Sequence record: PV577658 | Origin: Escherichia phage vB_EcoS_MM-2 | DNA: 64,000 bases | Strand: one strand, 5' to 3' | Shown: piece after piece, positions 1 through 64,000 of the stretch | Numbering within the stretch: the first letter of the stretch is position 1 | Layout of the letters: every line of letters starts with the position of its first letter | The notes under the pieces: model-generated | What the model saw: only the letters and a program-made list of their open reading frames with translations | Databases searched by the model: none | Told to the model about the DNA's origin: nothing | Position numbers and translations under genes: made by a program

Positions 1-234
1 GGAACAAATCTAGATGTATCACCTTATAATCCATATTGCTTGTTTGATGAAGACAGAGATGAAGTAAAATGTAATCTTGAATTTGTGTATAATAGAGTGC
101 TAAAAGTATACCAACGTAGCCCCCATGGGTACGAAGATATTACTTGGAGTATTAAACAATATCTTAAAGATGTATACTCTAGTTTTTCTGATGAAGACCT
201 AGAAACAGTTGCAGTGGAGTTTAATAATGACTAA
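1..234 (+). CDS. hypothetical protein, probably 5'-truncated by the window edge
   Basis: Frame of track ORF 40..234 stays open back to base 1 with no stop; no recognisable motif. Confidence 0.35.
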   Translation, partial: GTNLDVSPYNPYCLFDEDRDEVKCNLEFVYNRVLKVYQRSPHGYEDITWSIKQYLKDVYSSFSDEDLETVAVEFNND

Positions 235-433
235 GAATGTGAAACACCTTAAATATCGCTTAATTTACAACGGACGTATGGAAACGGAAGACCTGGCCAA
301 ATTAGCTATTAACTCTAATGAGGTTACAGTGCGTGCGCTGGCAATTGAAAAGTTGCGTGCCTCTTATGAAAATCGTGTTATGGAACTAGAGGAGAAACTT
401 TATGGCATTCTCGAAGCCGATGCTACCAGATAA
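209..433 (+). CDS. hypothetical small early protein
   Basis: Track ORF, tightly packed with neighbours on the same strand; no recognisable motif. Confidence 0.4.
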   Translation: MQWSLIMTKNVKHLKYRLIYNGRMETEDLAKLAINSNEVTVRALAIEKLRASYENRVMELEEKLYGILEADATR

Positions 434-623
434 GGGTTTAAACGCCGCTTTGGAAAACGCATTAATGCAGCACTGGGAAACTGGCTATAAGGATGGTGTT
501 GAATCCTGCGCTACTATGCTAGAAGTTATTGCTAATACCTTAATGGAGAAAGGCAATAAAGAATTAGCTGAGCTATTAGACAGTATTGGGCAAAACTTCA
601 GAGAACAGGTGAAAAATGCGTAG
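402..623 (+). CDS. hypothetical small early protein
   Basis: Track ORF; stop overlaps the start of the Sir2-like gene. Confidence 0.4.
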   Translation: MAFSKPMLPDKGLNAALENALMQHWETGYKDGVESCATMLEVIANTLMEKGNKELAELLDSIGQNFREQVKNA

Positions 624-1452
624 ATTAATTATTATTAGCGGTGCAGGTTTGAGTGTTGAAAGTGGTGTACGAGCTTTTCGTACTGATACTGCTAGTGGTA
701 AAGCATTGTGGGATGACTATGATCTAGAAGAAGTATGTAATATTCATGCCTTTCGTGGTAATTTTTATCATAAAACCCACATGTTTTACAACAAGCGTCG
801 TGAAGAGCTAAAAACTGTTGAACCCAATCTTGCGCATTTGCGTATTGGTGAATGGTATAAACAATATCCAGGTCAAGTAGTAAACTTGACTACCAACGTT
901 GATGACCTTATTGAGCGTGCTGGCGTCCCACATAGTGACATTCTGCACATTCACGGATATTTAAAAGAGGTTGTTGTAGCTGATAGCTACAATAGTAGCA
1001 ATAAACGGATTATTGATGTAGGATACAATTCTATTGATCCAGATGATTATAAATGGGTTAAACCTAATGTAATCTTCTTTGGAGAGCATGCTCCTGCATA
1101 CGCAGAAATGTATAATGTTTTTGATGGTATTACCAGTCAAGATATGATCATTGTGGTTGGTTGCTCTAACCAAGTAATTAACTTCTACTGGGAATTATTT
1201 CCTGTTCTTAATTTGACTGCTGCGAAACTTATGGTTGTTAACTACTATGATAGTGCCCTCGCAGCGGAACCGGTCTATCAAGGTATGACTCGTAGTGAGA
1301 TGTACCAGCTGGAGGAACGCGGTATCCCTTACTGGAGTAAAGGTGCGGTAGATGCTTTCAGTGACCCTGATTTTATTGCTCGTGTAGAAGCTCATTTAGA
1401 GGGTAGACCTTATGTGTCGAGAAGCAAGAGAAACAGGTATGTCCATAGTTAA
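616..1452 (+). CDS. Sir2-family (sirtuin-like) NAD-binding protein, apparently lacking the Zn-ribbon module
   Basis: Motifs SGAGLSVESGVRAFR (Sir2 GAGIS..SGIP.FR), TTNVDDLIERAG (TQNID-like), HIHGYL (catalytic His), VIFFGEH, VVGCSNQV. No Cys-x2-Cys pairs between the His motif and the FGE motif. Confidence 0.7.
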   Translation: MRRLIIISGAGLSVESGVRAFRTDTASGKALWDDYDLEEVCNIHAFRGNFYHKTHMFYNKRREELKTVEPNLAHLRIGEWYKQYPGQVVNLTTNVDDLIERAGVPHSDILHIHGYLKEVVVADSYNSSNKRIIDVGYNSIDPDDYKWVKPNVIFFGEHAPAYAEMYNVFDGITSQDMIIVVGCSNQVINFYWELFPVLNLTAAKLMVVNYYDSALAAEPVYQGMTRSEMYQLEERGIPYWSKGAVDAFSDPDFIARVEAHLEGRPYVSRSKRNRYVHS

Positions 1453-1621
1453 ATCTGTATATACACATCCCGACGATATATTTGTATGGGCAGATGGTAG
1501 TTGGTGCTATCGCTGTGAGCTGTGGGAGATGGACTATAAATCCGATGACTATGGTGTTATATATGTTGATACGGTTGAGTATGATACGTTCTTAGAAAGG
1601 AACAAAAATGGAAATAAGTAA
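1412..1621 (+). CDS. hypothetical protein (likely starts at internal Met near 1439)
   Basis: Track ORF overlapping the Sir2-like gene end; no motif. Confidence 0.35.
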   Translation: MCREARETGMSIVKSVYTHPDDIFVWADGSWCYRCELWEMDYKSDDYGVIYVDTVEYDTFLERNKNGNK

Positions 1622-2114
1622 TACTCCAATTATTTTTCTAGATATTGATGGGGTGCTCAATTCGAGCATCTCCCACCATCATGCACCTGATGACGAAAAG
1701 ATTTTCTTTGGAAGTGACTGGGTTTTCAAGCCGCTTCTCAAGGCTTTTCAGGACTTTATTCGTCCTTCTCCAATAATGATTGTTGGAGTATCATCTTGGT
1801 TCTCTGTCAGAAATGAGATGGAGAACGTTCAGATTATGACCGGATTAGGTCTTATCGATCGTTTTCTTGGTACAACGGATTTTACTGGGGGTGGGTTATC
1901 TAGGGGTAATTCTGTCCTTCGCTTCGTTGAAAAGCATAAGCTCAAACATTGGTGTGTTCTGGATGACGCTGGTGCTATGATGTATCAGTATCCAACGGTT
2001 ATAGTCAACGGTAGAACTGGAATAAATCTTCAAGATTTAATGGCTGTTAGCTATATGTTAGAGTTTAGTCCAGATCTTGAAATGTGTAAATCCTTACAAC
2101 AATTTAAGGTGTAA
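1608..2114 (+). CDS. HAD-superfamily phosphatase-like protein
   Basis: N-terminal FLDIDGVLN (HAD motif I, DxDG[TV]); remainder not assignable by eye. Confidence 0.5.
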   Translation: MEISNTPIIFLDIDGVLNSSISHHHAPDDEKIFFGSDWVFKPLLKAFQDFIRPSPIMIVGVSSWFSVRNEMENVQIMTGLGLIDRFLGTTDFTGGGLSRGNSVLRFVEKHKLKHWCVLDDAGAMMYQYPTVIVNGRTGINLQDLMAVSYMLEFSPDLEMCKSLQQFKV

Positions 2115-2116
2115 AT

Positions 2117-2545
2117 ATGTTCAATAATGTATTCTCTAAAGAAGCTAACCCAATTTTGGTTAACTTTTGGCGTACTCTCCCAGCTAGCCTGTATAATGAG
2201 GCTATTAACTCCTTGAAAATATGGTGTGAGAATAACGAAATCTCCTTTGCTTTTAAAGATGATATTGATGAGGCCCCCTGTATTGGTTTAATTGTGCAGG
2301 TAGAGGATGGTCTTGAAGAGATTGTCGGCTGGAAAGAGTTAGATGAAATGGGCTTAATTTTTGCGTTAAACTATAAGCTGTTTATGCCTGCTAAGCATCG
2401 CCTAGTTGTTAACTATAAAACTAGTGAATCTCCTGGTTTTCAGGTTAATGAACGTTATGGTTGGTCTTACTCACCGGAAGAAGTAAATGAGGGGATTCAG
2501 AAACTTCGACGTTTCGGGTATATGATCCCAGGTTTAACTGCTTAA
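2117..2545 (+). CDS. hypothetical protein, paralog 1 of a tandem pair
   Basis: Clear similarity to the downstream ORF: shared PCIG, W.EL..MGLI.ALN..LF.P, and C-terminal G(Y/I)(M/Y)(I/V)PGL. Confidence 0.5.
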   Translation: MFNNVFSKEANPILVNFWRTLPASLYNEAINSLKIWCENNEISFAFKDDIDEAPCIGLIVQVEDGLEEIVGWKELDEMGLIFALNYKLFMPAKHRLVVNYKTSESPGFQVNERYGWSYSPEEVNEGIQKLRRFGYMIPGLTA

Positions 2546-2554
2546 GGAGGCAGA

Positions 2555-2946
2555 ATGGAACAAGTATATTGGCGTCAGATTGACCCTAGTTTGGTGAAAC
2601 GTGCGGAGAAGCTGCTACAACGTTGGTTGTGGGTAAGACAAGCCTCCTTCACTTTTCCGAGCAGCAAACAGATGATCCCTGTATTGGTGTTTTCCTATCC
2701 GGCTACGCCGGGGAATGGGAATTGGATTGGAATGAATTGTCTGCTATGGGTTTAATTGTTGCCCTAAATTTCTCTTTGTTCCATCCACGTGGGTTGGCCA
2801 TACGTCGTGTGCCGGGTGATGGTTGTTCGCCCCATTTTTTACAGGTGGAAGATGATATTTGGGAGTACACTCCAGATATTCTCGCAGAAGCTAAAGAACA
2901 ATTAAATCGTGTTGGGATTTATGTTCCAGGCCTAAATGATGAATGA
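2555..2946 (+). CDS. paralog 2 of the tandem pair, reading frame interrupted (needs a -1 shift near 2653-2656)
   Basis: Track ORF 2555..2755 (frame 2) ends in ASFTF and track ORF 2623..2946 (frame 1) continues SEQQTDDPCIG; joined they align with paralog 1 (ISFAFKDDIDEAPCIG). Confidence 0.4.
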
Positions 2947-3031
2947 TTTTTATTAGCTGAAATTTGTAATCCGGGCTATTAGTGCTCGGATTATTACATA
3001 ATCTTTTCAGTCGATTGACAGTCAAAATAAA

Positions 3032-3538
3032 TTGTCGTTGACAATTTGGATGGATTATGTAATAATATATGTATTGGAGGTGAGGATGTCATTCACACAG
3101 CAAGAACTTTTAGATAACTTCCGATATGAAGATGGTAAGTTATTTAGAACTACAGGAAGAAATGCAGGGAAAGAATGTTGTGTTTCTACAGGTAACGGAT
3201 ATTATCGTATATCTCTAGGGAATAGGACTATGCTTCGGCATAGAGCAATATTTTTAATGCATCATGGATACTTACCTGATTTAGTAGATCATGTGAATAC
3301 TATAAAAGGTGATGATCGTATTGAAAATCTTAGAGAGCAGACAGTATCCGGTAATCTAAGAAATATCAAATATAAGAAAGGAATGCATGTTTACCCTTCT
3401 GGTAGTAAGAACTGGCAAGTGGTATTTACTATTAACCGTAAACGTATAGTTAAAGGAACATATGACAACTATGAGGTTGCATGTTCTATGGCCAAGATGT
3501 TTAGAGGTCAATTATACGGTAGGGAATCAATCCAGTAA
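3032..3538 (+). CDS. HNH homing endonuclease (likely start at Met ~3086)
   Basis: HNH motif LVDHVNTIKGDDRIENLREQT; free-standing between unrelated genes. Confidence 0.7.
   Translation: MSLTIWMDYVIIYVLEVRMSFTQQELLDNFRYEDGKLFRTTGRNAGKECCVSTGNGYYRISLGNRTMLRHRAIFLMHHGYLPDLVDHVNTIKGDDRIENLREQTVSGNLRNIKYKKGMHVYPSGSKNWQVVFTINRKRIVKGTYDNYEVACSMAKMFRGQLYGRESIQ
3038..3066 (+). promoter_or_regulatory. sigma70-like promoter upstream of the HNH gene, inside a TTGACAGTCAA palindrome region
   Basis: Two TTGACA hexamers (~3014 and ~3038), AT-rich -10 (aataat) 17 bp downstream of the second, then GGAGGTGA RBS. Confidence 0.4.
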
Positions 3539-3546
3539 AATTTCAT

Positions 3547-3600
3547 TTGCAAGGGAGTATTATTTTATAGTATAATATTCCCATAAATGAGAGACATTAG
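3547..3600 (+). promoter_or_regulatory. early-type promoter (TTGCAA-18-TATAAT plus conserved downstream box)
   Basis: ttgcaa ... tataat followed by attcccataaatgagag, a variant of the ATTCATAAATTTGAGAG box seen after other promoters in the window. Confidence 0.55.
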
Positions 3601-4073
3601 TAAAAATTGATTTTGCTAATTTTTCTTGTTTACAATCCGCGATACGGAACAGTTAGGCTGCCCCATTAAGGGTTGTTTTAACTGTTACGTGTTAGTTTTT
3701 AAACAAATAGTTAATAGAATACTTAGCGATCTACATCCCGTAGGAACCCTGGTAAGGCCTCGAAGCAACCTAGTGTGAGGTGGTTGTGAAGTGAGACGGG
3801 AAGAGTGAAAAACTCTGAGAAGTGATGACGTAAGGTATACTGCATCTAGTATGAGCTAGTACATGAAGCATTAGGTGAGCAAATCTGGCTTAGCGGCCAT
3901 CCTCAAGGATTTGTGCGGTATAGTGAAGCGGCAGTGTAGCGTGAAAGGGGAAGTTGCCACCCCCCTTCAGTATTTGCGATTAATTTGTTGAGAAATTGAC
4001 AGTAACAGTTGTTCTATTCTTTCTGAATAGTCCTAAAGAAAACTTATTTCATTTCCAACACAGGAGTATTGTT
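3601..4073 (+). other. ~470 bp non-coding, relatively GC-rich region downstream of a promoter; candidate ncRNA or cis-acting replication element
   Basis: No ORF of 60 aa or more on either strand; local stem-loops (e.g. gaaagggg..cccccttc near 3943-3968); sits directly upstream of the large helicase gene. Confidence 0.3.
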
Positions 4074-6860
4074 GTGTTCTCAATCCTACAAGGTCATGCA
4101 GGATTTCATCGCGATTTAGCCACAGGCATTTGGCGAGAAGTTAAAGCAGAAGACTATCTTTTTGCTAAAAGATTTTCCTCAAAGCATCCTGAAGGTAAAC
4201 CAGCTTCAATGCCCTTCAAGTTTGATGTAATTGATGAAGTTGATCCTCAAACCCTAGTAGAAATGCTCCCTCTTATGAGACGTTTAACGTCTGACCCTCA
4301 TATCGTTGCGGTACGAGGTCGATGTCTTGCACCCAAAAATAATGTGCGGCGTAAGAAGGGCAACTTTAATGTATCTAACCCAAGTCATATAATTGCAATG
4401 GACGTGGATGGTATTGTAGATACAGGTGGTTGTAACAAGTTTGATCTTGTTGGCATGGCTCGACATATTATTAGAATGTTAAATAGTATTAGTGAGGATA
4501 TGTTTCCTCTTGATGCAGGGTTTATTGCTCATGCATCGTCTTCGGCTGGGCTAAAACCAGGTATCCGAATGCACTTAATACTAGAATCTAATGTTAAAGT
4601 AACTCAGGGTCAAATCAAATTCTTATTTACATCTATCAATGAAAGTAGTAGACAAAAGTATGGCTTTGATATTGCCGACTTAGCTTATTACTCTTCCGTA
4701 CAGCTCCATTATTTTGCAGATCCGTTATTTACCGATGGTATAGTAGATCCGTTTAAGGCGGAGGGTGCTTCACGTCTGGTATTTGTTAAGGGTTCTAAAG
4801 TAAACTTACCTAATAATCTGGTTGACTATGAAACAACTAGAGGTGAGTTTAAGGAGGAGTTTTACTCTTTACTCGATCAAATTAAAGGTAAAAAAGCTGC
4901 CTCCGATAAAGTAGAGGAAACTATCAGCGAACTAGAAGAAGCTGAGGATGGAGTGTATCTACGTATCATACCTAAACTCTATCACAGAGCTTTAGAGGAT
5001 GGTGTTGATTTTGCATGGCTAGAAAAAGAAATCCGTCCAGCCTTATCAGAATATATTGCAACCAAAGATAATAGTCGTAATATTCAAGATTACTTTAATA
5101 ACGGTCGTAAACAGGCTCTGAAAGCATTTGTTAATAATTCTAAACGCGATATACCTGATGTTTTAAAAGGTATTCCACTTAAAAAGCTAGAAACTAACTC
5201 TCTAGAAACTGATAACTTCTTGAAATTAAATACTGTACCACCAGAAGGTTATATGACTTTTGTAAAAGCAAGTCTAGGTACAGGTAAAACTACGGCGGTT
5301 GTGCGTTGGTTAGATTCAGGAGTTATTAAAGGTAATTTCTTAGCAATTACCAATACTCGAGCACTGGTATCTTCAAATGCTAAGAAATTTAGTGCAGGAC
5401 AATATGATAAGTCTGTAGATATGCTTAATTTTAAGCGTGGTGCTATTGACCGTATGTCCACAACTATTCACTCTTTGCATAAGTTCAAGAGTTTTATTGG
5501 TCAAATCGATGCAATCTTTATAGATGAATGTGATGCTGTAATGAATGACCTATTATTCGCCCCGGTTGTTAAACAACGTCGTGAATGTATTCAGGTTCTT
5601 CGGGATATTCTTGCAACTGCAAAAATCATTATATTATCTGATGGGGATATTAGTGCAGAAACAATTGAAGCATATGGTTCTTTAATTGAGTTTGATAAAC
5701 CGGTTGCATTTTATAATCATCACCGAAAAATGCTATCAAAAGCTCATGCCTACGAGTTCCCTGATGAATCCAGTATTTGGGTTGCACTTCAGACTTCTCT
5801 AGAGATGGGTGAGAAATCTATCCTAGTATCTGACTGTGGGCCGGATGAACTGAATGAGAAGGGCATGGCGTTGCGTCGTAATACGGGTGCGTTAGTTAAG
5901 GAAATCCACTCAAACTCTACGTCTGATGTAGATATTCGACGTATTCTGGATTACACAACTAATGAGTTAATTGACCAACAAATTGATTGCTTATTATGTA
6001 GTCCATCCGTAACGAGTGGTGTTGACTTCAACTATTTTGATAACGTATTCGTTATTACTAGAACCAGTAACCAAGCGCCAAACATGCGTTTTCAAGCAAT
6101 CAGGCGCGACCGTGGTGCTCAGAACATTTATTATTTTATTGATAAATCTACGAGTGGATTCTCCGCAGGCTCTGAACAATATAATATTGATGAAGGTTGG
6201 CTGGAGTTAGCACAGCAATTATACGCACGTCGTAGGGAGCTGGAGTCTAGGAACTATACTAGTACTTTACGTTATTACTTGCTTGATCAGGGTGCAACTA
6301 TTGATATTTTCAGTGAAAGCTGGGGAACTATCGAAGGTGCAGGTAAAGAGTATACAGAAGAGCGAATCAAAGCCATTTTGTATTCAACTCCTGATTATTG
6401 TGCTCCACGCCATGCAGATGCATATGAAGCTAAACTACTTCTTGTTCGCTATTATCATCTTGAGTCTATTAAAGATGTAACAGTTGAGCATGTTGAGCAA
6501 TACATTAAGGATAAACCGAATGATCGAGCGGCATTCTTCCATAAAATGCACGAGATGTTCTGGGAAGATATTAAGAAGTGTTCAAATGTCACTATCAAAC
6601 CATTCATAGAAGCTCTGAAAGGCAAGAAGAAAGATTTCTTCCTTAAAACAGGTCAGAGTGCTAACCCAAAATATGCCAGAATGTATCTTGGTATGATGGG
6701 TATTGGCAAGGATATGAACACGGAGAATATTGTAGACTGGTACAGAACTTATTGTAAAATCGAGTGTATGCCAATTCCTTTCAAATTCATGACAGAGGAA
6801 GAGAAGGCTATGGCAGAAGAAGTACTGTCCGAACTTGGAGCAACTAATGAAGACGCATAA
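3996..6860 (+). CDS. large P-loop NTPase / helicase, putative replication initiation or origin-binding protein (probable start GTG ~4074)
   Basis: Walker A LGTGKTT and Walker B FIDECD; AGGAG RBS 7 nt before an in-frame GTG at ~4074; about 930-954 aa. Confidence 0.6.
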   Translation: MTVTVVLFFLNSPKENLFHFQHRSIVVFSILQGHAGFHRDLATGIWREVKAEDYLFAKRFSSKHPEGKPASMPFKFDVIDEVDPQTLVEMLPLMRRLTSDPHIVAVRGRCLAPKNNVRRKKGNFNVSNPSHIIAMDVDGIVDTGGCNKFDLVGMARHIIRMLNSISEDMFPLDAGFIAHASSSAGLKPGIRMHLILESNVKVTQGQIKFLFTSINESSRQKYGFDIADLAYYSSVQLHYFADPLFTDGIVDPFKAEGASRLVFVKGSKVNLPNNLVDYETTRGEFKEEFYSLLDQIKGKKAASDKVEETISELEEAEDGVYLRIIPKLYHRALEDGVDFAWLEKEIRPALSEYIATKDNSRNIQDYFNNGRKQALKAFVNNSKRDIPDVLKGIPLKKLETNSLETDNFLKLNTVPPEGYMTFVKASLGTGKTTAVVRWLDSGVIKGNFLAITNTRALVSSNAKKFSAGQYDKSVDMLNFKRGAIDRMSTTIHSLHKFKSFIGQIDAIFIDECDAVMNDLLFAPVVKQRRECIQVLRDILATAKIIILSDGDISAETIEAYGSLIEFDKPVAFYNHHRKMLSKAHAYEFPDESSIWVALQTSLEMGEKSILVSDCGPDELNEKGMALRRNTGALVKEIHSNSTSDVDIRRILDYTTNELIDQQIDCLLCSPSVTSGVDFNYFDNVFVITRTSNQAPNMRFQAIRRDRGAQNIYYFIDKSTSGFSAGSEQYNIDEGWLELAQQLYARRRELESRNYTSTLRYYLLDQGATIDIFSESWGTIEGAGKEYTEERIKAILYSTPDYCAPRHADAYEAKLLLVRYYHLESIKDVTVEHVEQYIKDKPNDRAAFFHKMHEMFWEDIKKCSNVTIKPFIEALKGKKKDFFLKTGQSANPKYARMYLGMMGIGKDMNTENIVDWYRTYCKIECMPIPFKFMTEEEKAMAEEVLSELGATNEDA

Positions 6861-7365
6861 ACCAATGCCTCCTATGGCATTTATCCTAGAAAAGCTTAGG
6901 TATGACGAAAGTACTGGGGACTTAATTTGGTTATCTGGCCCAAGGAAGGGAAAGGTAGCGGGCTCCAAAATGAAAACTGGGAGACAGCTAGAGTTTATGA
7001 TAAATGGGGGGCGGACAGCTTACTTAGCCCATAGAATAATCTGGTTTATAAAGACAGGTGAAGATCCTGGAGATAAAACTATTGACCATAAAGACGGTGA
7101 TAGTTTAAACAACTTGTGGGATAATTTACGTAAGGCTACCTATTCCGAAAATGGAAAGAATAAGAAGTGTTCTACTAATTCTACCGGATTCACTGGAGTT
7201 GTAAAACGAGGTAATAGGTATATGGCCTACGCTTACTGCGATGGAAAGCAACATATTTTTGGTAGACGAGATACCCCGGAAGAAGCCCATCAGCTATACC
7301 TTAGGGGAGTTAAAGAGCTGTTTGGTGAATTTAATCCCTCGGAGAGATATGACAGTGAAGAATAA
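6835..7365 (+). CDS. HNH homing endonuclease with AP2-like DNA-binding domain
   Basis: IDHKDGDSLNNLWDNLRKATYSEN (HNH); GFTGVVKRGNRYMAY (AP2-like); start overlaps the 3' end of the upstream gene. Confidence 0.7.
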   Translation: MEQLMKTHKPMPPMAFILEKLRYDESTGDLIWLSGPRKGKVAGSKMKTGRQLEFMINGGRTAYLAHRIIWFIKTGEDPGDKTIDHKDGDSLNNLWDNLRKATYSENGKNKKCSTNSTGFTGVVKRGNRYMAYAYCDGKQHIFGRRDTPEEAHQLYLRGVKELFGEFNPSERYDSEE

Positions 7366-7582
7366 AAAATGGGAAACAAGGAAGTTTCCAGTAAAAGAAC
7401 GTAAAGTTCCTGTTTATGATACTTCGGAGAAGCTATGTAGGGTGGTACCGCACAGATTAGCTGGCATCCCTAACATATCCGAGTGGTTACTTAAACAACG
7501 GAGGACTAGCGTATCCCTTCGCATAGGGTTTGAGTTAGATAAAGTATATGCTGAACTTTCTTCTTTGCTCAAGGAATCGTAA
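7241..7582 (+). CDS. hypothetical protein (likely start at internal Met ~7349)
   Basis: Track ORF; GGAGAG RBS precedes the internal ATG; no motif. Confidence 0.35.
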   Translation: MESNIFLVDEIPRKKPISYTLGELKSCLVNLIPRRDMTVKNKKWETRKFPVKERKVPVYDTSEKLCRVVPHRLAGIPNISEWLLKQRRTSVSLRIGFELDKVYAELSSLLKES

Positions 7583-7590
7583 AAATTTAT

Positions 7591-7650
7591 TTGCATAGTG
7601 CAAAAAATTTCTGTATAATAGATTCATAAATTTGAGAGAGGAGTTTAAAT
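7591..7650 (+). promoter_or_regulatory. strong early promoter of the T5 PN25 type
   Basis: aaaatttatttgcat(-35)..17 bp..tataat(-10) then agattcataaatttgagagaggagttt; matches my recollection of the PN25 promoter used in expression vectors. Confidence 0.65.
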
Positions 7651-8355
7651 ATGGCTGGTTCTCGTAGAAAGAAACATATCCATGAAATCCCGGATGAAGT
7701 CTTTAAAAAGGTTATAGAGCATCTGGAGAACGGTGGTACTAAGAAAGCAGCATGTGAAATGCTCGGCGTATCATCCAATCCAACTATGGAAAGGATGATT
7801 GAAGAATGGCAAGACCGCCAGATTCAAGTTGCCGAAATGAAGAAAAAGAAACGTGGCACACTCATTGAAGGCATTGAGTTAGCTAACGTTATTGAGCAGT
7901 ATTTATCTGGTGATTCTTTTGAAGAAATTGCCGATCGTAATTACCGCTCTGTAGCAATGGTTAAATCTGTTCTGGAACGATATGGTGCTCTACTTCGTTT
8001 GAACGATATTGTAGATCCATTGAATCCTCCAATTATTCCTGATGATGCTGTAGCAGAAGAATTTGCAGTTGGTGAGCTTGTTTGGGTTCCTGGATACCAG
8101 TGTATCGGTGAAATCAAAAAAGCAATGGATAATCCTGTTGGTTGCTACCGTGTATGGCTTCTATCCGAAGGCAAACAACAGAACGTTCATTATATGAATT
8201 ACGAGCTGGCTTCTGTTAAACATCTGGAAAAGTTAGGGGTAGACGTAAAATCTCTAGGGTATAAGTGGACTCGTGAAGAAATTATTACGTTGATTAACGA
8301 AGCTGTTAAGGCTGCTCTGAAACTTGATAAAGAAAAAGGAAAACGCCGTGAGTAA
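7651..8355 (+). CDS. putative helix-turn-helix DNA-binding / regulatory protein
   Basis: N-terminal GGTKKAACEMLGVS HTH-like segment; lysine-rich linker. Confidence 0.45.
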   Translation: MAGSRRKKHIHEIPDEVFKKVIEHLENGGTKKAACEMLGVSSNPTMERMIEEWQDRQIQVAEMKKKKRGTLIEGIELANVIEQYLSGDSFEEIADRNYRSVAMVKSVLERYGALLRLNDIVDPLNPPIIPDDAVAEEFAVGELVWVPGYQCIGEIKKAMDNPVGCYRVWLLSEGKQQNVHYMNYELASVKHLEKLGVDVKSLGYKWTREEIITLINEAVKAALKLDKEKGKRRE

Positions 8356-8599
8356 GCTAACAGATTTGCTTAAGGATGGTGAAACAAAAACCGTGTATCG
8401 TAGAAGCTGGGATAATGACAATAATGGCTTAGTGTTACTAACTTTAGACGCTGACTCAGATGTAGCTACCCAACATACCTGGGTAGCTGGTAATTATCCC
8501 TATAGTGAGGTTGTTACGTTAACAGTATGCGAAGCTATTGCCGACGATTGGGAGATTGCCAGCATTGATGATATGCTTGCTGTTGGCCTGGTGGAGTAA
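8324..8599 (+). CDS. hypothetical protein (likely start GTG ~8348)
   Basis: Track ORF; no motif. Confidence 0.35.
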   Translation: MIKKKENAVSKLTDLLKDGETKTVYRRSWDNDNNGLVLLTLDADSDVATQHTWVAGNYPYSEVVTLTVCEAIADDWEIASIDDMLAVGLVE

Positions 8600-8616
8600 C
8601 TACTGAAAAATTTCAG

Positions 8617-8660
8617 TTGCTTAATCCTATAATTCTTGATATAATATTCTCATAGTTTGA
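8617..8660 (+). promoter_or_regulatory. early promoter (TTGCTT-17-TATAAT)
   Basis: ttgctt..tataat followed by attctcatagtttgaaag, a variant of the downstream box. Confidence 0.5.
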
Positions 8661-8702
8661 AAGAACTATTCTGTTTAATTCTTAATTAAGGAAATATAAA
8701 AT

Positions 8703-9113
8703 ATGACTACTCCAACTCAGTGGACTGATGAACTGTTCGAAAAAATGTCTTCCGAATACGTTGCTCGTATGGAGCAATTCCCAGAGGATGAACGTCCGGG
8801 TGTTAGCATGGAAATTGTTAGCGAAATTGCCCAGGAAAATGGTGTAACTCCGAACGGTTTTCGTATGAAGCTGACTAAAGCAGGTTTGTATATCAAGAAA
8901 GCTGCTGGCTCTGCTTCTAAATCTAGCGCATCTACTGGAGAAAAGGCTTCTGGTGGTTCTCGTACCTCCAAAGCTCAAGCTCATGCCGATCTTCGTTCAG
9001 CATTCTCTGATGCTGGCTTAGCACCGGATTTTCTGGATGATGCAATTATCGATAAACTGACCGGTAAAGCGGCTGCTCATCTGGCAGAAGCAATCCGAGC
9101 TATCACTAAGTAA
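8703..9113 (+). CDS. putative DNA-binding protein with HTH-like module, strongly codon-biased
   Basis: MEIVSEIAQENGVTPNGFRMKLTKAGL resembles the repeated module in ORF 12111..12878; CTG/GCT/CGT-rich codon usage. Confidence 0.4.
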   Translation: MTTPTQWTDELFEKMSSEYVARMEQFPEDERPGVSMEIVSEIAQENGVTPNGFRMKLTKAGLYIKKAAGSASKSSASTGEKASGGSRTSKAQAHADLRSAFSDAGLAPDFLDDAIIDKLTGKAAAHLAEAIRAITK

Positions 9114-9149
9114 TTTTTAGATAAATCCACCAACAAAAGGAACACAGTT

Positions 9150-9446
9150 ATGACCAAAGCTGAAATTATCGCACAATGTGAAAAATTTGGTGAGTTTTAT
9201 CTTCATTACGAGAAACTTCGTCAGAAAGGAACCACGTATCTTCAGGGTACGATGGAATTTGATCCAGCCCAAGATAAATATCTAGCTGAGCGTATTAAAC
9301 GTGAACGTATTCGTAAAGCGAAAGATGATGAGATCCTTGTCTTCTCTCGTACTAATGATAGCTTCCGTTTTATTCCTGTCGAAAAAGTCCGTCGTGTGAC
9401 TAGCCTCCAATCAGAGTTAGATCGTGCTTCTCCAGTAGGCCGATAA
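9150..9446 (+). CDS. hypothetical protein
   Basis: Track ORF followed by a terminator hairpin. Confidence 0.4.
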   Translation: MTKAEIIAQCEKFGEFYLHYEKLRQKGTTYLQGTMEFDPAQDKYLAERIKRERIRKAKDDEILVFSRTNDSFRFIPVEKVRRVTSLQSELDRASPVGR

Positions 9447-9456
9447 GAAACCAATT

Positions 9457-9478
9457 AGCCCCTATATGGGGCTTTTTG
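9457..9478 (+). terminator. rho-independent terminator
   Basis: agcccc-tatat-ggggct hairpin followed by ttttgtg. Confidence 0.6.
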
Positions 9479-9496
9479 TGTATTTGGGATATGTAA

Positions 9497-9805
9497 ATGA
9501 GCGAACAGGTAAATCAAAACTATGAAGGACACGTTGATGACCAGTCCATCATACTTTGGGAGAAGGAGGGAGAACAAGTAAGATTAACAGTATCTGAATT
9601 TCGTGGGAATCTATACATGGGTATTCGTTACTGGCTTCTTGATATTAATGATGAGTGGTTTCCAACGAAATCTGGCTTCTCTTTTCCTTACACCCTAGAA
9701 ACAACATCACAGCTTTTCTATGCGTTTACACAGATTCTTAGCGAATCTGAGGTTTTACATGAAGTACAGAAACGAGCTGAAGAACTCAAAGCCAAGAATG
9801 CCTAG
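9497..9805 (+). CDS. hypothetical protein
   Basis: Track ORF; stop codon lies in the loop of the following terminator hairpin. Confidence 0.4.
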   Translation: MSEQVNQNYEGHVDDQSIILWEKEGEQVRLTVSEFRGNLYMGIRYWLLDINDEWFPTKSGFSFPYTLETTSQLFYAFTQILSESEVLHEVQKRAEELKAKNA

Positions 9806-9818
9806 TTCTTGGCTTTTT
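9791..9818 (+). terminator. rho-independent terminator
   Basis: gccaagaa-tgcctag-ttcttggc (8-bp stem) followed by tttttcttt. Confidence 0.6.
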
Positions 9819-9832
9819 CTTTATAAATGTAC

Positions 9833-9880
9833 TTGCTTTCAACTCAGTTTTGTTATATAATATTTATATAAATTAATGAG
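9833..9880 (+). promoter_or_regulatory. early promoter (TTGCTT-17-TATAAT)
   Basis: ttgctt..tataat then atttatataaattaatgagag downstream box. Confidence 0.55.
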
Positions 9881-9891
9881 AGGGTTGCAAA

Positions 9892-10164
9892 GTGAAAAAG
9901 ATAAGTATAAGTACACTTAAACCTTTCCCGTACATCGGACAGCCTCTTATACTTATGTGGGAGGAGAAGATTAATGGGGAAAAGTATACTAAAACTAGAA
10001 GTGGGTATAAGCTGACTTCACTTCATTACGAAAAAGAAGTATTAGTAGCTGAAATATACTCTCCGTTGTCAGATAGGCTAGTAAAAACTACATATTTGCA
10101 TCGTTGCAAAAATTATACATGGCACGGATCCACTAGACAACCCTCATACTGTGAGGCAGAATAA
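9892..10164 (+). CDS. hypothetical protein (GTG start)
   Basis: Track ORF beginning at gtgaaaaag. Confidence 0.35.
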   Translation: MKKISISTLKPFPYIGQPLILMWEEKINGEKYTKTRSGYKLTSLHYEKEVLVAEIYSPLSDRLVKTTYLHRCKNYTWHGSTRQPSYCEAE

Positions 10165-11136
10165 ATGACCAATGTAAAAGACTTTATTAAACGCTGTCAA
10201 GAAGCATATTATCAAGGTATGTCTTTAATCTCTGACGAAGAATATGATCGTCTGATTAAAAGATTTCCGTTAGAAGAAGAGATCGGGCCTAAGGGCGATA
10301 TTCCACATCTGTATCGTATGTATTCTTTACAGAAAGTTTATTATAATCGTGGAGATAAACCCCCGTTTAACCCATTAGGTCAGGTAGAAACTGATAAGTT
10401 AGATGGTTGTGCAATTTCTCTGTTATATATTAATGGCGAATTTGTTCAAGCACTAACTCGTGGTAACGGTATTCTAGGGAATGATGTCACAAGCAACGTA
10501 AGATTGCTGAACATCCCTAAAAAGATTTCCCAAAAAGTACCTACTCAAATCACTGGTGAAGTTCTAATTACAAAAGAAGTAGAAAATAAACGTAACTTTG
10601 CCTCTGGTGCTATTAACCTCAAAGATAGTGATGATTTTGTACAACGTATCGGAGAAGGTGGTTTAATCTTCGTTGCATATGGTATCCAGTGTTCTGCTGA
10701 ATCTGTAGGTATTACAGAAGCATATTTAAAAGATATGCTTTGGCTGGAGAATGAGAACTTCTTAACAGTTGTTAATGTGCGTTCTTTCTTTAAATGGATT
10801 CCGACGGACGGTAAAGTTGTTCGTATTAATGATAACAACAAATTCTTCCGTGAAGGCTGGACTAATAAATTCCCTCGTGGAGCATTCGCTATTAAAGAGG
10901 ATGAAGAAGGCGAGATTACAACTCTTACTAAAGTTGAATGGCAGGTAGGAGCTTCTGGTAAAGTAACTCCAGTTGGTTATTTCGAACCGGTAATTATTGA
11001 TGATGCTACAATTGTTAAAGCGACTCTTAATAACGTTGATTATATTAACTCTCTTGATCTAGAGATCGGTTGCCAGATTCGAGTGATTCGTGCTGGTGGT
11101 GTAATCCCGTGCATAGTAGAGCGAGTATATGATTAA
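10165..11136 (+). CDS. ligA: NAD-dependent DNA ligase, N-terminal subunit (adenylation domain)
   Basis: KxDG adenylation motif (TDKLDGCAIS), LTRGNG, and LigA-like layout. Confidence 0.75.
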   Translation: MTNVKDFIKRCQEAYYQGMSLISDEEYDRLIKRFPLEEEIGPKGDIPHLYRMYSLQKVYYNRGDKPPFNPLGQVETDKLDGCAISLLYINGEFVQALTRGNGILGNDVTSNVRLLNIPKKISQKVPTQITGEVLITKEVENKRNFASGAINLKDSDDFVQRIGEGGLIFVAYGIQCSAESVGITEAYLKDMLWLENENFLTVVNVRSFFKWIPTDGKVVRINDNNKFFREGWTNKFPRGAFAIKEDEEGEITTLTKVEWQVGASGKVTPVGYFEPVIIDDATIVKATLNNVDYINSLDLEIGCQIRVIRAGGVIPCIVERVYD

Positions 11137-11187
11137 TACATAGCCCTTTGCTACCCATCTACCATATCGGAATTATAAAGTGGTTAT

Positions 11188-11215
11188 TGACATTTTCGCC
11201 GCTTAGGTATATACT
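11188..11215 (+). promoter_or_regulatory. promoter-like element in the ligase inter-ORF spacer (TTGACA ... TATACT)
   Basis: ttgacattttcgccgcttaggtatatact. Confidence 0.4.
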
Positions 11216-11279
11216 ATTATCATTCAGTTGAGGGATAGAAAGTTATGGCGAGGGTAAGCAAAGTTAGTTAAAATTGTAG

Positions 11280-11330
11280 TTGCTAAATGCTTAAATACTT
11301 GTTATAATATTTATATAAATTGATAAGGAA
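11280..11330 (+). promoter_or_regulatory. early promoter (TTGCTA-17-TATAAT) upstream of the ligase C-terminal subunit
   Basis: ttgcta..tataat then atttatataaattgataagg; same family as the 9833 promoter. Confidence 0.55.
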
Positions 11331-11335
11331 GAAAT

Positions 11336-12118
11336 TTGATGAAAATCGAAATTCCAACACAATGTCCCTCTTGTGGTTCTAAGCTAGATCTTGTCAACGG
11401 ACAATTATTTTGTCGGAATAAGTCCAACTGTCCAGCGCAATCAAGTAAGTTAATTGAGAACTTCTGTACAAAAATGAAGTTAAAGGGCTTTGGTCCAAAA
11501 ACTATTGAAAAGCTGGAGCTGACGAAGATCTCAGAACTATTTTACCTAACCGAAGAAGATTTGGTTAGAGCCGTGGGTAGCAAGGTTGCCGCTAAGTTAA
11601 TTAGCGAATTAAATACTAAAGTTCGCGGAGACATTGACTTTGGTTCAGTTCTCGGTTCTTTAGGAATCCCTCTAATTGGAGAGGTTGCAGCAAAGAAATT
11701 ATCCCAAAATTGCACTAGCTTCCACGATGTGAAGGCTGACGGCAAGGCTGGAGAAAACTACAAAGCCTGGCTAAATTCCCCGCAAGGCAAGGATGTTATC
11801 GAACTACCGTGGAAATTCTCAACTGGTATTAAGGGCACTAAAGCTGACGTCATCATTACAGATGAATTAGTTGCCCAGCCAAATGGAATCGCGGTATGTA
11901 TTACCGGATCTTTGCAAGATTTTGCAAATCGAACGGATGCAACAAACTATTTAGAAAGTCTAGGGTATACGGTTAAGAAATCCGTTACCAAAGACGTAAA
12001 ATACCTGATCTGTGAGGATGAATCAAAACGTTCTTCCTCATCTTATAAGAAAGCCGAAACGAATGGGATAGAAATCCTGTCGATTAAAGAACTATTGGAG
12101 AAAAATAATAATGTCTAA
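11336..12118 (+). CDS. ligB: NAD-dependent DNA ligase, C-terminal subunit (Zn finger, HhH, BRCT-like)
   Basis: CPSCGSKLDLVNGQLFCRNKSNCPAQ Cys4 zinc finger typical of LigA; likely ATG at ~11339. Confidence 0.7.
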   Translation: MMKIEIPTQCPSCGSKLDLVNGQLFCRNKSNCPAQSSKLIENFCTKMKLKGFGPKTIEKLELTKISELFYLTEEDLVRAVGSKVAAKLISELNTKVRGDIDFGSVLGSLGIPLIGEVAAKKLSQNCTSFHDVKADGKAGENYKAWLNSPQGKDVIELPWKFSTGIKGTKADVIITDELVAQPNGIAVCITGSLQDFANRTDATNYLESLGYTVKKSVTKDVKYLICEDESKRSSSSYKKAETNGIEILSIKELLEKNNNV

Positions 12119-12878
12119 ACTGAACTGGAACGTAGAAGGTGTAACCGAGTCTCTGAAAGCAAAAGCCACTGCTCTGGGTGTTTCTGTAATCTCTCAAGAA
12201 CAAGTAGCTGCTATCGCTGCTGAACTGGCTGCTGAAACTGGCAAAGATGTTACTGCTCGCTCTGTTGGCTCTAAACTGCGTAAAGAAGGTTTTGAAGTAC
12301 AGAAAGCTAACGAAGTACAGAAATCCCCGTGGACTCCTGAGCAGGAAGCTGAACTGGTTGATTTCCTGAACGCTCATGCTGGTCAGTATACCTATGCTGA
12401 AATCGCTGCTGCTGTAGCTGGTGGTCAGTTCGGTGCTAAACAGGTACAGGGTAAGATCCTGAGTCTGGAAATGACCGCTTCTGTTAAACCAACTGAAAAA
12501 GCTGCTGCTGTTCGTTCCTTTACTCCGGATGAAGAAACTGATTTTGTTAATCAGGTTGTTGCTGGTGCTACTATTGAAGCTATCGCTGCTCACTTCGGTC
12601 GTAATATCAAGCAGATCCGTGGTAAAGCTCTGAGCCTGCTTCGTGAAGGTCGTATCGCTGCTATGCCGGTACAGGAAACTTCCAGTGCTAAAACTCGTGA
12701 AGATCTGTTAGAAGGTCTGGATCTGGTTAACATGACTGTTGCTGAGATCGCTGAGAAAACTGGTAAGTCTGAGCGCGGTGTTAAATCTATGCTGTCTCGT
12801 CGTGGTCTGGTTGCTAAGGACTATGATGGTGCCGCTAAGCGTGCTAAACTGGATGCAAAAGCTGCGGCTGCTGAATAA
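12111..12878 (+). CDS. abundant DNA-binding protein with four tandem HTH-like repeats (possibly D5-like)
   Basis: Four ~30-aa repeats of the form (V/Y/I)..(I/Q)(A/V)A..(A/G)....G.......G(S/K).L...G; strong codon bias suggesting high expression. Confidence 0.45.
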   Translation: MSKLNWNVEGVTESLKAKATALGVSVISQEQVAAIAAELAAETGKDVTARSVGSKLRKEGFEVQKANEVQKSPWTPEQEAELVDFLNAHAGQYTYAEIAAAVAGGQFGAKQVQGKILSLEMTASVKPTEKAAAVRSFTPDEETDFVNQVVAGATIEAIAAHFGRNIKQIRGKALSLLREGRIAAMPVQETSSAKTREDLLEGLDLVNMTVAEIAEKTGKSERGVKSMLSRRGLVAKDYDGAAKRAKLDAKAAAAE

Positions 12879-12885
12879 TCTGGTA

Positions 12886-12930
12886 AATTAAACCTAAGGG
12901 GAGGGGGCTATGCTCCTTCCCCTTTTTGCA
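12886..12930 (+). terminator. possible attenuating terminator hairpin
   Basis: G/C-rich imperfect hairpin aaggggaggggg..tccttcccc followed by tttttgc. Confidence 0.35.
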
Positions 12931-14433
12931 TTTAGAAGGCACGAAAGCGTGCAAAGGAGAATGACCTTGTTTAACGTGCAAGCTGTAGTGTTGAAGATGC
13001 TTCTAGCTTCTGAACAGAAGCAAATAGCATTGGAAACATTCTCAAAACTGCATAAAGATCATTTTAATGACGCTTTCTCCTCAATTTACCAAGCCGTCCA
13101 GAATTATTATAAAAAATATAACACAATGCCGTCCATTGACGCACTGATGCTTGAGGCTAATAGGAACGCCCGCCTTTCTCAAGCTCTAGTCGTTTTAGCT
13201 AACACTCAAATTCCAGAAGTGAGCATGGAACAGGCACTTGAAGTCCTAGAGGCCGAATATACACAGGATTTATTCCTAAAGCTTCTAGAAACAGACGTGC
13301 TTCAAGATTTAACAATGCTGGATCAGGGAGAAATTCTCAACCGAGTTGCCTCCCTTCACTTAAAATTAGAAGAGAAAGTAACGAATACTGGAAAAGTATT
13401 CAACGCAGATAACATGCGTATTTTCCAGAGAGAAGAAGATACCAAACTGAACCTAATCGCTCTTGGTATTTGTAATGAGTTCGACGCTCAAATTGGTTTA
13501 GCTCGCACAGAAACGTTACTGCTTGGTGGTTGGCGTGGTACTGGTAAATCCATTATCTGTTCAAACATACAGGTTCAGCAATATTTGAATGGAGATATTG
13601 CTCCATACTTCTCAATTGAGATGAAAGAACATGAAGTATTTAGACGTAATCTAGCCATGCTAGCTGGTGTATCAGCACTAGCAATGCGTAATAATACTCT
13701 AGAAGGTGCAGCTCTGTTGAGACTAGCCAGAACTAGAGCTAGGATGTTCAACGGTGGTGAAGAGCTTTTCGATAACTTCGTTAAACAGTATACAATGGCT
13801 AAGATGAGTGATTTCTACGATATGGAGAGTAAGCTAATAGAAGGGTATGAGCTACATACTCCTATGATTATTGTTTATGACCCTGAGTTGTCTATTACAA
13901 CAGTTGACGTAGAATTAAATAAATTAGTTGCTAGATATGGTGATAAAGTTACAGTAGCTCTACTTGACTATATTAACCAAACCCGACTTCCAGACTCTAA
14001 AACCATTGATATGTATGACTGGAAAGAACAGATGGTTGTTAGCTCGTCTTTCAAATCTATCTGCCAGAAACATAACGTGGCTGGCGTAGCTCCTTACCAG
14101 ATCGATCAAGACGGTAGAACACGTATGTCAAAGGGGATTCTTGATTCCGCAGACATGGCTGCTAATCTTAATGCTGCAAAAGCTGATAATGGTCAAGGTG
14201 CTATTATGTTTGACTTCGTTAAGACTCGTTCTTCTGATAGCGTGAAGTTTATGCCTAAAATGAACTGGGAAACTCTGCGAATGGATAACACTACCAACCT
14301 AGCAATGGAAGATATATCTCAAATGGAAGCTGAGTTCGTTATCCCTATTGAGAAGGATAAGCCGGCTCAACCTAAACGTGCTAAGAAAGACAAAGCTGAA
14401 AATTCAACAGGTGAACAGGCCAGCGATATATGA
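12910..14433 (+). CDS. DnaB-like replicative helicase (likely start at Met ~12961)
   Basis: Walker A-like GGWRGTGKS; RecA-like C-terminal region; AAGGAG RBS before the internal Met. Confidence 0.65.
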   Translation: MLLPLFAFRRHESVQRRMTLFNVQAVVLKMLLASEQKQIALETFSKLHKDHFNDAFSSIYQAVQNYYKKYNTMPSIDALMLEANRNARLSQALVVLANTQIPEVSMEQALEVLEAEYTQDLFLKLLETDVLQDLTMLDQGEILNRVASLHLKLEEKVTNTGKVFNADNMRIFQREEDTKLNLIALGICNEFDAQIGLARTETLLLGGWRGTGKSIICSNIQVQQYLNGDIAPYFSIEMKEHEVFRRNLAMLAGVSALAMRNNTLEGAALLRLARTRARMFNGGEELFDNFVKQYTMAKMSDFYDMESKLIEGYELHTPMIIVYDPELSITTVDVELNKLVARYGDKVTVALLDYINQTRLPDSKTIDMYDWKEQMVVSSSFKSICQKHNVAGVAPYQIDQDGRTRMSKGILDSADMAANLNAAKADNGQGAIMFDFVKTRSSDSVKFMPKMNWETLRMDNTTNLAMEDISQMEAEFVIPIEKDKPAQPKRAKKDKAENSTGEQASDI

Positions 14434-14963
14434 TAACACAGGAAAGGCTAAAAGAGTTATTTGATTACTCCCCAGGAACTGGGGAGTTTACTAGAAAAGT
14501 ATCTAGAGGTAATCAGAAAGCTGGTAGTATAGCTGGTTCTTTAAGAAAAGATGATTATATATGTATATGGGTAGATGGAAAGCCTTACTATGCGCATCAA
14601 CTAGCTTTTCTCTATATGGAAGGTTATTTACCTGAAGAAGTAGACCATATAAACCGTATACGAAGTGATAATCGTTGGGTTAACCTTAAAGATTCTTCTC
14701 ACCAAGAGAATAGCAGGAATAAAGCAGCTAAAAGTAAATCAGGGTATATAGGAGTTAGTTGGAATAAACAAAGGCAAAAATGGCAAGTTCAACTAAGAGA
14801 TACCAATAAAAAGAAAATATTCGGTGGATATTTTGAGTACCAGAATTTAGAATCAGCAGTAGATAAGATTAATAATCTACGATTACAATTTCATGGGGAA
14901 AATGCTATTCAAGAAATATTCGACCCGTCTAATTATCCTGCATTAGAGGAGATAAATTCATGA
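14430..14963 (+). CDS. HNH homing endonuclease with AP2-like domain
   Basis: EVDHINRIRSDNRWVNLKDSSHQEN (HNH); GYIGVSWNKQRQKWQ (AP2-like); ATGA overlaps with both helicase stop and primase start. Confidence 0.7.
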   Translation: MITQERLKELFDYSPGTGEFTRKVSRGNQKAGSIAGSLRKDDYICIWVDGKPYYAHQLAFLYMEGYLPEEVDHINRIRSDNRWVNLKDSSHQENSRNKAAKSKSGYIGVSWNKQRQKWQVQLRDTNKKKIFGGYFEYQNLESAVDKINNLRLQFHGENAIQEIFDPSNYPALEEINS

Positions 14964-15850
14964 GTAGAATAACAGAATTACTTGATCTTAAGGGAATTGA
15001 GTATAAAGATACTGGTGGAGATATTTTAATCTGTTGCTTAAATCCATATCATGATGATAAACACCCAAGTTTGCGTATTGATCCTGAAACCGGGATTATG
15101 CACTGCTTGAGTTGCGGTTTTGGCAAAGGTATACCTAGTATTTATCATTATTTTAATGAGACTCAATATAGACAATCTCCAAGACTATCCCAAGTACGTA
15201 AAAAGATTTCAGAGATTAGAAATGGATCTACGAATCTTGCAATCCCAGAATCTGCCTGCCTTTTCGAAGGTGATTTCCGAGGTATAAGTTCTAAGACCTT
15301 GAAGAAATATTTTGCTTTCCAACACCAAGAGAACTGGGAAGGCAGAATTGTATTCCCAATCACAGATGCTGTTGGACGCAATATCCTATTTTTGGGTCGT
15401 TCTATAAACAGTTCTGCCCCTCCTAAATACTTAGTAAAACCAAAACAGGTTTCACCACCAATTTTCCCTGTACGATATAATACTCCAGTTCTTATTCTAG
15501 TTGAAGGTATCTTTGATATGCTGAACCTAGAGGATAGTGGTATAGACTATGCTTCTTGCTGCTTTGGTACACATCAGTTTACTTCAGACAACATTGCAGA
15601 TAAGTTCAGTCCGTACATTATTGCTGGTGTTAAAGTTGTTGTTATCTTACTAGATAATGATGCTTCTGGTAATAAAGCTGCACAAGCACTGGCCAAGCTA
15701 ATTCGTACAAAAACGCGTTTAACACCTGTAGTTGCTAACTTTCTTCTGCCTGAAGGTAAAGACCCAGGTGACTTAAATAAAGAAGAAATTGATATGTTAG
15801 CAAAACGTATTGAAATTTTAGTTGCTGAATCGCTTAAAGATTTGGTATAA
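14960..15850 (+). CDS. DnaG-like DNA primase (zinc-binding domain plus TOPRIM)
   Basis: CCLNPYHDDKHPSLRID...HCLSCGFGKG zinc-binding motif; TOPRIM LVEGIFDMLNL and LLDNDASG. Confidence 0.7.
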   Translation: MSRITELLDLKGIEYKDTGGDILICCLNPYHDDKHPSLRIDPETGIMHCLSCGFGKGIPSIYHYFNETQYRQSPRLSQVRKKISEIRNGSTNLAIPESACLFEGDFRGISSKTLKKYFAFQHQENWEGRIVFPITDAVGRNILFLGRSINSSAPPKYLVKPKQVSPPIFPVRYNTPVLILVEGIFDMLNLEDSGIDYASCCFGTHQFTSDNIADKFSPYIIAGVKVVVILLDNDASGNKAAQALAKLIRTKTRLTPVVANFLLPEGKDPGDLNKEEIDMLAKRIEILVAESLKDLV

Positions 15851-15876
15851 TAGTCCTAAATAACTGAGGAGTTACT

Positions 15877-16206
15877 ATGGAATATGTATATATTTATGCG
15901 GATGTTCCAGTGTATGATAGTATAACACACAAAGAGGTTAAACTAGAGCGGTTTACAACACTGGAGTCCCTTAACAAACGAAAGAATTTCCATTTATTTG
16001 GTGATCCTAAATTACCTGCATCTTATATTTACTTTAAAGTAAAAGATACAGGTCAAGAGGTATACCTAACATATGATTGGGCTGTTGTAGAAAATACTGA
16101 GCAATCTATGAAAGCGCTAGATGCTTTTCTGCGCATAGATGAAGAATTTCGGGTACTAGAAAAGCAGCGCAATGAAATGCGTAAATTACTTCACACATAT
16201 AAATAG
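15877..16206 (+). CDS. hypothetical protein
   Basis: Track ORF with RBS GAGGAG. Confidence 0.4.
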   Translation: MEYVYIYADVPVYDSITHKEVKLERFTTLESLNKRKNFHLFGDPKLPASYIYFKVKDTGQEVYLTYDWAVVENTEQSMKALDAFLRIDEEFRVLEKQRNEMRKLLHTYK

Positions 16207-16208
16207 TA

Positions 16209-16240
16209 TTTGCTATTATCCCAATATTTTGATATAATAT
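16209..16240 (+). promoter_or_regulatory. early promoter (TTGCTA-18-TATAAT) upstream of the DNA polymerase gene
   Basis: ttgctattatcccaatattttgatataat. Confidence 0.5.
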
Positions 16241-16299
16241 ATTGGTAAGTTAGAGAAGAAACACTGAAGTTATACTTACTTACCAAGAGGAGATTAAAT

Positions 16300-18867
16300 T
16301 TGAAAATCGCAGTAGTTGATAAAGCTCTAAATAACACTCGTTACGATAAACATTTCCAGCTATATGGCGAGGAAGTTGATGTATTTCATATGTGTAACGA
16401 GAAGTTATCTGGTCGTTTGCTTAAAAAGCACATTACTATTGGAACACCAGAAAACCCATTTGATCCGAATGATTACGATTTTGTTATACTAGTAGGTGCT
16501 GAACCTTTCCTGTATTTCGCAGGTAAGAAAGGCATTGGTGACTATACTGGTAAACGTGTAGAGTATAATGGATATGCTAACTGGATTGCGAGTATCAGCC
16601 CAGCCCAGTTACACTTTAAACCTGAAATGAAACCAGTTTTCGATGCAACAGTAGAAAATATCCACGATATTATCAATGGTCGTGAGAAGGTTGCAAAAGC
16701 TGGTGATTACCGTCCTATTACTGACCCTGACGAGGCGGAAGAATATATCAAGATGGTGTATAATATGGTTATCGGACCTGTCGCATTCGACTCCGAAACC
16801 TCAGCACTATACTGTCGAGATGGTTATCTGCTTGGTGTTTCTATGTCTCACCAAGAGTATCAGGGTGTATATATCGATTCTGATTGTCTCACCGAGGTTG
16901 CAGTATATTATCTCCAGAAAATTCTGGATAGTGAAAACCACACTATTGTTTTTCACAACCTGAAGTTTGATATGCACTTTTATAAGTACCATCTGGGACT
17001 TACTTTTGATAAAGCGCATAAAGAACGCAGGCTCCATGATACTATGTTGCAGCATTATGTTCTAGATGAACGTCGTGGTACTCATGGCTTGAAATCTCTA
17101 GCAATGAAGTATACCGATATGGGTGACTATGACTTCGAACTAGATAAGTTCAAAGAGGATTACTGCAAAGCACATAAAATCAAGAAAGAAGATTTCACCT
17201 ATGATTTAATTCCGTTTGATATTATGTGGCCTTACGCTGCGAAAGATACCGATGCTACCATACGTTTGCACAACTTCTTCTTACCAAAAATTGAGAAGAA
17301 TGAAAAACTTTGTAGTCTGTATTATGATGTCCTAATGCCTGGTTGTGTATTTCTCCAGCGTGTTGAGGATCGTGGTGTACCTATTTCTATTGATCGTTTA
17401 AAAGAAGCTCAGTACCAGTTAACCCATAATCTGAATAAAGCTCGTGAAAAACTGTATACTTATCCAGAAGTCGTTCAGCTAGAGAAAGATCAGAACGAAG
17501 CGTTTAACCCAAACTCTGTTAAACAACTCCGTGTTCTTCTGTTTGATTATGTTGGCTTAACTCCAACAGGTAAATTGACGGATACTGGAGCAGATTCTAC
17601 AGATGCAGAAGCTCTGAACGAATTGTCTACGCAGCATCCAATTGCTAAGACTCTACTAGAGATTCGTAAGCTAACTAAGCTGATCTCTACTTATGTTGAG
17701 AAGATTCTTCTGAGTATTGATGCAGATGGTTGCATTCGTACTGGTTTCCACGAACATATGACTACTTCTGGTCGTCTGAGTTCTTCCGGTAAACTGAACT
17801 TGCAACAGTTACCTCGTGATGAATCTATTATCAAGGGTTGTGTAGTAGCTCCTCCTGGGTATCGTGTAATCGCATGGGACTTAACAACTGCGGAAGTTTA
17901 TTATGCTGCTGTTCTATCTGGTGATAGAAATATGCAACAAGTATTTATCAACATGAGAAATGAACCAGATAAATACCCCGACTTCCACTCTAACATCGCA
18001 CACATGGTATTTAAGCTCCAATGCGAGCCTCGTGATGTTAAAAAGTTATTCCCAGCTCTGCGTCAAGCAGCTAAAGCAATCACCTTTGGTATTCTGTATG
18101 GTTCTGGCCCAGCTAAAGTAGCTCATTCTGTTAACGAAGCTCTTCTGGAACAGGCTGCTAAGACAGGCGAACCGTTTGTAGAGTGTACGGTTGCAGATGC
18201 TAAAGAGTATATAGAAACTTACTTCGGTCAGTTCCCGCAGCTTAAGCGTTGGATTGATAAGTGCCATGATCAGATCAAGAATCATGGATTTATCTATAGT
18301 CACTTTGGTCGTAAACGTCGTCTGCATAATATCCACTCCGAAGACCGTGGTGTTCAAGGTGAAGAAATCCGTTCTGGATTTAACGCAATCATTCAGTCTG
18401 CTTCTTCTGATAGTCTCCTTTTAGGTGCTGTAGATGCAGATAATGAGATCATTTCTCTTGGCCTAGAACAAGAGATGAAGATTGTTATGCTGGTTCACGA
18501 CTCCGTAGTTGCTATTGTTCGTGAGGATTTGATCGACCAATACAATGAAATCCTAATTCGTAATATTCAGAAAGACCGCGGTATTAGTATTCCTGGCTGT
18601 CCGATTGGTATTGATTCAGATTCTGAAGCTGGAGGTTCTCGCGACTACTCTTGTGGTAAGATGAAGAAACAGCACCCATCAATCGCTTGTATTGATGATG
18701 ATGAATATACTCGTTATGTCAAGGGTGTATTACTTGATGCAGAATTCGAGTATAAGAAACTAGCTGCAATGGATAAAGAGCATCCAGATCATAGCAAATA
18801 CAAGGATGATAAGTTTATTGCTGTATGTAAAGATTTGGATAACGTGAGAAGGATTCTCGGTGCTTGA
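16300..18867 (+). CDS. family-A DNA polymerase with 3'-5' exonuclease domain
   Basis: 855 aa; exo motif FDSETS, motif A WDLTTAEVYY, motif B RQAAKAITFGILYG, motif C LVHDSV; TTG start after AGGAG. Confidence 0.9.
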   Translation: MKIAVVDKALNNTRYDKHFQLYGEEVDVFHMCNEKLSGRLLKKHITIGTPENPFDPNDYDFVILVGAEPFLYFAGKKGIGDYTGKRVEYNGYANWIASISPAQLHFKPEMKPVFDATVENIHDIINGREKVAKAGDYRPITDPDEAEEYIKMVYNMVIGPVAFDSETSALYCRDGYLLGVSMSHQEYQGVYIDSDCLTEVAVYYLQKILDSENHTIVFHNLKFDMHFYKYHLGLTFDKAHKERRLHDTMLQHYVLDERRGTHGLKSLAMKYTDMGDYDFELDKFKEDYCKAHKIKKEDFTYDLIPFDIMWPYAAKDTDATIRLHNFFLPKIEKNEKLCSLYYDVLMPGCVFLQRVEDRGVPISIDRLKEAQYQLTHNLNKAREKLYTYPEVVQLEKDQNEAFNPNSVKQLRVLLFDYVGLTPTGKLTDTGADSTDAEALNELSTQHPIAKTLLEIRKLTKLISTYVEKILLSIDADGCIRTGFHEHMTTSGRLSSSGKLNLQQLPRDESIIKGCVVAPPGYRVIAWDLTTAEVYYAAVLSGDRNMQQVFINMRNEPDKYPDFHSNIAHMVFKLQCEPRDVKKLFPALRQAAKAITFGILYGSGPAKVAHSVNEALLEQAAKTGEPFVECTVADAKEYIETYFGQFPQLKRWIDKCHDQIKNHGFIYSHFGRKRRLHNIHSEDRGVQGEEIRSGFNAIIQSASSDSLLLGAVDADNEIISLGLEQEMKIVMLVHDSVVAIVREDLIDQYNEILIRNIQKDRGISIPGCPIGIDSDSEAGGSRDYSCGKMKKQHPSIACIDDDEYTRYVKGVLLDAEFEYKKLAAMDKEHPDHSKYKDDKFIAVCKDLDNVRRILGA

Positions 18868-19357
18868 TTTCAAATTGCCCGTATATGCTTTACGGGCTTT
18901 TGTATCAATTGAGCAAGAAGGTGATTATTCCGTAATTACAACAAGATATAATAAATATGTACTAGATAACAGGAAGTTGCCTGGCACTTTTTCTCAACGT
19001 AGGCTTATTCTATTTGAGAAACGGAAAGAATTACCATATAAGCTCTATCCTATTAGGGGCAGAATATCCATGTTGTCTCAATTAGTTGGGTCAAAGCGTA
19101 GCCAATTTATAGATTCTGATGGAAATCTTATTAACTGGAAGAAAACTACGTTTTATGATGTTGTCACCTCTAAAGTTTTGCATTCAGCTAGAATTTACAA
19201 CGGAAAATACCAATGCTATGTAGCTAAAGTTCCATATCCATTTGTATTATCCTATGTTCCAGCTTATATAAGCTATATTCTGGTAAATAATAGCCCTGTT
19301 ATTTACCAAGTCCATCAAGAGGAGCCTGAAATTCCTAGACTTAGAATAAAATTATGA
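18860..19357 (+). CDS. hypothetical protein
   Basis: Track ORF overlapping polymerase stop and helicase start. Confidence 0.4.
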   Translation: MLDFKLPVYALRAFVSIEQEGDYSVITTRYNKYVLDNRKLPGTFSQRRLILFEKRKELPYKLYPIRGRISMLSQLVGSKRSQFIDSDGNLINWKKTTFYDVVTSKVLHSARIYNGKYQCYVAKVPYPFVLSYVPAYISYILVNNSPVIYQVHQEEPEIPRLRIKL

Positions 19358-20706
19358 AGGTTGTTATATCTAATAAAGCCTATTTCAAGCCCGATGATGA
19401 ACTTTGGGATTATTGTAGTAAACAAACCACTTATCACATTGAGACAATGACTAGTAAATACCCTATTATGTATAAGAATAGTGGTGTTGTTGCCAAAGAG
19501 ATTAAGTGGATTCCTATCACGCGTCTGGATTTACTAGATGCTAAAGGAGTAAAATACGAATTAGTCGATAAACGCACATTAGCTCCAGTAGATATACCAA
19601 GACCTAAGTTCAAGCTGCGTGAAGAAGACCAGCTCCCAATATATGAAGAGTGCGATGATACCTGTATTATTAATGGTAAGCCTGGATTTGGCAAAACTAT
19701 CCTAGCCCTGGCACTTGCGTATAAATTTGGCCAGAAAACTTTGGTAATTTGTACCAACACATCTATTCGTGAAATGTGGGCGGCAGAAGTTCGTAAATGG
19801 TTTGGGTTTGAACCAGGTATCATAGGTTCTGGAAAATACAATATTGATCCACCAATTGTGGTCAGTAATATTCAAACAGTGAATAAACATGCGAATAATC
19901 TTTCTAAAGTATTCGGTACTGTTATAGTTGATGAAGTTCACCATTGTGTGGCTACAACTTTCACTAACTTCCTAGAAATATCATGTGCTCGCTATAAGAT
20001 TGGGCTATCTGGAACATTAAAACGTAAAGATGGTCTACAAGTTATGTTCAAAGATTTCTTTGGATATAAGATCTTTAGCCCACCGGTTAATAATACTGTT
20101 GCACCTACAATCCATAGGTATTCCGTACCTGTTGAGTTATCAGGAAATCAGAATGTGCCATGGGCATTACGTGCTAACGATGTATACAACCATCCTGAGT
20201 ATCGAGAGACTATTATAAATCTAGCACATTTATACGTGAATATGGGACATAAAGTACTCATTGTAAGTGATAGAACAGAGCTAATCCAAACAGTACTAGA
20301 AGCTCTTACACAACGTGGTGTTACAACGTATGAAATTATAGGGGCAACCCACTTGGATGACCGATTAAAAATTCAGGAAGATATAGCAAAAGGTGGACCT
20401 TGTGTACTTGCAGCCGCTCAAAGTATCTTCTCTGAAGGTATTTCTCTTAATGAGTTGTCTTGTTTAATAATGGGAAGTCTTATTAATAATGAGTCTCTCA
20501 TTGAACAGCTTGCAGGTCGTGTTCAACGTATTGTTGATGGTAAACTCGACCCGATTGTTGTAGATCTAATTATGAAAGGTGGCACTGGGCTAAGGCAGGC
20601 TTCTGGACGTATGGCAGTATATCGTAACAACGGGTGGAAAACTATTACTATGACTCCAGAGAAAGCAGTTCAATTAGCTAAAATTGCATTTGGCAACAGC
20701 TCATAA
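19354..20706 (+). CDS. SF2 DEAH-box helicase (T5 D10-like branch-migration helicase)
   Basis: Walker A GKPGFGKT, DEAH box VIVDEVHHC, helicase C-terminal region with QLAGRVQR. Confidence 0.7.
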   Translation: MKVVISNKAYFKPDDELWDYCSKQTTYHIETMTSKYPIMYKNSGVVAKEIKWIPITRLDLLDAKGVKYELVDKRTLAPVDIPRPKFKLREEDQLPIYEECDDTCIINGKPGFGKTILALALAYKFGQKTLVICTNTSIREMWAAEVRKWFGFEPGIIGSGKYNIDPPIVVSNIQTVNKHANNLSKVFGTVIVDEVHHCVATTFTNFLEISCARYKIGLSGTLKRKDGLQVMFKDFFGYKIFSPPVNNTVAPTIHRYSVPVELSGNQNVPWALRANDVYNHPEYRETIINLAHLYVNMGHKVLIVSDRTELIQTVLEALTQRGVTTYEIIGATHLDDRLKIQEDIAKGGPCVLAAAQSIFSEGISLNELSCLIMGSLINNESLIEQLAGRVQRIVDGKLDPIVVDLIMKGGTGLRQASGRMAVYRNNGWKTITMTPEKAVQLAKIAFGNSS

Positions 20707-20720
20707 ATGATGTATAATAT
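20690..20720 (+). promoter_or_regulatory. early promoter (first of a tandem pair)
   Basis: ttggca..17 bp..tataat then atatacataaatttgagagag. Confidence 0.5.
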
Positions 20721-20789
20721 ATACATAAATTTGAGAGAGAAAGTTTCGGATTGATAAGAAAGTCCGAAGCAGAAAAATAAAAATTTTAG

Positions 20790-20825
20790 TTGCTAAATTC
20801 TCTCGAAATCTAGTATAATATATAC
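20790..20825 (+). promoter_or_regulatory. early promoter (second of the tandem pair)
   Basis: ttgcta..18 bp..tataat then atatacataaattcgaggag. Confidence 0.5.
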
Positions 20826-20926
20826 ATAAATTCGAGGAGAAAACAAAAATTAAATTCTTCGATTATGAAAAGCTATACTTACTAGCTAGAGGAAATTCCG
20901 ACCTAATTATTAAGTTATTCAAAAGA

Positions 20927-21211
20927 ATGCTTACAGAGCCTGATGCTCACCAATTGTTGGTCGGTTCCTCATTCATTTTGAATGAATCAACTATTGTTGA
21001 TAATCCAAATAAATTGTCTAATAGACAACTGGCAGAATATCTAGGAATTTTAAGTCTACGAAATTATGCCGAATACAAGTTTACAAACGATCCTAGTTTG
21101 GACATGCAATATGTTCCAGTATGGATACCACGTTTAGTAATCGACACTAACCCATTAATCGCAATTAACAAATCAAAATTAATCTTTAAAGAGGAAATAA
21201 AATATGGCTAA
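20927..21211 (+). CDS. hypothetical protein
   Basis: Track ORF. Confidence 0.35.
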   Translation: MLTEPDAHQLLVGSSFILNESTIVDNPNKLSNRQLAEYLGILSLRNYAEYKFTNDPSLDMQYVPVWIPRLVIDTNPLIAINKSKLIFKEEIKYG

Positions 21212-21977
21212 GTCTTGGGGCGAAACTACTGGCGGTTCTAACGATAAAATCGAATTCCTGAAGTTCAACAACGGTATCACTCGTGTTCGTATCGTTTCTG
21301 GTGTTCTTCCACGTTATGTCTATTGGCTGACTAATAAAGAGGGTAACGTAGCTCCTTTCGAATGTCTCCGTTTTAATCGTGACAAAGAGAGCTTCGTTCG
21401 CGGTAAAGCTGATCCGGTTCATGAGATGGGCTTCTTCGAGAAAGAGCTGGATAAAGATGGTAATCGTGTTCCGCTGAAACCGAAGAAAAACTATATCGCT
21501 TTTGTTATCGATCGCTCTGATAACAAACTGAAAGTAATGGAAGTCAAGGCTACTATTCTGAAAGGCATCCAGTCTATCATGAAGCAGTTGAGTCTGGCAA
21601 CTCCGTTTGATATTGATATTTCTATCGAGAAAAAAGGTAAAGGTTTCGATACTGAGTATGATGTACAGCAGATTGCTGCTATGCAGTTCCAGATTAAGCT
21701 GCAAGATCCTAACAGTGCAGAATCTAAGCAATATGCTGCAGATGTAGATCTGATCGGTGAAGCTATGTGTGATGAAGATGGCGACATCATTAAGTTCGAA
21801 AAAGTTCCTTCTCTGGAACAAACCTATCCGGTTCCTACCTATGAAGAGCAGAAAGAAGCAATTCTAGCCTTCATGGAGGGTCGTGAGAATAAAGATGATG
21901 ATGCCAAATCTGGTAATAGCAATGCAGGCTCCCAGAAAGGTATTGACACAGAAGCTGCAAGCGATCTGGACGACTAA
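21204..21977 (+). CDS. putative single-stranded DNA-binding protein, codon-biased
   Basis: Acidic C-terminal tail (DTEAASDLDD) typical of SSBs; OB fold not verifiable by eye. Confidence 0.35.
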   Translation: MAKSWGETTGGSNDKIEFLKFNNGITRVRIVSGVLPRYVYWLTNKEGNVAPFECLRFNRDKESFVRGKADPVHEMGFFEKELDKDGNRVPLKPKKNYIAFVIDRSDNKLKVMEVKATILKGIQSIMKQLSLATPFDIDISIEKKGKGFDTEYDVQQIAAMQFQIKLQDPNSAESKQYAADVDLIGEAMCDEDGDIIKFEKVPSLEQTYPVPTYEEQKEAILAFMEGRENKDDDAKSGNSNAGSQKGIDTEAASDLDD

Positions 21978-21984
21978 TAAATAG

Positions 21985-22008
21985 AGGGGCTTCGGCCCCT
22001 TTCTTTTT
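21985..22008 (+). terminator. rho-independent terminator
   Basis: aggggc-ttcg-gcccct hairpin followed by ttctttttaa. Confidence 0.65.
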
Positions 22009-22013
22009 AACCA

Positions 22014-22991
22014 ATGAGAATATTATTTAGTGCTGATCATCATATCAAACTAGGACAAGATAAAGTTCCAAAGGAATGGCAGAAGCGTCGCTTCCTGATG
22101 CTAGGAGAACGGTTAAATGATATATTCCATAATCATAACTGTGATCTTCATATTGCTGGTGGTGATATACTTGATGTTGCCGACCCGTCATCAGAAGAAG
22201 TAGAACTGCTTGAACAGTTCATGTCAAGACTTGACCATCCAGGCAAAATCTTTACTGGAAATCATGAAATGTTAACGAAAACCATTTCATGCCTATATCA
22301 TTATGCAGGAGTTATTAATAAAGTAACGAGTGGTAAGTGGGAAGTAATTACCAAACCATATCGTTCCCCTGAATTTGATATTGTTCCGTATGACGAAATC
22401 CATAAATCTAAGTGGAAACCATCTGAATCAAAACTATGTTTCACGCATGTTCGCGGTGAAATCCCTCCGCATGTAAAACCAGAAATTAATCTAACTAAGT
22501 ACAACTGTTATGATACTGTAATTGCTGGTGATTTACATTCTTATACTAATAGCCAGACTATCGGGTCTACTAGACTCCTCTACCCAGGGTCTCCATTAAC
22601 TACATCGTTCCATAGAGAACGCACAAAAGGTACAAATGGTTGCTTTATAGTTGATACCGACACATTAAAAGTAGAATGGATTGAACTCGGTGATTTACCA
22701 CAACTGATTCGTAAAACAATCGGAGCTGGTGAAGAGATGGAACCTAGTGATTATGATCGTGTAGTCTATGAAGTTACTGGTGACGTTGTTCAATTAAAGT
22801 CTATCAAAGACTCTGATTTATTAGATAAGAAGATTAACCATCGAGTTACTAAAGACGCTAAGTTAAATCTTGTTGATCTTGATATGTTAGGCGAACTTGA
22901 ACTTTACTTCCGTGAAGTTGAGAAGCTATCTCAAGGTGACATTGATAGAATCTTGGCTAGAGCTGCGAAATATGTCAAAGATTACAATTAA
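22014..22991 (+). CDS. SbcD/Mre11-family nuclease
   Basis: Calcineurin-like phosphoesterase motifs SADHH, GGDILD, GNHE. Confidence 0.75.
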   Translation: MRILFSADHHIKLGQDKVPKEWQKRRFLMLGERLNDIFHNHNCDLHIAGGDILDVADPSSEEVELLEQFMSRLDHPGKIFTGNHEMLTKTISCLYHYAGVINKVTSGKWEVITKPYRSPEFDIVPYDEIHKSKWKPSESKLCFTHVRGEIPPHVKPEINLTKYNCYDTVIAGDLHSYTNSQTIGSTRLLYPGSPLTTSFHRERTKGTNGCFIVDTDTLKVEWIELGDLPQLIRKTIGAGEEMEPSDYDRVVYEVTGDVVQLKSIKDSDLLDKKINHRVTKDAKLNLVDLDMLGELELYFREVEKLSQGDIDRILARAAKYVKDYN

Positions 22992-24810
22992 GACACTAAA
23001 ATTTAGTAACGTTATGTCTTACGGTAAGGACATCGTAATTCATTTCGACAAGAATCCAGTTACTCAACTAATTGGTGGCAATGGGCTAGGGAAATCCACC
23101 ATCGCTACGGTTATCGAGGAATTGTTTTATAACAAGAACTCACGGGGTATTAAGAAGGATGCTCTGTTCTCTTGGTCTTCTCCGAAAAAAGAGTATGATA
23201 TGCACGCTTACTTCTCAAAAGATGAAGATGAGTATGAATTGCATAAAGTAGTTAAATCAACTGCTAAAGTAACCCTTATTAAGAATGGAGAAGATATTAG
23301 TGGACACACGGCGACCCAAACATACAAGATGATTGAAGAAATTATGGGTGGTGACTTCCAAACATTCACCAAACTTATTTATCAATCAGTGGGTTCTAAT
23401 CTAGACTTTCTAAAAGCAACAGATGCAACACGTAAGGCTTTTCTTGTCAACTTGTTCAATCAAGAACAGTACAAAGAAATGTCAGAAACTATTAAGGCTG
23501 ACCGTAAAGAAATAGCAAATACCTTAAATAATTTGCAGGGCCAAATGGCTGTAATTACGAAAATTCTTAATGGAAAGAATAACTTGGGAACTTTGCAGGA
23601 ACCTGTAGAAGTACCGGAGTTTGATGAAGAGCCGTTAGCACAAGAACTTACTGAATCGAAAATTAAGGCGGCATTAGCCAAGTCTCAAGAGGCTAATATT
23701 ACTAAATTGCGTAATTTGGACAAAGCTGTACAAGTTGCCGAACAATCTTTCGAGCCTTTCAAAAATTTACCCGCGCCCACTGACCAAAATGAAGAGATCT
23801 CGAGTGTTACGCGTGACCTAACGATTGTGACCTCACGTGCGAGCGAAGTTAAGAAACGTTATCAGAAGTTCAAGCAAGAGGCTTCAAATACTGAATGTCC
23901 TACCTGTGGTACTCATCTGGATACAACTGCTGCGCAAAAAGCAATGGATATGGCTAGAACAGAATATGATCCTCTGTTCAAAGAGAAGCAATCTCTTGAA
24001 GCTAAGCTAGAACAGTTGAAGAAGGAACAACTTGAGTACGTTGCGTATACTAGAGCAAAGGATGCTTTGGATAAGGCAGTGGTAGCTAGAGACGAGTTCA
24101 AAAATTCAATGAGTGATGCTTCTTTTGAAGAACTCAATGTGCAAATCCTACAGGTGCAAATCCGACAATTAGAACAGGAAATAGCTGATGGACGTTCTAA
24201 GGTTGCAATTGCTAAAGAACATAATGCAAATATTGAGTTAGCCAATGCAAAATATAAGGCGAAACTAGAACAGATTGAGAAAGCTGAGGCAGAAATGTCT
24301 GAGATTACATCCAAACTGGATGGAGTATCAGAAGCTGTTGCTGATCTCGATATTCTGATTGCTGCATTAAAGAATCTAGTAGGATATAAGCTAGAGCATA
24401 GTGTGAAAGTATTTGAAGAACTTATCAATAAATACCTTTCTATTATGACTGGCGGTAAGTTCGCACTTGGATTTGAACTTGATGAAACGAAATTGCAAGT
24501 AGTAATCTTCAATGATGGAAACCGTACCAGTATGGAGAATTGCTCTACTGGTCAGCAAAGTCGAATCAACCTAGCAACTCTGTTAGCTATTCGAATGCTA
24601 CTAACATCTATTAGTAAAGTTAATATTAATCTTCTATTCCTTGATGAAGTAATTAGCTTTATTGATACTAAAGGACTTGACACCCTTGTTGAATTATTAA
24701 ATGAGGAAGAAAGTCTAAATTCTATCATTGTTTCTCATGGGCATACGCATCCATTAGCCCATAAGATTACTGTCAAAAAAGATGCAGAAGGATTTTCCTA
24801 CTTAGAATAA
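22897..24810 (+). CDS. SbcC/Rad50-family ATPase (likely start at Met ~22972)
   Basis: Walker A GGNGLGKST, long coiled coil with CPTCG zinc-hook, signature STGQQSRINLA, Walker B LLFLDEV. Confidence 0.75.
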   Translation: MNFTSVKLRSYLKVTLIESWLELRNMSKITIKTLKFSNVMSYGKDIVIHFDKNPVTQLIGGNGLGKSTIATVIEELFYNKNSRGIKKDALFSWSSPKKEYDMHAYFSKDEDEYELHKVVKSTAKVTLIKNGEDISGHTATQTYKMIEEIMGGDFQTFTKLIYQSVGSNLDFLKATDATRKAFLVNLFNQEQYKEMSETIKADRKEIANTLNNLQGQMAVITKILNGKNNLGTLQEPVEVPEFDEEPLAQELTESKIKAALAKSQEANITKLRNLDKAVQVAEQSFEPFKNLPAPTDQNEEISSVTRDLTIVTSRASEVKKRYQKFKQEASNTECPTCGTHLDTTAAQKAMDMARTEYDPLFKEKQSLEAKLEQLKKEQLEYVAYTRAKDALDKAVVARDEFKNSMSDASFEELNVQILQVQIRQLEQEIADGRSKVAIAKEHNANIELANAKYKAKLEQIEKAEAEMSEITSKLDGVSEAVADLDILIAALKNLVGYKLEHSVKVFEELINKYLSIMTGGKFALGFELDETKLQVVIFNDGNRTSMENCSTGQQSRINLATLLAIRMLLTSISKVNINLLFLDEVISFIDTKGLDTLVELLNEEESLNSIIVSHGHTHPLAHKITVKKDAEGFSYLE

Positions 24811-24813
24811 AAC

Positions 24814-25296
24814 ATGGCTGTAGATAGTAGAGAGAAAGGTAAACGTGGTGAATATCAGGTAAGAGATATTCTACGTGAGCGTACAGGTCTTGAGTGGGAA
24901 CGTGTTCCTGGCTCTGGTGCTTTTGGCCAGAGCCACGGACTGAAGGGTGACATCTACCTTCCACCACAAAGTGGACACATTAGTAAATACTGCTTCGAAG
25001 TTAAGTGGTATAAAGATGATAATATCTCAAGTAATTTATTTAATGTTGGTGAATCCACTCTAGAGAAGTGGTGGCAGCAGTGCTCACGTGAAGGTGAGCA
25101 GATGAACTCCAAACCTGCATTAATATTCAAAAAAGACAGAGGACAGTGGTTAATAGCTTTGGATAGCTCAGACCCGATGGTTGACAACTTAATGAGTCGT
25201 ACCCATATGGTGTTAAATAAAAAAGACATGGAAATCGTAATTGGTTTATTTGAGCCGTGGCTACATCATGCATCTGTTGAGGACTTAATTAAATAA
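24814..25296 (+). CDS. putative PD-(D/E)xK-family nuclease
   Basis: GDIY ... FEVK arrangement consistent with D-x(n)-E-x-K; weak. Confidence 0.35.
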   Translation: MAVDSREKGKRGEYQVRDILRERTGLEWERVPGSGAFGQSHGLKGDIYLPPQSGHISKYCFEVKWYKDDNISSNLFNVGESTLEKWWQQCSREGEQMNSKPALIFKKDRGQWLIALDSSDPMVDNLMSRTHMVLNKKDMEIVIGLFEPWLHHASVEDLIK

Positions 25297-26171
25297 TGAG
25301 TAAATCCTGGGGAAAATTTATTGAAGAAGAGGAAGCTGAAATGGCTTCCCGTCGTAACCTAATGATTGTCGATGGAACTAACTTAGGCTTTCGCTTCAAA
25401 CATAACAATAGTAAAAAACCATTTGCCTCAAGTTATGTTTCCACTATTCAGTCTCTAGCAAAATCTTATTCTGCTAGAACTACAATAGTTTTAGGAGATA
25501 AGGGGAAGTCTGCATTCCGCTTAGAGCATTTACCTGAGTATAAGGGTAATCGAGATGAGAAATACTCTCAGCGTACGGAAGAGGAGAAAGCGTTAGATGA
25601 GCAGTTCTTCGAGTATTTGAAAGATGCTTTCGAGTTATGTGAAACTACATTCCCAACTTTCACTATTCGGGGTGTAGAAGCAGATGATATGGCAGCTTAT
25701 ATTGTTAAACTGATCGGGCATCTATATGATCACGTTTGGCTGATTTCTACTGACGGTGACTGGGATACTTTATTAACTGATAAAGTATCTCGCTTCTCTT
25801 TCACAACACGTCGTGAATACCATCTTCGTGATATGTATGAGCATCATAATGTTGACGATGTAGAGCAGTTTATCTCCCTGAAAGCAATTATGGGTGATTT
25901 AGGGGATAATATCCGAGGTGTTGAAGGTATTGGGGCAAAGCGCGGGTATAATATTATTCGTGAATTTGGTAACGTTCTGGATATTATTGATCAGCTTCCA
26001 CTGCCTGGAAAACAGAAATATATACAGAATTTAAATGCTTCGGAAGAATTGCTTTATCGAAACCTAATTCTGGTTGATTTACCTACCTACTGTGTGGATG
26101 CTATTGCTGCTGTAGGTCAAGATGTATTAGATAAATTTACAAAAGATATTTTGGAGATTGCAGAACAATGA
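25296..26171 (+). CDS. D15: 5'-3' exonuclease / flap endonuclease (T5 D15-type)
   Basis: 291 aa; N-terminus MSKSWGKFIEEEEAEMASRRNLMIVDGTNLGFRF matches my recollection of T5 exonuclease; FEN acidic clusters and H3TH region. Confidence 0.9.
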   Translation: MSKSWGKFIEEEEAEMASRRNLMIVDGTNLGFRFKHNNSKKPFASSYVSTIQSLAKSYSARTTIVLGDKGKSAFRLEHLPEYKGNRDEKYSQRTEEEKALDEQFFEYLKDAFELCETTFPTFTIRGVEADDMAAYIVKLIGHLYDHVWLISTDGDWDTLLTDKVSRFSFTTRREYHLRDMYEHHNVDDVEQFISLKAIMGDLGDNIRGVEGIGAKRGYNIIREFGNVLDIIDQLPLPGKQKYIQNLNASEELLYRNLILVDLPTYCVDAIAAVGQDVLDKFTKDILEIAEQ

Positions 26172-26614
26172 TTAAAATTAAATTAACTCATCCAGATTGT
26201 ATGCCTAAGATTGGTTCCGAAGATGCCGCAGGTATGGATCTGCGAGCATTCTTTGGTACTAATCCTGCCGCAGACTTACGCGCTATTGCACCAGGCAAAT
26301 CTCTTATGATTGACACCGGTGTCGCGGTAGAAATTCCGCGAGGTTGGTTCGGTTTGGTAGTTCCGCGTAGTTCTTTAGGTAAACGCCATTTGATGATTGC
26401 AAATACCGCAGGAGTGATTGACTCAGACTATCGTGGAACTATTAAGATGAATCTGTTTAACTACGGTTCTGAAATTCAAACTCTGGAGAATTTTGAAAGA
26501 CTTTGTCAGCTAGTAGTAGTACCACACTACTCAACTCATAATTTTGAAATCGTTGACGAACTAGGGGAGACTGATCGTGGGGAAGACGGATTTGGAAGTT
26601 CAGGAAGCAAATAA
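26168..26614 (+). CDS. dut: dUTPase
   Basis: dUTPase motifs AAGMDLRA, PRSS, IDSDYRG, FGSSG. Confidence 0.85.
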   Translation: MIKIKLTHPDCMPKIGSEDAAGMDLRAFFGTNPAADLRAIAPGKSLMIDTGVAVEIPRGWFGLVVPRSSLGKRHLMIANTAGVIDSDYRGTIKMNLFNYGSEIQTLENFERLCQLVVVPHYSTHNFEIVDELGETDRGEDGFGSSGSK

Positions 26615-26840
26615 TTTTACTGATCCTAATATGATAGGTATTGATACTAATATGTCAACTTATCAGATTAAAACTGCTGAACCAGAAACGTTTGTGCTAA
26701 AAACAGATAAAGAAGGTAATGTTACTTTCTGGGACCCTGAAGGTTTTGTAGAGCTTTGTACTAATACGGATAATGAGCATTTAAAACTACTATTAGCTAT
26801 TTATAATCTTGGTATTATAGAAGGTTGTAGAAGCAAGTAA
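26577..26840 (+). CDS. hypothetical protein
   Basis: Track ORF overlapping the dUTPase gene end. Confidence 0.35.
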   Translation: MGKTDLEVQEANNFTDPNMIGIDTNMSTYQIKTAEPETFVLKTDKEGNVTFWDPEGFVELCTNTDNEHLKLLLAIYNLGIIEGCRSK

Positions 26841-26848
26841 TAGAAAAA

Positions 26849-26880
26849 CCCCGGTGGATTTTGTCCACCGGGGTTTCTTT
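26849..26880. terminator. bidirectional rho-independent terminator between convergent early and late units
   Basis: Perfect 10-bp stem ccccggtgga-ttttg-tccaccgggg flanked by an A-run and tttcttt. Confidence 0.75.
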
Positions 26881-26896
26881 GTACTATGTATATGTA

Positions 26897-29665
26897 CTAT
26901 GAGTTATCTGGCTTAATAAGCTCGCTAACAAGTTTCTTCAGTTCGGTTAATTCTTGCTCAAGTTTGTTAACTTTATCAGCTTGATAACGAAATGCGCAAG
27001 CTAGGTCTGCCATAATGACGTTGTTATCAAGCGCTAATGTGTCATCTGCTTTGTCAACAACAATTTGACGATCTACATATTCTTCACCTTCATCGTTAAC
27101 ACCTACAACATCTGCAAAAATATCACCTCCCGGGATTAATTTTACGTATTCGGGATCTATTTTTAGCAGGTCTTGGGCTATTAAGCCGAATCGTTGGATA
27201 TCGCTACCGTTGTATTTAAACATCGTTGGCAACCACTGCATAACTCGGTCATAGCTTTCTTTTCCATCTGTATAAATTATATCGTGCTTTAAATCTCTGT
27301 CAGAGTTAGCGGCCTTTTGAAAAATGAAATTTCCACTTGATGACCATGTGGTTATATCGTTTGAGGCTGGCTGAAACTGGAAGTTACAGAAAAAATTACC
27401 ATCACCACGAAGTCTTAGCGAGCAAAAAGGCCAAGCATTATTTCCCTGTGGGATAAGTCCCCAAGTTGCGCGAATTGGATAACCACCAGTGGATTGTGTA
27501 CCCCATGAAAGGCCAGGTGCCCATCCACCATCATTGTTAGCAATAGTCTCACCCCAAACAAGAGCATTACCCCAATAGTTAGGAGCATCCCATCCCATTT
27601 GTTGGGTTTTGCCAGTGTATTGAGCAGAATGCGTTCTGCCGTCAGGGTAAAACTTGTGCATATAGGACCGTATCCCTGCTTGATACAACTCTATTCCAAA
27701 AGATTCAACGTGTGTGTCGCCTCTTCTGATTAAACCAGCGATAGCGTAATCGTCATACCAGTTGTAACGACTTACACCAGTCCATGTGTTTATTGGTGGA
27801 TTCATGATTGAAAATAGTTGTGACGCATTGCGTTCATTCCCATCTGCATAAATACCAGCCCCAGGAGCTAAGGAAATACTTTTCGCTCCTGAAAAAGTAC
27901 CATTTTCATTAAACTGATAATACTGTGATGCCCCATTATGAAATACGCCTATTGTATGCTTTCCTACGCCTACTTGAGTCTCAAAATAAGACTGAGAAGA
28001 ACCAATATCTTCGCCTTGTGTATTCTTTAATTTTGAATGATATATACCTGCATTTGCAGTAGTTGCATTTTCCGTTTCGTTTTCAACATTAAGACTTAGG
28101 AACTTTGGTGCATGTTTCTCACCAAGCCCTATATTATTTCTGATACCATTCGCATCCTTAGCACCTGTACCACCAAATTGAATACCTAGTGGTAGCCATT
28201 GATTGGTTGTAGCATCATAAACGCCCCAATGATCCCCACCATCTGGAATGGTTAGATACTTGTTTTTATTTGGAGAATATAAAATTGTTTCACCAGAATT
28301 CTGAAACAGCCTATCAACTCCTAAATTATATCTAGCACCTTCAGGAGTATCTGCTCCTGTACCACCAGCCGCAGTTGATAATGGAAGAGTTTCCCATGAT
28401 ATTCCATCACCTTTTGTATCTCTCTGAAGTACAATAAGACCATCATCTCTAATAACAAATCTATATAATCTATTATGTGAATATAGAAAAGTATGAACCC
28501 CATCTTGTACAAGTGAGTCTATAAGGAGTGTCTGACGAGAAGCATTGATATTTGACAGATCTGAGAGATTATTTTCTTTTAGTAACGATTTACTAATGAT
28601 ACCTTCAGCTTTTCCAGCAGCTACTTCCGCACGCCCAGCGTCTGTAGATGCACTTTGTGCGCTACCAGCAGCATTGCTAGCTTGTTGTCCTGCTTCGGTA
28701 GCGCTATTACTTGCTTGTGCAGCCGAGGCTGCAGCAGCATCTTTTAGCACTGTAGTTTCCGTTACCGCACTATCCTTAATACCTTGTGTGTCTGTTTTTA
28801 ATTGCTCAACATCAGATTTTAAAGCCGTTGTTTCACCTATAGTGCTGTCTTTAATTAGTTGAGTATCTGTTTTTAATTGCTCAACATCTGATTTTAAGCC
28901 TTGAATAGTAGTTACTGATTGGTTAGCTGAGGCTGCGGAATGGGCTGCATTAGTCTCACTAGTTTTTGCATTGGTTTCACTAGTTTTTGCATTGGCTTCA
29001 CTAGCTTTTGCATTAGTTTCCGAGGTTTTTGCAGCGGATGCTGATGCGGCGGCTTGTGCAGAGAATATTTCTGCCCCATCTCTATAGCCTTTAGAATCCG
29101 AAGCAGAAGCAGCAGCATTAGTTTCACTAGCCTTTGCCTTATCTTCACTAGTCTTTGCTGCAATAGCAGAAGCAGCAGCATTAGTTTCACTAGCCTTTGC
29201 CTTATCTTCGCTAGCCTTTGCATTAGTCTCACTAGTTTTTGCGTTAGTCTCACTAGTTTTTGCATTAGTTTCACTAGCCTTTGCCTTATCTTCGCTAGTT
29301 TTAGCATTAGTCTCAGATATTTTAGCTGCAGCTGCTGATTCCTCCGATTTAGTAGCTGATGCAGCAGATTGAGTAGCAGATGTAGCGGACTGAGTGGCAG
29401 AGGCTTCAGAAGCTCCAGCAGAAATAGCAGCTTCCTGTTCAGAGTTCTTAGCATTAAGCTCCGAAGTTTTAGCCGCTATCTCAGAATCTTTTGCAGCTGC
29501 AGCAGACTTAGCTGCAGCCTCAATAGAAGATACTAACTCACTTGCAGTAATAGAGCTAATAGAATTACCTAGAGTTACTGTATATCTAGGAAACTTACTA
29601 GCAGTAGCTTTAGTATCATCAATATTTAATATTTGTTGTACAATAATTTTAGTAGTTACTGCCAT
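26897..29665 (-). CDS. ltf: L-shaped tail fibre protein with C-terminal intramolecular chaperone (S74-like) domain
   Basis: C-terminal DLKHDIIYTDGKESYDRVMQWLP...LIAQDLLKIDPEYVKLIP chaperone-like domain; internal TSETNAK heptad repeats. Confidence 0.75.
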   Translation of the reverse strand: MAVTTKIIVQQILNIDDTKATASKFPRYTVTLGNSISSITASELVSSIEAAAKSAAAAKDSEIAAKTSELNAKNSEQEAAISAGASEASATQSATSATQSAASATKSEESAAAAKISETNAKTSEDKAKASETNAKTSETNAKTSETNAKASEDKAKASETNAAASAIAAKTSEDKAKASETNAAASASDSKGYRDGAEIFSAQAAASASAAKTSETNAKASEANAKTSETNAKTSETNAAHSAASANQSVTTIQGLKSDVEQLKTDTQLIKDSTIGETTALKSDVEQLKTDTQGIKDSAVTETTVLKDAAAASAAQASNSATEAGQQASNAAGSAQSASTDAGRAEVAAGKAEGIISKSLLKENNLSDLSNINASRQTLLIDSLVQDGVHTFLYSHNRLYRFVIRDDGLIVLQRDTKGDGISWETLPLSTAAGGTGADTPEGARYNLGVDRLFQNSGETILYSPNKNKYLTIPDGGDHWGVYDATTNQWLPLGIQFGGTGAKDANGIRNNIGLGEKHAPKFLSLNVENETENATTANAGIYHSKLKNTQGEDIGSSQSYFETQVGVGKHTIGVFHNGASQYYQFNENGTFSGAKSISLAPGAGIYADGNERNASQLFSIMNPPINTWTGVSRYNWYDDYAIAGLIRRGDTHVESFGIELYQAGIRSYMHKFYPDGRTHSAQYTGKTQQMGWDAPNYWGNALVWGETIANNDGGWAPGLSWGTQSTGGYPIRATWGLIPQGNNAWPFCSLRLRGDGNFFCNFQFQPASNDITTWSSSGNFIFQKAANSDRDLKHDIIYTDGKESYDRVMQWLPTMFKYNGSDIQRFGLIAQDLLKIDPEYVKLIPGGDIFADVVGVNDEGEEYVDRQIVVDKADDTLALDNNVIMADLACAFRYQADKVNKLEQELTELKKLVSELIKPDNS
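28945..29320. repeat. tandem 21-bp repeats inside the tail-fibre gene
   Basis: About 14 copies of gcattagt(t/c)tcactag(t/c)(t/c)ttt in two blocks, encoding T-S-E-T-N-A-K heptads. Confidence 0.8.
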
Positions 29666-30087
29666 TATTTAGTTACCCCATCACTGATAAATACTTTACC
29701 CTCCATTATACGAAAGGAGCTAATTGCAGATCCTATAACATCTCTAGTCATAATTATATCATAGTATCCTGCGAATCGCTGACGAGGGTTATATTTATCT
29801 CTATCTTTAGATGCTCTAGCCCCTATATTTTCCACAGATTCTACTGGCAAACTTATAGCTACAGCCCCTTGAGCAGCATCAATAATATTAGTAGTAAAGG
29901 ATGCTAATATCTCCGCATTCTCATCTAGGCTATTTTTTATAGTACCCCTTAGAGAATACCCGGTTAAGTTAACGGGGGTATTTGTAGGTGGATAAGTACT
30001 ATCATCAACATCTAAGAACCGCATCATTAAACCATATGGTACTTTCTCATCTATTACTAAATCTATAACTCTATTTTCAGTACTCAT
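29665..30087 (-). CDS. small tail/collar protein (T5 p132-like by size and position)
   Basis: 140 aa, immediately upstream of the fibre gene; synteny only. Confidence 0.45.
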
Positions 30088-30090
30088 TAT

Positions 30091-32163
30091 TTACCTTATA
30101 TGGATGTACCCGTTTTGCAGGTCTATCTTCATTCTGTAATAGGCTTCCGGATTATCAGATAATGCAGCGTTTCTATCATAAATAACGTTAACACCGATCT
30201 GAGATAAGAAGGCATTATTTGCTACAATCTTACTGGCGGTTACCGTACCATTAACTATCATATCGCCATGCAGTACCATTGCTGGGTTAACCCAACCGGA
30301 ACCATTCCATTGACGAGTAAATGCAGATTGCGGAGCATTACTATTAAACTCTGTCAATACATCATATCTAACTGGAGGACTACCAAAGTTATTCTGGAAG
30401 AAGGCATTAGCCTGCCCATCATCCCAACCACCAAGACCAGGAATACCTAAGGAATACATTCCAGGACCACGTTGTCCATCATGTCCTATAGTACCTTCAG
30501 TACCACTCCACTGAACTACATCAGACCAGCTAGTACCTGCAAGTAGCTTATTAGTAACTGGGTCAAGTGTACCCGTAGTCGCATAGATATTTTGTGTCAT
30601 ATCTGTACGATTAGGTGGAGTTTTTGACCAACCAGGAGGCGGATAATCTTGTTCTAGTGGCTTTGCTGGAAGTGCAGTTGATATCTTATAAACAAATACT
30701 GTTTGCTTGCCCTGTATACCTGTTTGGATATCTACATCGCCATTTGGTGTTCCAATTACTACTCCACTAGAAATACGTAGTACATCACCATCATAACGAA
30801 TCCACTGTGTGGCATTACCAATGTCTAACTTAGCTTTGGCAGAGGTATTATCCATGCCCATCCAAATACCGGAGTTATTATCCCCCCAAGATTTACCTTG
30901 AGTGTAAATTGCTGGATTATCCTTACCGGATAAGTTAGTCATGATAAAATTCGCAGCATTAATATCTCTAGTAATTACTTTACCATCAACGTTAACAACA
31001 CGGTTTATAGGATCAAAAGAAATAGGTGCTTTTCCCTCTTCATCTAGCAGACCAATGTTAATAGCACCAGTAGCTGCATCGATTAAGAATGTCTGTCTCC
31101 AGATTTCTCCATCTTTCATGCTGCCCTTAATAAAGGCATAGTTAACATCAATACCAGTCTCATTGACAAAGCTGTTATCTAGAGGAGTATCTTCATTCAA
31201 TATAAATGTTACAGGAGCTGATTCTGTTATATCTTGTTTATTTGGTCCCCAGGCAATTGATGATACCTTAAAGGTATGTTCAACTTTCCATGGGAATGAT
31301 ATAATTGTTGCAGCTCTGGCAGCACCAACGTTTATCTTTTGAGCTTTAGCCCAGCCAGTCTTAGCGTATTCTTCAGAATTTATATATGTAACCAAGAACT
31401 CACGAACATTAGCACCACCACCGCGTTCCCAATCCCACTCAATTCTAACATCATATCGTTCTTTACCATCAGCAATTCGTGCAGCTTTAAAAACAATATT
31501 GATAGGTGCAGTAGGAGGAACAAAATTATAAGCTACTGTTAAAATATTAGGGAATTCATAGTACCCAGAAGAATCAACTGTAACACCATCAGGCATAGTT
31601 ACTTGACCAGATATTCTGATCTTATAATCTCCGATAGGAACTCCACCAAATTTAATAGTAGAACCTAAAGCCCCAATGTAATACTTAGTCCAAGGACTGT
31701 CTTCAGTAGCTGTACTTTTTAACTCAATAGTACAGTAGCTTGCTTCACCAGTTGTTTCTACGACAACTATCGGTGCACCTACCCCAACATCCACAGGTTC
31801 TGATTCAGATCTTGCTGCAACAATTATTGGCTTCTCTTTTGTCCTAAAGTTAGTCTCATTAGAGAGATTGATACCAATCTTAGCCTCTAGCAGTTCAGAA
31901 TCAATAATAGAGTCGTAGAAAGCCCCTTGAATCTCGTAAGAGGTTGAAGGGGTCAGGTTATTAATCATTATGAAGAAAGTATCTATACCAGTATAATCAC
32001 GTCTATCTATACTTTCTCCTGTCTTTAACCAAAAAGATCTACCAATAACGTCATAGTCAGTATATATAGAGTGCTGGACATATGCCATTGTATATCCAGT
32101 CATTATACTATTTAAAACCATTTTGGCTGGTGCATTATTCGAAATCATTAAATGGATGCCCAC
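30091..32163 (-). CDS. tail tip / baseplate protein (T5 pb4-like)
   Basis: 690 aa, beta-rich; position between hub protein and p132-like gene. Confidence 0.5.
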   Translation of the reverse strand: MGIHLMISNNAPAKMVLNSIMTGYTMAYVQHSIYTDYDVIGRSFWLKTGESIDRRDYTGIDTFFIMINNLTPSTSYEIQGAFYDSIIDSELLEAKIGINLSNETNFRTKEKPIIVAARSESEPVDVGVGAPIVVVETTGEASYCTIELKSTATEDSPWTKYYIGALGSTIKFGGVPIGDYKIRISGQVTMPDGVTVDSSGYYEFPNILTVAYNFVPPTAPINIVFKAARIADGKERYDVRIEWDWERGGGANVREFLVTYINSEEYAKTGWAKAQKINVGAARAATIISFPWKVEHTFKVSSIAWGPNKQDITESAPVTFILNEDTPLDNSFVNETGIDVNYAFIKGSMKDGEIWRQTFLIDAATGAINIGLLDEEGKAPISFDPINRVVNVDGKVITRDINAANFIMTNLSGKDNPAIYTQGKSWGDNNSGIWMGMDNTSAKAKLDIGNATQWIRYDGDVLRISSGVVIGTPNGDVDIQTGIQGKQTVFVYKISTALPAKPLEQDYPPPGWSKTPPNRTDMTQNIYATTGTLDPVTNKLLAGTSWSDVVQWSGTEGTIGHDGQRGPGMYSLGIPGLGGWDDGQANAFFQNNFGSPPVRYDVLTEFNSNAPQSAFTRQWNGSGWVNPAMVLHGDMIVNGTVTASKIVANNAFLSQIGVNVIYDRNAALSDNPEAYYRMKIDLQNGYIHIR

Positions 32164-34997
32164 TCCACAGACTGTTCTCCATCATCTCCTTCTGCTCTAA
32201 TACGAAAATATAGTTTTCTATTTATTCCTAGAGCATCACTGTTATGAAGAGCAAAATCTGCCTTATTATACATTAATAAATAGTCATAAGTATACTGATT
32301 TTCAATACGTACACTTCTTAGCATTCTATTCTGGGAGTCATAGATTTCCAGAGTATAGAATATACTTTCTATTATATCTTCTTCTGGTATCCTATCCCAA
32401 GCTAGTTTTACATCTGGGCCTACAAATTCAGTTACATCCCCAGAAGCCGTATTAGTTACCCTAAAATTAGATACTATACTTAGGTTTTTAGCAGAGTTAA
32501 GTTCTATAGATAAGGTTACTGGAGAACTTCTTCTACCATTTATATCCACAGCCCTTATTTCAAATATCGCTAAGCCTGCAGGCTCTCCAATTATCTCTTG
32601 GATCATGCGTTCATTGGGATTTGTTTCTAGTTGCTGCACAATATAAGGCTCAGCATGCCCGGAATGCACGATAGAGTAATAAACTACGTTATTAGTTAAG
32701 CTTGGAAGCCAAGATAACTCACCATTTTTTCCTATAGAACCAACTAAACCACCGGGTGTAGGAGTATATTTAAAATCTCTAGGAGGAAGAACGTTGTTAC
32801 TAATATCTGGTATATCATTACCACTATTATCTACTTGATCAGAGTTGATAAATACATCTTCCCCATACTCCTGTAGAGTAACATTTATCTTTCCTTCTCT
32901 AGAGTTTTCGACTTCATCTACTAAAAAGTACTTCTTATCCCATCCGTAACGGTCGTATGTAAATGCAATAGCATCGTTAGGCTCAATACCAATGAATTGA
33001 TATGGTAAAGAAAATGAGAGGGTTCTAGAATACCTAGATTTCTTAAGTTCTCTGTCTGCAAAACTTCTAGCAGTATAGTAGTTAGTTATATTTGCAAAAG
33101 ATAATTGTAATTTTTTATCTAAATTTTTATCCTGCTCTTTATATTTAGAGTTATAAAAGGTAATAGAGTTAGTTTTCCAGCTAAGAGCTGGGTCTACTAT
33201 GGATGCTTGAACTGAGTTGAATTTATTTCTACCAGTAGTATCTGATAGCTCTAAATCACCATAAGTATCCAGAAAATTAATCTCTAATGGAGTATTAGAA
33301 TATTTTTCTACAGTAATCCTATATTGACCAGATAAGTTGTTAATAGCCCCACCGTAGGATTCTAGTAAACCTTGCACATTTTTAAATACTGATTCAGATG
33401 TATCTAGAATAGTATTCATTTGTACTATTTGTCTATTTTCTGCTAATGGATCAGTCCACCCAACATATCTCCAGTATGGCTGCCAGGATACTTGGTAAGA
33501 TTCATCTATAATATCTAAGATAGCAGCTTCTTGTACCAATTGTTGTAGGGGGAACTGATCAATAGCAATGTTTGCACCATACCTATCTGAAGTTAAGTAG
33601 TCAAGTGTTTGCCAAATACCATTTAAACTAGTACTATTAGCAGTTACTCTACCATCAGGATGATAGATTTTTATCTTCTTACCCTGAATCTCAGCACTAA
33701 CTTCTGGAATCTCAGTTCTATTTTCATTAATAGTAAAGCGTACTACCGCGTATGCAGTATCTAATAGTTTATATCTAGCATCCCAGTACTCAGGCCCATT
33801 ACCGTTCATATTTTGGAGATAGAACCCACGTTCCTTCGCTATATTTACTAATACTTCAGAAGCCGTTTGATCAGCTTTTCCATGATAAGTCCAAATCCTT
33901 ATATCACCATTACCATCATTATATTTATATTCCTGACCGTGCACAGAAGGACTACTAGAAGATATTCCTGATGCTATTCTTTGCATGGTGTCTCCTGCTA
34001 CTTTTTTAACACCGAAACAGGTTCTAGCAGAGCTATCATTAGAGTCCATACAAATCATAGGGTTATCCCCAAAGGAAAAGTCAAGAAAACCGTCTATCTC
34101 TCCTTCAGCAAAAGCGTATACTACGTAAACTATATTAGGATTGTGTAATTCCGTATCCGCAAAAATAGGTATTCCCGGTATTTTCTGTACACCATAAACT
34201 ACTGGTATATACTTAGCAGCAAGGTTAAAATCTATATCTACTTCTTTAGTAACAGTCTCATAATACTTTTTAAGACTATAACTTCTAGATAGTCCAAATA
34301 GCTTTTTCTTAGACTTTAGCTTGTATCTTTCTTCCTGTACCTGATACTTTGCTAGAATAGAGATACTTTTATTGGCATGAAAGAACCCATAATCTTCCTG
34401 GTACTCAAGTCTTTTAGCCCCGTTAGATGGAACTAATTGTCCTGCTACAACCTCAAGCCCTCTATGAGAAGCATCATCAGTAAACCTACCGTTAACCCTA
34501 TCAAAATCATAGAATTGGTTAGAACAATTCCAAGTAATTGTAGAGGTTCCAACCCCAGAAGTACTAATGTTGTCCTTAATACCTCCACCAGTAATTCTCC
34601 CTCTAAAGTATAATAAAGGGCCATTTGTGTCTGGGTCTACAGGTAAAATAGAACCATCCTCTGTAATAATTGCTTGATGAATTGATACTAGTCTATCTAA
34701 AAAGGACACACCATTCTGCACTAATTTCAGTACTTCATCCTGCGCTGTACCTGTAATAGTAAAGGATAGGCTGCCAATAGATAAATCTCTATTTTGTTTA
34801 TGTGTGCTAATAGACTTAACTTTACCGGCCTGGTACAAAATACCATTATATAGTACATCTCTAAAATAGTCAGTTAAGTAAATAAAAGCAGTACTAGTAC
34901 CAGTAGAGCCGGGTAATTCTAGAGAAATTAGACTAGCAGTTTTTATTCTGCTATTATTTTTTAAGTAGTTTCTAGCACTATCTAATATTTTTTTCAT
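32148..34997 (-). CDS. baseplate hub / tail-associated protein (T5 pb3-like)
   Basis: 949 aa, directly downstream of the Dit-like gene; synteny and size. Confidence 0.55.
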   Translation of the reverse strand: MKKILDSARNYLKNNSRIKTASLISLELPGSTGTSTAFIYLTDYFRDVLYNGILYQAGKVKSISTHKQNRDLSIGSLSFTITGTAQDEVLKLVQNGVSFLDRLVSIHQAIITEDGSILPVDPDTNGPLLYFRGRITGGGIKDNISTSGVGTSTITWNCSNQFYDFDRVNGRFTDDASHRGLEVVAGQLVPSNGAKRLEYQEDYGFFHANKSISILAKYQVQEERYKLKSKKKLFGLSRSYSLKKYYETVTKEVDIDFNLAAKYIPVVYGVQKIPGIPIFADTELHNPNIVYVVYAFAEGEIDGFLDFSFGDNPMICMDSNDSSARTCFGVKKVAGDTMQRIASGISSSSPSVHGQEYKYNDGNGDIRIWTYHGKADQTASEVLVNIAKERGFYLQNMNGNGPEYWDARYKLLDTAYAVVRFTINENRTEIPEVSAEIQGKKIKIYHPDGRVTANSTSLNGIWQTLDYLTSDRYGANIAIDQFPLQQLVQEAAILDIIDESYQVSWQPYWRYVGWTDPLAENRQIVQMNTILDTSESVFKNVQGLLESYGGAINNLSGQYRITVEKYSNTPLEINFLDTYGDLELSDTTGRNKFNSVQASIVDPALSWKTNSITFYNSKYKEQDKNLDKKLQLSFANITNYYTARSFADRELKKSRYSRTLSFSLPYQFIGIEPNDAIAFTYDRYGWDKKYFLVDEVENSREGKINVTLQEYGEDVFINSDQVDNSGNDIPDISNNVLPPRDFKYTPTPGGLVGSIGKNGELSWLPSLTNNVVYYSIVHSGHAEPYIVQQLETNPNERMIQEIIGEPAGLAIFEIRAVDINGRRSSPVTLSIELNSAKNLSIVSNFRVTNTASGDVTEFVGPDVKLAWDRIPEEDIIESIFYTLEIYDSQNRMLRSVRIENQYTYDYLLMYNKADFALHNSDALGINRKLYFRIRAEGDDGEQSVEWASI

Positions 34998-35608
34998 AGA
35001 CTTTCCCGTAAATTTAATGAGATGTTGGAGTATGTTCCGTTATTATTTAGTGTAGATCCAAAAGCATCACCATTCATGAGTTTTGTTCTAAATAGTATTC
35101 CATTAAATACTGGCTTCTCCGCTCCAGTAGTAGTTATAAATAAATCAGGGTATAAGTTTATGGACCATGTATTACCTGATTTGTTAAATGATGTTATTTT
35201 ATATACTTTTGGGTGGTTAGACAGCTTAAACAGATCTCCCGGTTTTGGAGTACCTGTAAGAAGTCCTTTTGTATCCATAGTTATATTAGAACCTTTCTGT
35301 CCAGCAGGTATATTTACTAGACTAGTATTACCTCTAACTCTAAAAGCTTCGTATTGGGGTAATATAACATCTATATAACCACCAGTCCTTTTGTATTCTA
35401 GAATAAAAGCATCTAGAACACTATATTCATCTGGAAATAATTCTGGATAAGAAATATTTATACCCCAGTATTGAGCAGATACCTTAACTTCGTTAACTTT
35501 ACCATTTGGTAACTCATCACGAATTACTGGGTCATTATCAATCAGGTTAACACTTTCGAATCCTAAGCCTGAAAGTTCTGGATTCGTGTATGGGTCTGGT
35601 AATCTCAT
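34994..35608 (-). CDS. distal tail protein (T5 pb9-like)
   Basis: 204 aa directly downstream of the tape-measure gene; strong RBS ATTAAAGAGGAGAAATTAACTATG. Confidence 0.55.
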   Translation of the reverse strand: MRLPDPYTNPELSGLGFESVNLIDNDPVIRDELPNGKVNEVKVSAQYWGINISYPELFPDEYSVLDAFILEYKRTGGYIDVILPQYEAFRVRGNTSLVNIPAGQKGSNITMDTKGLLTGTPKPGDLFKLSNHPKVYKITSFNKSGNTWSINLYPDLFITTTGAEKPVFNGILFRTKLMNGDAFGSTLNNNGTYSNISLNLRESL

Positions 35609-35635
35609 AGTTAATTTCTCCTCTTTAATAACAAT

Positions 35636-35664
35636 ATTATAATAGTATTAGAAAATTTTATCAA
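35636..35664 (-). promoter_or_regulatory. sigma70-like promoter (TTGATA-17-TATAAT) upstream of the Dit-like gene
   Basis: Minus-strand reading: ttgataaaattttctaatactattataat. Confidence 0.5.
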
Positions 35665-35680
35665 GAAATTTTTATTTTTC

Positions 35681-35710
35681 CATAAAGAAAAGGAGGACTC
35701 AAAGTCCTCC
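35681..35710 (-). terminator. rho-independent terminator downstream of the tape-measure gene
   Basis: ggaggac-tcaaa-gtcctcc hairpin followed on the minus strand by ttttctttatgg. Confidence 0.6.
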
Positions 35711-35717
35711 TCCAGTT

Positions 35718-38700
35718 TTAAGAGTTTCCTAATGTTTTCAGACTAGCACCGTTCTCATTCAGAGCTAATTCTACTGCGTCTCTTAGAGCACTACTATTAC
35801 TAGAAGCAAACTCTCTGAAACTTGCGGCATCCATAGCACTAATATTCAAGATGATAGGTCTTCCTGAAGTTGAGTTAGATGAGGCTTTTAGCTCATCATT
35901 AGGTGTAGCTTTCATAGGAACCATAGGGGTAACTACTTCTGTACCATGTTCACCCATTTGGTAACTAACCCCTGGGTACATATTACCACCTTCAGCACGA
36001 GGAACGAAAGAGTTGGCACTACCTATACCTTGATCGCCACGAATATAAGATAGTTCACCTGCATTAGCAGACATGGACACATCTATATTCTTTTGACGCT
36101 CTCCTAAGGTTAAGTAACTAGTTGTATCAGCTCCCGAATCAGCAATACTCGACATACTCGATGCAGAGGATGCTTGGGCGAGGGCCAGAGCACCTGCCAA
36201 ACCTGCCGCTACCATCAGAGGGATAGAGAACGGGTATGGAACAGCTGTTGCCGCCTGCATTACAGCTACTGCAGTTTGGATGATAATCTGCTTCTTAGCT
36301 GCGTCTTGTTGAATCTTCAGCTTTTCAGCTTCTAACTTTTTCAGTTTAGCTTTAGATGCCTCAGATTTACCATCTCGTTTCTGCTCTGCTGCAATAGCCT
36401 GATCAATTGCACTAACCTGTTGACTAGTACTATATTGAATCATAGAGGCCACAGTCTGCATACCTGAAGCAATCATAGATGTAGTATCTAAAGATCCCTG
36501 GGAGAATTGAATCATAGCATTGGTTAGGTTACCCATGCTTTGAGCTACAGCGGTTGCTTCAGAGTTTAGCTCAGATAGTTTAGAGATTGCCTGATCATAA
36601 GAAGCCATTCTATTTTGCATATCAGCAAAATCTTTATCTTCTCCAGATAATCCAGTTGTAGGGGTATACACAGCACCTACAGAAGACCCTACCTGTTGCT
36701 GCATCTGGCTATCTCTCTGTTTTCTAAGCTGTTCTAAGGCTGCTGAAGTTTTATAAATCTCATTACGATATTTAATTTCTTCTTCAGTATTACCTTTAGA
36801 CAGCTCCAGCTGCTGCTGCAGAATAGATAACCTTTCAGTGAGAATCTGGGACTGACCAGTGACATTTCTCTGCGTTTGGCTAACCTCTAAGGCATCCATA
36901 AGGGCGGATACATGAGTAGCAGTAGCTTGTTTCTCTGCTTCCCATAACTCTCTACTTATCTGTGCTTGAGCACGTCTAGACTGTTCTGCCTCTTTTTGTT
37001 TATCCGCTTGTTTTAAGTACCACTCATATTTTTCTTCCTCTATAGTTAGTTCTAGCTTTAACTGTGCTAATCTATACTGAGTGCTAGTCATAGTACGGTC
37101 ATTCAGAAGAGCTATCTCACGATCTACACCCAGAATTTTATCTGTGTAATCCTTGACCTTTTTCTGGGCTTCCATACCCTGATTAGTAAGCTTAAGTTTC
37201 TCCAGCTGAATTTTTTCAATTTCTTTCTCAACAGCTTTATTTCCCTGGTTTGTTTGAAGAACACGGCGTAAAGCAGCTTCTTGCTCTTCTAACTGTTGGA
37301 GTTCTAAATGCCTACCAGCTTCCTGTGCTTTTTCTTTATCCTTAGTTTGGTTATATACATCAGCTATCTTCTGTTGAACTGCTAACTGATTTTTAGTTTC
37401 ATTACCAGTTAGTTTAACATACTCAGATAGAGCCTGAGATGCAGTTTTCATTTCAGATAGGGTGTTAAACCCTAAGTTGAGACTTTTAACGTACTCATCA
37501 GCACTCTTACCAGTTCCTGCGGATAGAGACGATACGTTTTTAATTACTTCTTCAAAAGTTGCACTGGTTTTAGCGGCAGTATCTGTGCTAGTAGCTATAT
37601 TTTGAAAGTCATTAGCTAAATCACTAGACGTTTTCTTAGTTTGGTTATATGCTTTTTGTTGCTCTGTCAGACCCTTTAGAGCAGCAGAATTAAAGTCATA
37701 TACAGCATCTGGGTCATATACATCTTTCTGTAGATTAATCTGTTTCTGGAACTCCGGATTAGCCTTTGCAGCAGCAGCTCCTGCAGTTTGGAAGGCCGAT
37801 TTCCAAGCAGTAAGGTTTTCAGTAGAATCTTCTACTTCTTTATCTAACCTACTTACTTGTAGACCCATAGCGGCGGTTTCTGCTACAAATTGCTTATTGG
37901 CCTCCGAAGCACCTGCTGCTGCAAGACCAACAGGAATACCTTCACCAACTTGACGTATAGCTAGTTTTGTATAGAAATCTGCTTGTTCCATTCGTTTATC
38001 GAACTCAGATTTTAGCTTATTACGCTTATCAAGAGATTCCTTATACATATCTAGAGCTTTATTATAGCCTTCTTCAGAAGCAGCTAAACTTAAAGCAACA
38101 GCACCAACGTTGGTAGGGTCTATCTGTCTATTAGTTTTTTCTTGGGCCCTAGCTGCCTCAGCAGATATAGAAGCCTGAGATGTATAAAATACTGTGTTGA
38201 TAGCATCAATTACTGGCCCTAAATACTTAGCAGCAGCTTGTTGTATTTTTCTTAGTGCAGCATCTGCATTAGCAGCAAATTGCTCCCATGGGGTTGCACG
38301 TAGTACTTCATCTAGGTAGCCAAACCGCTTAGTAGATTCAGCAATTACCGCGTTAGCATATGCTTGTTGTTTCTGGAAAGTGGTAAGACTATTAACATTA
38401 TATGTTATACCTGTGTTTGCAGCATTTAACTGTTTAACATAATCAGCGTATGCGTCATTAAGACGGATGGTGACACCAAGTTCATCCAGAAGTTCAATTT
38501 CTTGTTTAGATACGCCCTTAATTACACGGTTAAGTGCATCAGTCATATCAACGCCAAGAACAGCAGCAGCACGACGAGCTACTAAACCAAATTTATTAAG
38601 TTGTTCAGCATCAAATCCATAAGCAGATGCTGAAGATGCCTGTCTCATTGCTTCCTCAAAAGAAATAGCATATCCAGCAGCTTCTTGTAGTGATCTAGCA

Positions 38701-39398
38701 AGGGTCTGAACAGGAGTACCTGTCTGAGTACCTACTATAACACCAAATTTTTCTAGACGATTTAGCTGATCACCTAGTTTAAGTTGTTCAAATGCTGATT
38801 GCAAAACGAAGATGTTGGAAGCAAGAGCTGCGTACATAATAGGTAAACTACCACCTATCTTAGCCATTGCCGCAAAATCACGAGTTGCACCACGTGCTGA
38901 ACCAGAAGTATTACCAATAGCTCTAGAAGCTCTACCAGCGGCACCAGCAGTGTCGTTAAAACCTCTAGCTGTACCACCTAATGCTCTATTAGTATCGTAT
39001 AATCTATCCTGGACTTTTTCTGTTGCAGCTGCAACATCATTACCCATTGTTTTAACAGATCTAGAAACTCCATCAAATCCGACTTCTAATTTATCTGCTA
39101 CTTCAATCATTGTAATAGCGAGGTCGTCTAACTTAGCCCCTATATCATTAATAGATTTAGTAACACTAAGCATACCCCTACTAGCTTGCATTTTAGTAAG
39201 ACTTTTCGCTGCTCTGTCTGCTGCCCTCTCAATGGAATAAAGAGTTCTGGGCATTTTACCTAACTGCTCATTTGTCAGTTCGGAAGCAGCAGCAGCATTT
39301 TCCAACGCATCAGATACGTTTTCAATAGACTTTGCAGTACGAGTTGCCCCCTTCTGTTTAACGTCTATTAGTAATTCTCGTATTAGCTTATCAGTCAT
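35718..39398 (-). CDS. tail tape-measure protein (T5 pb2-like)
   Basis: 1226 aa, long coiled-coil and Ala/Gly-rich segments. Confidence 0.8.
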   Translation of the reverse strand: MTDKLIRELLIDVKQKGATRTAKSIENVSDALENAAAASELTNEQLGKMPRTLYSIERAADRAAKSLTKMQASRGMLSVTKSINDIGAKLDDLAITMIEVADKLEVGFDGVSRSVKTMGNDVAAATEKVQDRLYDTNRALGGTARGFNDTAGAAGRASRAIGNTSGSARGATRDFAAMAKIGGSLPIMYAALASNIFVLQSAFEQLKLGDQLNRLEKFGVIVGTQTGTPVQTLARSLQEAAGYAISFEEAMRQASSASAYGFDAEQLNKFGLVARRAAAVLGVDMTDALNRVIKGVSKQEIELLDELGVTIRLNDAYADYVKQLNAANTGITYNVNSLTTFQKQQAYANAVIAESTKRFGYLDEVLRATPWEQFAANADAALRKIQQAAAKYLGPVIDAINTVFYTSQASISAEAARAQEKTNRQIDPTNVGAVALSLAASEEGYNKALDMYKESLDKRNKLKSEFDKRMEQADFYTKLAIRQVGEGIPVGLAAAGASEANKQFVAETAAMGLQVSRLDKEVEDSTENLTAWKSAFQTAGAAAAKANPEFQKQINLQKDVYDPDAVYDFNSAALKGLTEQQKAYNQTKKTSSDLANDFQNIATSTDTAAKTSATFEEVIKNVSSLSAGTGKSADEYVKSLNLGFNTLSEMKTASQALSEYVKLTGNETKNQLAVQQKIADVYNQTKDKEKAQEAGRHLELQQLEEQEAALRRVLQTNQGNKAVEKEIEKIQLEKLKLTNQGMEAQKKVKDYTDKILGVDREIALLNDRTMTSTQYRLAQLKLELTIEEEKYEWYLKQADKQKEAEQSRRAQAQISRELWEAEKQATATHVSALMDALEVSQTQRNVTGQSQILTERLSILQQQLELSKGNTEEEIKYRNEIYKTSAALEQLRKQRDSQMQQQVGSSVGAVYTPTTGLSGEDKDFADMQNRMASYDQAISKLSELNSEATAVAQSMGNLTNAMIQFSQGSLDTTSMIASGMQTVASMIQYSTSQQVSAIDQAIAAEQKRDGKSEASKAKLKKLEAEKLKIQQDAAKKQIIIQTAVAVMQAATAVPYPFSIPLMVAAGLAGALALAQASSASSMSSIADSGADTTSYLTLGERQKNIDVSMSANAGELSYIRGDQGIGSANSFVPRAEGGNMYPGVSYQMGEHGTEVVTPMVPMKATPNDELKASSNSTSGRPIILNISAMDAASFREFASSNSSALRDAVELALNENGASLKTLGNS

Positions 39399-39404
39399 GT
39401 TTTA

Positions 39405-39446
39405 TTTTTCCCAATAAAAAAGGCTCTGGGCAAATCACCCAGAGCC
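39405..39446 (-). terminator. rho-independent terminator upstream of the tape-measure gene
   Basis: ggctctggg-caaatca-cccagagcc hairpin; minus-strand T-run within the shared TTTTTTATTGGGAAAAATAAA module. Confidence 0.6.
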
Positions 39447-39481
39447 AAGCCTCATCGTGGAACGCCCATTGGAGGAAACTT

Positions 39482-39850
39482 TTACCGTGCACGAGATCTA
39501 GCATGTGGCTTAACGTTAGGAATCCTTCCGTTTTGCGGTTTATGCTTCTCAGCACGTTTACGTGCAGCATCTACAGCTTTAGCATCAAATATATTGATAA
39601 TGTGTAGAACAAATTCTTTTTCTATAGGATCAGTAATCCCATAAATATCAAATAAAACACCTAGTGCAGCCTTATCCTTACCTATAAAAATAGGAAAGTC
39701 ACCCGGTATGAAACAGTCAATCAGACTGTTATAAATATTCATACTAATAGATACAATAGGTGGAAAATCTTCGAGTTCAACGGGCATAGCCTTAGGATCA
39801 GGCTCTATACCCATTGACTCGCAAAGTATTAAATATTGTTGTTTAGTCAT
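39482..39850 (-). CDS. hypothetical tail-assembly protein
   Basis: Position immediately upstream of the tape-measure gene. Confidence 0.35.
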   Translation of the reverse strand: MTKQQYLILCESMGIEPDPKAMPVELEDFPPIVSISMNIYNSLIDCFIPGDFPIFIGKDKAALGVLFDIYGITDPIEKEFVLHIINIFDAKAVDAARKRAEKHKPQNGRIPNVKPHARSRAR

Positions 39851-39911
39851 TTTAGATGCTGAGCTTTTAATACATTTGTCTGCAAAATCAGCAACAGCAT
39901 CTAGAAGTTCT

Positions 39912-40316
39912 TTACGCTTTTGAGCTACGAAAAGTGTCTAAGTGGAACACTGTCTGGTTGATCCAAGAATCAAACGCAGCAGAGTTCTGCATGAGCATTA
40001 CAGCATTATCGCGGCTAAAAGGAACTTCAGTAGCAGGATCAGCATCTGTTTCAATCAGCATCAGTTTTTCAACGTCACCTACAGTCAAACCAGTCCAACC
40101 TTTAATAGCTGCGTCAACAAAGGCTTCAATGAACTTATCATCATCCTGTACCTGAACCAAAGTACCATTAACCCATTCATCGCGTTTAGCAGAAGAAATA
40201 ACACGTTTAGAGGTAGCACGAGACATATAGTTAAGTTCTAGTTTAAAGTTCGGCATACCTGGGTAGGAAAGAGTAATAGTACGAGTATCAAGAGTAATAT
40301 CTTTTAAATTAATCAT
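39912..40316 (-). CDS. hypothetical tail protein
   Basis: Track ORF in the tail module. Confidence 0.4.
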   Translation of the reverse strand: MINLKDITLDTRTITLSYPGMPNFKLELNYMSRATSKRVISSAKRDEWVNGTLVQVQDDDKFIEAFVDAAIKGWTGLTVGDVEKLMLIETDADPATEVPFSRDNAVMLMQNSAAFDSWINQTVFHLDTFRSSKA

Positions 40317-41212
40317 TTTTTAATTTCTCCAAAGAAATCTATTCTCACTGGGTCTGAAGAAGCAGTAGGTATAATGTCCCACTCAACTCTATACACATCT
40401 GAGAACTCTAGGCGTTTTGTAATACGTGCTGAAGGAAAATCTATAGAAATATTATTATTTCTTATCGTTAAAGGTAGATCTGTCTCCGGTTCGATAGTGT
40501 AAACCATATCTCCTGCAAAACGTTTTAAGTAATATAGAGAAATGGTTGCCGAAGCATTCATTTCATTTACATAAGCTCTTTTATTATTATAAATTTTATT
40601 TATATCAAAAACACTCTTATCTTCTCTCCAAGAGCACTGCTGTTGGAAAGATAAAGAGGCAGAAATAAGACCGGGTAAGATGCTGCCATTAGTAGAAGCT
40701 ATTACTGGGCTGTAAGACATTACTTCACCCTGTATAATAGAAGCTGCTTCTCTATACGTAGATACTTCGGAAAATTTTCCCGATTCAATACCAACATTAA
40801 GAATTGGTATGTTCTTATCTAAAGAAAAATCTACCGTAGATACATAACAGTTTTCAAAATATACACAGTTATTATCTTTATTTACTATATAGATATTGAA
40901 CATAATAGGTTCAATATTACTACTATATAGTGGGAGTAAGAAAGTATTACCTTTTCTATCAAAACCTAACCATTCAAAGAAGTTAGCCTCAGTAAGAGTA
41001 TTACTGAAATTTACTGCTAGAGAGATAGAAGAGGGGGTTTGAGCATTTATAATAGAGTCTGCATAGTTAGTTCTACGATGAACAGTCCTACGAAGAGTCT
41101 TGAATTCCTCGTAGGAAGTCTGTATATCATAGTTTGATAGGGCATCAAAATGAAATGCCCTACCATCATACTCAACTATAACTTTTGACTCTCTCATTAG
41201 AGAGTAGTACAT
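40313..41212 (-). CDS. hypothetical tail protein
   Basis: 299 aa between tail-tube and tape-measure genes. Confidence 0.4.
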   Translation of the reverse strand: MYYSLMRESKVIVEYDGRAFHFDALSNYDIQTSYEEFKTLRRTVHRRTNYADSIINAQTPSSISLAVNFSNTLTEANFFEWLGFDRKGNTFLLPLYSSNIEPIMFNIYIVNKDNNCVYFENCYVSTVDFSLDKNIPILNVGIESGKFSEVSTYREAASIIQGEVMSYSPVIASTNGSILPGLISASLSFQQQCSWREDKSVFDINKIYNNKRAYVNEMNASATISLYYLKRFAGDMVYTIEPETDLPLTIRNNNISIDFPSARITKRLEFSDVYRVEWDIIPTASSDPVRIDFFGEIKK

Positions 41213-41216
41213 TTAA

Positions 41217-42611
41217 TTAGCCACCTGCTGTTACAGTAATCTGTTTAGTACCTTTAACTCCAGAACCATCTTTAGCAGTAGCTTCTACAGTAACTGCACC
41301 AGTTTTACTAGCATCTGCTGTTAACAGTCCGGTCGCACTGATAGTAGCTGCATCGCCGGCAGTGATAGCCCAAGTAACTTCCTTATTCTTTGCGGAAGAA
41401 GGAGTAACTTCAACACTCATTTGAAGAGTAGCCGAGTTGTTTACTGTAGTAGCATCACCAGCAGATTTAACAGTAATTGCGGTTACAGCATTAGTAGCAC
41501 CATCACCATTAACAATCAAGTTATTAATAGTTGTTTTGGTATATTTACTAGAGAAGCCTAAGTAACCTTCATCACCAGCATCCAGATCAGATGGAATAGC
41601 TTTAAACTCTACTGAAGTACCAAGTACATCATCAGTTTCAATAGTAGGAATATTAACGTGTGCTTGTTTAGCTACCAAAATAGCCGCAGGACGTTCTTCA
41701 TCGTATTCGCCACCAAGTACTAGAGCAATTTCGAAGCGGTTAACTACCTTCAGAGTTTTGATAAGATCTTTATACAGCTCCATAGAACCAAGAGATTTAT
41801 CATTCAGATAAGCAGTTAATGAACCAGTTAGTTCAAATGCGCCAGTAAATGAACCGATCGGAATATTTACACGGGACATAATATTTGGGGTTAGATACGT
41901 GATATTATTATTAATGGTGAAAGTACCACCAGTAATAGGTATGTCATAAGACTTATTGGTATCCATATCCTTAATTTTCAAGATAGTCAGTTTGTTCTTA
42001 ATATAAGAACCCTGGATAGTCATATAAGTTTCATCATCAATACCTACCTCATCTGGATCAAATGGTTGCTCATCCAGAGGAATAAGCTGATTACCATTAC
42101 CAGACCAAGTTACACGGCCAATATCTTCAATATCAACATTAACTTCTGCCTGATTAATCTGACAGGAATCAATATAACTCCATGCTTTATCAGTCAGAAT
42201 ATAAATATGTAACATTGCTAACTCGTGATAAGAGTTATCTTTGAAGTTAACCATAAAGTTAGCTTCGTTATTGTGTGCCCCTGTATTACCCCCTAAGTTA
42301 ATAGCTTTACCACTAGAAAGTGCATGCCATAACATATAGTCAGGAACGATTTGCTTCTGATCCTCTTTATTGATATAGGGCAGGATGTAAGTGGAGAAAC
42401 TCCACTCAGCTGCGTTTAAAGAGTCATTAAAACGTTTAGAACCACGAGTTGGACGCGGACCAGCTTCATTAACAGTAATATCTGTTGAGTTACTGTCCTG
42501 ACCCCAAGAAATATCATCCTGAACTAGAATCTCTTGCGTGTTGGTCTTATTATGACCAGTCTTAACCGTAGACACGAAGATTCGAGTATTACGTAATAGT
42601 TGTAAAGACAT
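41217..42611 (-). CDS. major tail tube protein with C-terminal Ig-like domain (T5 pb6-like)
   Basis: 464 aa; C-terminal Ig-like segment (TVNNSATLQMSVEVTPSSA...VTVEATAKDGSG). Confidence 0.65.
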   Translation of the reverse strand: MSLQLLRNTRIFVSTVKTGHNKTNTQEILVQDDISWGQDSNSTDITVNEAGPRPTRGSKRFNDSLNAAEWSFSTYILPYINKEDQKQIVPDYMLWHALSSGKAINLGGNTGAHNNEANFMVNFKDNSYHELAMLHIYILTDKAWSYIDSCQINQAEVNVDIEDIGRVTWSGNGNQLIPLDEQPFDPDEVGIDDETYMTIQGSYIKNKLTILKIKDMDTNKSYDIPITGGTFTINNNITYLTPNIMSRVNIPIGSFTGAFELTGSLTAYLNDKSLGSMELYKDLIKTLKVVNRFEIALVLGGEYDEERPAAILVAKQAHVNIPTIETDDVLGTSVEFKAIPSDLDAGDEGYLGFSSKYTKTTINNLIVNGDGATNAVTAITVKSAGDATTVNNSATLQMSVEVTPSSAKNKEVTWAITAGDAATISATGLLTADASKTGAVTVEATAKDGSGVKGTKQITVTAGG

Positions 42612-42637
42612 TTAATTATTTTCTCCTAATCTGTAAC

Positions 42638-43123
42638 TTATCTGCGAAGTGACCTACGTGGAGGCTGATACCTCACTGTTACATTTATTTCTGCTAAACC
42701 ATATGGGGCCAGTAGACCCTCATCTGTACTAACTGATGTAATGATCATATCAGTTGCCTCACATGGGAAGGTCGATCCATTAGGTTTACTAACAGTATAT
42801 TCTAAATTTCCACCTGTGTCAATAACGGTTTTTATATCCGCTACGAGTTTTTCAAGTTGCTCTTGAATGTCTGTTTTCTCTTTATCGTACACCAGGATTG
42901 GAAGTTCTAAAAACATCCACTGTTGGCCCGAAGGAAGATACTGCCCAGTTTCAGTTCCGATATGGACTGCCACATAAGGAAACTCTCGTATTTCCTCAAA
43001 TTTATAAGTTTGACGAGAAACGTTTCCATATAGGTTATTAAAATATTCATCAGGTTGAGAGCCATCCAACTGTTTAGATATACGGTCAACCAGAGCTTGT
43101 GCAATACTTGTTCTATGATCCAT
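42638..43123 (-). CDS. putative tail terminator / neck protein
   Basis: Synteny between capsid and tail-tube genes. Confidence 0.35.
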   Translation of the reverse strand: MDHRTSIAQALVDRISKQLDGSQPDEYFNNLYGNVSRQTYKFEEIREFPYVAVHIGTETGQYLPSGQQWMFLELPILVYDKEKTDIQEQLEKLVADIKTVIDTGGNLEYTVSKPNGSTFPCEATDMIITSVSTDEGLLAPYGLAEINVTVRYQPPRRSLRR

Positions 43124-43126
43124 TTA

Positions 43127-43894
43127 TTAGGTTCCTTGATTAACCTTGATTTTATATCTAGAGTGAATCAGGTCTCTTGCAGCTTTTGCTATAGCCTCAC
43201 CAATAAGTTTTTGGGGGTTTCTAGCGCCTGGGTAAGGTCGTAGAGATAATCTTCGATATGTAGATACTGCTGGATTAAATACAGAATATGGACGTACCAT
43301 ATAATTATACGTCACGTTTAGTTCGGGGGCACCTTTACTAGTCTCTGCATCCCTAAGCATAACATCTTTAATTTTTAGAGAATTTGCAAATCTACCAGTT
43401 CTAAACTTTAATGGCGCTCCTGCCTTTTTCATATCTTTTATCAAATATTCCTTAGCAACTATTTCAAGAATAGTACGCATATTACTATTTGATACAAAAC
43501 GACCGGAAGCACCTGTTACTGCACCAGAATAACCATCTTCCACATCTCTAGGATCACCGAAGTTTACCTGTACTCTACCTGTAGAACGTTTTTTACCTAC
43601 AGCAGATTTTTTACCCGCGGTTGCTTGTATTAAGTTCTCTAGAGCACCTAAATCTCCCGAAAGATCTAAACTAGAGGATACCGCTTTTAGTATAGAGGCT
43701 GTTCTAACATCAAGAAGATCTTGTGATACGGGTTTTGAAAACTTAAAAGATACTTGAGCAACAGTACCATCTCTGGTAGGATCTTTTAACCCTGTCTCAA
43801 CAGAGTACACAACAGTATTCTTATTATTTTCAGATCGTCCTGCAGTATCTAGCTGCTCTTTAATAATTTGTTTAGCTAGATCGGAAAGAGACAT
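43127..43894 (-). CDS. putative head-tail joining protein
   Basis: Synteny. Confidence 0.35.
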   Translation of the reverse strand: MSLSDLAKQIIKEQLDTAGRSENNKNTVVYSVETGLKDPTRDGTVAQVSFKFSKPVSQDLLDVRTASILKAVSSSLDLSGDLGALENLIQATAGKKSAVGKKRSTGRVQVNFGDPRDVEDGYSGAVTGASGRFVSNSNMRTILEIVAKEYLIKDMKKAGAPLKFRTGRFANSLKIKDVMLRDAETSKGAPELNVTYNYMVRPYSVFNPAVSTYRRLSLRPYPGARNPQKLIGEAIAKAARDLIHSRYKIKVNQGT

Positions 43895-44406
43895 TATACT
43901 CTCCTGTATACTTCAATAATAGTACGAATATGCTCTGGAATACCAGACTTAGTGCTATTGAAGGTTACTGTTTCACCACCAATTGTTTTAGCTTGGCGAT
44001 AATCTTGTTTATGCCAATGATCTACTAGCATACACGCTGCTAACTTAAGATCTTCAGGCACTGGGTTAAATCCACCTTGTGTATACGCTACGTCCATATA
44101 ACCTTCTGGAGGATTAAATTTGAGAAGGATAATACCGTCAGAGTATAGTTTATACTGCTCTGGGTCAATCTCATTATCATTAATCGTCACTTTAGTTACG
44201 GAGGTAGCAGATGGTGAACTCAGAAAATATTTCCTACGTGTAGGTTTTGTATTGATTAACTGGTCTACCGCATCAGCATCATCCATGCCTAGAAGGCTCG
44301 TAATCAGCGCATTGGCAGCAGTAATCATCATTTCTACACCGGATTCTAGTTCAGGTCGCTTTAAGCTACCATATAATCTATAGTCTTCGGCTGTAATGAT
44401 TTGCAT
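43894..44406 (-). CDS. putative head completion / adaptor protein
   Basis: Synteny. Confidence 0.35.
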   Translation of the reverse strand: MQIITAEDYRLYGSLKRPELESGVEMMITAANALITSLLGMDDADAVDQLINTKPTRRKYFLSSPSATSVTKVTINDNEIDPEQYKLYSDGIILLKFNPPEGYMDVAYTQGGFNPVPEDLKLAACMLVDHWHKQDYRQAKTIGGETVTFNSTKSGIPEHIRTIIEVYRRV

Positions 44407-44409
44407 TTA

Positions 44410-44446
44410 TTTTTCCCAATAAAAAAGGAGAGCCGAAGCTCTCCTT
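44410..44446 (-). terminator. rho-independent terminator downstream of the major capsid gene
   Basis: ggagagc-cgaa-gctctcc hairpin with the same flanking module as the 39405 terminator. Confidence 0.6.
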
Positions 44447-44465
44447 ATCGGCTGAAAAGCCTGTA

Positions 44466-45842
44466 TTAAGATGCAGCGTAAGCACCAGATACAACGCCGT
44501 TATTAAAGTAACGTTGCAGGTTAACACGCTGAGTAACGTAGTACGCATCACGCTGTTTACCAGCTTGGCGCTCACGTTCAACAGTAACAGCACGCTGACG
44601 CGGCATTACGAAGTTATCTTTATAAACAATAACTGCGAACTCTGCAGAGTTAGCTTTAGCCGGGAAGAACTCAGAAACTACAACCGGCAGACCGTAAATA
44701 CGACCAACCTGACCTTGCAGTTTAACAGCATCATTACCAACTTGGGCAACATCCTGCCATTCTTCATCTTCCAGCAGATCGTAATAAGCATCCATAGATA
44801 CAATCAGTACCAGTTTGCTCAGTTTCAGACCATGACGGCCCAGTTTACGGCGCAGTTTAGAGATAGTTTTAGCAGTTACCAGAACAGAACCATCAGCTTT
44901 AGCTTCAGTAATAACTTTAGCACTATCGCCTTCAGCCAGTTTCAGCAGACCCTTAGGCTTACCAGTACCGTCACCAGTCATGAAAGCTTCTTCGATAGAA
45001 ACAGCGTGTGCTTCAATCAGACGCTTACGCAGCAGCGGTAGCAGGGAGAAGATTGCATCTTCTTCAGTTTCATCAGTAATGAAGGACTTAGCAGCCAGTT
45101 TATAGGTTTTGAACTGAATTTCAGTCAGAGCACCTTTAACTTCGTCACCAGTAGTAGCATCAGTACCATATGCGCTAGCATCTACCCAAGTAGCTTTACC
45201 AGCATCTGGTTCAACCAGCATAGTAAGAATTTTGCTGGACATTGGCAGTTCTTCAAACAGAGCACCAACTACTAGTTCTTTCTGCAGGTCACGAATAATA
45301 CGCTGGGAGAAAATAGTTTCGTAGCTTTCACTAGAAACTTCTACTGAAGAGGACTGGTTTACAGTTTTCAGGTGTCTCTGGCCATGTTCGGTATCAAATA
45401 CACCTTTTTCCATCACGTAAGACAGAAGAACCAGTTTTTCAACTTCATCTTCAAAGTTTTCCTGAGTACCGTACAGTGCTTTAGTTACGCTATCACCAAC
45501 GAAGGAACGACCTTCACGAGCTGCTAGCAGAGATTTGATTTCGTCCTGAAGACCAACAATAGTTTCCTGCTGTTTTTCTACAGTCTGTGCAAACAGTTCT
45601 GCGCTCTTCTTAGATTTCTCATCCAGGGATTTAACCAGTTCCAGAGCTTCTTCTAGCTTCTGACGATCTTCGCCAACTGCTTTAGAAACCAGGTCATTCA
45701 TACGAGCCAGTTCTTTTTCTTCCTGCTCTTTACGCATACGTTCAGCTTCAGCAGCTTTCTGAGCAGCGGTCAGACCTTCCAGAGATTTAGCCAGATCACC
45801 CAGACCAAGTTCTTCTTTCAGCTTATTAATATCAATAGTCAT
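44466..45842 (-). CDS. major capsid protein precursor with fused scaffold-like N-terminal domain (T5 pb8-like)
   Basis: 458 aa; coiled-coil N-terminal ~150 aa; strong codon bias; position between protease and neck genes. Confidence 0.75.
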   Translation of the reverse strand: MTIDINKLKEELGLGDLAKSLEGLTAAQKAAEAERMRKEQEEKELARMNDLVSKAVGEDRQKLEEALELVKSLDEKSKKSAELFAQTVEKQQETIVGLQDEIKSLLAAREGRSFVGDSVTKALYGTQENFEDEVEKLVLLSYVMEKGVFDTEHGQRHLKTVNQSSSVEVSSESYETIFSQRIIRDLQKELVVGALFEELPMSSKILTMLVEPDAGKATWVDASAYGTDATTGDEVKGALTEIQFKTYKLAAKSFITDETEEDAIFSLLPLLRKRLIEAHAVSIEEAFMTGDGTGKPKGLLKLAEGDSAKVITEAKADGSVLVTAKTISKLRRKLGRHGLKLSKLVLIVSMDAYYDLLEDEEWQDVAQVGNDAVKLQGQVGRIYGLPVVVSEFFPAKANSAEFAVIVYKDNFVMPRQRAVTVERERQAGKQRDAYYVTQRVNLQRYFNNGVVSGAYAAS

Positions 45843-45859
45843 TTTTAAATAATTCTCCG

Positions 45860-46492
45860 TTATTCTTTAACGTAGCCTAAAGCTATCGCAAGTTTTTCTA
45901 GTTCAGAAAGATTACGTTCTTGAGCTGGGACAGCTTTAGAACTTATTGCAGTAAAAGATTTACGCCATTCAGTATAATCATGACCATTCATACTCTTAGC
46001 GAGATTGAATGTTGAGTCCTGATTACAAGGTACAGAAACTACCGAAACTTCGTATAGTTCTAAATCTTTAATAATAAATATATCAGTAGCTTCATCCCAC
46101 TCTGCATCTAGGCAGCGGAATCCGATACTAAAAGTTTTCAGTACACCGTTTTTAATTAGCGAAAAGATAGCCGGGTCAGAACTTTCATAGATCTCACATT
46201 CGATTTCGAGACCCATTTCAGTAGGATTAAGATCAATACACTTGCCGATTGGACGACGATGGTCGTGTCCGAAAAGAATAATCGGGTTTTTCATGTAGTT
46301 AGCAAGTGCATTAGATGTTTTCCATGCAGAGGCAGGAATTACATCACCAGCGCGATCTTTACTAATTGTATTAGCGAATCCACGGATTTTTACAACACCC
46401 TCTTTGGATTCGCTATCAATAGATTTAATATAAGCATCTAAATGAACCGGTGCTGATTTTAACTTGTTATAGTCAATAGCAGCTTGTGTCAT
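45860..46492 (-). CDS. prohead maturation protease (T5 pb11-like)
   Basis: 210 aa, immediately upstream of the capsid gene. Confidence 0.6.
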   Translation of the reverse strand: MTQAAIDYNKLKSAPVHLDAYIKSIDSESKEGVVKIRGFANTISKDRAGDVIPASAWKTSNALANYMKNPIILFGHDHRRPIGKCIDLNPTEMGLEIECEIYESSDPAIFSLIKNGVLKTFSIGFRCLDAEWDEATDIFIIKDLELYEVSVVSVPCNQDSTFNLAKSMNGHDYTEWRKSFTAISSKAVPAQERNLSELEKLAIALGYVKE

Positions 46493-46495
46493 TTA

Positions 46496-46978
46496 TTAGC
46501 CTCCAACACCGGGATTAACCGTTACTGTGCATGCAGTAGAAGGTTTACTAACTTTCTTGCTATCTGTAACCGTTACTTTATAGACTCCCGAATCATCAGT
46601 AGCTGCTGCAGGCTTAGTATAGGTAGCTCCTGAAGCATCTGGAATAGGAGAACCATCTTTAGTCCATGCATAAGTATATGGACCAGTACCGCCGGTTGCA
46701 GTAACTGAAAGGGTTAATGCTGCTCCCTCTTCAACGGACATGCTAGCAGTTAAATCTTTAGAAAGAGTTAATGGTGGAGCAGGAGGAACTGCTTTACCAT
46801 ATGCCTCTACAAATTTCTTCCATACTTTACGGTTAGTATGCGCAGATGAAAGTCCTAGTTCTCTACGCAGAAAAGCGTAACTAGGAACATATTTATGCGC
46901 AGCAACCGTAGCAAAGAAGATATGAGATTCTGGCAGTTTTTCACCAAAAATGGTCTTTAGACCATTATAATCAATCAT
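46496..46978 (-). CDS. capsid decoration protein with Ig-like domain (T5 pb10-like)
   Basis: C-terminal Ig-like segment (LTLSVTATGGTGPYTYAWTKDGSPIP...GVYKVTVTD). Confidence 0.55.
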   Translation of the reverse strand: MIDYNGLKTIFGEKLPESHIFFATVAAHKYVPSYAFLRRELGLSSAHTNRKVWKKFVEAYGKAVPPAPPLTLSKDLTASMSVEEGAALTLSVTATGGTGPYTYAWTKDGSPIPDASGATYTKPAAATDDSGVYKVTVTDSKKVSKPSTACTVTVNPGVGG

Positions 46979-48192
46979 TCTTTATCTCCCTCGGTGGAAC
47001 CTTGAGGTCTACCACCTTCTTGACCAGACACACCTGTTGCAGAACCAGCAACGTTAGCAGGAATACGAATCTTATCCATCTGCTCATCATCTAAAGGTTC
47101 AAGGTTCAGCTCTAAACGAGCTTCGTTACCAGTCATAATACCATTATTAACCAATGAGGTTAAATGTTTAGCCTCAGCTTCTTTATCTGGTGTTAATGCA
47201 GCTACTTCCTTAGTATTAGGAGTAATCTTATAACCAAAAAAGAAAGTAAGAGAACTAGTCAGTTTGTTCAGCATAGGAATGATAGTCATGTAATAGAACA
47301 GTTCGATATTTGGTCGAATGTTCGCGTTATTACCACCATCAAGTAACACTTGCGGAACACCAAAGGCTAGACAGATAGATTTATTAAATCCTTCAATGTC
47401 TTCCTTAAAGTCTAGATCTTTAAAAGAGGATATTTGGGAGTACGGTTTAGCTTTCATACCACCATCTAGAATCAGGACAGAGGACTGACCAGTACTAGGA
47501 TTATAATCTAGTTGTAATTCTTCTTGTTTACGCTCACGCAATTTCTTGTTCAGGATTTCATCCGTCTCAAGAATAAGTCCAATCACGGTTCCGTTATCGA
47601 GGAATTTCTCTTTAAAGTTAAGCATCTTAGAACGCTTCTCAAGAGAATCAATAACAGTAGCAACACGAGATTGTCCAGAAATTTGAGAATTTGTGCCACA
47701 CACGTAACTGTTATCCTTTATAAAGATAATCTCATCTACGCGATAGTCTATCTGGTTATTAAATATAAATTTTTTGATAAACTTATTGGCATCTGCCTCT
47801 ACTTGCATTAATGCAGCAGGGACATGGTAAAGTGCTGTGCCATCCCAATAGATGTATGCACAACCTTCAAAAAGTAGGTCAGTGACTACAAGTCTACGGA
47901 ATGTGCTTATATCCATGAATGGATTAGGTCGTACATTTAAGAGAGTGTCTAGAGTCTTTGCCTTGATGCCATTGGCATACGTGACAATATTATATTTATC
48001 TCCGACAGTATAAGAACACTCCGCCGCACTATCTATAACCATATTAGCAGTTCTATTGAGAATCTCAATTTTACTGTAGGCTTGTCCAGTGGTAAAAGGC
48101 TTACGGTTAGTGCGATGACTAACTGGTTCCATGTCTCTTATAATACGTTGACCCGGATTTAGCTTTTCAGTAATCCAGCTTTTAAAACCCAT
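46975..48192 (-). CDS. portal protein
   Basis: 405 aa between terminase/HNH and decoration/protease genes. Confidence 0.65.
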   Translation of the reverse strand: MGFKSWITEKLNPGQRIIRDMEPVSHRTNRKPFTTGQAYSKIEILNRTANMVIDSAAECSYTVGDKYNIVTYANGIKAKTLDTLLNVRPNPFMDISTFRRLVVTDLLFEGCAYIYWDGTALYHVPAALMQVEADANKFIKKFIFNNQIDYRVDEIIFIKDNSYVCGTNSQISGQSRVATVIDSLEKRSKMLNFKEKFLDNGTVIGLILETDEILNKKLRERKQEELQLDYNPSTGQSSVLILDGGMKAKPYSQISSFKDLDFKEDIEGFNKSICLAFGVPQVLLDGGNNANIRPNIELFYYMTIIPMLNKLTSSLTFFFGYKITPNTKEVAALTPDKEAEAKHLTSLVNNGIMTGNEARLELNLEPLDDEQMDKIRIPANVAGSATGVSGQEGGRPQGSTEGDKE

Positions 48193-48716
48193 TATAAGAA
48201 CCTTGCGAATCCTGATTTTGTTTCAGTCTTGACTTGTGTCTTTTCTTGAGGATTCTGTAATTTGTCTTTCTGCTTTTGAACCCACACTTTTTGCTTATTA
48301 GCAGAAAATAAAGGAGGTTCTTTTGTGTAAACCTTATGTAATAATTGGTGATGGTGTACACAAAGGGTAACAGTGTCTTCTACTAGCTCATGCCTATATC
48401 GATCATAGAATGCCGTCCTATTTGAAAGGACTATTTCTTCGTCAGTGAAATCCAATTGGAGTTCTTTAGCAAATTTTTTAACTAGTAGAGACACCGTATG
48501 GTAATGATGAAGCTCTAATTCTTCAGCACAACCGCAGATAGCACATTGAGAGTCTTTTTTATATTGACTTTTTATTCCGTCTCTCATAAGGGATATAGCA
48601 TCGCGTTTATATTTTATATTGCTTGCCATAGTGTTCTCCTCAACTGTATGAATATAGTATACATAATCGTATCGAATTTGTAAAGGGGATTTTAAAATGC
48701 AGGAATGGGATACCAA
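48192..48716 (-). CDS. HNH endonuclease (likely start at internal Met ~48629)
   Basis: CAICGC...HHYH...CVHHHQLLH zinc-binding HNH motif; inserted between terminase and portal genes. Confidence 0.65.
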   Translation of the reverse strand: MVSHSCILKSPLQIRYDYVYYIHTVEENTMASNIKYKRDAISLMRDGIKSQYKKDSQCAICGCAEELELHHYHTVSLLVKKFAKELQLDFTDEEIVLSNRTAFYDRYRHELVEDTVTLCVHHHQLLHKVYTKEPPLFSANKQKVWVQKQKDKLQNPQEKTQVKTETKSGFARFL

Positions 48717-48743
48717 CTGAGTAGTATCCCTTCCTATACTTAT

Positions 48744-50060
48744 TTATTTACCACGGGAAATAGAGTAAATTCCATAGCGCAGAGCATCACAGAGGTGAGA
48801 GTTAGCATCATGACGTGGTTTTTCACGTGATAATTTTTCTTCACCTTCTTGGAAATCCCACTTGTAATTCTGCAATGCGTGAATTAATGAGGAACATGAA
48901 GCATCCACAATAATCTTGCCTTGTTGGAATAGTGCTTGTAAACATGCTAATCCATCTAGGACAGATTTTTTAGCTGGAGCCGATGCAATTTCATGTTCAT
49001 AAGCTAAGTCCTGACGGAACTGAGCTGCGGCAGAGTCAACAAAAACACGATCAACTTTATAACGATCTATACAGTGCTGAATGTAAGCCGCATGCTGAGC
49101 TGTGGTTTTCTCCGCCTGCTGGTACTCTTCTAATACATAGTAGGTATCTGTATCATAGTGGTACTTAATAGTAAGAACTGCTGTAGGATCACGATAACCA
49201 ACGTCAATACCAAGCAACGTTTCGAATGCTTCATCATCTTTAAAGAAGTGACGCATACCTTTAAGGTCTTTAACATGGTCTATAGCATTAAAGGTATCAA
49301 AGATCTGACCTTCGAATACAGAGAAGTCAGCCTCATATTCCTGACGAAAGTAGTTTTTACTAACTGTACGACGTGCTTCTTCGATATCATTCAGATCAGC
49401 ACGTGGGTTATCACGATACGTACCATGAATAGATACCCAGTTAGGTAATGTATCATCAAATCCATAGGCATAAAACTCTTTAAACCAGTTACCACCACGA
49501 GGAGTAGAGATAAATAGAGCCTTAGAGTTTGGTTTATCTAGGGTAGGACGCAACTGAACTCTAAAGGCATCACCACCCACATCGGAAATTGCCGCCTCAT
49601 CAAAGATGATAAAGTCATATGAACGCCCAACTGCGGAGTCAGCCTGCGCCGCAGAAGCTAGTTTAAACAGAGAACCATTAGCTAACTCAATCTCTTTATC
49701 TTTAGCATTCTCACGTTCGGTTTGTAGGCCATATTTTTTAATAAGACCACGAATCTGAGACCATCCGATGTTGGCCAGTGAGTAGTTAGGAGCAACTACT
49801 AGCACCTTTACGTTAGGCTCCAGCAACTTTAGAAACCCAAGTGTGTATGCGATGAAGGATTTACCTACACGGCGTGATACACACGCCGTTACAAAACGAT
49901 GTCTAGGGTCTTCTAGCGCATTGATAATCGCTATTTGAGGACCATTAGGTGTAATACCCTCTTGAGCTAGTATTCCTGAAACAGGTAGACGAAAGAAACG
50001 TTTGTCTATTCCGAAATCAATAACATCAACTGTGTTAACGTAGGGTCTTGATACTTCCAT
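48744..50060 (-). CDS. terL: terminase large subunit
   Basis: Walker A-like VSRRVGKS, Walker B FIIFDEAA, C-terminal nuclease acidic residues. Confidence 0.8.
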   Translation of the reverse strand: MEVSRPYVNTVDVIDFGIDKRFFRLPVSGILAQEGITPNGPQIAIINALEDPRHRFVTACVSRRVGKSFIAYTLGFLKLLEPNVKVLVVAPNYSLANIGWSQIRGLIKKYGLQTERENAKDKEIELANGSLFKLASAAQADSAVGRSYDFIIFDEAAISDVGGDAFRVQLRPTLDKPNSKALFISTPRGGNWFKEFYAYGFDDTLPNWVSIHGTYRDNPRADLNDIEEARRTVSKNYFRQEYEADFSVFEGQIFDTFNAIDHVKDLKGMRHFFKDDEAFETLLGIDVGYRDPTAVLTIKYHYDTDTYYVLEEYQQAEKTTAQHAAYIQHCIDRYKVDRVFVDSAAAQFRQDLAYEHEIASAPAKKSVLDGLACLQALFQQGKIIVDASCSSLIHALQNYKWDFQEGEEKLSREKPRHDANSHLCDALRYGIYSISRGK

Positions 50061-50542
50061 TACTTCTTACCTCCAGTAGCTAGGGAAGTAATTAAGTCCA
50101 TGTAGTTTTGATCCCCAGCTCCAGCAATAATATTATTCTGGATATTGGTCTGATTAGCAGGAGCACGGACGGCAGCTTTAGCTTTTTCTAGCTCCACCAT
50201 CATTTTCATCTCTTCCATCTTCATTTTATGTGCCTTCCAGAGAATATCCATAATATCCTGGTCAGAACCCATGCCAGTTTCTTCCAGTTCCTCCAGCTTA
50301 CGTTTAATAACTTCATCTAGAACACCGAACAAACGATCTCTGTTACGGAATCCACTCTCCATAAAAATATCGTTCAAGTAATTCTTAACTTCACTACGAT
50401 TCATAATATCTCGGAAAGCAATTTCAGACATTCCAAGACTACGTGCGGCAGAAGGCACATCGCTACCGCACTGTAAATAAGCTTCAATCACATCCATCCC
50501 TTCAGGGGACATAAGATCTGGTACTAATATATCATTTGCCAT
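50060..50542 (-). CDS. putative terminase small subunit
   Basis: 160 aa immediately upstream of terL with overlapping stop/start; HTH-like N-terminus. Confidence 0.45.
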
Positions 50543-50552
50543 ATTTCCTCCT

Positions 50553-52310
50553 TTAGGTAAGGCGTTGAACTGTTACTCTTAATCTAGGTAGAAAAACTGC
50601 ACTACCTAAACTTACGTGCATAACTACCCCTAACTCTACATTTCCATTCCCCAGATTTTTAGCAGTATATATAAAACTATTTCTACTTAGGGCATTGTTA
50701 GGTGTGTATCTAAAAGCAGATGTAGTATGAAAAGGTACTAAATACCCTACTGGTAATGTTAAAATCTGGTGGAATATCGCGTCACCATTACTATAACTAT
50801 ATGCTCTTCTTCCTTGCACCTGAAACACACCGTTATTCCATGTATTAGCAGGGACACCTGCACAGTTAAGATTACCTGATATAACTTCAGTGGTAAGAAT
50901 TACTGTAGCATTGCCACCCGGTATACCTAGCCCAATAGTTGATAAACCAACGTATCTATCTCCTGTTCCTGGGTAGCTGGGGGTAATATCATCTCCCATA
51001 TAAGAACTACCTACATTTCCACCAAAAAGTCGTAATGGAACTGCTGATGGTCCCCAAACAACCCCGTGTTCATTACCGATAGTATTATCATTAGAGTTTA
51101 CGTACCATTGCTTACCAGCTCCGAATTTGTAAATACTAATTTGAGACTTAGCCCCTCCATAGTCCACAGGAGACCATAAACTCCCGTTACTAGAACCTAC
51201 AAGTTCACACCTTGCGGTGGTATCCCCAAAGGCCCCAGTATATGCTGCATTATTTCCAATATATTCCATATCTGGTCTATAACCTAAGTTACCGAAAGCG
51301 TTCTGGTTAATAAACTTGTATCCAGTATTGGGAAGACTAACCCCTTTAATTATGAAATTAGAAGGAGATATAAGAATATCTGAACCAGTAAAAGGATTAC
51401 CAGAGATACTCATACCACCATTTGAGTATCTTAAATTCAAAACGTACCAAATAACTTTAGTAGGAGTTATGTTATACCAATCTTGTAGTATTGTAGAATC
51501 ACCAGATTGATTAGCTAAATTAGTTGTAGAACCCCTACAAACAAACCTATTACCCCCATCATGATACATAGTATTTACATTACCAGGAAGACCTTGTCTT
51601 ACCCCACCATACCCACGTATGTTAGAGTTACAAACATAGAACCAATCGTGCCCTCTGTGTGCTGATCCTAAAGGAGACATCCATCCTGGGTCCCAGTAAT
51701 TTTGGTTATTCCCATCTATAGGTACTGTACTACTATTAGTAGGGAATCCTAACTGTGCAAAAGCTTCTGCAACAGTAACCCCTACTGGAGCTCCTGCACC
51801 TGGCCTAACTATACCATGATACGTACTATGTAGGGTAGTTCCACCAGTACCATTCCTAGAAATAGATTCTTCATGCCCTATAGATGGATTATAGTTATAT
51901 GTACCAGATGCCAGGCTATTACCAAATGCAAATCCACTAGTCTGGGAAACACTAGCAAAAGATCTAAAAGGATCTGCTTGAGTGGCAACTATAGTTTGAC
52001 CCACCTTACTCTGAGTACCATTAAGAAAAGCTCTGTGAGTACCATTAATCTCAATAGCAGTTAATATAACTCTACCAGGATCGTTAGATTTAATATTTAT
52101 TATGTCAGAGGGCATCTGACATACAAAAAACCCATTTCCGGCATTTCCTAACCCAGCCTCATAAGTACCATCAACTAGGACAAATGGCATATCACTATGA
52201 AAAATACTATTGGCATTTGGACTATAGTGACGATTAATGTCACCACCAGATTCAGTATTTAAAGATAGTACGGTCTTACCATCGCTATATTTTCCAGCGA
52301 AAAAACCCAT
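50553..52310 (-). CDS. receptor-binding tail protein (T5 pb5-like)
   Basis: 585 aa, Gly/Asn/Ser-rich beta protein, transcribed divergently from the lipoprotein gene as oad/llp are in T5. Confidence 0.6.
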
Positions 52311-52335
52311 ATAATCTCCTATTATAAAAATGTAT

Positions 52336-52364
52336 TTGCTTTCATCCCTCTATTTTGCTATAAT
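52336..52364 (+). promoter_or_regulatory. early promoter (TTGCTT-17-TGcTATAAT) for the lipoprotein gene
   Basis: ttgctttcatccctctattttgctataat then agattcataaatt box. Confidence 0.6.
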
Positions 52365-52395
52365 AGATTCATAAATTAGAAATGGAGAGATAAAT

Positions 52396-52662
52396 ATGAA
52401 AAAGTTTGTGATTGCACTAGTTGCCGCAGTTATGTTATCTGGTTGTGCACCTGCTCCCAAACCATTTTGTACTGGATTTGTAAAATCTTTTGGTGGTGCG
52501 GGAGAAGAACATTACGGCCTCAAGGTTCAAAAAGTTCGTATTAAGGGAGATCGCTTCCCAGTAGTACAGCTCCGTACTAAGTTTGGATGGTGGGATCTCA
52601 GTCAGTTTGACCTTAAATATGGTGATTGTAAATTTAAACTAGAGCAATCTAACTACATGTAA
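52396..52662 (+). CDS. llp: Llp-type outer-membrane lipoprotein (receptor-blocking superinfection exclusion)
   Basis: Signal peptide with lipobox (MKKFVIALVAAVMLSGC); 88 aa precursor; position next to the receptor-binding gene. Confidence 0.75.
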   Translation: MKKFVIALVAAVMLSGCAPAPKPFCTGFVKSFGGAGEEHYGLKVQKVRIKGDRFPVVQLRTKFGWWDLSQFDLKYGDCKFKLEQSNYM

Positions 52663-52839
52663 TTAGTATAAAGCAAAAAGACATCTAAGTAAACTAAATT
52701 TTTTATTTTTTGGATGGTATATTGGCAGAAACCACTATGTAAGAAAATGAGAAGTCCTTCTAGGAAGTCACAAGCATGGTTGGTTATATACAAATTATAA
52801 AATATTTTAAAATACCATACTCATAGGAGCAAGAAAGAT

Positions 52840-52967
52840 ATGTCAAATAAAAGAAAGAACAGACGCGGAGAAGTGTACGAAGCGTGGATTAATATTTACG
52901 GATTTGGTTTTGTATTATTCCTAATCTTCGTAGGTTTTTGGTTAGCAGCTATGGCGGGGTGGATTTA
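52840..52967 (+). CDS. small membrane peptide (~42 aa), first of a coupled array
   Basis: Hand-translated: MSNKRKNRRGEVYEAWINIYGFGFVLFLIFVGFWLAAMAGWI; AGGAG RBS; stop overlaps next start (TAATG). Confidence 0.4.
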
Positions 52968-53123
52968 ATGGAATGGGTAATTATTGGCATATTCGTCTTA
53001 TTGATACTTCTCTTTGTAGGCTTACGTGTAATAGATACCTCTGTAACCCAAACAGAAATTAAATTAATGCAGTTGAGTAATAGATTATCTAGAATTGAAA
53101 CTTTATTAGAGGAGCGTAAATAA
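52938..53123 (+). CDS. small single-pass membrane protein (likely start at MEW, ~52968)
   Basis: MEWVIIGIFVLLILLFVGL hydrophobic helix then RIETLLEERK. Confidence 0.45.
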   Translation: MVSSYGGVDLMEWVIIGIFVLLILLFVGLRVIDTSVTQTEIKLMQLSNRLSRIETLLEERK

Positions 53124-53230
53124 TGGAATGGGTAATTATTGCACTACTGGGGATTGTGATTATTGGGCAATGTATTTTAGATAATTATTTAGCTAGAATT
53201 GAAACCTTACTATCGGAGAAACGTAAATGA
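53123..53230 (+). CDS. small single-pass membrane peptide (~35 aa), paralog of the previous gene
   Basis: Hand-translated: MEWVIIALLGIVIIGQCILDNYLARIETLLSEKRK. Confidence 0.4.
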   Translation: MEWVIIALLGIVIIGQCILDNYLARIETLLSEKRK

Positions 53231-53421
53231 TGGAAGTGGGAATTACACTAATAGTAATATTAGTCTGGGTAATCCTCATTGTCTCTCGTATAGTGTATCT
53301 CCGCCTAAAAACTCTAGAAGCTCAGGTGAAACAACAACAAGTTATTCTAGAAAAGTTAGTACTACTGCAACGTTGTGATAGCACCCGTATTCTGCAAATT
53401 GAGAGGGAATTAGATGTTTAG
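53227..53421 (+). CDS. small single-pass membrane protein
   Basis: MMEVGITLIVILVWVILIVSRIV hydrophobic helix then coiled-coil-like tail; ATGA overlap with upstream gene. Confidence 0.45.
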   Translation: MMEVGITLIVILVWVILIVSRIVYLRLKTLEAQVKQQQVILEKLVLLQRCDSTRILQIERELDV

Positions 53422-53659
53422 TATTGTAATTGCTTTTATTATCGGGATACTTGCGGGAGTTTTCGGGACAACTGCGGCAATCAACAAGCATCGTAAATAT
53501 ATTGCGGAAGTATCGCGGGAGATTGCGGAAAGGGAGCGGAAGTTTGACGAGAAACGTGCGGAGTTTGAGCGGGAGTGGTCGGACGGATCTCGGGCGTCGC
53601 GGAAGAGATTCCGTGAGTTCAGACCAGAACACAGGTTTGATGACCATTCTATGCGCTAA
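53414..53659 (+). CDS. small single-pass membrane protein with highly charged C-terminal tail
   Basis: MFSIVIAFIIGILAGVFGTTAA helix then Arg/Glu-rich tail. Confidence 0.45.
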   Translation: MFSIVIAFIIGILAGVFGTTAAINKHRKYIAEVSREIAERERKFDEKRAEFEREWSDGSRASRKRFREFRPEHRFDDHSMR

Positions 53660-53770
53660 TTTGACTTTTGCCAAATTTCATAAGATTACACATGGAGGTG
53701 TGTCCAGTGGGTCGGGGGAGAATACTTAGTCTGCTAACCGCCACCCCCCGTTACTATTATCATGGTAATT

Positions 53771-53807
53771 GTTTCACCCTGCAATTAAAATGGTTGCAGG
53801 GTGAAAC
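53771..53807. terminator. bidirectional terminator hairpin (perfect 14-bp stem)
   Basis: gtttcaccctgcaa-ttaaaatgg-ttgcagggtgaaac between the plus-strand peptide array and the minus-strand dmp-like gene. Confidence 0.7.
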
Positions 53808-53824
53808 AATTTCAACTTTAATTA

Positions 53825-54601
53825 TTACGCAACTTTTAATTTCTCGATATATTGTTGCGGGCTGCAACTATATTCTGCGCGTTCTTCCTCGGTCATACCT
53901 TCCCAACATAATTTCAAACGATCAGCTAGGAATTGATAATCATTATCATCATCGAGGGATTCATCAATAAAGGTTTCACCTATCAATGCCACGCCGATTG
54001 ATAGAATATCGTTAACGGCTTGCGCGTCCAGCGTTTTAAATCCGTATGATGCCGCCGCTGATAGTACACCCTTATGATCATCAATCATTGTAAAATCAGC
54101 GTTCGGATATAACTGTTTAAATAATTCAAAATAATAAGATTTATAAACTGCGTCTTTGCTGTGGTATATCTCGCTAACTTTATCAGCCTCAAAATATTTA
54201 TGCAGTGTATCGCGAGAAAACACGCGGATATTACTATCACCACGACCGCGCAAGCCTTGTTTGCGCAAATAATAATAGTCCGACTTGCTCATTAGTCGAG
54301 CGGTACAAATAATGTTTAAAGTATTTGCGTCATTCATGCACTGGCGCATATATGTAACAAGGGGCAATAAAGTATCTTGCATTATTAAATCATGTTTGCA
54401 GGCTTCATTTTTATACTTATTTAAATCTAAATTGCCCTCGCTATCAAAGCAAGGCGCTACACGATGGAAAGAATTAATGATAGTGCCGTCCAGATCCCAA
54501 ATCATGACGCGGGAAATATGCGGGAAATTACGGGTAATATTCATTTTAACTTGATTCATTTTGTTACGTTCTCCATTAAAGGGATTTAGTTTATCCAGCA
54601 T
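53825..54601 (-). CDS. dmp: HAD-family 5'-deoxyribonucleotidase-like protein (T5 dmp-like)
   Basis: HAD motif I MIWDLDGTI; first gene of a minus-strand operon with A1/A2-like genes; likely internal start giving ~244 aa. Confidence 0.55.
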   Translation of the reverse strand: MLDKLNPFNGERNKMNQVKMNITRNFPHISRVMIWDLDGTIINSFHRVAPCFDSEGNLDLNKYKNEACKHDLIMQDTLLPLVTYMRQCMNDANTLNIICTARLMSKSDYYYLRKQGLRGRGDSNIRVFSRDTLHKYFEADKVSEIYHSKDAVYKSYYFELFKQLYPNADFTMIDDHKGVLSAAASYGFKTLDAQAVNDILSIGVALIGETFIDESLDDDNDYQFLADRLKLCWEGMTEEERAEYSCSPQQYIEKLKVA

Positions 54602-54639
54602 TACCCGCTATTTATAAGCGGGTAATAATAAATCAACTA

Positions 54640-55032
54640 TTAAAGACCATAAGCCAACGCATCAGCGATAAAACTAACATCCTCACCGGATACGCTAGAA
54701 CGAATCCCCGCGCAGGTGTATACCTTTGCGCTCGCTAGCTGATCATCAAGGCAAGCGGGGCAAGGCGCGACAACTGCAAAGGCTAGACCAGATTTTACCG
54801 CGTCAATAATGATTGTTTCTTGTTTCATCGTGTCAACATAAACGCCTTTTGCTTTAATATGGCTGGTTAGTTTGCCTTGCGTATAGGCAAAGGTAGTAAC
54901 CTGTAAAGCGTCATTGAAATCTAATAATTCATCAATAACGTGCCCCGCCTCGACGTGGTAACGTTCACCATTAGAATAAACCAGAACAATGGAAGACTGA
55001 GCGCGATCGAATGGAATATTTTGCTTTTTCAT
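54640..55032 (-). CDS. small Cys/His-containing protein, possibly deaminase-like zinc-binding
   Basis: HVEAGH ... PCPAC motifs, but spacing (~70 aa) is longer than in canonical cytidine deaminases. Confidence 0.3.
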   Translation of the reverse strand: MKKQNIPFDRAQSSIVLVYSNGERYHVEAGHVIDELLDFNDALQVTTFAYTQGKLTSHIKAKGVYVDTMKQETIIIDAVKSGLAFAVVAPCPACLDDQLASAKVYTCAGIRSSVSGEDVSFIADALAYGL

Positions 55033-55071
55033 ACTTATAAAACTCCAATTAGTTTAATATAGGGATTTAAT

Positions 55072-55362
55072 TTATTTGATAATAATCTGCATCTGGTACG
55101 GCGTTAATTCACCGTTTACGGGTAAATTATTATCGCTTAGCCACTCATAAAAAGCGCCATCATCATCAAAAGGAACAACATCATTATCACGATAATCGAT
55201 GGAAATAATGCCATCCGTATTAGTTTTGGCGGCTAGGATAGGCCCAAAGCTGTAAACTTTATCGGATTCCATTTCATCCGGTGAGATGAATGCTTTTTCG
55301 TCCAATGTTTTGGGTAATGTAACTTTCATTTTTTGACTCCTGTAATAGCGGCTATATTTCAA
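55072..55362 (-). CDS. hypothetical pre-early protein (likely start at Met ~55329)
   Basis: Track ORF with conserved upstream translation-initiation region. Confidence 0.4.
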   Translation of the reverse strand: MKYSRYYRSQKMKVTLPKTLDEKAFISPDEMESDKVYSFGPILAAKTNTDGIISIDYRDNDVVPFDDDGAFYEWLSDNNLPVNGELTPYQMQIIIK

Positions 55363-55382
55363 GCCGCTAGGGGATAATTTAA

Positions 55383-57047
55383 TTACGCGAAAAATTTACC
55401 GTTTTTAAAGTCAATCAAAGTGCGCTGACCGTTTGCATAGGTAATTAAATGCGTTTGCGTCCAGCTTGACGCGCCAACGTTGTAACCCATATCCAGACTA
55501 CCAGCTACGCCAGCGGTATAAACGCCACCGTAAATGCTAGCGGTATGGGTGTGTCCCGTGTTTAGCTTGCCCAATTTCTTAAACTGTTTAGGATTGCCAC
55601 GACTGCCGTTAATGCCGTTGTGACCGTGTACGCCGCACTCAATGCCTGCAATCTTGAAAGATTGATCAGTGGTTAGGAAAATGGCGTTAAACTCACAACC
55701 TGCAACCTTGCGCAGCGCATAATCTAGCACGTTAAAAGTATCATCATGATCACTGATCGCCGCGTAAATTGCAGCATTCAGGCGGTGATATAGTTCGGCG
55801 TTGGCTGGATCGTCTTTGATGTTAGCATTACGATCATCTAACCAGCGGGATAGCGCCAAATCGTGATTAGATTCAACAATGATTGTTTGAGAGAAATCAC
55901 GTTCCATTGATTCCAGCACGCGCCCCGTATCGATAAGATCATCCAGAACTTTATCACGTCCAGCGGCATACTGTTTTGCTAGGAATACACCGGATGCACG
56001 GTTATGATGATTGCGCGATGTAAAATCATGCACGTCATGGATAAACTGATATTTTGGTTTAAGAATATCAAGCAAGCTATTTTCGCCAGCCCATGACGCA
56101 ACGGCACAATCATCATCTAATTTTTCCGCATGAATATCGCCATACTGCAAGCCTAAAACATGCCCCGATGTTTCATAGCATCCGGCAGGAGTAGCGCAAA
56201 CATTCAGATCATAAAACACCCCGCTTTCGTCCATTGTTTCAAGCTGGCGAACAAAAAATTCCCCGTCCTCGTCGAACTCAACAATCAGCGCGCCGAAGTT
56301 ATGCAGAGCTTCCGCTTTTTGTCCTGCTTTCTGCTGAATATAGTTTTTAAGCGTTGCCGTTCCGGTTGAATACATACGGCGCACTACTTCACCTTTTAAA
56401 GCTGGCACGCTTTCAGCGGTGATTTTAGCGTGACCAATTGCCAGCCCCTCAATATTGAGCGCCGTTGCAGTTTCTGCAAATCCTGAAAGCGGGTAATCTG
56501 CGGTTGGCAAAACATTAATTTCAGCCATGAAAGCAAAACGGCGGTTATTTAAAAACACGTTTTTGCTGCAAATATATTTATCAAATGCGGGATCGTATTT
56601 GATACCGTCTGCACCTTCTTCATTCTGGAAGCCATTTTTATTATAAATATACTTAGAAACAAGCAAATCAGCACCGATATATTCAGCGAATTTTTCCAGA
56701 CTTGCTAAAAAGTTTTTATGCGGGAAAGTATTATTTTGAATCGACGTAATAATAAAGCGTTTACCCTGTTTTACTTCCCATTGCTCAACCGTACTAGAAA
56801 CAATTCCCGCCGCTTCTGGGCGCTCATCGTTTTTAATGGCTTTTGCTACTTTTGCCGCTTTCGGTTTAGCTGGTTTATTTGCTTCCAGCCAGTCGCAGAT
56901 AGCGGTTGAATGCTTCGTTGTATCGTAGACCGCTTTTGATATATCGTCGCAGACTTCCAGTTTAGTAGCGCGCAGACGTTTACCATAGAAATTAAAGTCA
57001 GCGGCCATTTTCAGGATAACGGTTTGTTTTTCTGCGGAAATAATCAT
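55383..57047 (-). CDS. A1: A1-like pre-early protein with calcineurin-like metallophosphoesterase motifs
   Basis: 554 aa; GDIHAE and GHTHTAS metallophosphatase-type motifs; size and context match T5 A1 as I recall it. Confidence 0.6.
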   Translation of the reverse strand: MIISAEKQTVILKMAADFNFYGKRLRATKLEVCDDISKAVYDTTKHSTAICDWLEANKPAKPKAAKVAKAIKNDERPEAAGIVSSTVEQWEVKQGKRFIITSIQNNTFPHKNFLASLEKFAEYIGADLLVSKYIYNKNGFQNEEGADGIKYDPAFDKYICSKNVFLNNRRFAFMAEINVLPTADYPLSGFAETATALNIEGLAIGHAKITAESVPALKGEVVRRMYSTGTATLKNYIQQKAGQKAEALHNFGALIVEFDEDGEFFVRQLETMDESGVFYDLNVCATPAGCYETSGHVLGLQYGDIHAEKLDDDCAVASWAGENSLLDILKPKYQFIHDVHDFTSRNHHNRASGVFLAKQYAAGRDKVLDDLIDTGRVLESMERDFSQTIIVESNHDLALSRWLDDRNANIKDDPANAELYHRLNAAIYAAISDHDDTFNVLDYALRKVAGCEFNAIFLTTDQSFKIAGIECGVHGHNGINGSRGNPKQFKKLGKLNTGHTHTASIYGGVYTAGVAGSLDMGYNVGASSWTQTHLITYANGQRTLIDFKNGKFFA

Positions 57048-57137
57048 AGTAATAAAACTCCATTAAAGGGATTAGATTAATAACGGCAATATTGCCAAAT
57101 ATAACGCCTCAAATAATAGGCGTTATAATTTGCAACA

Positions 57138-57335
57138 TTAATTTAAAGGCACTAGGCTAGAACTAACACCACAAGCAACGGCAGCGATAAAACAAAGCAA
57201 GCCCAAACGTTTTGCTAATTTAGATTTACGTTTAAAATAATATGAATCTAAATCATTTTGAAAATAAGCGAACAATAACGAGGGCGCCATAATAAACAAG
57301 CCTAGAATTAATGATTCAGTAGGATAAAAGATCAT
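57138..57335 (-). CDS. small membrane protein (two predicted TM helices)
   Basis: MIFYPTESLILGLFIMAPSLLFAYF ... LGLLCFIAAVACGVSS; AGGAG RBS. Confidence 0.4.
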   Translation of the reverse strand: MIFYPTESLILGLFIMAPSLLFAYFQNDLDSYYFKRKSKLAKRLGLLCFIAAVACGVSSSLVPLN

Positions 57336-57429
57336 TTTAAAAACTCCTGATTTAAGGGAAGAAAATAACTATCGCTAAACAGTTATATTATTGCCCCCTC
57401 ACTAAAAAAAGGGGGGCAAGGTATAACTA

Positions 57430-57837
57430 TTATTCGCCTGCGGCTTGTTTTACTTCCTCGGCAACGCCTAACAATTGCGCTACTGCGTCCAGCGTTTCAA
57501 GTTTTGCACTTTCAAGGCTTGCCAGATCATCGGCATCTTTGATAATGCCGGAATCGATAGCGTGTTTTGCAATAACGCGTACATAATGAGCTTTGCGGAT
57601 TGAACTACCGCCGCCAACTTTGCGGGGCTTACCGCTTTTTTGATATGCTTTTGCGCTGGTCAATTTTGACCGAACGGATACGGGAGAAGCCGCGCCTACT
57701 GCTTTTGCAATCTCTTTCAGGCCGTCGCTATTTGCGAAATCTAAACCGTTTTCATTAATTAACTGTTGATACATGGAAACAGCTTTCTGAGTGTTTTCTT
57801 CATTCCATGCGAATTTTGCGGTTTTAGCGTTAGTCAT
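57430..57837 (-). CDS. A2: A2-like pre-early DNA-binding protein
   Basis: 135 aa (~15 kDa), basic central region; position upstream of the A1-like gene. Confidence 0.5.
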   Translation of the reverse strand: MTNAKTAKFAWNEENTQKAVSMYQQLINENGLDFANSDGLKEIAKAVGAASPVSVRSKLTSAKAYQKSGKPRKVGGGSSIRKAHYVRVIAKHAIDSGIIKDADDLASLESAKLETLDAVAQLLGVAEEVKQAAGE

Positions 57838-57933
57838 GATGTAACTCCTATTAGTTTAATTTAAGGGATTAGATTAACTTAATGTTAATCGTTATATCCC
57901 CCTGAAATAAGGGGATATAAAGTTAACACTAAT

Positions 57934-58185
57934 TTACAATACAGCTTCCCATTTTTCGTTGCGTTGAACAACCTTTACAACATCGCCGGATTTAACGCGA
58001 ACGCTAAAAACGGGCTTGCCGTTGTTACTACGTTCATTTTCAGCGTATACCGCGTCGATTGTATCGAACGGCATAAGCGCCGCACCTTTAATACGTTCGG
58101 CCTTTCCGGTTAATTCATCCGTTTTAGTAACGAAAGGAATGAAGACGAATTGACCAACTTTCGGCGCGGTAATAACGTTTTGCAT
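57934..58185 (-). CDS. hypothetical pre-early protein
   Basis: 83 aa; first gene of the minus-strand block. Confidence 0.4.
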   Translation of the reverse strand: MQNVITAPKVGQFVFIPFVTKTDELTGKAERIKGAALMPFDTIDAVYAENERSNNGKPVFSVRVKSGDVVKVVQRNEKWEAVL

Positions 58186-58415
58186 AATATAAACTCCTAG
58201 TTATTTGGGGATTGTTCCGCATTACCTGCTAGAAAGTAACAGCAGGTAATAAGTAACAATCCGCTCGCCAATATAATCAATTTTAAAGAACTCCACGTAG
58301 GCCGCTATATCCCGTTAGGGGGCGGGATGCATTATGGTAAGCACCGACCGTCAAATTTTATCAAGTTATCGCTCTTATCGAACTGGGTACATCTTAAAAC
58401 CTATCGGCTAGGTTG

Positions 58416-58619
58416 TCAAACAATTTTTTGCAATTTTTTATGATTTTCTTTTAGGTCAATCATAATATTTCGCCAGATCATTTCCAGACCTTGCTGGCGA
58501 CCTTTCTTGTACTGCGTGAATCTATATCTTACTGATCTTTGAGCTACTGTCAACAAATTTTTTGTTTTGCTATCTAGTGCCTTAATAGGCTTGCCAGTGA
58601 TCAAAAGCGTTTGTTTCAT
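58416..58619 (-). CDS. hypothetical small basic protein
   Basis: 67 aa, Lys/Arg-rich; weak RBS. Confidence 0.3.
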   Translation of the reverse strand: MKQTLLITGKPIKALDSKTKNLLTVAQRSVRYRFTQYKKGRQQGLEMIWRNIMIDLKENHKKLQKIV

Positions 58620-59066
58620 ATCGTCGATTCCTTATAATGAATAAGTTTACCGCCGATAGGCTTTAAGATGTACCCAATTTTTAAAGAGCGTGGCGGTAAA
58701 CTTCCCGCCGTGTAGTTCGTCATTGCCGCCCTACGAGATAAATAATAGGGGATTCCCGAAAATGGCGCAACCTTATTTTTGTAAAGAAATGTAAAGGTAA
58801 AACTCACCGGACACCGTGCGGCGACGGCCTAAAATTAAAAGAAACGGGCGCGCGAATACCACAAAATAAAGCAAATAGGCAAGTAATTTTTTCATTTATA
58901 TTTGCTTTGCCCTACTTGACAAAATCTAAAAAGCTCGTGGTAACGATAAACGGCTTATCCCCTTATGATGGGATGGCTAAAAACTTTATTGCGTTCTGGA
59001 GCGTTTTAGGCGCATTCTAGCCTTGTTGATAACTTATCCCCAAAAGCAAAAATGAAATTTTCCTAG

Positions 59067-59099
59067 TTATCCACTTGACTTTTATTTTCCAGTGGATAA
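59067..59099. promoter_or_regulatory. inverted pair of DnaA-box-like 9-mers around a TTGACT hexamer
   Basis: agTTATCCACTtgacttttattttccAGTGGATAAct; 11-bp perfect inverted repeat, each arm one mismatch from TTATCCACA. Confidence 0.5.
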
Positions 59100-59273
59100 C
59101 TACTTATTTTATGAAATAAATTAATTGACTTTTATTTGTTAGTATGCATCGGAAAGATAGCAGACTAATAATTGCTAGAATGATAATCATGCTGGTGGAT
59201 TGTAACGACCTGAATTATTAGCAGACTATTAATCACGGAAAAATCTCATTAGCCAACTAACTATTTCATGATA

Positions 59274-59300
59274 TATAATATACATATAAATTAATGAGAA
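59274..59300 (+). promoter_or_regulatory. promoter-like element of the early family
   Basis: tataat followed by atacatataaattaatgagaaa box; no convincing -35; no gene for ~430 bp downstream. Confidence 0.35.
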
Positions 59301-59351
59301 ATAATAACTATAAGAAATCATCTAGCTAAGTGAGAACCACTATCATTTAAG

Positions 59352-59372
59352 TTATACACAAAGTTATCCACA
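59352..59372 (+). promoter_or_regulatory. two adjacent DnaA-box-like sites
   Basis: gTTATACACAaagTTATCCACAgc: one perfect consensus 9-mer and one with a single mismatch. Confidence 0.5.
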
Positions 59373-59443
59373 GCACTTTTTGACTTGACACGATAGGCGG
59401 CGATATAAGGACTTTTACACAGACTTATCTACAGGTTATTCCA

Positions 59444-59459
59444 CTGTATAAATATACAG
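59444..59459. promoter_or_regulatory. LexA (SOS) box-like palindrome
   Basis: CTGTATAAATATACAG fits CTGT-N8-ACAG with AT-rich spacer. Confidence 0.45.
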
Positions 59460-59726
59460 GGTAAAAAGGTAGTGTTAACAACTGCAATCAATTTTAAGCG
59501 GCTTAAATCGCATTCTAACGAGCTAAACGCTGCGGGGTAATATTAAAGTAAAGCCTTAATGCGTCGCCCTGGTGGCTTCGCCGTGGTTTGCTCTTTATTG
59601 CACCGCTGCGCGGTTAGCATAAAAATAGGCGCTAGGCAAGGAAAATAAAAAGGTAAAATAATATTTGCCTATGCTAGAAATTTACCTTTATCATTCACTC
59701 ACCGATTAACGAGGGAGGCCGAACAA

Positions 59727-60506
59727 ATGAGGCTTTATAAACCTGATAATGCCACCGTTTTAAAAGGTGCATTGCGCAACCTGCTGGATGGTAGCAAGTC
59801 AACCAGCATTAAACATTTTATTAACAAGATTGAAACTATTCATCAAAACTTTTTTGATGATTATGACGCTTATGATATGGATAGTTTTCTACCCTTATAT
59901 AGACAAGGGGCAACGCTAGTTTTATATAATCGGGATTGCCATATCTTTACAGGCAGGGGAGCGGGGCCGGATACCGATTTTATTGTTGCGCAGGGTAATA
60001 ATATTGTTGCGTATCATAGCAATTCAGGCCGTCAATCATTTAATATAAATAGTTTTGAGCTTATTGGACTTGATCTGATAAATGGACTTTCTAGCATTGA
60101 GGGATTTTTAGATGTTATCTGGAAGTATTTACCCGCTGGATGGCATAAGCCGGATAACGACGGATCTCAATATACCGGTATAATGGCTTTTGATGGCGAC
60201 GGTAATTTTTTGTTACCACGGGAGCTATACCCATATATTTATGATGGGGATATAGAAAGCGCTGGTTTTTCTTTCTGGAAAGATGAAGATCAGATTATTG
60301 ACAGCGTAGAAAACCATGCTGTAAATTCTAACACTCAAAGCGTTAACACTCAAACTACTGAAAACAAAGGAAAAAACACTATGACCAAGATTGCTAACAT
60401 CGTTGCCGCTAATAAATCCGCCGTTGTAAATGCTGCAAAACTGGAAGCGGGTAAAATTGCACTGACTCAAATCACGAAAGTAGCGGCTAAAAAGCACCGT
60501 TCATGA
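59727..60506 (+). CDS. hypothetical protein, 259 aa
   Basis: Track ORF with RBS GAGGGAGG; no recognisable motif. Confidence 0.45.
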   Translation: MRLYKPDNATVLKGALRNLLDGSKSTSIKHFINKIETIHQNFFDDYDAYDMDSFLPLYRQGATLVLYNRDCHIFTGRGAGPDTDFIVAQGNNIVAYHSNSGRQSFNINSFELIGLDLINGLSSIEGFLDVIWKYLPAGWHKPDNDGSQYTGIMAFDGDGNFLLPRELYPYIYDGDIESAGFSFWKDEDQIIDSVENHAVNSNTQSVNTQTTENKGKNTMTKIANIVAANKSAVVNAAKLEAGKIALTQITKVAAKKHRS

Positions 60507-60736
60507 TTAAAGGCTATATTGATACGCCGATTGGTCGAGTAGTGATTGCTAACCTGCTAAGTGTAGCGGTTGACCAGTACGCACCGACTAACCAGAAAGC
60601 GAAAGCGGTAGCAGGGGCGGCTATGGAAGCGGCAATGCTGGAAATGGTGCAAAGTTTTAACATCGCTGAAATGATTGATGAAATGGTGAAAGGTATTGAT
60701 ATTTCTACTTTTACCACTAGCACCGAAATCGAGTAA
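60503..60736 (+). CDS. hypothetical protein
   Basis: Track ORF, ATGA overlap with upstream gene. Confidence 0.4.
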   Translation: MIKGYIDTPIGRVVIANLLSVAVDQYAPTNQKAKAVAGAAMEAAMLEMVQSFNIAEMIDEMVKGIDISTFTTSTEIE

Positions 60737-60801
60737 TAATATTTAGTGGGGATTATTTCCCCACTTTACTACTCCCTTGTTAATTAATAGGAGGCTAACT
60801 A

Positions 60802-61296
60802 ATGGCTGAGGAAAAATACGGCTTCTCGCTAGGAGAAGTGAGCACGGCTAAACATGATATGATCATTTTAGTCGATTGTCATACTGGCTATTGCGGAGAA
60901 GGGAACACCGAAGAATACTTTGTTCCTGCTGGTACGGATCTGGACGCTTTCGCTCATGAAATGGCTATTGATAATGCTTCTCGTTTTGGTAGCGATGGCT
61001 ATGAAGACGAAGAAACTGGCGAATGGTATGAAAATGAAAACGTATATGCAAGCCTTTATCATTATCAGCTAAGTAAATCCGGCACATATGTAAACGGCGG
61101 CGATCCTATTAATTCCGTCATGAAATTAATTATTAAATATGGTGGCGTCGAGATAATTGATAACAAAGCGGTAATATACGCAAACCGATTAAAACAGCTT
61201 GTTTATATTCCTGATAGTACCCGATGGGATGAATACGCTGTTTTGCATGACGAATTGAAACGATGTTTCAATATTGAATCCCTGCAAGTAGTCTAA
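60802..61296 (+). CDS. hypothetical acidic protein
   Basis: Track ORF with RBS AGGAGG. Confidence 0.45.
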   Translation: MAEEKYGFSLGEVSTAKHDMIILVDCHTGYCGEGNTEEYFVPAGTDLDAFAHEMAIDNASRFGSDGYEDEETGEWYENENVYASLYHYQLSKSGTYVNGGDPINSVMKLIIKYGGVEIIDNKAVIYANRLKQLVYIPDSTRWDEYAVLHDELKRCFNIESLQVV

Positions 61297-61323
61297 TGTA
61301 AAGTTTTGTAAAGGTCGCCTTTT

Positions 61324-61632
61324 ATGGTGGCCTTTTTTGTTATAATGCTTTTACACCAAAACGGTGGATTGAAAATTTTCCCAAAAATTTGGAGGCTTAA
61401 AATGGTTGCTTATTCTTCTGCTAGTCATCTGTTTACCGCGCAAGGCTGGGTATCTAATCGTGCTGTCATCTATGAAATGGTGCAGGAGTTCGGCATTGCT
61501 AAAACTTATAATACCATTCAGGAACTATATAACGCCGATAAAATCGATCAGCAAACGGCTGGCTTTTTACTGGATACCCTGAAAGCTGAACATTGCACTA
61601 AAAAACAAGCCGCTAAAATTGTTTTAATGTAA
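61324..61632 (+). CDS. hypothetical protein (likely start at Met ~61402)
   Basis: GGAGG RBS precedes the internal Met; followed by hairpin cggggcg..cgccccg. Confidence 0.4.
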   Translation: MVAFFVIMLLHQNGGLKIFPKIWRLKMVAYSSASHLFTAQGWVSNRAVIYEMVQEFGIAKTYNTIQELYNADKIDQQTAGFLLDTLKAEHCTKKQAAKIVLM

Positions 61633-61681
61633 TTAATAACGGGGCGTTACTTTCGCCCCGATAACTAGGAGGCTATCACAA

Positions 61682-61832
61682 ATGGTTATTTTTCGATCTA
61701 TTTTAGCGGGTATCTTGGGCGCTATTTTATCGTTATTTGCGATAGCTTTCGGCGTTCACGCTGTTATTATTGGCGCTGGCATTGCTGCGTTTTCTTATCT
61801 GCTGGGCTGCATGACTAGTAAAGGAGAATAAA
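61682..61832 (+). CDS. small membrane peptide (~50 aa)
   Basis: Hand-translated: MVIFRSILAGILGAILSLFAIAFGVHAVIIGAGIAAFSYLLGCMTSKGE; AGGAGG RBS. Confidence 0.35.
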
Positions 61833-61833
61833 A

Positions 61834-62046
61834 ATGATCCGCAACGTTTCCCTTGCACGTTCGAAAGGCTTTAAGCTGGTGGATGTTAACACGTTCGAGT
61901 GGGAAGATTGTAAAATCGAATATGTAGCACGTAACAAAAATGCCTTTCGTGTTACCGAGAAAAAATTTGATAAGCGCGGCAACGTGATAGCTGAAACAGT
62001 TAAACATTTTGCCACCTTTTACGCTGCTTTCCGTGGGGTATTATGA
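61834..62046 (+). CDS. hypothetical protein
   Basis: Track ORF. Confidence 0.4.
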   Translation: MIRNVSLARSKGFKLVDVNTFEWEDCKIEYVARNKNAFRVTEKKFDKRGNVIAETVKHFATFYAAFRGVL

Positions 62047-62146
62047 TTCAGCAAATTAAAACGGCTTTTCGTTTTTGGGGCGTCCTGCCTTCAATTGGTT
62101 TTATTCTGATAATTATTAGTCAGCTAATGATCATCGGCGGAACTAT

Positions 62147-62506
62147 TTGGGAGCTATGCAAATGATAATTTATGAAGGCAATCGCTTTGTTGCTAATTGC
62201 CGTCCGGCATTATTAGCAAACTATTTAAACCAGCTTTCCCCAGCTTATAAGGGCGTTATTAATATTTATGAGGGAAAGGCGCATTATAAAATTAATGCGG
62301 TCGTTGCCCGTGAACTAGCATTTCAATTTTTGACCTTTGCATCTTGTGACGTTCAGGTTATGGGTGAGGCATTAATCGCGGAAAATGAAGAGGATTTTAT
62401 TAATATTTTCCGTAAGGTATGCACTGAGCGCTTGATAATGAAAGGCGCGTATATTCAATCAACTGCGGAAAGTATTGAAACAGCATTTCGAAAGGTGGCG
62501 CAATGA
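62147..62506 (+). CDS. hypothetical protein
   Basis: Track ORF. Confidence 0.4.
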   Translation: MGAMQMIIYEGNRFVANCRPALLANYLNQLSPAYKGVINIYEGKAHYKINAVVARELAFQFLTFASCDVQVMGEALIAENEEDFINIFRKVCTERLIMKGAYIQSTAESIETAFRKVAQ

Positions 62507-62606
62507 GATTATATATTTTCGTTGGTAATGTTAAGGCAGCTAATGATTCCGCTGGTGGCGACAACGTTCGCCACCATTGGCAAAAATATATTTACTAGGA
62601 GTTATT

Positions 62607-62711
62607 ATGTCTGGTTTAATGTTTACCTTATTAGTAGTTTATAGCATAATTACGGCAGGAATAGTAACTTATGTTACTAGTAAAATTTGGCCGGGAATAT
62701 ATGGTAATTTT
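62607..62711 (+). CDS. small membrane peptide (~34 aa)
   Basis: Hand-translated: MSGLMFTLLVVYSIITAGIVTYVTSKIWPGIYGNF; RBS AGGAG. Confidence 0.3.
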
Positions 62712-62729
62712 TAATAACGGAGCGTTATT

Positions 62730-62933
62730 ATGAGCAATAAAATTATTGTAACCAAAATCAGTACAATGGTTGATGTTTTTTACGTGCCAGATACGCCGGA
62801 GAATCGGCAAGCGGTCGAGCGGGGCGAATATGATAAAGTGATTTATGATCACGATGGTTATTATCAGTATTTGGTGGATTCCTACGGGGAGGAGGAGAAG
62901 ATCACGCATCGACTACCGGAGGAGGGTTTATGA
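62730..62933 (+). CDS. hypothetical acidic protein
   Basis: Track ORF with RBS ACGGAG. Confidence 0.4.
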   Translation: MSNKIIVTKISTMVDVFYVPDTPENRQAVERGEYDKVIYDHDGYYQYLVDSYGEEEKITHRLPEEGL

Positions 62934-63083
62934 AACGATGGTTTAATCACTGGTACAAGCGGTTTTTAGTACGCCGTCGCAAGTCTAGGCATCAAGATGA
63001 GTGGCGGGAGTGGGCAAAGCGTAACGGTTGCCCGCTACTATAATAATCACGGGGCGCAACTATCGGGAAGTGCCCCCAATTCT

Positions 63084-63106
63084 CAAATGAGAATCATTCT
63101 CATTTG
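63084..63106. repeat. perfect 11-bp-arm palindrome caaatgagaat-c-attctcatttg
   Basis: Core aatgagaatcattctcatt recurs at ~63474 (imperfect) and ~63581 (perfect). Confidence 0.7.
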
Positions 63107-63299
63107 ACCGCGCCCGCGATGGTTAGCCTGCTAATGATTAGGGTGTTACGTGTCGCCTTGTGTGATCGTTAGCGAGCTAACTAATTTTCAAGCCTCCTCC
63201 AATTTTGCCCTTGTTTTAGTATCTCCACCAAAATTAAACGCGTTAGAATGCGATCTAGGACGTTTTAACGCTATATTAGAATTATTCACTGCGTAGGAA

Positions 63300-63319
63300 T
63301 ACTGTATATTTATACAGTA
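63300..63319. promoter_or_regulatory. LexA (SOS) box-like palindrome, 19/20 match to consensus
   Basis: TACTGTATATTTATACAGTA versus TACTGTATATATATACAGTA. Confidence 0.5.
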
Positions 63320-63399
63320 GGATAAGCTGTGATAAGTCTGTTAATAACACCCCAAAATGGCTAGGATTCTGTCAAGTCAAATCGTGCTGTTAATAAGTC

Positions 63400-63408
63400 T
63401 GTGGATAA
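63400..63408 (-). promoter_or_regulatory. DnaA-box-like site (perfect 9-mer on minus strand)
   Basis: tgtggataa is the reverse complement of TTATCCACA; flanked by repeated gataagtctgt. Confidence 0.45.
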
Positions 63409-63426
63409 CTTAAATAATAGTGTTTC

Positions 63427-63600
63427 TCACTTCCGTTCTTAAATACGAATCACTATCATTTGCGTTCCACTTTCTAAATGAGAATCATTCTGCTTTTTAA
63501 AGGAGAATCGTTTCACTTCCTGAATAATTCTCACTTCCATTCTTAAATGCGAATTATTATCATTCTCATTCCGCTTTTTAAATGAGAATCATTCTCATTA
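63427..63600. repeat. two ~70-100 bp imperfect direct repeats carrying the aatgagaatcattctcatt palindrome
   Basis: ctcacttccgttcttaaatacgaatcactatcatt... and ctcacttccattcttaaatgcgaattattatcatt..., each ending in the palindrome core. Confidence 0.65.
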
Positions 63601-63639
63601 TCATTCGCATTCAGGCGAGCAGGGCAATTGCCCTGCGCT

Positions 63640-63760
63640 TTTGTGCAAATCCGACATTGCTCCACGGGTGTTACGTGCGGGCGTGTATGTGCGAATCCCT
63701 GTGGGGTATGTGCAAATCCGACACGGTTTTTCTAGGATTAAGATGTGCGAATCCGACAAG
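63640..63760. repeat. four iteron-like copies of ATGTGC(A/G)AATCC(GACA)
   Basis: tgtgcaaatccgaca, tgtgcgaatccctgt, tgtgcaaatccgaca, tgtgcgaatccgaca at ~20-35 bp spacing. Confidence 0.65.
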
Positions 63761-63770
63761 ATTTTTGTGA

Positions 63771-63960
63771 CTTCGATTGGAGGGTGTGTGATTGTGTGAG
63801 TTTGGGGAGAAGTTGAGAGAGCGAGAAAAATTTGAGGGAACTGCGGGAGGGGCGCATGTTTGGTGCGGAGCACCTGATTTGCGGGGATTTTGGGGAAGAG
63901 TTGAGAAGATTTGGGTTAATTTGAGATTAGTGCAGAAAAAGTAAAATTTTATTAGCTAAA
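63771..63960 (+). other. polypurine, C-depleted tract with repeated (t)ttgag(a/g) motifs
   Basis: Almost no C on the plus strand; gttgagagag, tttgaggg, gttgagaag, tttgagattag; no credible ORF. Confidence 0.5.
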
Positions 63961-64000
63961 TGGAGCAAAATAGCTTGACAAGTGAAAATTCTTGTGGCTC

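Follow-up and report, generated by a model that had tools for sequence, protein, structure and literature searches.

Canonical sirtuins require a zinc module for activity. Zinc-less phage Sir2/CobB proteins have been on record since 2016, when Skliros et al. (2016; PMC5107563) reported that those of the Vibrio phages phiSt2, phiGrn1 and KVP40 lack the zinc ligands, proposed salt bridges in place of the metal, listed T5 as a carrier of the gene and suggested, from modelling alone, that host enzymes, Acs for example, are deacetylated. A later study (Iyer, Burroughs, Anantharaman and Aravind, 2022; Viruses 14:1977; PMC9503650) predicted for phage sirtuins a Tpt1-like removal of RNA 2'-phosphates and described, in its section 3.7.3, a ‘type 3’ neighbourhood of a sirtuin and a Swiss-army-knife-type HAD protein, with phage SP15 as the example. 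It is silent on zinc loss, the DUF7415 pair, the 60-residue ORF and the Marinobacterium relatives described below, and the function is given as a prediction. Tpt1/KptA, the proposed functional analogue, carries out an NAD+-dependent transfer of ADP-ribose to an oxygen nucleophile, after which the ribose 2'-OH attacks (PMC9503650), but its fold (ART superfamily) is unrelated to that of sirtuins, and RNA binding by the phage sirtuin is putative. The SIR2 NADases of defence systems (ThsA, DSR1/2, SIR2-HerA, SIR2-pAgo) share with the phage protein a Rossmann-type NAD-binding domain and the use of NAD+, and often have no canonical zinc module. Our literature search found no experimental work on the sirtuin of T5 or of any other phage and no experimental follow-up to the RNA-repair prediction; ‘Sir2’ in a PhageMaP preprint was considered as a phage gene and rejected, the mentions being of the host Sir2-HerA system.

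The Sir2 gene block of a T5-like phage

The window is a 64,000-nucleotide stretch of Escherichia phage vB_EcoS_MM-2 (PV577658), a T5-like phage with 100% identity to Escherichia phage vB_EcoS_MM-1 over the tested stretch. Its block 616–2946 is 93.6% identical to Escherichia phage SP15, with matching gene content and order and no essential difference from the type 3 example; a ‘Sir2-like’ annotation already exists and the neighbourhood was published in 2022. The features are as follows.

209–433, + strand: small ORF upstream of the Sir2 gene, tightly packed with its gene run
402–623, + strand: small ORF, upstream, with an 8-nt overlap with the Sir2 start
616–1452, + strand: Sir2-like gene, CobB/class-III-type sirtuin of 278 aa (PF02146, motifs, fold)
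1439–1621, + strand: conserved ORF of 60 aa (phrog_5116, E = 1e-29), overlapping the Sir2 gene at its stop and the HAD gene at its start
1608–2114, + strand: HAD-superfamily phosphatase of HAD_SAK_2 type, 168 aa (PF18143)
2117–2545, + strand: DUF7415 paralogue a, 142 aa, a phage-only orphan (PF24187, 120.7 bits, cutoff 27)
2555–2946, + strand: DUF7415 paralogue b, frameshifted (PF24187 on the 3' piece, E = 4e-16, 59.4 bits, cutoff 27)

The two upstream ORFs match phrog_5236 and phrog_5827, both PHROGs of unknown function. The 60-residue ORF, absent from the first-pass annotation, is annotated in EC148, 8sent1748 and ECOP18, and Sugarlandvirus KPN4 has a homologue of 43% identity at the equivalent position. 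Values of dN/dS are low in every gene of the block (0.02–0.13; taken singly, 0.05–0.10 for Sir2, 0–0.12 for the 60-residue ORF and 0.02–0.09 for HAD), so these are genuine genes and not chance ORFs.

Neighbouring block genes overlap by 8–14 nt or are separated by 2–9 nt; their co-transcription is something we only infer. Promoter- and terminator-like matches in a scan of the block were no more numerous than in shuffled sequence: those within 616–2946 are weak promoter-like matches (9–10/12) and one terminator-like hairpin (2814–2832). The nrdD gene, upstream of the window, is flanked by a sigma-70 site with a perfect match and by a terminator-like hairpin. It lies directly upstream of the block, which has nrdAB, td and frd close by and is part of the nucleotide-metabolism region. 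An Rfam scan of positions 1–8000 gave no match (E ≤ 0.1), and no tRNA was found in a scan of the window.

Two tandem paralogues had been described at the end of the block. Their paralogy holds, both being DUF7415 (PF24187) with 33–36% identity to one another, but the second gene starts at the ATG at 2555 and has lost one nucleotide at about 2659, which shifts its frame. Its two pieces are the ORFs 2555–2755 and 2623/2746–2946, 2623–2946 being the 3' fragment only. Alignment shows paralogue b as an intact 393-nt ORF in EC148, 8sent1748 and ECOP18, and repair of the deletion gives a protein of 130 aa. Among 50,697 phage records the deletion was found in MM-1 alone, and its source may be a sequencing error; a programmed frameshift was considered and rejected because three T5-like phages have a single intact ORF and the deletion is isolate-specific. 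One DUF7415 copy would appear dispensable, since it is broken in the present isolate. A PDB search with the DUF7415 profile returned nothing at E ≤ 10.

Family, fold and zinc loss of the sirtuin

The 616–1452 protein descends from CobB/class-III-type sirtuins and has lost their zinc ligands. It matches the Pfam SIR2 family [PF02146, E = 8e-25, 88.2 bits (cutoff 24), profile positions 1–178 of 180] and no other Pfam family at E ≤ 1, and it matches phrog_2162 (E = 1e-121). The best NCBIfam models are those of CobB-type deacylases, at sub-threshold scores (100 bits against cutoffs of 243–320). The first-pass assignment to the Sir2 family is borne out by the motifs GAGLSVESG (residues 9–17), TTNVDDL (92–98), HIHG (111–114) and FFGE (154–157), and the profile search returned no other Rossmann family. 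In 50 phage homologues G9, A10, G11, S13, F21, R22, Y58, R61, N94, D96, H113, G114, F154, F155 and E157 are invariant, the catalytic His and Asn among them, while G156 varies in a few. Judged from its residues, the NAD+-binding and catalytic set (GAGxS, F21-R22, N94, D96, H113, FGE) is complete, except that the Gln of the sirtuin TQNxD is replaced by Thr. The class-III YxxR motif is present as F57-Y58-N-K-R61-R62, which aligns with FYNARR of CobB; Y58 and R61 correspond to CobB Y92 and R95, the motif residues in SIRT5 being Y102 and R105. C41, V95 and I132, all small or hydrophobic, align with the acyl-pocket residues A76, I131 and V162 of CobB.

The best PDB sequence match is E. coli CobB (1s5p, E = 2e-17, 29% identity over 194 aa), and the top sequence matches are lysine deacylases (CobB, Sir2Af1/2, SIRT5, SIRT3, SIRT2 and Sir2Tm). 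The AF2 model (pLDDT 90.3) has CobB as its best Foldseek match (TM 0.85), and the top fold matches are the same deacylases apart from SIRT3, which was found by sequence alone; the predicted fold is CobB-like with two domains. PF02146, GAGxS, FR, N/D, the catalytic His, FGE, YxxR and the length of the small-domain segment are common to the phage protein and CobB, SIRT5 and Sir2Af1. The phage protein differs from CobB in that the four zinc Cys are replaced, TQNID is TTNVD, the VxP motif (GTSGHV[YP] in CobB) is VINF, the clade signature DVGY...DPDDY.W.KPNVVFFGE is present, and the gene is carried by a phage.

The first-pass annotation held that the protein has no zinc ribbon and no Cys4 module. 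The Cys ligands are indeed missing (the only two Cys are C41 and C183, with none between HG and FGE), but a three-strand ribbon is still predicted: the HG-to-FGE segment is 45 aa long against 46 aa in CobB, and the AF2 model of the small domain keeps the strands 114–122, 131–134 and 147–152 with pLDDT above 90. The zinc-ribbon fold is thus predicted to persist, the lost part being the Cys ligands alone. Among the 120 homologues listed, the H113–F154 segment has zero to two Cys wherever it can be delimited, which is in about three quarters of them. The closest zinc-bearing relatives of the clade, at 38–40% identity and found on a Paracoccus plasmid and in Rhodoblastus, retain both CxxC...CxxC and TQN(I/V)D. 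In the best 150 cluster representatives, zinc-less sequences have TTNVD in 23 cases against 9, and those with at least three Cys have TQN in 53 against 8. By these comparisons zinc loss is a derived trait of a large sirtuin clade, chromosomal Marinobacterium genes among its members, and not the mark of a separate family; the clade provides a natural case of a sirtuin whose small domain apparently needs no zinc to fold.

From the missing zinc module it had been argued that the protein is an NAD-degrading or ADP-ribosylating effector. This step finds no support: PF02146 is the only family matched, the best matches are of the CobB type, YxxR is invariant, and the chromosomal zinc-less genes of Marinobacterium sit among metabolic genes (see below). 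Comparison with defence-type SIR2 proteins points the same way, since none of the five block proteins matches a PADLOC defence model at E ≤ 0.01 and no defence SIR2 is among the top 50 fold matches.

The HAD gene and the contexts of related sirtuins

The 1608–2114 protein matches PF18143 [HAD_SAK_2, E = 4e-20, 73 bits (cutoff 27.5)] and has the catalytic motifs I, II and IV [D12/D14 (DxD), S62-S63-W64 and D119-D120 (LDD)], which are invariant even in homologues of 32–37% identity; its description as a HAD-type phosphatase stands. A PDB sequence search gave nothing at E ≤ 10. The DxD nucleophile, a Ser/Thr motif II and a DD motif IV are shared with the RNA-repair HAD phosphatase domains (HAD_SAK_2; cf. 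T4 Pnkp); unlike these, the protein stands alone, at 168 aa, and carries no kinase, ligase or nuclease domain fused to it. In the two T4-like phages examined, homologues adjoin td/frd (Aeromonas phage Ah1) or lie close to a dCTPase-like gene (Proteus phage PM2); the stretches fetched contained no Sir2 gene.

Related sirtuins occur in about 1,000 of the 50,697 phage genomes and in T5-like, rV5-like, PVP-SE1-like, phAPEC8-like, KVP40-like and jumbo phages. The KVP40-like proteins share about 40% identity with the T5 protein; the phiSt2/phiGrn1/KVP40 gene differs from that of the window in belonging to another phage family and in adjoining topoisomerase II, no HAD being present. The Sir2 orthologues of Vequintavirus ECP2309 and Klebsiella phage K54_rec1 (58–62% identity) lie in a cluster with Metallophos, AAA_33 kinase, RNA_lig_T4_1, cREC_REC and MazG-like genes. 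Relatives in a jumbo phage and a T4-like contig adjoin NAMPT, NMNAT and Nudix genes. Marinobacterium chromosomes carry a zinc-less sirtuin as a conserved gene. In at least seven of the genomes fetched it directly follows a Leu-dehydrogenase-like gene and an SNF transporter, and in at least five indolepyruvate-oxidoreductase-like genes lie on its other side; this context is metabolic, neither repair nor defence.

Sir2 and HAD are separable across phages. Sugarlandvirus lacks HAD but retains Sir2, the small ORF and a pair of DUF7415 genes, and in MK907269.1 Sir2 is 51.5% identical to that of the window, against 89.9% for the HAD immediately downstream. The block is a syntenic run of T5-like early auxiliary genes, not one obligate machine.

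Candidate reactions of the sirtuin

We tentatively place first, at somewhat less than even chances, a CobB-like protein deacylase with the HAD protein acting separately; RNA-end repair ranks below it, and an NADase or counter-defence role well down the order. The phage sirtuin would cleave nicotinamide off NAD+ and then pass the ADP-ribose to an oxygen nucleophile bound in a hydrophobic tunnel like that of CobB. This nucleophile would most probably be an acyl-lysine of a host or phage protein, either acetylated or bearing an acidic acyl group, for instance succinyl. A deacylase supplied by the phage would in this way reset protein acylation early in infection. HAD_SAK_2 would be an active Asp-nucleophile phosphatase, probably working separately on nucleotide or nucleic-acid phosphates, and the DUF7415 pair would be orphans confined to phages. 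PF02146 as sole Pfam match and the exclusively deacylase top PDB and fold matches suggest a possible deacylase, and we count in the same direction the invariant active site, YxxR, the acyl-pocket residues, the derived zinc loss, the separability of Sir2 and HAD and the metabolic setting of the Marinobacterium orthologues. Against it count the Q-to-T change in TQNxD, the VINF replacement of VxP and the loss of the zinc ligands; with these altered features of the clade the substrate site may differ from that of CobB.

It is less probable, and on balance doubtful, that the zinc-free sirtuin behaves like Tpt1/KptA, transferring ADP-ribose onto an RNA 2'-phosphate left by a host anticodon nuclease or another metal-independent RNase and yielding ADP-ribose 1'',2''-cyclic phosphate, with the HAD protein trimming terminal 2'/3' phosphates. 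Sirtuin chemistry (attack at C1'', then His-assisted attack by the ribose 2'-OH) parallels the two steps of Tpt1 and counts in favour of such repair, but we know of no sirtuin that acts on RNA. The window fits the type 3 neighbourhood, its PF02146 and PF18143 genes having only the 60-residue ORF between them; T5-like phages are rich in tRNA genes (23 in the MM-1 genome); and the RNA ligase, cREC, kinase and phosphoesterase contexts of Sir2 in ECP2309 and K54_rec1 were confirmed here. An RNA-ligase cluster in two phage lineages, together with a HAD type named for RNA repair, would point to RNA ends rather than proteins. Within the MM-1 genome, however, tblastn gave no match (E < 0.01, remote homologues being possible) to the Rnl, cREC, AAA_33 kinase, Metallophos or MazG proteins of rV5-like/Mydo-like phages, and no RNA ligase is annotated in the T5-like genome. 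The absence of HAD from Sugarlandvirus, the nucleotide-metabolism neighbourhoods of HAD_SAK_2 in the two T4-like phages examined and the metabolic surroundings of the Marinobacterium orthologues also argue against repair, and the phAPEC8 and KVP40-like contexts are uninformative. If true, this would be the first known case of a sirtuin that acts on nucleic acid, and T5-like phages would own an NAD-dependent RNA-repair arm, in need of a host ligase, by which tRNAs or other RNAs cut by host anticodon nucleases are healed.

A series reaction of Sir2 and HAD on a small molecule, with ADP-ribosyl or phosphoribosyl transfer to a base or metabolite followed by dephosphorylation as in CobT/CobC, seems improbable. 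It would suit the position of the block in a nucleotide-metabolism region, the td/frd and dCTPase-like neighbours of T4-like HAD_SAK_2 and a short DUF7415 ORF located between nrdD and nrdG in Jiaodavirus, and a CobT-like side activity of CobB has been cited (PMC9503650). The idea is purely one of analogy, though; the two genes are separable and no sequence feature identifies an acceptor.

Slightly less probable still is an effector, either a free NADase or an ADP-ribosylating enzyme, by which the phage depletes or rewires the NAD+ of its host or counters a defence that depletes it. Its motifs imply that the sirtuin must consume NAD+, defence SIR2 NADases also retain the Asn and His, and the NAMPT, NMNAT and Nudix neighbours tie the clade to NAD turnover; but T5 itself needs NAD+ for its NAD-dependent DNA ligase, so that bulk depletion would harm the phage, and the protein consists of one 278-aa domain with no sensor or partner domain (no SLOG, HerA, pAgo or large C-terminal sensor), encoded in the early region of a lytic phage and not in a host defence island. 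The NAMPT, NMNAT and Nudix neighbours in other phages leave some room for the wider suggestion that NAD or ADP-ribose metabolism is manipulated. The suggestion of countering NAD-depleting defences finds no support, as a consumer of NAD+ is unable to restore it and no NAD-synthesis gene of the NARP type (NAMPT/NMNAT or Adps/Namat) or any other is annotated in the block or at record positions 1–50,000 and 57,000–106,999.

For the window itself the outcome is modest: the genes are annotated, the neighbourhood is published and the link to NAD-depleting defence fails. The sirtuin clade to which it belongs is widespread and under strong purifying selection, and its substrate would decide whether large virulent phages reprogramme the acylation of host proteins or possess a new NAD-dependent RNA-repair chemistry.

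Organization of the block

In the rightward early region, where the block is found, nrdD is followed by three small ORFs, the Sir2 gene, a 60-aa ORF, a HAD gene, the pair of DUF7415 genes, a homing endonuclease of HNH type and a replication-origin-binding protein. The segment 400–3100 matches Escherichia phage vB_EcoS_MM-1 (MM-1; PV577657.1, Tequintavirus, Demerecviridae) with 100% identity and the closest matching phage records with 93–98%; in total 446 phage records match it, 187 of them over at least 80% of its length. The block genes are already annotated and the neighbourhood is already in print: the same combination of a sirtuin and a Swiss-army-knife-type HAD, with SP15 as type phage, was described by Iyer et al. 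(2022, PMC9503650).

Features of the block (window positions).
616–1452, + strand: Sir2 gene; PF02146; motifs GAGLSVESG, TTNVDDL, HIHG and FFGE
1439–1621, + strand: conserved 60-aa ORF; phrog_5116; overlaps the Sir2 and HAD genes
1608–2114, + strand: HAD_SAK_2 gene; PF18143, 73 bits
2117–2545: first DUF7415 gene
2555–2946, + strand: second DUF7415 paralogue; ATG at 2555 with a strong Shine-Dalgarno sequence in front; frameshifted

Pairwise dN/dS values among four T5-like phages are 0.02–0.13 for all five genes, which are therefore real and constrained. They include the 60-aa ORF, overlooked in the first-pass annotation; purifying selection acts on it, a homologue occupies the same position in Sugarlandvirus, and it matches no Pfam family. 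Genes in the block overlap by 8–14 nt or are separated by gaps of 2–9 nt, and their co-transcription is plausible. Shuffled sequence yields no fewer promoter- and terminator-like matches than the scanned region, and the matches inside the block are weak. Outside the window, on its upstream side, nrdD is directly preceded by a sigma-70 promoter that fits the consensus perfectly (12/12; 3423–3451 of the fetched stretch L001) and immediately followed by a terminator-like hairpin with a 10-bp stem (5363–5387 of L001). On the other side of the block, the HNH_3 homing endonuclease (3032–3538) has an ATG at 3086 preceded by a strong Shine-Dalgarno sequence; before it, at 3038–3066, stands a sigma-70-like site that scores 11/12 and has the TG of an extended -10. 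The T5-like phage EC148 does not have this gene, and neither, apparently, do many other T5-likes, in which the match ends near 2961; the gene is therefore a mobile insertion just after the block.

The HAD-type phosphatase was correctly recognized beside Sir2, and its DxD, SSW and LDD motifs are invariant down to homologues of 32–37% identity. High-identity homologues occur in T5-like phages only. In T4-like phages of Aeromonas and Proteus, homologues of ~33% identity neighbour td/frd or are found near a dCTPase-like gene, and the stretches fetched contain no Sir2.

The two tandem paralogues also stand, both being DUF7415 proteins with a mutual identity of 33–36%, but the second really starts at 2555 and is frameshifted. 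It lacks one G at about 2659 (CCGGAG to CCGAG); with the base put back it encodes a 130-aa protein, and the gene is intact (a 393-nt ORF) in the T5-like phages EC148, 8sent1748 and ECOP18. Among 50,697 phage records searched, the deletion is found in MM-1 only; either the gene has truly been inactivated there or the assembly is in error. The MM-1 annotation splits the gene into two ‘hypothetical proteins’ of 66 aa each. DUF7415 was found solely in phage or phage-like sequences, with two copies both in T5-likes and in Sugarlandvirus. In Klebsiella phage 15882-6-2, a T4-like Jiaodavirus, a 77-aa ORF with a single DUF7415 domain separates nrdD from nrdG (fetched stretch L005, 3480–3713). The T5-like DUF7415 genes likewise follow nrdD at a distance of a few kb; a connection with anaerobic ribonucleotide reductase is possible.

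Annotation errors on the HAD and DUF7415 genes are propagating through public records. The family phrog_18062 bears the name ‘Sir2’ but corresponds to the C-terminal half of the HAD, and Pharokka-annotated records therefore name the HAD gene ‘Sir2 NAD-dependent deacetylase’. Labels on the DUF7415 genes vary between ‘exonuclease’, ‘tail tube protein’ and ‘Phage exonuclease (ACLAME 70)’.

Family, fold and zinc module of the Sir2 protein

All the Sir2 motifs named in the first-pass annotation are present, and PF02146, the sole Pfam match at E ≤ 1, scores 88 bits. In NCBIfam, the CobB-type deacylase models match best, below their cutoffs. The best PDB sequence matches are E. coli CobB (2e-17), Sir2Af2, Sir2Af1 and SIRT5, followed by Sir2Tm, SIRT3 and SIRT2. 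An AlphaFold2 model built from 50 homologues (pLDDT 90.3) gives a predicted fold whose top Foldseek match is again CobB (E = 1e-17, TM 0.85), then Sir2Af1, SIRT5, Sir2Af2 and SIRT2; no defence SIR2 is among its top 50 matches, and PADLOC defence models match none of the five block proteins. The protein is thus a classical-type sirtuin and not, as had been proposed, a defence-type SIR2. Across 50 diverse phage homologues, neither the residues for NAD binding and catalysis nor the class-III YxxR motif (Y58, R61) vary; the residue set, which is complete for nicotinamide cleavage and His-assisted ADP-ribosyl transfer, indicates that the protein binds NAD+.

The claim of a missing zinc module is half right. 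The only cysteines are C41 and C183, and none falls between the HG and FGE motifs. The HG-to-FGE segment is, however, as long as the CobB zinc module, forms three strands in a high-confidence prediction and carries a conserved, clade-specific signature (DVGY...DPDDY.W.KPNVVFFGE), with 0–2 Cys in the listed homologues wherever it can be delimited (about three quarters of 120). Together these features argue for a ribbon that is retained in the predicted structure, with only the metal ligands gone. Sir2/CobB proteins without zinc ligands have been noted in the Vibrio phages phiSt2 and KVP40, with T5 listed as a carrier (Skliros et al., 2016, PMC5107563).

The loss is derived within this Sir2 clade and is found beyond phages. 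When one genome from each prokaryotic species was scanned, the closest cellular relatives (42–46% identity) came from Marinobacterium and Haliea; they are Cys-free and mostly of TTNVD type. The Marinobacterium protein is encoded by a conserved chromosomal gene. In at least seven fetched genomes this gene has a Leu-dehydrogenase-like gene and an SNF-family transporter upstream of it, and in at least five, indolepyruvate-oxidoreductase-like genes on its other side. Relatives from a Paracoccus plasmid and Rhodoblastus (38–40% identity) retain CxxC...CxxC and TQN(I/V)D, and share the GY...KPNVVFF signature. Loss of the zinc ligands and the Q-to-T change go together: among the best 150 representatives out of 1.84 billion clusters, Thr predominates in the T(T/Q)N(V/I)D motif of zinc-less sequences (23 vs. 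9) and Gln in that of sequences with at least three Cys (53 vs. 8).

Sir2 in other phages

Relatives of Sir2 were found by tblastn in 1,007 phage records, in several kinds of neighbourhood.

Genomic context of Sir2 relatives.
Sugarlandvirus KPN4: T5 gene order, minus HAD
Vequintavirus ECP2309 and Klebsiella phage K54_rec1: Metallophos, AAA_33 kinase, RNA_lig_T4_1, cREC_REC, Sir2, MazG-like
Erwinia phage pEa_SNUABM_47, a jumbo Eneladusvirus (fetched stretch L015, 812–6671): NMNAT/Nudix, NAMPT, Nudix
T4-like MAG contig (fetched stretch L034, 2086–7669): NAMPT directly upstream; endoVII-nrdD-nrdG downstream
phAPEC8 and a KVP40-like phage: uninformative

The position of NAMPT beside Sir2 relatives, accompanied by NMNAT/Nudix in the Erwinia phage, suggests that nicotinamide released by the sirtuin is recycled. 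The T4-like contig, binned as ‘Bacilli’, seems to come from a phage and to have been wrongly assigned to a bacterial MAG.

MM-1 carries 23 tRNA genes and encodes an NAD-dependent DNA ligase, and phage replication therefore needs NAD+ alongside the phage's own NAD-consuming sirtuin. In the annotation the ligase is split into two CDSs that lie 200 nt apart (window about 10165–12118; record 64096–66049). The MM-1 genome has no detectable counterpart of the RNA ligase, cREC, kinase or MazG that occur in other Sir2-bearing phages.

At MK907269.1 51516–53183, T5-like synteny is conserved; Sir2 there shares 51.5% identity with that of the window, whereas the HAD immediately after it shares 89.9%. The T5 Sir2 is about 60–62% identical to proteins of Klebsiella phages (KPP-1, K54_rec1) and PVP-SE1, and only about 52% to those of Epseptimavirus. 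This identity gap, with the closer Klebsiella and PVP-SE1 proteins, suggests that Sir2 behaves as an exchangeable cassette that has been replaced between phage families.

Candidate substrates of the sirtuin

Protein acyl-lysine, as for CobB, would be the ADP-ribosyl acceptor in the reading we rank first, although we hold it only tentatively. Its rank rests on the sirtuin's family and fold, on its YxxR motif, on the hydrophobic residues that take the CobB acyl-pocket positions, on the metabolic neighbourhoods of the cellular orthologues and on the finding that Sir2 and the HAD are separable. A close second, itself rather unlikely, is the published proposal that a distinct phage sirtuin clade acts on RNA 2'-phosphates in a KptA/Tpt1-like manner (Iyer et al., 2022, PMC9503650): the RNA ligase/cREC/kinase clusters around Sir2 in two other lineages and the type of HAD speak for it, but T5-likes are without the ligase and Sugarlandvirus has lost the HAD. 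No experimental test of the Skliros or Iyer proposals was found in the literature. Coupling of Sir2 and HAD in a small-molecule pathway finds little support and is improbable; the same holds, at least as strongly, for a free NADase or counter-defence factor. The original observation on the block was thus largely correct, with three corrections, and its interpretation is only partly supported. The main value of the finding is that, for a very widespread phage sirtuin, the question of its substrate is directly testable.

Follow-up and report, generated by a model that had tools for sequence, protein, structure and literature searches.

One-base deletion in the T5.107 ortholog of the T5-like phage vB_EcoS_MM-1: an ordinary knock-out or a residual consensus error

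The gene T5.107 of Escherichia phage T5 (AAS77153.1) and its orthologs (AKFV33 orf110, Shivani gp135, ECOP18_141) each consist of a single 393-nt ORF, coding for 130 amino acids and located between the ortholog of T5.106 and the gene for a replication-origin-binding protein. Both T5.106 and T5.107 are annotated in T5, AKFV33, Shivani and ECOP18. The two proteins match the Pfam family DUF7415 as well as phrog_2502 and phrog_3954 above the curated cut-offs, and these families contain phage proteins of unknown function. We found no literature on DUF7415, on T5.106/T5.107 or on phage vB_EcoS_MM-1. In the 64,000-nt stretch of DNA analyzed here (the window), the T5.107 ortholog lies on the plus strand at 2555..2946, at the same place as in these phages. 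It is 93–96% identical to their genes at the nucleotide level, and start codon, Shine-Dalgarno sequence and stop are alike. It differs from them in being one base short at codon 35, and a tblastn search with T5.107 finds it in two frames.

Over 1.1 kb around 2555..2946 the window shows 100% identity with Escherichia phage vB_EcoS_MM-1 (PV577657.1), a T5-like Tequintavirus isolated from German sewage on E. coli K-12 W3110, and 90–96% identity with many T5-like phages. Window coordinates are obtained by subtracting 53,931 from those of PV577657.1. Upstream of the gene lie the orthologs of T5.105 (1608..2114; Pfam HAD_SAK_2, E=4e-20) and of T5.106 (2117..2545, plus strand). The latter is the paralog of the broken gene and is intact: it codes for 142 amino acids with two DUF7415 modules and a C-terminal helix, and matches T5.106 over its full length and in one frame (tblastn, 92% identity). 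Several database records, as well as phrog_18062, call the T5.105 ortholog 'Sir2 (NAD-dependent deacetylase)', a name that properly belongs to the gene at 616..1452. Some records also carry the labels 'tail tube protein' or 'exonuclease' for the orthologs of T5.106 and T5.107, without support. By direct reading of the sequence, a Shine-Dalgarno element AAGGAGG is present on the plus strand at 2544..2550, 4 nt 5' of the ATG at 2555, and overlaps the T5.106 stop codon (2543–2545). It is identical in AKFV33; Shivani has AAGGGGA there. On the other side, an HNH homing-endonuclease gene (3086..3538; Pfam HNH_3) is located between the orthologs of T5.107 and T5.108, with the origin-binding protein gene next to it. 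This HNH gene is present in AKFV33, Shivani and ECOP18 and absent from T5 and from those relatives whose match ends at position 962 of the query.

The 142-aa product of 2117..2545 and the frame-repaired 130-aa product of 2555..2946 align in BLASTP with 35% identity over 124 residues (E=1e-21), which bears out the homology proposed for them in an earlier interpretation made from the letters of this DNA (hereafter the sequence-only reading). There, the pair had been taken for a tandem duplication. The two are indeed paralogs, but old ones: because their amino acid identity is just 35% and both genes occur in T5, AKFV33, Shivani and ECOP18, and in fact in every relative examined, a recent duplication does not hold, and sequence comparison identifies them as ancient paralogs. 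The T5.106 ortholog matches DUF7415 (PF24187) with E=2.9e-35 and phrog_2502 with E=1.3e-62. At full length, the T5.106-like protein scores 120.7 bits against DUF7415 and the repaired T5.107-like protein 101.3 bits (gathering score 27 bits). The separate halves of the two paralogs reach 60.3, 48.7, 69.4 and 51.8 bits, with E=3e-19 and 9.1e-14 for the halves of the T5.106 ortholog and E=8.7e-13 for the C-terminal half of T5.107. Since each half matches the 53-position profile on its own, T5.106 and T5.107 can be described as two-module proteins with a C-terminal helix. This architecture is drawn from the separate Pfam matches of the halves, because an hhalign comparison of the N-terminal with the C-terminal module, using a shallow alignment, gave no match. 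A search of NCBIfam yielded no matches for either paralog, and the predicted fold (pLDDT 86, pTM 0.83) retrieved solely other DUF7415 phage proteins from BFVD. A profile search among 1.84 billion representative proteins returned 164 clusters. Most of these are single-module proteins of 70–100 amino acids that match the second module only, a few are longer, and one is fused to a thymidylate kinase domain.

The tblastn search with T5.107 gave two adjacent HSPs in different frames, residues 1–44 of the query at 2555–2686 and residues 15–130 at 2599–2943. The homology thus passes from the frame beginning at 2555 into that beginning at 2623, as the sequence-only reading had noticed. The downstream part is in the -1 frame; therefore one base added, or one base read twice, restores the ORF of 130 codons. 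According to the alignment with relatives, codons 1–34 and the first two bases (CC) of the codon for Pro35 are still in the original frame (2555..2658, plus strand). The rest, codons 36–130 and the stop, is in the -1 frame (2659..2946, plus strand, within the HSP of residues 15–130) and codes for the last part of module 1, the complete second DUF7415 module and the C-terminal helix. Alignment with AKFV33, Shivani and a total of 22 relatives gives TTC ACT TTT CCN GAG CAG for the latter, where N is G, A or T and the codon in all cases one for Pro; the window has TTT CC- GAG. The lesion is a single-base deletion on the plus strand at 2658..2659, by which the codon for Pro35 lost its third base. 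The deposited sequence of the deletion allele at this site is TTTTCCGAGCAG; the intact reading is TTTTCCNGAG and the deletion reading TTTTCCGAG. Because the nearest relatives read CCG GAG, the event was probably a reduction of GG to G at 2658/2659. This is not where the lesion had been suspected, namely in the TTTT run at 2653..2656 (plus strand), with five T as the conceivable original state. The run is the same in all intact relatives, AKFV33 and Shivani included, and the corresponding pattern TTCNCTTTTCCNGAG with its four T occurs in 22 of 22 relatives and in 21 IMG/VR contigs. A fifth T would yield Phe-Ser-Glu instead of the conserved Phe-Pro-Glu. The shifted codon 35 of the window is CCG, and the native Pro is still encoded.

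The gene now reads as two overlapping ORFs of 66 and 107 amino acids, the -1 frame being open from 2623 to 2946. The 66-aa ORF of the ORF list (2555..2755, plus strand; CDS0142 in PV577657.1) comprises 35 native and 31 out-of-frame residues and ends with TAA at 2753–2755. Residues 3–35 of its truncated product match positions 1–34 of the DUF7415 profile. For the C-terminal part, the annotators called another ORF of 66 amino acids (2746..2946, plus strand; CDS0143 in PV577657.1), which can be read directly in the sequence. Its ATG at 2746 precedes the stop codon of the truncated ORF by 7 nt, the overlap having the sequence ATGGGTTTAA. No clear Shine-Dalgarno element could be recognized upstream of this ATG, and the initial 6 residues of module 2 (DWNELS) are not included in the ORF. 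Inside the broken gene there is also a terminator-like element at 2814..2841, consisting of a hairpin (2814–2832) and a following run of six T. This hairpin is partly made by substitutions private to the window, including a C-to-T at 2836 that corresponds to L95F. One such site was found where 2.0 are expected, which is within chance.

How often does the split occur elsewhere? The 392-nt query matched 225 phage records, from which a spread sample of 60 rows was examined. In all 59 other rows the aligned span exceeds that of the window by 1 nt, or by 7 nt in the two cases that have an additional 6-nt insertion. With a 44-nt junction query, in which every 28-mer spans the junction, MM-1 was the sole match among 50,697 phage records. 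In IMG/VR, the pattern of the deletion allele had 0 matches and that of the intact allele 21. An intact T5.107 ORF for 129–132 amino acids is present in the 22 extracted relatives, the 59 other sampled records and 21 IMG/VR contigs, and a protein search gave 21 ortholog clusters of which every one is 128–136 amino acids long. The ortholog is also intact, with 393 nt, in ECOP18, which is closely related to the window in other parts of the genome. An intact single ORF in related phages, for which the sequence-only reading had suggested to look, is thus the rule in 22/22 extracted relatives, 59/59 other sampled records and 21 IMG/VR contigs. The opposite outcome that it had envisaged, two separate ORFs kept in the relatives, was seen in none of these.

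Among 17 unique intact relatives (136 pairs), dN/dS of T5.107 is 0.09, from which it follows that T5.107 is a real, constrained protein-coding gene. The description as a decaying duplicate can be kept in one respect, as the knock-out may be real, but what is hit is the ortholog of T5.107, constrained in its relatives, and not a recent duplicate. Of the private changes in the repaired window copy, three are non-synonymous (G26W, where the Gly is almost invariant, C84R and L95F) and one is synonymous. Comparison with all relatives gives this copy a dN/dS of 0.15 and comparison with the nearest one 0.27, as against 0.09 among relatives. This hints at a mild, lineage-specific relaxation of constraint, although on the small basis of three against one substitutions. 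Similar counts of private changes are found in some intact relatives, and F95 as well as variation at position 84 occur in intact orthologs.

All annotated or callable ORFs of T5 were compared with the window and the rest of MM-1 (118-kb genome). Approximately 150 ORFs are shared with T5, and a split into two frames was seen in just two of them. Neither belongs to the long replication or structural genes, and no essential gene is hit. Thus, the assembly is not riddled with indels, and this explanation was discarded. An apparent third case, T5.067, was due to an ORF that had been called too long. The second split gene is the ortholog of T5.011 (336 amino acids in T5), divided into ORFs of 259 and 77 amino acids at 59727..60506 and 60503..60736 by contraction of a run of six A to five at 60489–60493. 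T5 and the best 40 relatives, including ECOP18 with 99.3% identity, have six A and are all one base longer; the window has five. Since this gene is located in the terminal repeat, the contraction is present in both copies of the record.

The same comparison with T5 revealed several differences in gene content. T5.103 has no match (1431..1439), and neither has T5.141, which would be expected between the homologs of pb2 and T5.142 (39398..39485). For T5.154, only residues 2–28 of 277 match (48649–48729), in a 118-nt gap (48629..48747) between the T5.153 homolog and the terminase gene. A host-recognition module divergent from T5 is found at 28955..29665, 50556..52310 and 52310..52840. The homolog of pb5 (oad) is just 29% identical to that of T5, for the L-shaped tail fibre the match is limited to the first 201 residues (53% identity), and the Llp lipoprotein has no match in the comparison with T5. 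Judged by sequence, these differences suggest a different receptor or O-antigen specificity.

Broken copies of T5.107 exist also in other records. The Salmonella phages Kenya-K38 (OQ291035.1) and Kenya-K45 (OQ291061.1; copy at L032:1793-2215), as well as a contig of Logan SRR9988199 (copy at L031:2001-2394), have an extra G in a run of five at codons 25–26, and BFVD lists a truncated, 74-aa form of T5.107 from Salmonella phage SE11. In the window this run of five G is broken by a private G-to-T at 2630. The disruptions in Kenya, Logan and SE11 arose independently, or are errors, and their site is not that of MM-1. They show that T5.107 calls with a disrupted frame turn up sporadically in different sources and lend no support to a conserved two-ORF layout; they are consistent with T5.107 being dispensable.

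Two explanations account for most of the probability. We give about 0.55 to a genuine mutation, a non-programmed one-base deletion by which a dispensable early accessory gene has lost its function. Alternatively, the phage DNA may contain an intact 393-nt T5.107 of which one base was dropped in the sequencing or assembly consensus, a substantial possibility that falls short of an even chance. For such an error speaks that the deletion allele is restricted to one record and that the other split gene, a one-base contraction of a run of six A likewise unique to this record, has the classic pattern of a consensus error. A base is lost in both lesions, deletions being the most frequent residual error of long-read consensus sequences, and the other fragmentary T5.107 calls in the databases fall in the homopolymer of five or six G. 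The missing base, however, lies outside any long homopolymer, in a context that is at most CCGG, a dinucleotide run; frame breaks are restricted to two in about 150 ORFs shared with T5, none of them in an essential gene; and dN/dS of the repaired gene is slightly raised. The suggestion of a homopolymer sequencing error thus stands as far as a consensus error is concerned, but not with regard to the homopolymer that had been named. The exact MM-1 proteins had no match in an index of independent assemblies. On balance we slightly favor the genuine mutation over the consensus error.

The remaining explanations assign a function to the split, and we rate them far lower. A programmed -1 ribosomal frameshift, with the tRNA-Phe in the P-site slipping on T_TTT, or transcriptional slippage at the T run could in principle produce a full-length protein in a regulated manner, as the sequence-only reading had considered. 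The tRNA-Phe could re-pair perfectly on TTTT one base back, and the -1 frame is open all the way from 2623 to 2946. Yet the same TTTT occurs in every relative with a single ORF, thus the run did not evolve together with the frame change. The zero-frame codons ACT TTT CCG contain no X_XXY_YYZ heptamer and leave a slip of a single tRNA on T_TTT as the only option. The downstream 84 nt (2657–2740) fold with -23.7 kcal/mol compared with a mean of -21.3 for shuffled sequences (z=-0.81), which is no better than the shuffles, and a -1 slip would swap the conserved Pro35 for Ser. Transcriptional slippage needs a run of about 8–9 or more A or T, and four T are far below this length. With no heptamer, no structure and a split that is conserved nowhere among the relatives, sampled records and contigs, we reject slippage of either kind as highly improbable. 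Somewhat less improbable, but still very unlikely, is a functional split, in which termination at 2753–2755 is followed by reinitiation at the ATG at 2746 to give a single-module DUF7415 protein of 66 amino acids. Stop and ATG overlap within 10 nt, stand-alone single-module proteins of 70–100 amino acids are the commonest form of the family, and the fragment encoded by 2746..2946 matches profile positions 10–52 with E=2.3e-07, weaker than the intact halves but above the Pfam cut-off (31.4 versus 27 bits). Against it, the ATG has no Shine-Dalgarno element ahead of it, the fragment is devoid of the conserved DWNE-S module start that all stand-alone members have kept, the arrangement is not conserved in relatives, and it arises automatically from this frame change in any T5.107 gene. 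More speculative still would be the idea that a real lesion with reinitiation at ATG 2746 yields a stand-alone DUF7415 protein and that, seen together with the frameshifts in the G run, module 1 of T5.107 is a hot spot of mutation for on/off switching or remodelling of an accessory, possibly host-interaction, gene.

Under the preferred reading of a genuine loss-of-function mutation, translation would start normally at ATG 2555, with the strong Shine-Dalgarno element upstream. It would leave the native frame after 35 native residues, within the first of the two DUF7415 modules, and stop at 2753–2755, giving a 66-aa product that is probably non-functional. Module 2 and the C-terminal helix (2659..2946) would no longer be made to any useful degree. 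We infer for this reading that the base is truly missing from the phage DNA, not merely from the consensus, and that the phage can do without T5.107 on E. coli K-12. With a real deletion, MM-1 would represent a naturally occurring T5.107 knock-out able to grow on this host, a hint that a conserved DUF7415 paralog may be dispensable under laboratory conditions. For users of PV577657.1, the practical consequence is that two places are doubtful, 2658/2659 and 60489–60493 in window coordinates, and that each of the two genes is at present represented by two artificial 'hypothetical proteins'. Beyond this the finding matters little: it is a one-off single-base deletion, either an ordinary knock-out or a residual consensus error.

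The programmed -1 frameshift sites known from phages, such as G/GT of the tail assembly chaperone and A_AAA_AAG of dnaX, resemble the window gene in having two overlapping frames and a short homopolymer in the overlap. The window gene differs from them by the lack of a tandem-slippery heptamer, of a stimulatory structure and of a conserved two-frame layout. The broken T5.107 copies of Kenya-K38, Kenya-K45 and the Logan contig share with it a frame break caused by an indel of 1 nt within DUF7415 module 1, and they retain the same C-terminal ORF of 66 amino acids. Their lesion, however, is an extra G and not a deletion, and it is situated 30 nt upstream of the site in MM-1.

Follow-up and report, generated by a model that had tools for sequence, protein, structure and literature searches.

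The 64,000-nucleotide stretch of Escherichia phage vB_EcoS_MM-2 DNA analyzed here (PV577658, hereafter the window) spans the right half of a genome of the T5-like phage type, and it raises the question of whether the four small nuclease genes it holds, all low in G+C (34–41%), are alike in being mobile. The initial annotation took them for four HNH endonuclease genes, likely mobile and of variable presence among relatives. We conclude with high confidence that genes 1 to 3 (HNH1, HNH2 and HNH3) are free-standing HNH_3 homing endonuclease genes (HEGs), akin to T5 heg, I-HmuI and MobE, and that gene 4 is a sciA nickase gene, conserved family-wide. The earlier reading is right for genes 1 to 3 and wrong for gene 4; all four were previously known or annotated, and the finding is not novel in kind.

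An ORF check of the window recovered reading frames with the expected ends at all four places (4/4), and we compared their limits with the CDS limits of GenBank PV577657.1 (vB_EcoS_MM-1, Tequintavirus), which is 100% identical to the window. The limits first assigned to HNH3 (14430..14963) were exact, and the true starts of the other three of the four genes lie later than first assigned, at 3086, 6847 and 48629. The original starts of HNH1, HNH2 and the gene at 48192 are the TTG codons of the longest ORFs, which we rejected because they lack a Shine-Dalgarno sequence and because GenBank and T5 both use the ATGs. ATG 3086 is preceded by GGAGGTGAGG and ATG 48629 by GAGGAG; both, and ATG 6847, coincide with PV577657.1 CDS limits and are likely the real starts. 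Pfam HNH_3 covers the whole domain in genes 1 to 3 (E = 2.9e-11, 1.4e-12 and 1.7e-13; PF13392, 43–46 of 46 positions, 43–50 bits against a cutoff of 24.8), the DH...N...N motifs are present in their translations, and their pairwise identity is 26–31%. Gene 4 has no Pfam HNH domain. A phmmer search of all six-frame ORFs found no fifth nuclease paralog in the window, a Pfam scan of ten further small or unannotated window ORFs returned DUF7566 and DUF7415 only, and an NCBIfam search with all four nuclease genes gave no match.

Is their presence variable? We defined a set of 28 close relatives through the primase, and located the regions flanking the slots in ∼480–523 phage records. Genes 1 to 3 are clean cassettes, each confined to a single fixed slot that most close relatives leave empty. 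The HNH1 slot is occupied in 4/28 of the primase-defined relatives (and in 54 of the ∼480 records holding its flanking region), the HNH2 slot in 3/28 (23 records), and the HNH3 slot in 9/28; across ∼520 records, the last holds the MM-1 allele in ∼14 and the T5 hegJ allele in ∼45–59 (∼60–73 total). Each gene is absent from 83–95% of relatives, and the synteny comparison bears out the variable presence that had been expected of them. Among carriers the three ORFs are intact and 95–100% conserved. They are separate ORFs lying outside any intron or intein, the genes on either side being whole whether the slot is filled or empty. The adjacent conserved gene differs between HEG-plus and HEG-minus genomes, as target-site immunity or co-conversion predicts. 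T5 carries nine HEGs and Stitch none (PMC4319617), and T5-like genomes differ mainly in their HEGs (PMC10644984).

HNH1 (3086..3538, + strand, 150 aa; Pfam HNH_3, PHROG 99, GenBank CDS limits) has no counterpart in T5. Alignment of 5 HEG-plus and 11 HEG-minus loci places it within an intergenic cassette (2962..3588, + strand) that replaces ∼135 bp of the HEG-less relatives and consists of a variant terminator hairpin, a promoter-like site (3038–3066, TTGACA-17-AATAAT, by promoter scan), the gene itself, and a substitute downstream promoter-like site (3547–3576, from the same type of scan). HNH1 would thus be expressed from its own promoter, unlike HNH2 and HNH3.

HNH2 (6847..7365, + strand, 172 aa; Pfam HNH_3) is the ortholog of T5 hegI (P-TflIX), to which it is 97.2% identical at the nucleotide level. 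Junction analysis shows that it starts 14 nt upstream of the stop codon of the origin-binding-protein gene (obp), that the codons it ends with (DSEE*) constitute the ancestral 3′ end of obp, and that the start of the following gene is rebuilt within it at 7349. The obp 3′ end that travels with it (6773..6846, + strand) is recoded by dense substitutions, some non-synonymous, relative to all HEG-less relatives; in carriers obp is thus both recoded and split at the hegI slot, although this is an association only, among related genomes. A shared “ATGA” at this slot was considered as a target-site duplication and rejected because an ATG and a single further base carry little weight.

HNH3 (14430..14963, + strand, 177 aa) occupies the slot of T5 hegJ (P-TflX) between helicase and primase. 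Both ATGA overlaps claimed for it are confirmed: the helicase TGA (14431–14433) falls within ATGA 14430–14433, and ATGA 14960–14963 contains the primase ATG at 14960. Since the two genes overlap directly in an ATGA at empty slots, HNH3 is an exact 530-bp insertion flanked by duplicated ATGA, and its 3′ end supplies the GAGGAG upstream of the primase ATG. The translational embedding proposed at the outset therefore stands, and it is also true of T5 hegJ; indeed, hegI (T5.109) and hegJ (T5.120) match HNH2 and HNH3 in slot, length and neighbor overlaps. HNH3 is a mosaic allele, with ATGA junctions and first ∼100 nt identical to those of hegJ and a remainder of only ∼65% nucleotide identity (65% aa and ∼72% nt overall); MM-1-type and T5 hegJ-type proteins share an identical first 34 aa and ∼55–60% identity beyond. 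This divergence over most of the length means that the two enzymes may not have a common target. HNH3 also shows a weak AP2-like DNA-binding match, and a PDB sequence search with it gave no match.

HNH2 and HNH3 each start precisely where the displaced downstream gene had its start codon, and the 3′ end of each rebuilds a Shine-Dalgarno sequence and ATG for that gene; their expression thus runs through the replication operon's translational coupling, which they leave uninterrupted. Comparative sequence data are our basis for inferring the cleavage specificity of HNH1–3, and homing itself. In a mixed infection, each enzyme would nick or cut a HEG-less relative in the conserved gene adjoining its own slot, and recombinational repair, with the HEG-carrying genome as template, would bring in both the HEG and the sequence next to it; the carrier would escape cutting, the target in its own genome being recoded or disrupted. 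Free-standing homing endonucleases of this sort, capable of intronless homing, are exemplified by T4 MobE and the Seg-type enzymes. As in those systems, a free-standing nuclease gene here sits between conserved genes of an essential operon, and the target in an adjacent gene, the co-conversion of flanks and the sporadic distribution, as predicted here from alignments, would also be shared. The differences are the phage family and the use by HNH2 and HNH3 of start-codon capture and translational coupling in place of their own promoters.

For HNH3, we predict the target at primase nt ∼48–72 (15007..15031, + strand), a region whose product, DTGGDILI, immediately precedes the CHC2 zinc finger. The window reads AGATACTGGTGGAGATATTTTAATC at nt 48–72, and every empty-slot genome reads GACACAGGTGGGGACATCCTCATC at nt 49–72. 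This “empty” haplotype is found in 21/21 empty and 0/11 occupied genomes (Fisher p = 7.8e-9 for 32 related genomes, phylogeny ignored); because the genomes are related, the association is inflated by common ancestry, and part of it could reflect hitch-hiking donor flanks. The ancestral 18-mer persists as far out as the T5-like phages of Klebsiella, whose primase identity is 72%. The changes in occupied genomes are all synonymous and make up at least five distinct haplotypes, each altered at nt 66 and 69. One sequence in 21 empty genomes and silent changes in 11 occupied ones mark nt 48–72 as the probable target or immunity site of the slot HEG.

Alternatively, the cluster of silent changes could be no more than a co-conversion tract that hitch-hiked, or a recombination mosaic, the target of HNH3 instead spanning the helicase/primase ATGA junction and being disrupted by the insertion. 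The insertion does split that junction, MM-1-type differences reach primase nt ∼300, and the alleles are mosaic. However, a passive tract would not readily account for the alteration of nt 66 and 69 in every one of the occupied haplotypes, or for the primase of one occupied genome (L012), which is empty-like at nt 19–42, beside the HEG, and altered at nt 51–72, a pattern that favors selection on nt 51–72 over simple proximal co-conversion. We consider a junction target possible but unlikely. A more speculative extension, which we regard as rather improbable, is that the helicase|primase slot is contested by at least two HEG alleles with different DNA-binding and catalytic regions, each with its own recoded primase 5′ segment, such that one allele cuts and replaces carriers of the other as well as empty genomes; primase nt ∼48–72 would then be the battleground of a serial “super-homing.”

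HNH1–3 might also be domesticated and not purely selfish, kept for a benefit to the phage, for instance in excluding the markers of co-infecting relatives or in replication or recombination. The intactness and conservation of the ORFs among carriers, the location of HNH2 and HNH3 within the replication operon with downstream expression signals undisturbed, and the AP2-like match in HNH3 would fit such a role, but 83–95% of relatives do without each gene, Stitch does without any (PMC4319617), and selfish spread already explains the pattern. A competitive benefit is compatible with selfishness; domestication as such seems to us improbable. We therefore retain selfish homing as the reading for genes 1 to 3.

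Gene 4 (48192..48629, − strand) lies, as initially described, between the portal (46975–48192) and large terminase (48744–50060) genes, and it overlaps the portal start in a TAATG and is translationally coupled to that gene. It is the ortholog of T5 SciA (T5.153; 84% aa identity, both 145 aa), a GCGC-specific nicking endonuclease and core Demerecviridae late gene; PDB entries 9QGV and 9QGX are titled [quoted passage not shown] and the family bears the UniRef name “Nicking endonuclease” and the Pfam accession PF26848. The gene matches PHROG 3497 (“unknown function”) at E = 1e-69 and an HNH PHROG weakly (5.7e-6), with no Pfam match even at E≤10. Its CxxC...HH...CxxHH...H motif makes the label “HNH” defensible, and C29, C32, H41, H42 (catalytic), C90, H94 and H98 are invariant in 57 SciA-family sequences. 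BLASTP and phmmer detect no significant similarity between gene 4 and genes 1 to 3, consistent, at the level of sequence, with an unrelated family. All of the primase-defined relatives (28/28) have gene 4 at this position. A total of 593 phage records contain it, T5-like phages of Klebsiella, Proteus and Vibrio among them, and it invariably sits between terminase and portal. Such constancy of position in every relative is what the initial annotation had itself set against mobility, and its proposal of a mobile gene is therefore not supported for the gene at 48192. The variable element at this locus is instead T5.154, a T5orf172/MUG113-type mobile gene that separates terminase and sciA in T5 and is absent from MM-1; the 114-nt terminase-sciA spacer (48630..48743, − strand) is, by comparison with T5, its empty site, and MM-1 SciA has the “insert-free” sequence haplotype.

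The late region of T5 contains sciA and sciB, and R/GCGCRGG is the consensus of the major nicks (PMC3517423). Of the major nick sites annotated in T5, the two that fall in this region are both conserved in the window (2/2), and both are presumed SciA substrates. The first, GG/GCGCGGG (23770..23777, − strand), lies in the SbcC-like D13 gene, fits the consensus, and corresponds in position and sequence to the T5 misc_feature “major DNA single-chain interruption” at 78573/4. The second, AA/GCGCAGGG (63632..63639, − strand), is located ∼470 nt from the right end, within the right terminal repeat, and corresponds likewise to the T5 misc_feature at 121279/80. MM-1 and T5 thus share the major nick sites, the invariant Cys/His residues and the terminase-sciA-portal synteny. 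SciA makes the strand-specific nicks, at GCGC-containing sites, that are typical of T5-type virion DNA. The window holds 91 GCGC, so site choice requires more than this tetranucleotide; their distribution is uneven, and GCGC avoidance as a footprint of SciA is not seen, with no depletion relative to the Markov expectation (O/E 0.94 in the window).

The location of gene 4 suggests another role, that of an HK97 gp74-type packaging cofactor required by the terminase for concatemer cutting and not a stand-alone nickase. PMC3592412 and PMC5304195 describe terminase-adjacent HNH proteins as a known packaging component, and gene 4, like the gene for gp74, lies beside terminase and portal and would encode a small Zn-binding His-Me nuclease; gene 4 is also universally conserved and translationally coupled to the portal gene. 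Yet there is no detectable sequence relationship between them: gene 4 matches none of the HNH models by which Pfam covers gp74-type proteins, and in profile searches of Pfam and PDB the SciA family matched SciA itself only (in PDB, 9QGV and 9QGX). In addition, the protein in complex with GCGC DNA is called a nicking endonuclease in the PDB entries, the genome ends of T5-type phages are long terminal repeats and not the cos ends of the gp74 context, and one relative (L145) carries a 38-bp frameshifting deletion in gene 4. PMC3517423 gives nicking as the role and the nicks as dispensable, interruption-deficient T5 mutants being reported viable (citing Rogers 1979). A gp74-type function is thus very improbable, although gene 4 may have a dual role as nickase and in packaging. 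That all four genes are mobile homing endonucleases is scarcely credible: they are all short, low-G+C nuclease ORFs of the Cys/His or HNH type, and gene 4 weakly matches an HNH PHROG, but gene 4 is a SciA ortholog dissimilar to genes 1 to 3, and its distribution, constant in position across genera, contradicts a mobile element, which we reject.

Gene 4 is accordingly better annotated as the SciA nickase than as “hypothetical” or “homing endonuclease.” HNH1–3 and their co-converted flanks should be masked when T5-like phylogenies are built. The HNH2 and HNH3 data illustrate how HEGs enter translationally coupled operons without breaking them, and the comparative data yield a testable target prediction for hegJ-type enzymes, primase nt ∼48–72, with key positions 66 and 69.

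The window matches Escherichia phage vB_EcoS_MM-1 (PV577657.1; Demerecviridae, Tequintavirus; positions 53932–117931), with 100% identity recorded over window bases 12000–17000, and we refer to its alleles as MM-1. Because that 5-kb region is common to more than 500 T5-like phage records at 80–98% identity, comparative tests are well powered. Using the primase gene as the query, we retrieved 28 close relatives from IMG/VR (the same genomes were also reached through the origin-binding protein, obp). DNA searches with each HNH gene alone gave the number of records that carry it, the flanks being found in about 480–523 records.

The initial annotation listed four free-standing HNH genes and took them all to be likely mobile homing endonuclease genes (HEGs). 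The list is essentially right, except that three start codons were misplaced and one gene belongs to an unrelated family; the interpretation is correct for three of the genes and wrong for the fourth. All four ORFs exist with the ends originally assigned, and the coordinates 14430–14963 are exact, but for the other three genes the assigned start was a TTG codon lying too far upstream; the Shine-Dalgarno sequences, together with the annotations in GenBank and of T5, favor ATG 3086, ATG 6847, and ATG 48629. HNH1 (3086–3538), HNH2 (6847–7365), and HNH3 (14430–14963), all on the plus strand, give full-domain matches to Pfam HNH_3 (E = 1e-11 to 1e-13), belong to PHROG 99, and are distant paralogs sharing 26–31% amino acid identity. 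The fourth gene (48192–48629, minus strand), which contains a CxxC...HH...CxxHH...H motif, had no match in the Pfam copy searched, even at E = 10, and a similarity search found no resemblance to HNH1–3.

This fourth gene is SciA. A phmmer search of PDB sequences matched it to 9QGV and 9QGX (“Nicking endonuclease”) at E = 1e-80, and the T5.153 translation equals the 9QGV chain save for H42Q. All of its 114 homologs are assigned to Pfam PF26848, some under the name “Nicking endonuclease,” and residues C29, C32, H41, H42, C90, H94, and H98 are invariant among them. Both sciA and sciB were genetically mapped to the T5 late region, and T5 mutants without nicks are viable (PMC3517423). The gene is flanked by those for the large terminase and the portal, as originally described, and overlaps the portal start as TAATG; it occurs in 593 phage records, Klebsiella, Proteus, and Vibrio T5-like phages among them, and in 28/28 relatives, every time 2 nt before the portal gene. 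One relative (L145, 2560–2600) has an otherwise identical sciA with a 38-bp frameshifting deletion, which is a natural nick-less variant or else an artifact of assembly.

At the terminase locus, the mobile element is another gene, of T5.154 type. Comparison of the insert loci (L135–L144; L003, 8774–9607) showed that the terminase/sciA junction of T5 and several relatives holds either an 834-bp insert, T5.154, with GIY-YIG-like T5orf172/MUG113 domains, or an ORF-less 517-bp remnant, while the MM-1 spacer is empty (114 nt, 48630–48743). MM-1 SciA is 97–100% identical to its counterparts in insert-free genomes versus 81–86% in genomes with the insert or remnant.

The T5 major-nick consensus, R/GCGCRGG (PMC3517423), matches six window sites as RGCGCRGG, one on the plus strand and five on the minus strand. 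Two of the latter, at 23770–23777 within an SbcC-like gene and at 63632–63639, ∼470 nt from the right end, correspond in position and sequence to the T5 “major DNA single-chain interruption” features 78573/4 and 121279/80; the others lie at 505, 34739, and 49643 (minus) and 25939 (plus). GCGC, the core site for SciA, has a roughly 7-fold higher density in the right terminal repeat (53702–64000, 5.15/kb) than in the unique region (1–53701, 0.71/kb) at nearly equal G+C (40.2% versus 38.6%). CGCG is likewise enriched there, so the density may stem from how the pre-early region uses CpG and not from nicking.

Mobility holds for HNH1–3, which show patchy occupancy of fixed slots, but not for sciA, carried by all 28 relatives. 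HNH1 was found in 54 records, HNH2 in 23, and the MM-1 allele of HNH3 in 14 (≥95% identity), while T5 hegJ, a second allele in the HNH3 slot, was found in about 45–59. Among the 28 relatives, HNH1 is present in 4, HNH2 in 3, and the helicase/primase slot is occupied in 9 (1 MM-1 allele, 8 hegJ) and empty in 19. T5's own annotation places hegI (P-TflIX) at the HNH2 slot and hegJ (P-TflX) at the HNH3 slot. Nine such genes are on record for T5 and none for phage Stitch (PMC4319617), and homing endonucleases are the source of most differences between T5-like genomes (PMC10644984; also PMC8594841).

The ATGA overlaps proposed on both sides of HNH3 are present. Where the slot is empty (BB1, FGS009, and others), helicase stop and primase start share ATGA directly; the HEG thus constitutes an exact insertion of 530 bp between duplicated ATGA copies, and its 3′ end (…GAGGAGATAAATTCATGA) provides the Shine-Dalgarno sequence for primase. 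The 90 nt 5′ of the junction are essentially identical across all genomes. Primase nt 49–72 read GACACAGGTGGGGACATCCTCATC in 21/21 empty genomes and carry silent changes in 11/11 occupied genomes, in at least five different combinations, with nt 66 and 69 altered in every one and the peptide DTGGDILI kept (Fisher's p = 7.8e-9, a statistic that ignores shared ancestry). The 18-mer GGTGGGGACATCCTCATC persists even in T5-like phages of Klebsiella, with primases just 72% identical. In one carrier (L012), primase nt 19–42, beside the HEG, are empty-like and nt 51–72 are altered, a pattern unexpected under simple proximal co-conversion and expected under selection for an uncuttable target. From the haplotype association and this carrier, we infer a candidate target for the slot's HEG ∼50–70 bp inside primase.

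By sequence comparison, the HNH3 allele itself is a mosaic with a recombination breakpoint within the HEG. Its first ∼100 nt (34 residues; window 14430–14530) are 100% identical to T5 hegJ (L004, 15615–15715); beyond them nucleotide identity falls to about 65%, the codon differences being 62 non-synonymous and 32 synonymous, and further MM-1-specific substitutions occur in primase nt ∼60–300. The block exchanged relative to T5 thus comprises the distal three-quarters of the HEG and the primase 5′ end.

HNH2, a net insertion of 502 bp, starts at the ATG used by the next gene (a T5.110 homolog) in empty genomes. The insertion gives obp a new C-terminus (…ATNEDA*), and the 3′ end of HNH2 consists of the ancestral obp codons DSEE*, where the start of the next gene is rebuilt. 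In 4/4 carriers, the last ∼75 nt of obp differ from those of all 25 HEG-less genomes by dense, partly non-synonymous substitutions. One HEG-less genome, L113, is recombinant: it has no hegI, but its upstream obp codons are of the carrier type. HNH1 is part of an intergenic cassette about 630 bp long that replaces about 135 bp. In it, a variant terminator hairpin and a strong promoter-like site (TTGACA-17-AATAAT, preceded by TG) come before the gene, which is followed by a substitute promoter serving the genes downstream. Another relative, L112, keeps this cassette along with a duplicated “empty-type” promoter segment; both L112 and L113 resemble traces left by an imprecise gain or loss.

Between the T5.110 homolog and D2, some relatives (L088, L114, and L115, at ∼5606–5905) carry another HNH gene, which shares 35% amino acid identity with HNH1; in MM-1 this slot is empty (7583–7650). 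The NAD-dependent DNA ligase is split into A- and B-subunit ORFs (10165–11136 and 11339–12118) with a ∼200-nt spacer; T5 has the same layout, with promoters in its spacer.

These findings are all of a known kind and largely annotated already, the T5 heg genes since 2004–2005 and the SciA structures in 2026. What is added here is limited to an inferred target/immunity site in primase, an architecture of start-codon capture, and the mosaic allele in the hegJ slot.

Follow-up and report, generated by a model that had tools for sequence, protein, structure and literature searches.

A Conserved Multi-Helix RNA Encoded in Front of the D2 Helicase Gene of T5-Like Phages

Introduction

The DNA analyzed here (the window, 64,000 nucleotides of Escherichia phage vB_EcoS_MM-2, record PV577658) belongs to a T5-like Tequintavirus and contains a gap of 0.5 kb on the 5' side of the gene for the D2 replication helicase. 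Relatives of T5, itself a member of the classic set of seven T phages, find wide use in phage therapy and in anti-defence research. Hundreds of genome records nonetheless show nothing in this 0.5 kb stretch, or annotate it with spurious "hypothetical proteins". We show that the gap is not a mere spacer but encodes a plus-strand RNA built of at least 14 helices. This RNA, as elaborate as a large riboswitch or a small ribozyme and fixed in front of a putative replication initiator, offers a new RNA family to curate and annotate, a handle on the control of D2 synthesis and on where and how T5 replication starts, and what may be a new kind of RNA-protein or RNA-only activity during phage infection.

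The Locus and the Boundaries of the Leader

The D2 protein of T5 (T5.108) is a bipolar SF2 helicase and a putative replication initiator, or "origin-binding" protein (PMC3632103). In its homologue in the window, the Pfam Herpes_ori_bp match covers residues 394-533. The helicase reading frame can be extended upstream to a TTG at 3996; nevertheless, the relatives align at the GTG codon given in Table 1, some of them with ATG. At the other end of the gap, a promoter is annotated at the homologous site in the records of both T5 and AKFV33. The ~490 nt that follow the promoter contain no ORF longer than 50 aa, and up to the helicase start they are also free of terminator-like sites. The G+C content is 0.44 in 3701-4000, versus 0.32-0.35 just upstream and 0.37 downstream. 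An initial annotation, made from sequence alone, had described most of these features, and they held: the early-type promoter at ~3547-3576, the ~470 bp without an ORF of 60 aa or more on either strand, the G+C content above that of the flanks, the local stem-loops, and the GTG start of a P-loop helicase. One detail needed correction, because the helicase has 928 aa and not 930-950. What could not be seen from one sequence was the size of the fold, with about 14 helices, a closing stem of 35-42 bp and a candidate pseudoknot.

Transcription is inferred to start at ~3583-3585. The promoter DNA differs between genomes with and without an upstream HNH gene, which is missing from most relatives, and homology between the two kinds of genome resumes at TGAGAGAC (3588), that is, at the start of the RNA. 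Conservation thus sets in where transcription is inferred to start, even in genomes with a replaced promoter, and the conserved entity seems to be RNA rather than DNA. The gap encodes a conserved RNA module of ~450 nt (window ~3583-4030) with a fold of its own, and we infer, in the absence of transcript data, that the early promoter drives its synthesis as the 5' leader of the D2 mRNA.

The leader lies between a stop codon, or a terminator plus promoter, and the D2 start codon, and not within a gene. The RNA is present in a single copy per genome, always immediately upstream of D2, and this synteny is strict in all lineages. The D2 homologues of Vibrio and Aeromonas Demerecviridae are also preceded by long gene-poor stretches, and in distant Demerecviridae leaders that are not detectably related hold the same position before D2. 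The occurrence of unrelated leaders at the same D2-adjacent place, together with the strict synteny, points to a role linked to D2. The T5 locus is found close to mid-genome, at 59.3 kb of 121.75 kb.

Table 1. Features of the D2 leader and its surroundings. Positions are those of the window; "domain" positions are window positions minus 3730.
Feature	Position	Strand	Details
Sigma-70-type early promoter	3547-3576	+	TTGCAA 3547-3552, 18-nt spacer, TATAAT 3571-3576; 10/12 matches
P1, 21-bp 5'-terminal hairpin	3584-3632	+	UAAAUGAGAGA.CAUUAGUAAAA / UUUUGCUAAU.UUUUCUUGUUUA; MFE
P2, highly conserved element	3636-3672	+	AUACGGAACAGUUAGGCUGCCCCAU; inner hairpin CAGU-UAG-GCUG 3650-3660
P3 5' arm of closing stem, with P3.1	3679-3728	+	P3.1 GCG 3726-3728; followed by conserved 2-nt bulge AU 3729-3730
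Core domain, 209 nt, multi-junction P4-P11	3731-3939	+	Covariance models R1, R2
P4	domain 1-6/204-209	+	
P5	domain 7-11/66-70	+	
P6	domain 18-20/25-27	+	
P7a	domain 29-32/62-65	+	
P7b	domain 35-40/52-57	+	
P8	domain 72-76/82-86	+	GAAAA loop
P9.0	domain 96-101/198-203	+	
P9	domain 106-110/188-192	+	
P9a	domain 116-119/126-129	+	
P10	domain 150-155/178-183	+	
P11	domain 157-160/165-168	+	
P10-P11 motif hairpin	3880-3913	+	Invariant CUUAGCGG 3889-3896; UAGC loop closed by U-G; 3' bulge UCCUCAA
Candidate pseudoknot PK1, 5' strand	3776-3780	+	UGAGG in P7b loop; partner CCUCA 3901-3905
Candidate pseudoknot PK1, 3' strand	3901-3905	+	CCUCA in P10 bulge
P3.1 3' strand and hairpin P12	3940-3967	+	CGUG 3940-3943; AAGGGG 3945-3950 / CCCCUU 3962-3967; loop AAGUUGCCACC
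P3 3' arm of closing stem	3968-4011	+	Folding, duplex energies, covariation
P13 hairpin	4014-4030	+	CUAUUC-UUUCU-GAAUAG, directly 3' of P3
A/U-rich spacer	4031-4073	+	Predicted largely unpaired; carries helicase Shine-Dalgarno AGGAG 4062-4066
D2 helicase cistron	4074-6860	+	928 aa, homologue of T5.108; GTG start 4074

Architecture of the RNA

The plus strand folds with a minimum free energy of -137.5 kcal/mol (z = -3.1; one of 100 shuffles folds as well). The decisive evidence against chance is the covariation across lineages rather than this z-score, and we describe the helices with this evidence in mind. The 5'-terminal hairpin P1 shows changes on both sides in an RNAalifold analysis of nine diverse sequences, and it is present in Klebsiella and Pectobacterium phages despite their different sequences. 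The P2 element is near-invariant over the two types of core described below (types A and B) and the Pectobacterium phages; its outer helix covaries in the Klebsiella phages (GAGCAU/AUGCUU to GAGUAU/AUACUU), and its inner hairpin reads CGGU/GCCG in the relative L045. P2 occurs once per genome and, within IMG/VR, only in T5-like contigs.

The closing stem P3 joins the two ends of the central part of the module. Its arms form 35-42 bp in each of eight representatives, with 4-10 G-U pairs and longest uninterrupted runs of 8-23 bp. Cognate arms give duplex energies of -30 to -40 kcal/mol, versus -10 to -27 for non-cognate arms; judged by these energies, each arm pairs only with its cognate partner. 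Changes on both sides are seen in 25 of the 29 modelled pairs, whereas the outermost 10 bp of P3 lie outside the covariance model and are supported by folding and duplex energies only. The adjoining P3.1 occurs in the variants GCG/CGU, AGUG/CACU, AUUG/CAAU, GACU/GGUC, and GUU/GAC.

Within the core domain, CTTAGCGG is invariant in all 21 aligned sequences, and the stems of both P10 and P11 covary, P10 with both-side changes in six of six pairs. The loop of P7b and the bulge of P10 may form a pseudoknot, PK1, through GAGG/CCUC in type A, UUAAGG/CCUUAA in the relatives L077 and L078, and UAGAG/CUCUA in L045, so that three of five positions covary. Few independent events stand behind PK1, which we treat as a candidate. 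By inspection only, UAGG/CCUA in type B and CAUGU/ACAUG in the Klebsiella phages were seen at the same place.

Hairpin P12 has undergone compensatory changes even within types, from AAGGGG/CCCCUU to AAGUGG/CCACUU in type A and from AUAUGA/UCAUAU to GUAUGA/UCAUAC in type B; its stems differ in the other lineages, and all seven pairs show changes on both sides. P13 is predicted in the window and in L014, L045, and L026, and without a following U tract it is not a terminator. P13-like hairpins can also be seen by inspection in L077 (CUUUCC/GGAAAG), L030, and the T5-type L023, where the MFE structure pairs the stretch differently.

Compensatory Changes across Six Lineages

The fold is maintained by compensatory substitutions in at least six diverged lineages of Markadamsvirinae-like phages. 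A covariance model seeded with type A sequences only (R1) found the core in L045 (E = 1e-28), L077 (7.5e-19), L078 (2e-9), and, more weakly, the Klebsiella phages (0.016). With the second model (R2), the T5-type sequences were also recovered, over their full length and at the coordinates where they were expected. A third model (R3), of 312 positions and again built only from window-type (type A) sequences, gave E-values of 4e-40, 4e-31, 5e-21, 2.5e-7, and 8e-6 to 4e-4; among these, 4e-31 and 5e-21 come from Pectobacterium phages, 2.5e-7 from Klebsiella phages, and 8e-6 to 4e-4 from T5-type phages. All the matches of the three models are on the plus strand.

In the alignment based on R3, 93.6% of cells pair, and 76 of 93 pairs show changes on both sides, a result reached by none of 500 shuffles and compared with 37-44% in slid controls. 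The core alignment A7 behaves in the same way (93.4% of cells; 41 of 54 pairs; 0 of 500 shuffles; slid controls 32-43%). G-U pairs make up 11% of the paired cells and occur in 19 of 54 pairs, which assigns the fold to the plus strand. Compensatory pairs beyond controls and on one strand, the generic criterion for a structured RNA, are both present. It should be kept in mind that alignments fitted by a covariance model lean toward the modelled structure, and that the seed sequences are related, so that cells are not independent events.

Among more distant phages, the P10-P11 hairpin is present in L033, L035, and L036, where R2 run with filters off gives local, non-significant matches (E 0.7-2.3); the same search gave no credible match in L048 or in the phages of Vibrio and Aeromonas. 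Homology of all these leaders with the RNA described here is possible and remains unproven.

The initial annotation had offered a structured non-coding RNA, a long regulatory leader or a cis-acting replication element as explanations of the gap. The first two, transcribed from the early promoter, can be judged together: a structured RNA is strongly supported by the compensatory changes in six lineages, the G-U pairs, and the conservation from the transcription start. It had also suggested folding with covariation analysis across T5-like genomes, in which the fold proved to be conserved, and a covariance-model search against RNA families, which gave no Rfam match; a conserved short ORF in relatives, named beforehand as a finding that would refute it, was not found. 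The absence from Rfam and the exchange of core alleles go beyond what it had said.

Exchange of Core Alleles

The core occurs in two types, A and B, and these alleles have been exchanged independently of the phylogeny of the flanking genes. Between genomes with only 69% identity at the third codon positions of D2, the type A core reaches 90% identity, which indicates selection on the core; in another comparison, the core is only 52% identical where the D2 third positions are 67% identical. Such patterns of exchange are seen at loci under conflict-type selection. The exchange between otherwise similar genomes suggests that the RNA carries a specificity that is under selection.

Relation to Known RNAs

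When window 2800-4800 was searched with Rfam 15 at E up to 10 (4227 models, which cover group I/II introns, RNase P, 6S, tmRNA, T-box, riboswitches, GOLLD/ROOL/OLE/raiA/HEARO, and GIR1), only chance-level snoRNA/miRNA matches of 16-20 bits were obtained, and a search of nine diverse relatives gave nothing within the leader and no recurrent family. In the literature searched, nothing relevant to this locus was found on an ncRNA, a leader, the transcriptome, or origin mapping in T5. T5-like phages therefore carry a functional RNA that had gone unrecognized and for which no described RNA family gives a match.

Several candidate identities were rejected. A group I intron does not fit, because the leader is not inside a gene and RF00028 has no match; a riboswitch or T-box does not fit, because there is no terminator-like site and no Rfam riboswitch or T-box match. 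In the window, 3639-3645 are predicted to pair with the spacer that precedes the GTG, but as judged from the sequences this pairing is kept only within Tequintavirus. Another possible pairing, of 3644-3655 in P2 with 3679-3690 in the 5' arm of P3, is weakened in L026 and, by inspection, has no evident complement in L077 or L078, so that it does not amount to a conserved switch. Resemblances noticed by eye to RNase P CR-V (ACAGAA..CCGGCUUA), the L11-binding region of 23S rRNA (GGCUUAG..GCC), the T-box sequence, lambda boxB (U-GAAAA-A in P8), the group I R/S element, and the branching-G context of retrons (UUAGCG) are regarded as coincidences, since no model match supports any of them; for most, conservation across lineages is lacking.

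Some known systems nevertheless share part of the organization. Leaders and precursors processed by RNase III (the R sites of T7 early mRNA, the lambda N leader, the E. coli pnp and rnc leaders, and the 16S/23S precursor stems) have, like the RNA here, a duplex of more than two helical turns, with arms that flank a folded RNA or sit in a 5' leader, here in a phage early transcript before a cistron. However, the T7 and lambda sites lack the conserved 209-nt multi-junction core that the P3 stalk encloses here; no sequence similarity to such sites is seen, and cleavage of the T5-like RNA is only inferred. GOLLD, ROOL, OLE, raiA, and HEARO resemble it in their length of several hundred nucleotides, many covarying helices, invariant loop nucleotides, phage association, and unknown role. 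In contrast to them, the RNA here has a fixed 5'-leader place before a replication gene, is neither near tRNAs nor free-standing, is known only from T5-like phages of Enterobacterales, and has no Rfam match.

ColE1 RNA II, the T4 oriF/oriG R-loops, and the T7 phi1.1A/B origin also combine a strong promoter and a structured ncRNA of several hundred nucleotides with a replication-linked locus, whereas the T5-like fold is far more elaborate, and no unwinding element or hybrid-forming signature was identified in it. The T4 gene 32 pseudoknot, the gene 43 operator, and the RegA sites are likewise RNA structures in leaders of replication genes, where they bind an autoregulating protein. These operators measure 20-40 nt and overlap or abut the ribosome-binding site, whereas the T5-like RNA measures ~450 nt and ends ~45 nt before the start codon. 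The retron msr-msd ncRNA likewise has internal hairpins enclosed by a closing stem that is made from flanking inverted repeats, and the UUAGCG-type motif is reminiscent of the branching-G context of Ec86. Unlike a retron, the T5-like locus has no reverse transcriptase gene, and the motif sits in the loop of a 4-bp hairpin and not beside the closing stem; a second CUUAGCG, beside P3, is not conserved outside type A, and Rfam gives no match.

A Possible Processing and Regulatory Leader

We favor, tentatively and with rather more doubt than confidence, the view that this RNA works in cis, as a leader through which the D2 mRNA is processed and regulated, with P3 as an RNase III-type stalk. This function is inferred, with no transcript, processing, or binding data behind it. 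The early promoter would transcribe the module as the 5' leader of the D2 mRNA, and the P3 duplex, which is similar to the stems on either side of rRNAs and to the early-mRNA sites of T7 and lambda, would insulate the core and probably serve as substrate for a double-strand-specific nuclease, for instance host RNase III. Cleavage in P3 would release the core and give the D2 mRNA a new 5' end at hairpin P13, followed by an accessible A/U-rich ribosome-binding region. The invariant loops (UUAGG in P2, UUAGCGG in P11, and UAG...GGU in the P7 loop) are probable protein contact sites, and the protein that contacts them, whether D2 itself, some other early protein of the phage, or a host factor, may set the amount or timing of D2.

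The length required of an RNase III stalk (~20 bp or more) is met by P3, whose 35-42 bp are kept by covariation, and cleavage by RNase III is inferred from this helix length alone. Objections to a cis-acting leader are that the ribosome-binding site lies ~45 nt past the folded module and is not sequestered in a conserved way, so that there is no obvious expression platform, and that at least 14 helices and a candidate pseudoknot exceed the known phage translational operators and are more like trans-acting or catalytic RNAs.

Alternative Explanations

The strongest alternative, which we regard as possible, is that the core (P4-P12, ~240-300 nt) is excised from the leader and acts away from the D2 mRNA, as a scaffold of an RNP, as a decoy or sponge for a host RNA-binding protein or defence system, or as a ribozyme; co-transcription with D2 would then provide early timing only. 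In its favor are the hallmarks of large tertiary-structured RNAs (multi-way junctions, the GAAAA loop, and invariant loop nucleotides), the candidate loop-bulge pseudoknot, the closing stem that joins the ends, the separation of the RNA module from the ribosome-binding site, and the swapping of type A and B cores independently of the flanking gene phylogeny. Against it are the strict synteny with D2 in all lineages and the unrelated leaders at the same place in distant Demerecviridae, the lack of a terminator or recognizable 3'-end signal, and the lack of a match to any known family. A bolder form of this idea, which cannot be dismissed, is that the P3 stalk releases a core of ~250-330 nt that represents a new class of large tertiary-structured, trans-acting phage RNA. 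Conceivable roles are a cofactor or scaffold of the D2 initiator complex at T5 origins, a decoy against a host RNA-binding or RT-based defence component, or a ribozyme. If this were true, the type A and B cores would be specificity variants exchanged between phages.

Less likely is a pre-primer or origin transcript, in which the G-rich structured RNA would persist as a hybrid with its template or pass to the replication machinery by the initiator gene, and the fold would control primer formation, as modelled on ColE1 RNA II, T4 oriF/oriG, and the T7 primary origins. A strong promoter and ~450 nt of non-coding structured RNA do lie directly upstream of the putative initiator D2, and the GC skew is +0.18 to +0.26 over 3601-4000. 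Origins are commonly found in or beside initiator genes. T5 has been reported to use internal bidirectional origins (Bourguignon 1976, cited in PMC3632103), and the locus is near the middle of its genome. On the contrary, there are no iterons, no pronounced AT-rich unwinding element, and no local inflection of the GC skew, the upstream 3.5 kb having the same positive skew; a pseudoknotted multi-junction fold with invariant loops exceeds the known needs of a pre-primer, and no sequence-level map of T5 origins was found in the literature searched. Of the cis-acting replication element suggested by the initial annotation, the DNA-level form is thus unsupported, with neither iterons nor a skew switch, and an RNA-primed origin is not excluded.

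Very improbable is a DNA-level cis element (D2-binding sites, a cruciform, or an origin) with an incidental RNA fold. It could explain the long inverted repeats, such as 3690-3708 with 3983-4001, and the minus strand also folds below its shuffles (z = -2.65). However, the 11% of G-U cells become A-C mismatches on the complementary strand, with no gain for a cruciform, and the fold of the plus strand exceeds that of the minus strand in stability by 26 kcal/mol. DNA-binding sites do not require covarying short hairpins, junction helices, or a loop-bulge pairing; there are no repeated binding motifs, and conservation starts at the transcription start. A search for an iteron array in the leader found only four weak two-copy direct repeats, in DNA whose G+C content is above that of the flanks, not below.

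One or more small protein-coding genes, or a decaying non-functional spacer, are all but excluded: ORFs of 38-60 aa can be drawn in some genomes (the longest in 3539-4073 have 50 aa on the plus strand, with a TTG start and no Shine-Dalgarno sequence, 40 aa on the minus strand, and 38 aa on the plus strand), and a few GenBank records annotate two or three "hypothetical proteins", but among eight lineages no ORF is kept in position, frame, or strand, the plus strand of L026 lacks any ORF that reaches 25 aa, the starts are TTG or GTG without a Shine-Dalgarno sequence, and the conserved P2 stretch is read in different frames by different lineages, while a neutral spacer is ruled out by the covariation and by covariance-model E-values down to 4e-40.

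Layout of the D2 leader

Upstream of the D2 helicase gene, which begins at GTG 4074 on the plus strand, lies a conserved, complex plus-strand RNA fold placed as the 5' leader of D2. It represents a real family of structured RNAs, not described before, in a classic group of phages, and its anatomy is well supported. The gap region (535 bases) is 100% identical to positions 57347-57881 of Salmonella phage Kenya-K16 (OQ291030, genus Tequintavirus). The initial annotation had claimed a promoter at ~3547-3576, a gap without ORFs of 60 aa or more and with a G+C content above that of the flanks, and a GTG-initiated helicase of 930-950 aa. All of this held except the length: the promoter reads TTGCAA, an 18-nt spacer and TATAAT; the longest ORFs before GTG 4074 are 50 aa (+), 40 aa (-), and 38 aa (+); the G+C reaches 0.44 against 0.32-0.37 in the flanks; and the gene encodes 928 aa. 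No terminator-like site was found between the promoter and GTG 4074. The 928-aa product is a homologue of T5.108, with a Herpes_ori_bp match (aa 394-533) in the same place as the domain in the D2 protein of Wong et al. (PMC3632103), characterised there as a bipolar SF2 helicase and proposed replication initiator. The layout in T5 is the same: a terminator, an annotated promoter, ~470 unannotated nt, and then the helicase gene. A second promoter-like site (3607-3636; TTGATT, 18 nt, TACAAT; 9/12 matches) lies inside helix P1 and, if active, would give a transcript without P1.

Features of the leader locus and related loci (window positions unless a locus is named)
Feature	Position	Strand	Description
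HNH_3 homing-endonuclease gene	3086-3538		inserted between T5.107 homologue and RNA
Promoter	3547-3576	+	sigma-70 type
P1	3584-3632	+	21-bp 5' hairpin
Optional insert	~3621; ~2480-2580 in loci L005, L025, L032		97 nt, between P1 and P2, bounded by duplicated TTTTTCTT
P2	3636-3672	+	near-invariant AUACGGAACAGUUAGGCUGCCCCAU
P3/P3.1	3679-3728 with 3940-3943 and 3968-4011	+	long closing stem, 35-42 bp
AU bulge	3729-3730	+	2 nt, conserved
Core	3731-3939	+	P4 into junction of P5 domain, P8, P9.0/P9
P12	3945-3967	+	hairpin
P13	4014-4030	+	hairpin
Spacer	4031-4073	+	~45 nt, A/U-rich, mostly unpaired, contains SD
Vibrio phage Gary leader	L085 765-1393		gene-poor, upstream of D2 homologue
Vibrio phage D302 leader	L087 ~900-1600		gene-poor, upstream of D2 homologue
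Vibrio phage PG07 leader	L088 824-1459		gene-poor, upstream of D2 homologue
Aeromonas phage TS3 leader	L089 1-1408		gene-poor, upstream of D2 homologue

Architecture of the fold

Independent minimum free energy (MFE) predictions gave one architecture in eight representatives: two of type A (window-like core), two of type B (T5-like core), a Klebsiella phage, the Pectobacterium phage loci L077 (DU_PP_V-like) and L078 (My1-like), and the metagenomic locus L045. Within the core, P5 is a three-way domain carrying P6 and P7a/b, P8 is a hairpin with a GAAAA loop, and P9.0/P9 surround a variable hairpin and the P10-P11 motif hairpin. The P7b loop (3776-3780) is able to pair with the P10 bulge (3901-3905), as GAGG/CCUC in type A, UUAAGG/CCUUAA in L077 and L078, and UAGAG/CUCUA in L045; similar complements are seen in type B and the Klebsiella phages by inspection only. 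This pairing, PK1, may be a pseudoknot.

The segment ACGGAACAGUUA in P2 (3644-3655) and the first bases of the P3 5' arm (3679-3690) show 92% complementarity, and the resulting local hairpin could conceivably compete with P3 during transcription. It is unlikely to be a conserved switch, because the complementarity is weakened in the related locus L026 and none is evident, by inspection, in L077 or L078.

Distribution and covariation

The gap region is matched by blastn in 445 phage records. For 163 of them the match runs over the whole query (type A); for most of the rest it is confined to the two ends, which enclose a stretch of equal length (type B). When the locus was retrieved via the helicase from 34 IMG/VR genomes and 11 metagenome contigs, all had a gap of 470-820 nt ahead of the helicase gene, and no positionally conserved ORF was found in it; a conserved short ORF in relatives would have refuted the non-coding reading. 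An 8-nt motif, CUUAGCGG, is invariant in 21/21 distinct aligned core sequences, and TTAGCGG is present in every lineage except the most distant, L048 (helicase 43% identical).

Covariance models were built for the core (R1 and R2; 209 positions) and for the core with most of P3 (R3; 3690-4001, 312 positions, 93 bp). R1, seeded with 10 type A sequences and our structure (54 bp), matched L045 (1e-28), L077 (7.5e-19), L078 (2e-9), and Klebsiella phages (0.016, full length), and T5-type loci only locally. R2, rebuilt from these matches, found the T5-type at full length (E 0.012-0.08), exactly at the expected coordinates. R3, seeded with type A only, matched L045 (4e-40), L077 (4e-31), L078 (5e-21), and Klebsiella phages (2.5e-7), and was full-length in 4/8 T5-type loci (8e-6 to 4e-4); in the remaining four, P10-P11 was matched only locally (E 0.1-0.36). 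All matches are on the plus strand, with a single copy in the 64-kb window.

In the R3 alignment, 93.6% of 1706 cells hold standard pairs and 76/93 pairs show changes on both sides (core alone: 93.4%, 41/54); none of 500 column shuffles reached any of five measures, and sliding the 3' partners by 1-3 columns left 37-44% paired and 21-30 pairs. Fitting to the model shaped these alignments, and the sequences are related, so that cells are not independent events. Compensatory changes were also read from trivial within-type alignments, independently of the models: P4 (CUACAU/GUGUAG vs CUGCGU/GCGCAG), P5 (CCCGU/ACGGG vs CCCAU/AUGGG), P8 (A-U vs G-C), and P9 (C-G vs U-G, then U-A). P12 changes likewise in type A (AAGGGG/CCCCUU vs AAGUGG/CCACUU) and type B (AUAUGA/UCAUAU vs GUAUGA/UCAUAC). 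The P3 arms of six lineages are only 47-73% identical, and their duplex energy is -30 to -40 kcal/mol with their own partner versus -10 to -27 with the partners of other lineages. In P1 and P2, 10 of 29 RNAalifold pairs change on both sides.

The modelled family spans Tequintavirus-like Salmonella and Escherichia phages, Klebsiella and Pectobacterium phages, and one unassigned metagenomic lineage. Four more distant loci (L033, L034, L035, and L036) have in common the P10-P11 hairpin with CUUAGCGG, and the model matches there are local and non-significant. In several Demerecviridae of Vibrio and Aeromonas, the D2 homologue is preceded by 630-1400 nt that hold no credible genes and are unannotated or filled with "hypothetical proteins" of 30-56 aa; their folding z-scores are -2.8, -1.1, and -3.4, no homology is detectable, and the covariance models match none. 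The exception is Vibrio phage D254, in which a 720-nt gene abuts D2 and there is no long leader. A stretch of ~60 nt is duplicated inside the PG07 leader.

No match to known families was found in Rfam 15 at E up to 10 for the window and nine relatives, a covariance-model search that the initial annotation had proposed, and the leader RNA stands outside every curated family. By-eye likeness to RNase P, the L11-binding rRNA region, T-box, boxB, group I R/S elements, and the retron branching site was unsupported.

Possible function and alternatives

A role linked to D2 is favoured by the strict synteny with D2, by the lack of a terminator, and by the fact that distant relatives have long leaders too. 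The RNA may act in cis on D2 expression as a platform for processing and protein binding. This regulatory role is inferred and we would not wager on it: no transcriptomic or biochemical data on the locus were found in the literature searched. P3, at 35-42 bp, would by analogy be a stalk of the kind that RNase III cuts in precursors of rRNA, in early mRNAs of T7, and in the leaders of lambda N and pnp. Its cleavage would free the core and leave a D2 mRNA beginning at hairpin P13, with an open RBS. RNase III-processed structured leaders are, by analogy and with cleavage only inferred, the closest in working; in size and complexity, the leader RNA resembles the large "ornate" ncRNAs.

The main alternative is a trans-acting RNA excised from the leader, which remains possible given that the fold is complex and insulated from the RBS and that core alleles are exchanged. 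The initial annotation had also considered a cis-acting replication element. Of this, a pre-primer of the ColE1 RNA II or T4-ori type adjoining the initiator gene survives as an unlikely rival; an iteron-type origin was rejected (no repeat arrays, AT-rich element, or skew inflection). A DNA element is very unlikely. Of the paired cells, 11.3% are G-U; such pairs are seen at 19/54 core pairs, including the invariant U-G closing the P11 loop, and would become A-C mismatches in the complementary strand or a DNA cruciform; the MFE of the plus strand is 26 kcal/mol below that of the minus strand. The functional molecule is therefore the plus-strand RNA. Coding sequence or junk is all but excluded: between lineages the ORFs shift in frame, strand, and place, in one lineage no ORF on the plus strand reaches 25 aa, and the conserved P2 stretch falls in different frames in different lineages.

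Evolution of the locus

In the related locus L014, the core is 0.90 identical to that of the window and third codon positions of D2 are 0.69 identical, which points to purifying selection on the RNA sequence. For the T5-type, third-codon identity is 0.67 and core identity only 0.52, below the far more distant L045 (0.68) and L077 (0.64), between near-identical flanks (P1-P2 0.94, tail 0.88). The core thus behaves as an exchangeable allele. The optional insert occurs once per genome in 51 GenBank phage records, with both core types and always at the same site; P1 still forms in its presence, and its folding z-score is only -1.8.

The HNH_3 gene is missing from most relatives, T5 included. In the genomes that bear it, the terminator and promoter are swapped for different promoter DNA (window 3540-3582). 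Promoters with and without the HNH gene are unrelated in sequence, and homology restarts at TGAGAGAC (3588), a few bases past the inferred transcription start; the conserved object is therefore the transcript and not the upstream DNA. Locus L028 carries a scar, the HNH-type promoter and the 5' half of P1, duplicated upstream of an ordinary terminator and promoter. In the window, ATTTCATTTGCAAGGGAGTATTATT, right after the HNH stop codon, is similar to ATTTCATTTCCAACACAGGAGTATT, right before the D2 start (direct repeat 3540-3564/4046-4070, 76% identical over 25 nt), possibly a trace of the endonuclease cassette recombining into the locus.

Neighbouring genes

Homologues of T5.106 and T5.107 are found as two adjacent paralogous genes with DUF7415 domains (2117-2545 and 2623-2946). 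Another HNH-type endonuclease ORF (6835-7365; 176 aa, motif IDHKDGDSLNN), at the position that hegI has in T5, overlaps the D2 gene at its 3' end. Residues 1-390 of D2 (4074-5243) had no sequence match to any Pfam family or solved structure. A conserved HIIAMDVDG and conserved stretches of Ser/His in this part may be reminiscent of motifs of archaeo-eukaryotic primases. In some GenBank records the D2 protein is named "DNA primase". The GC skew flips from positive to negative near 27-28 kb (~27000-29000), which is likely to mark where rightward early genes give way to leftward late ones; it is unrelated to the leader locus.
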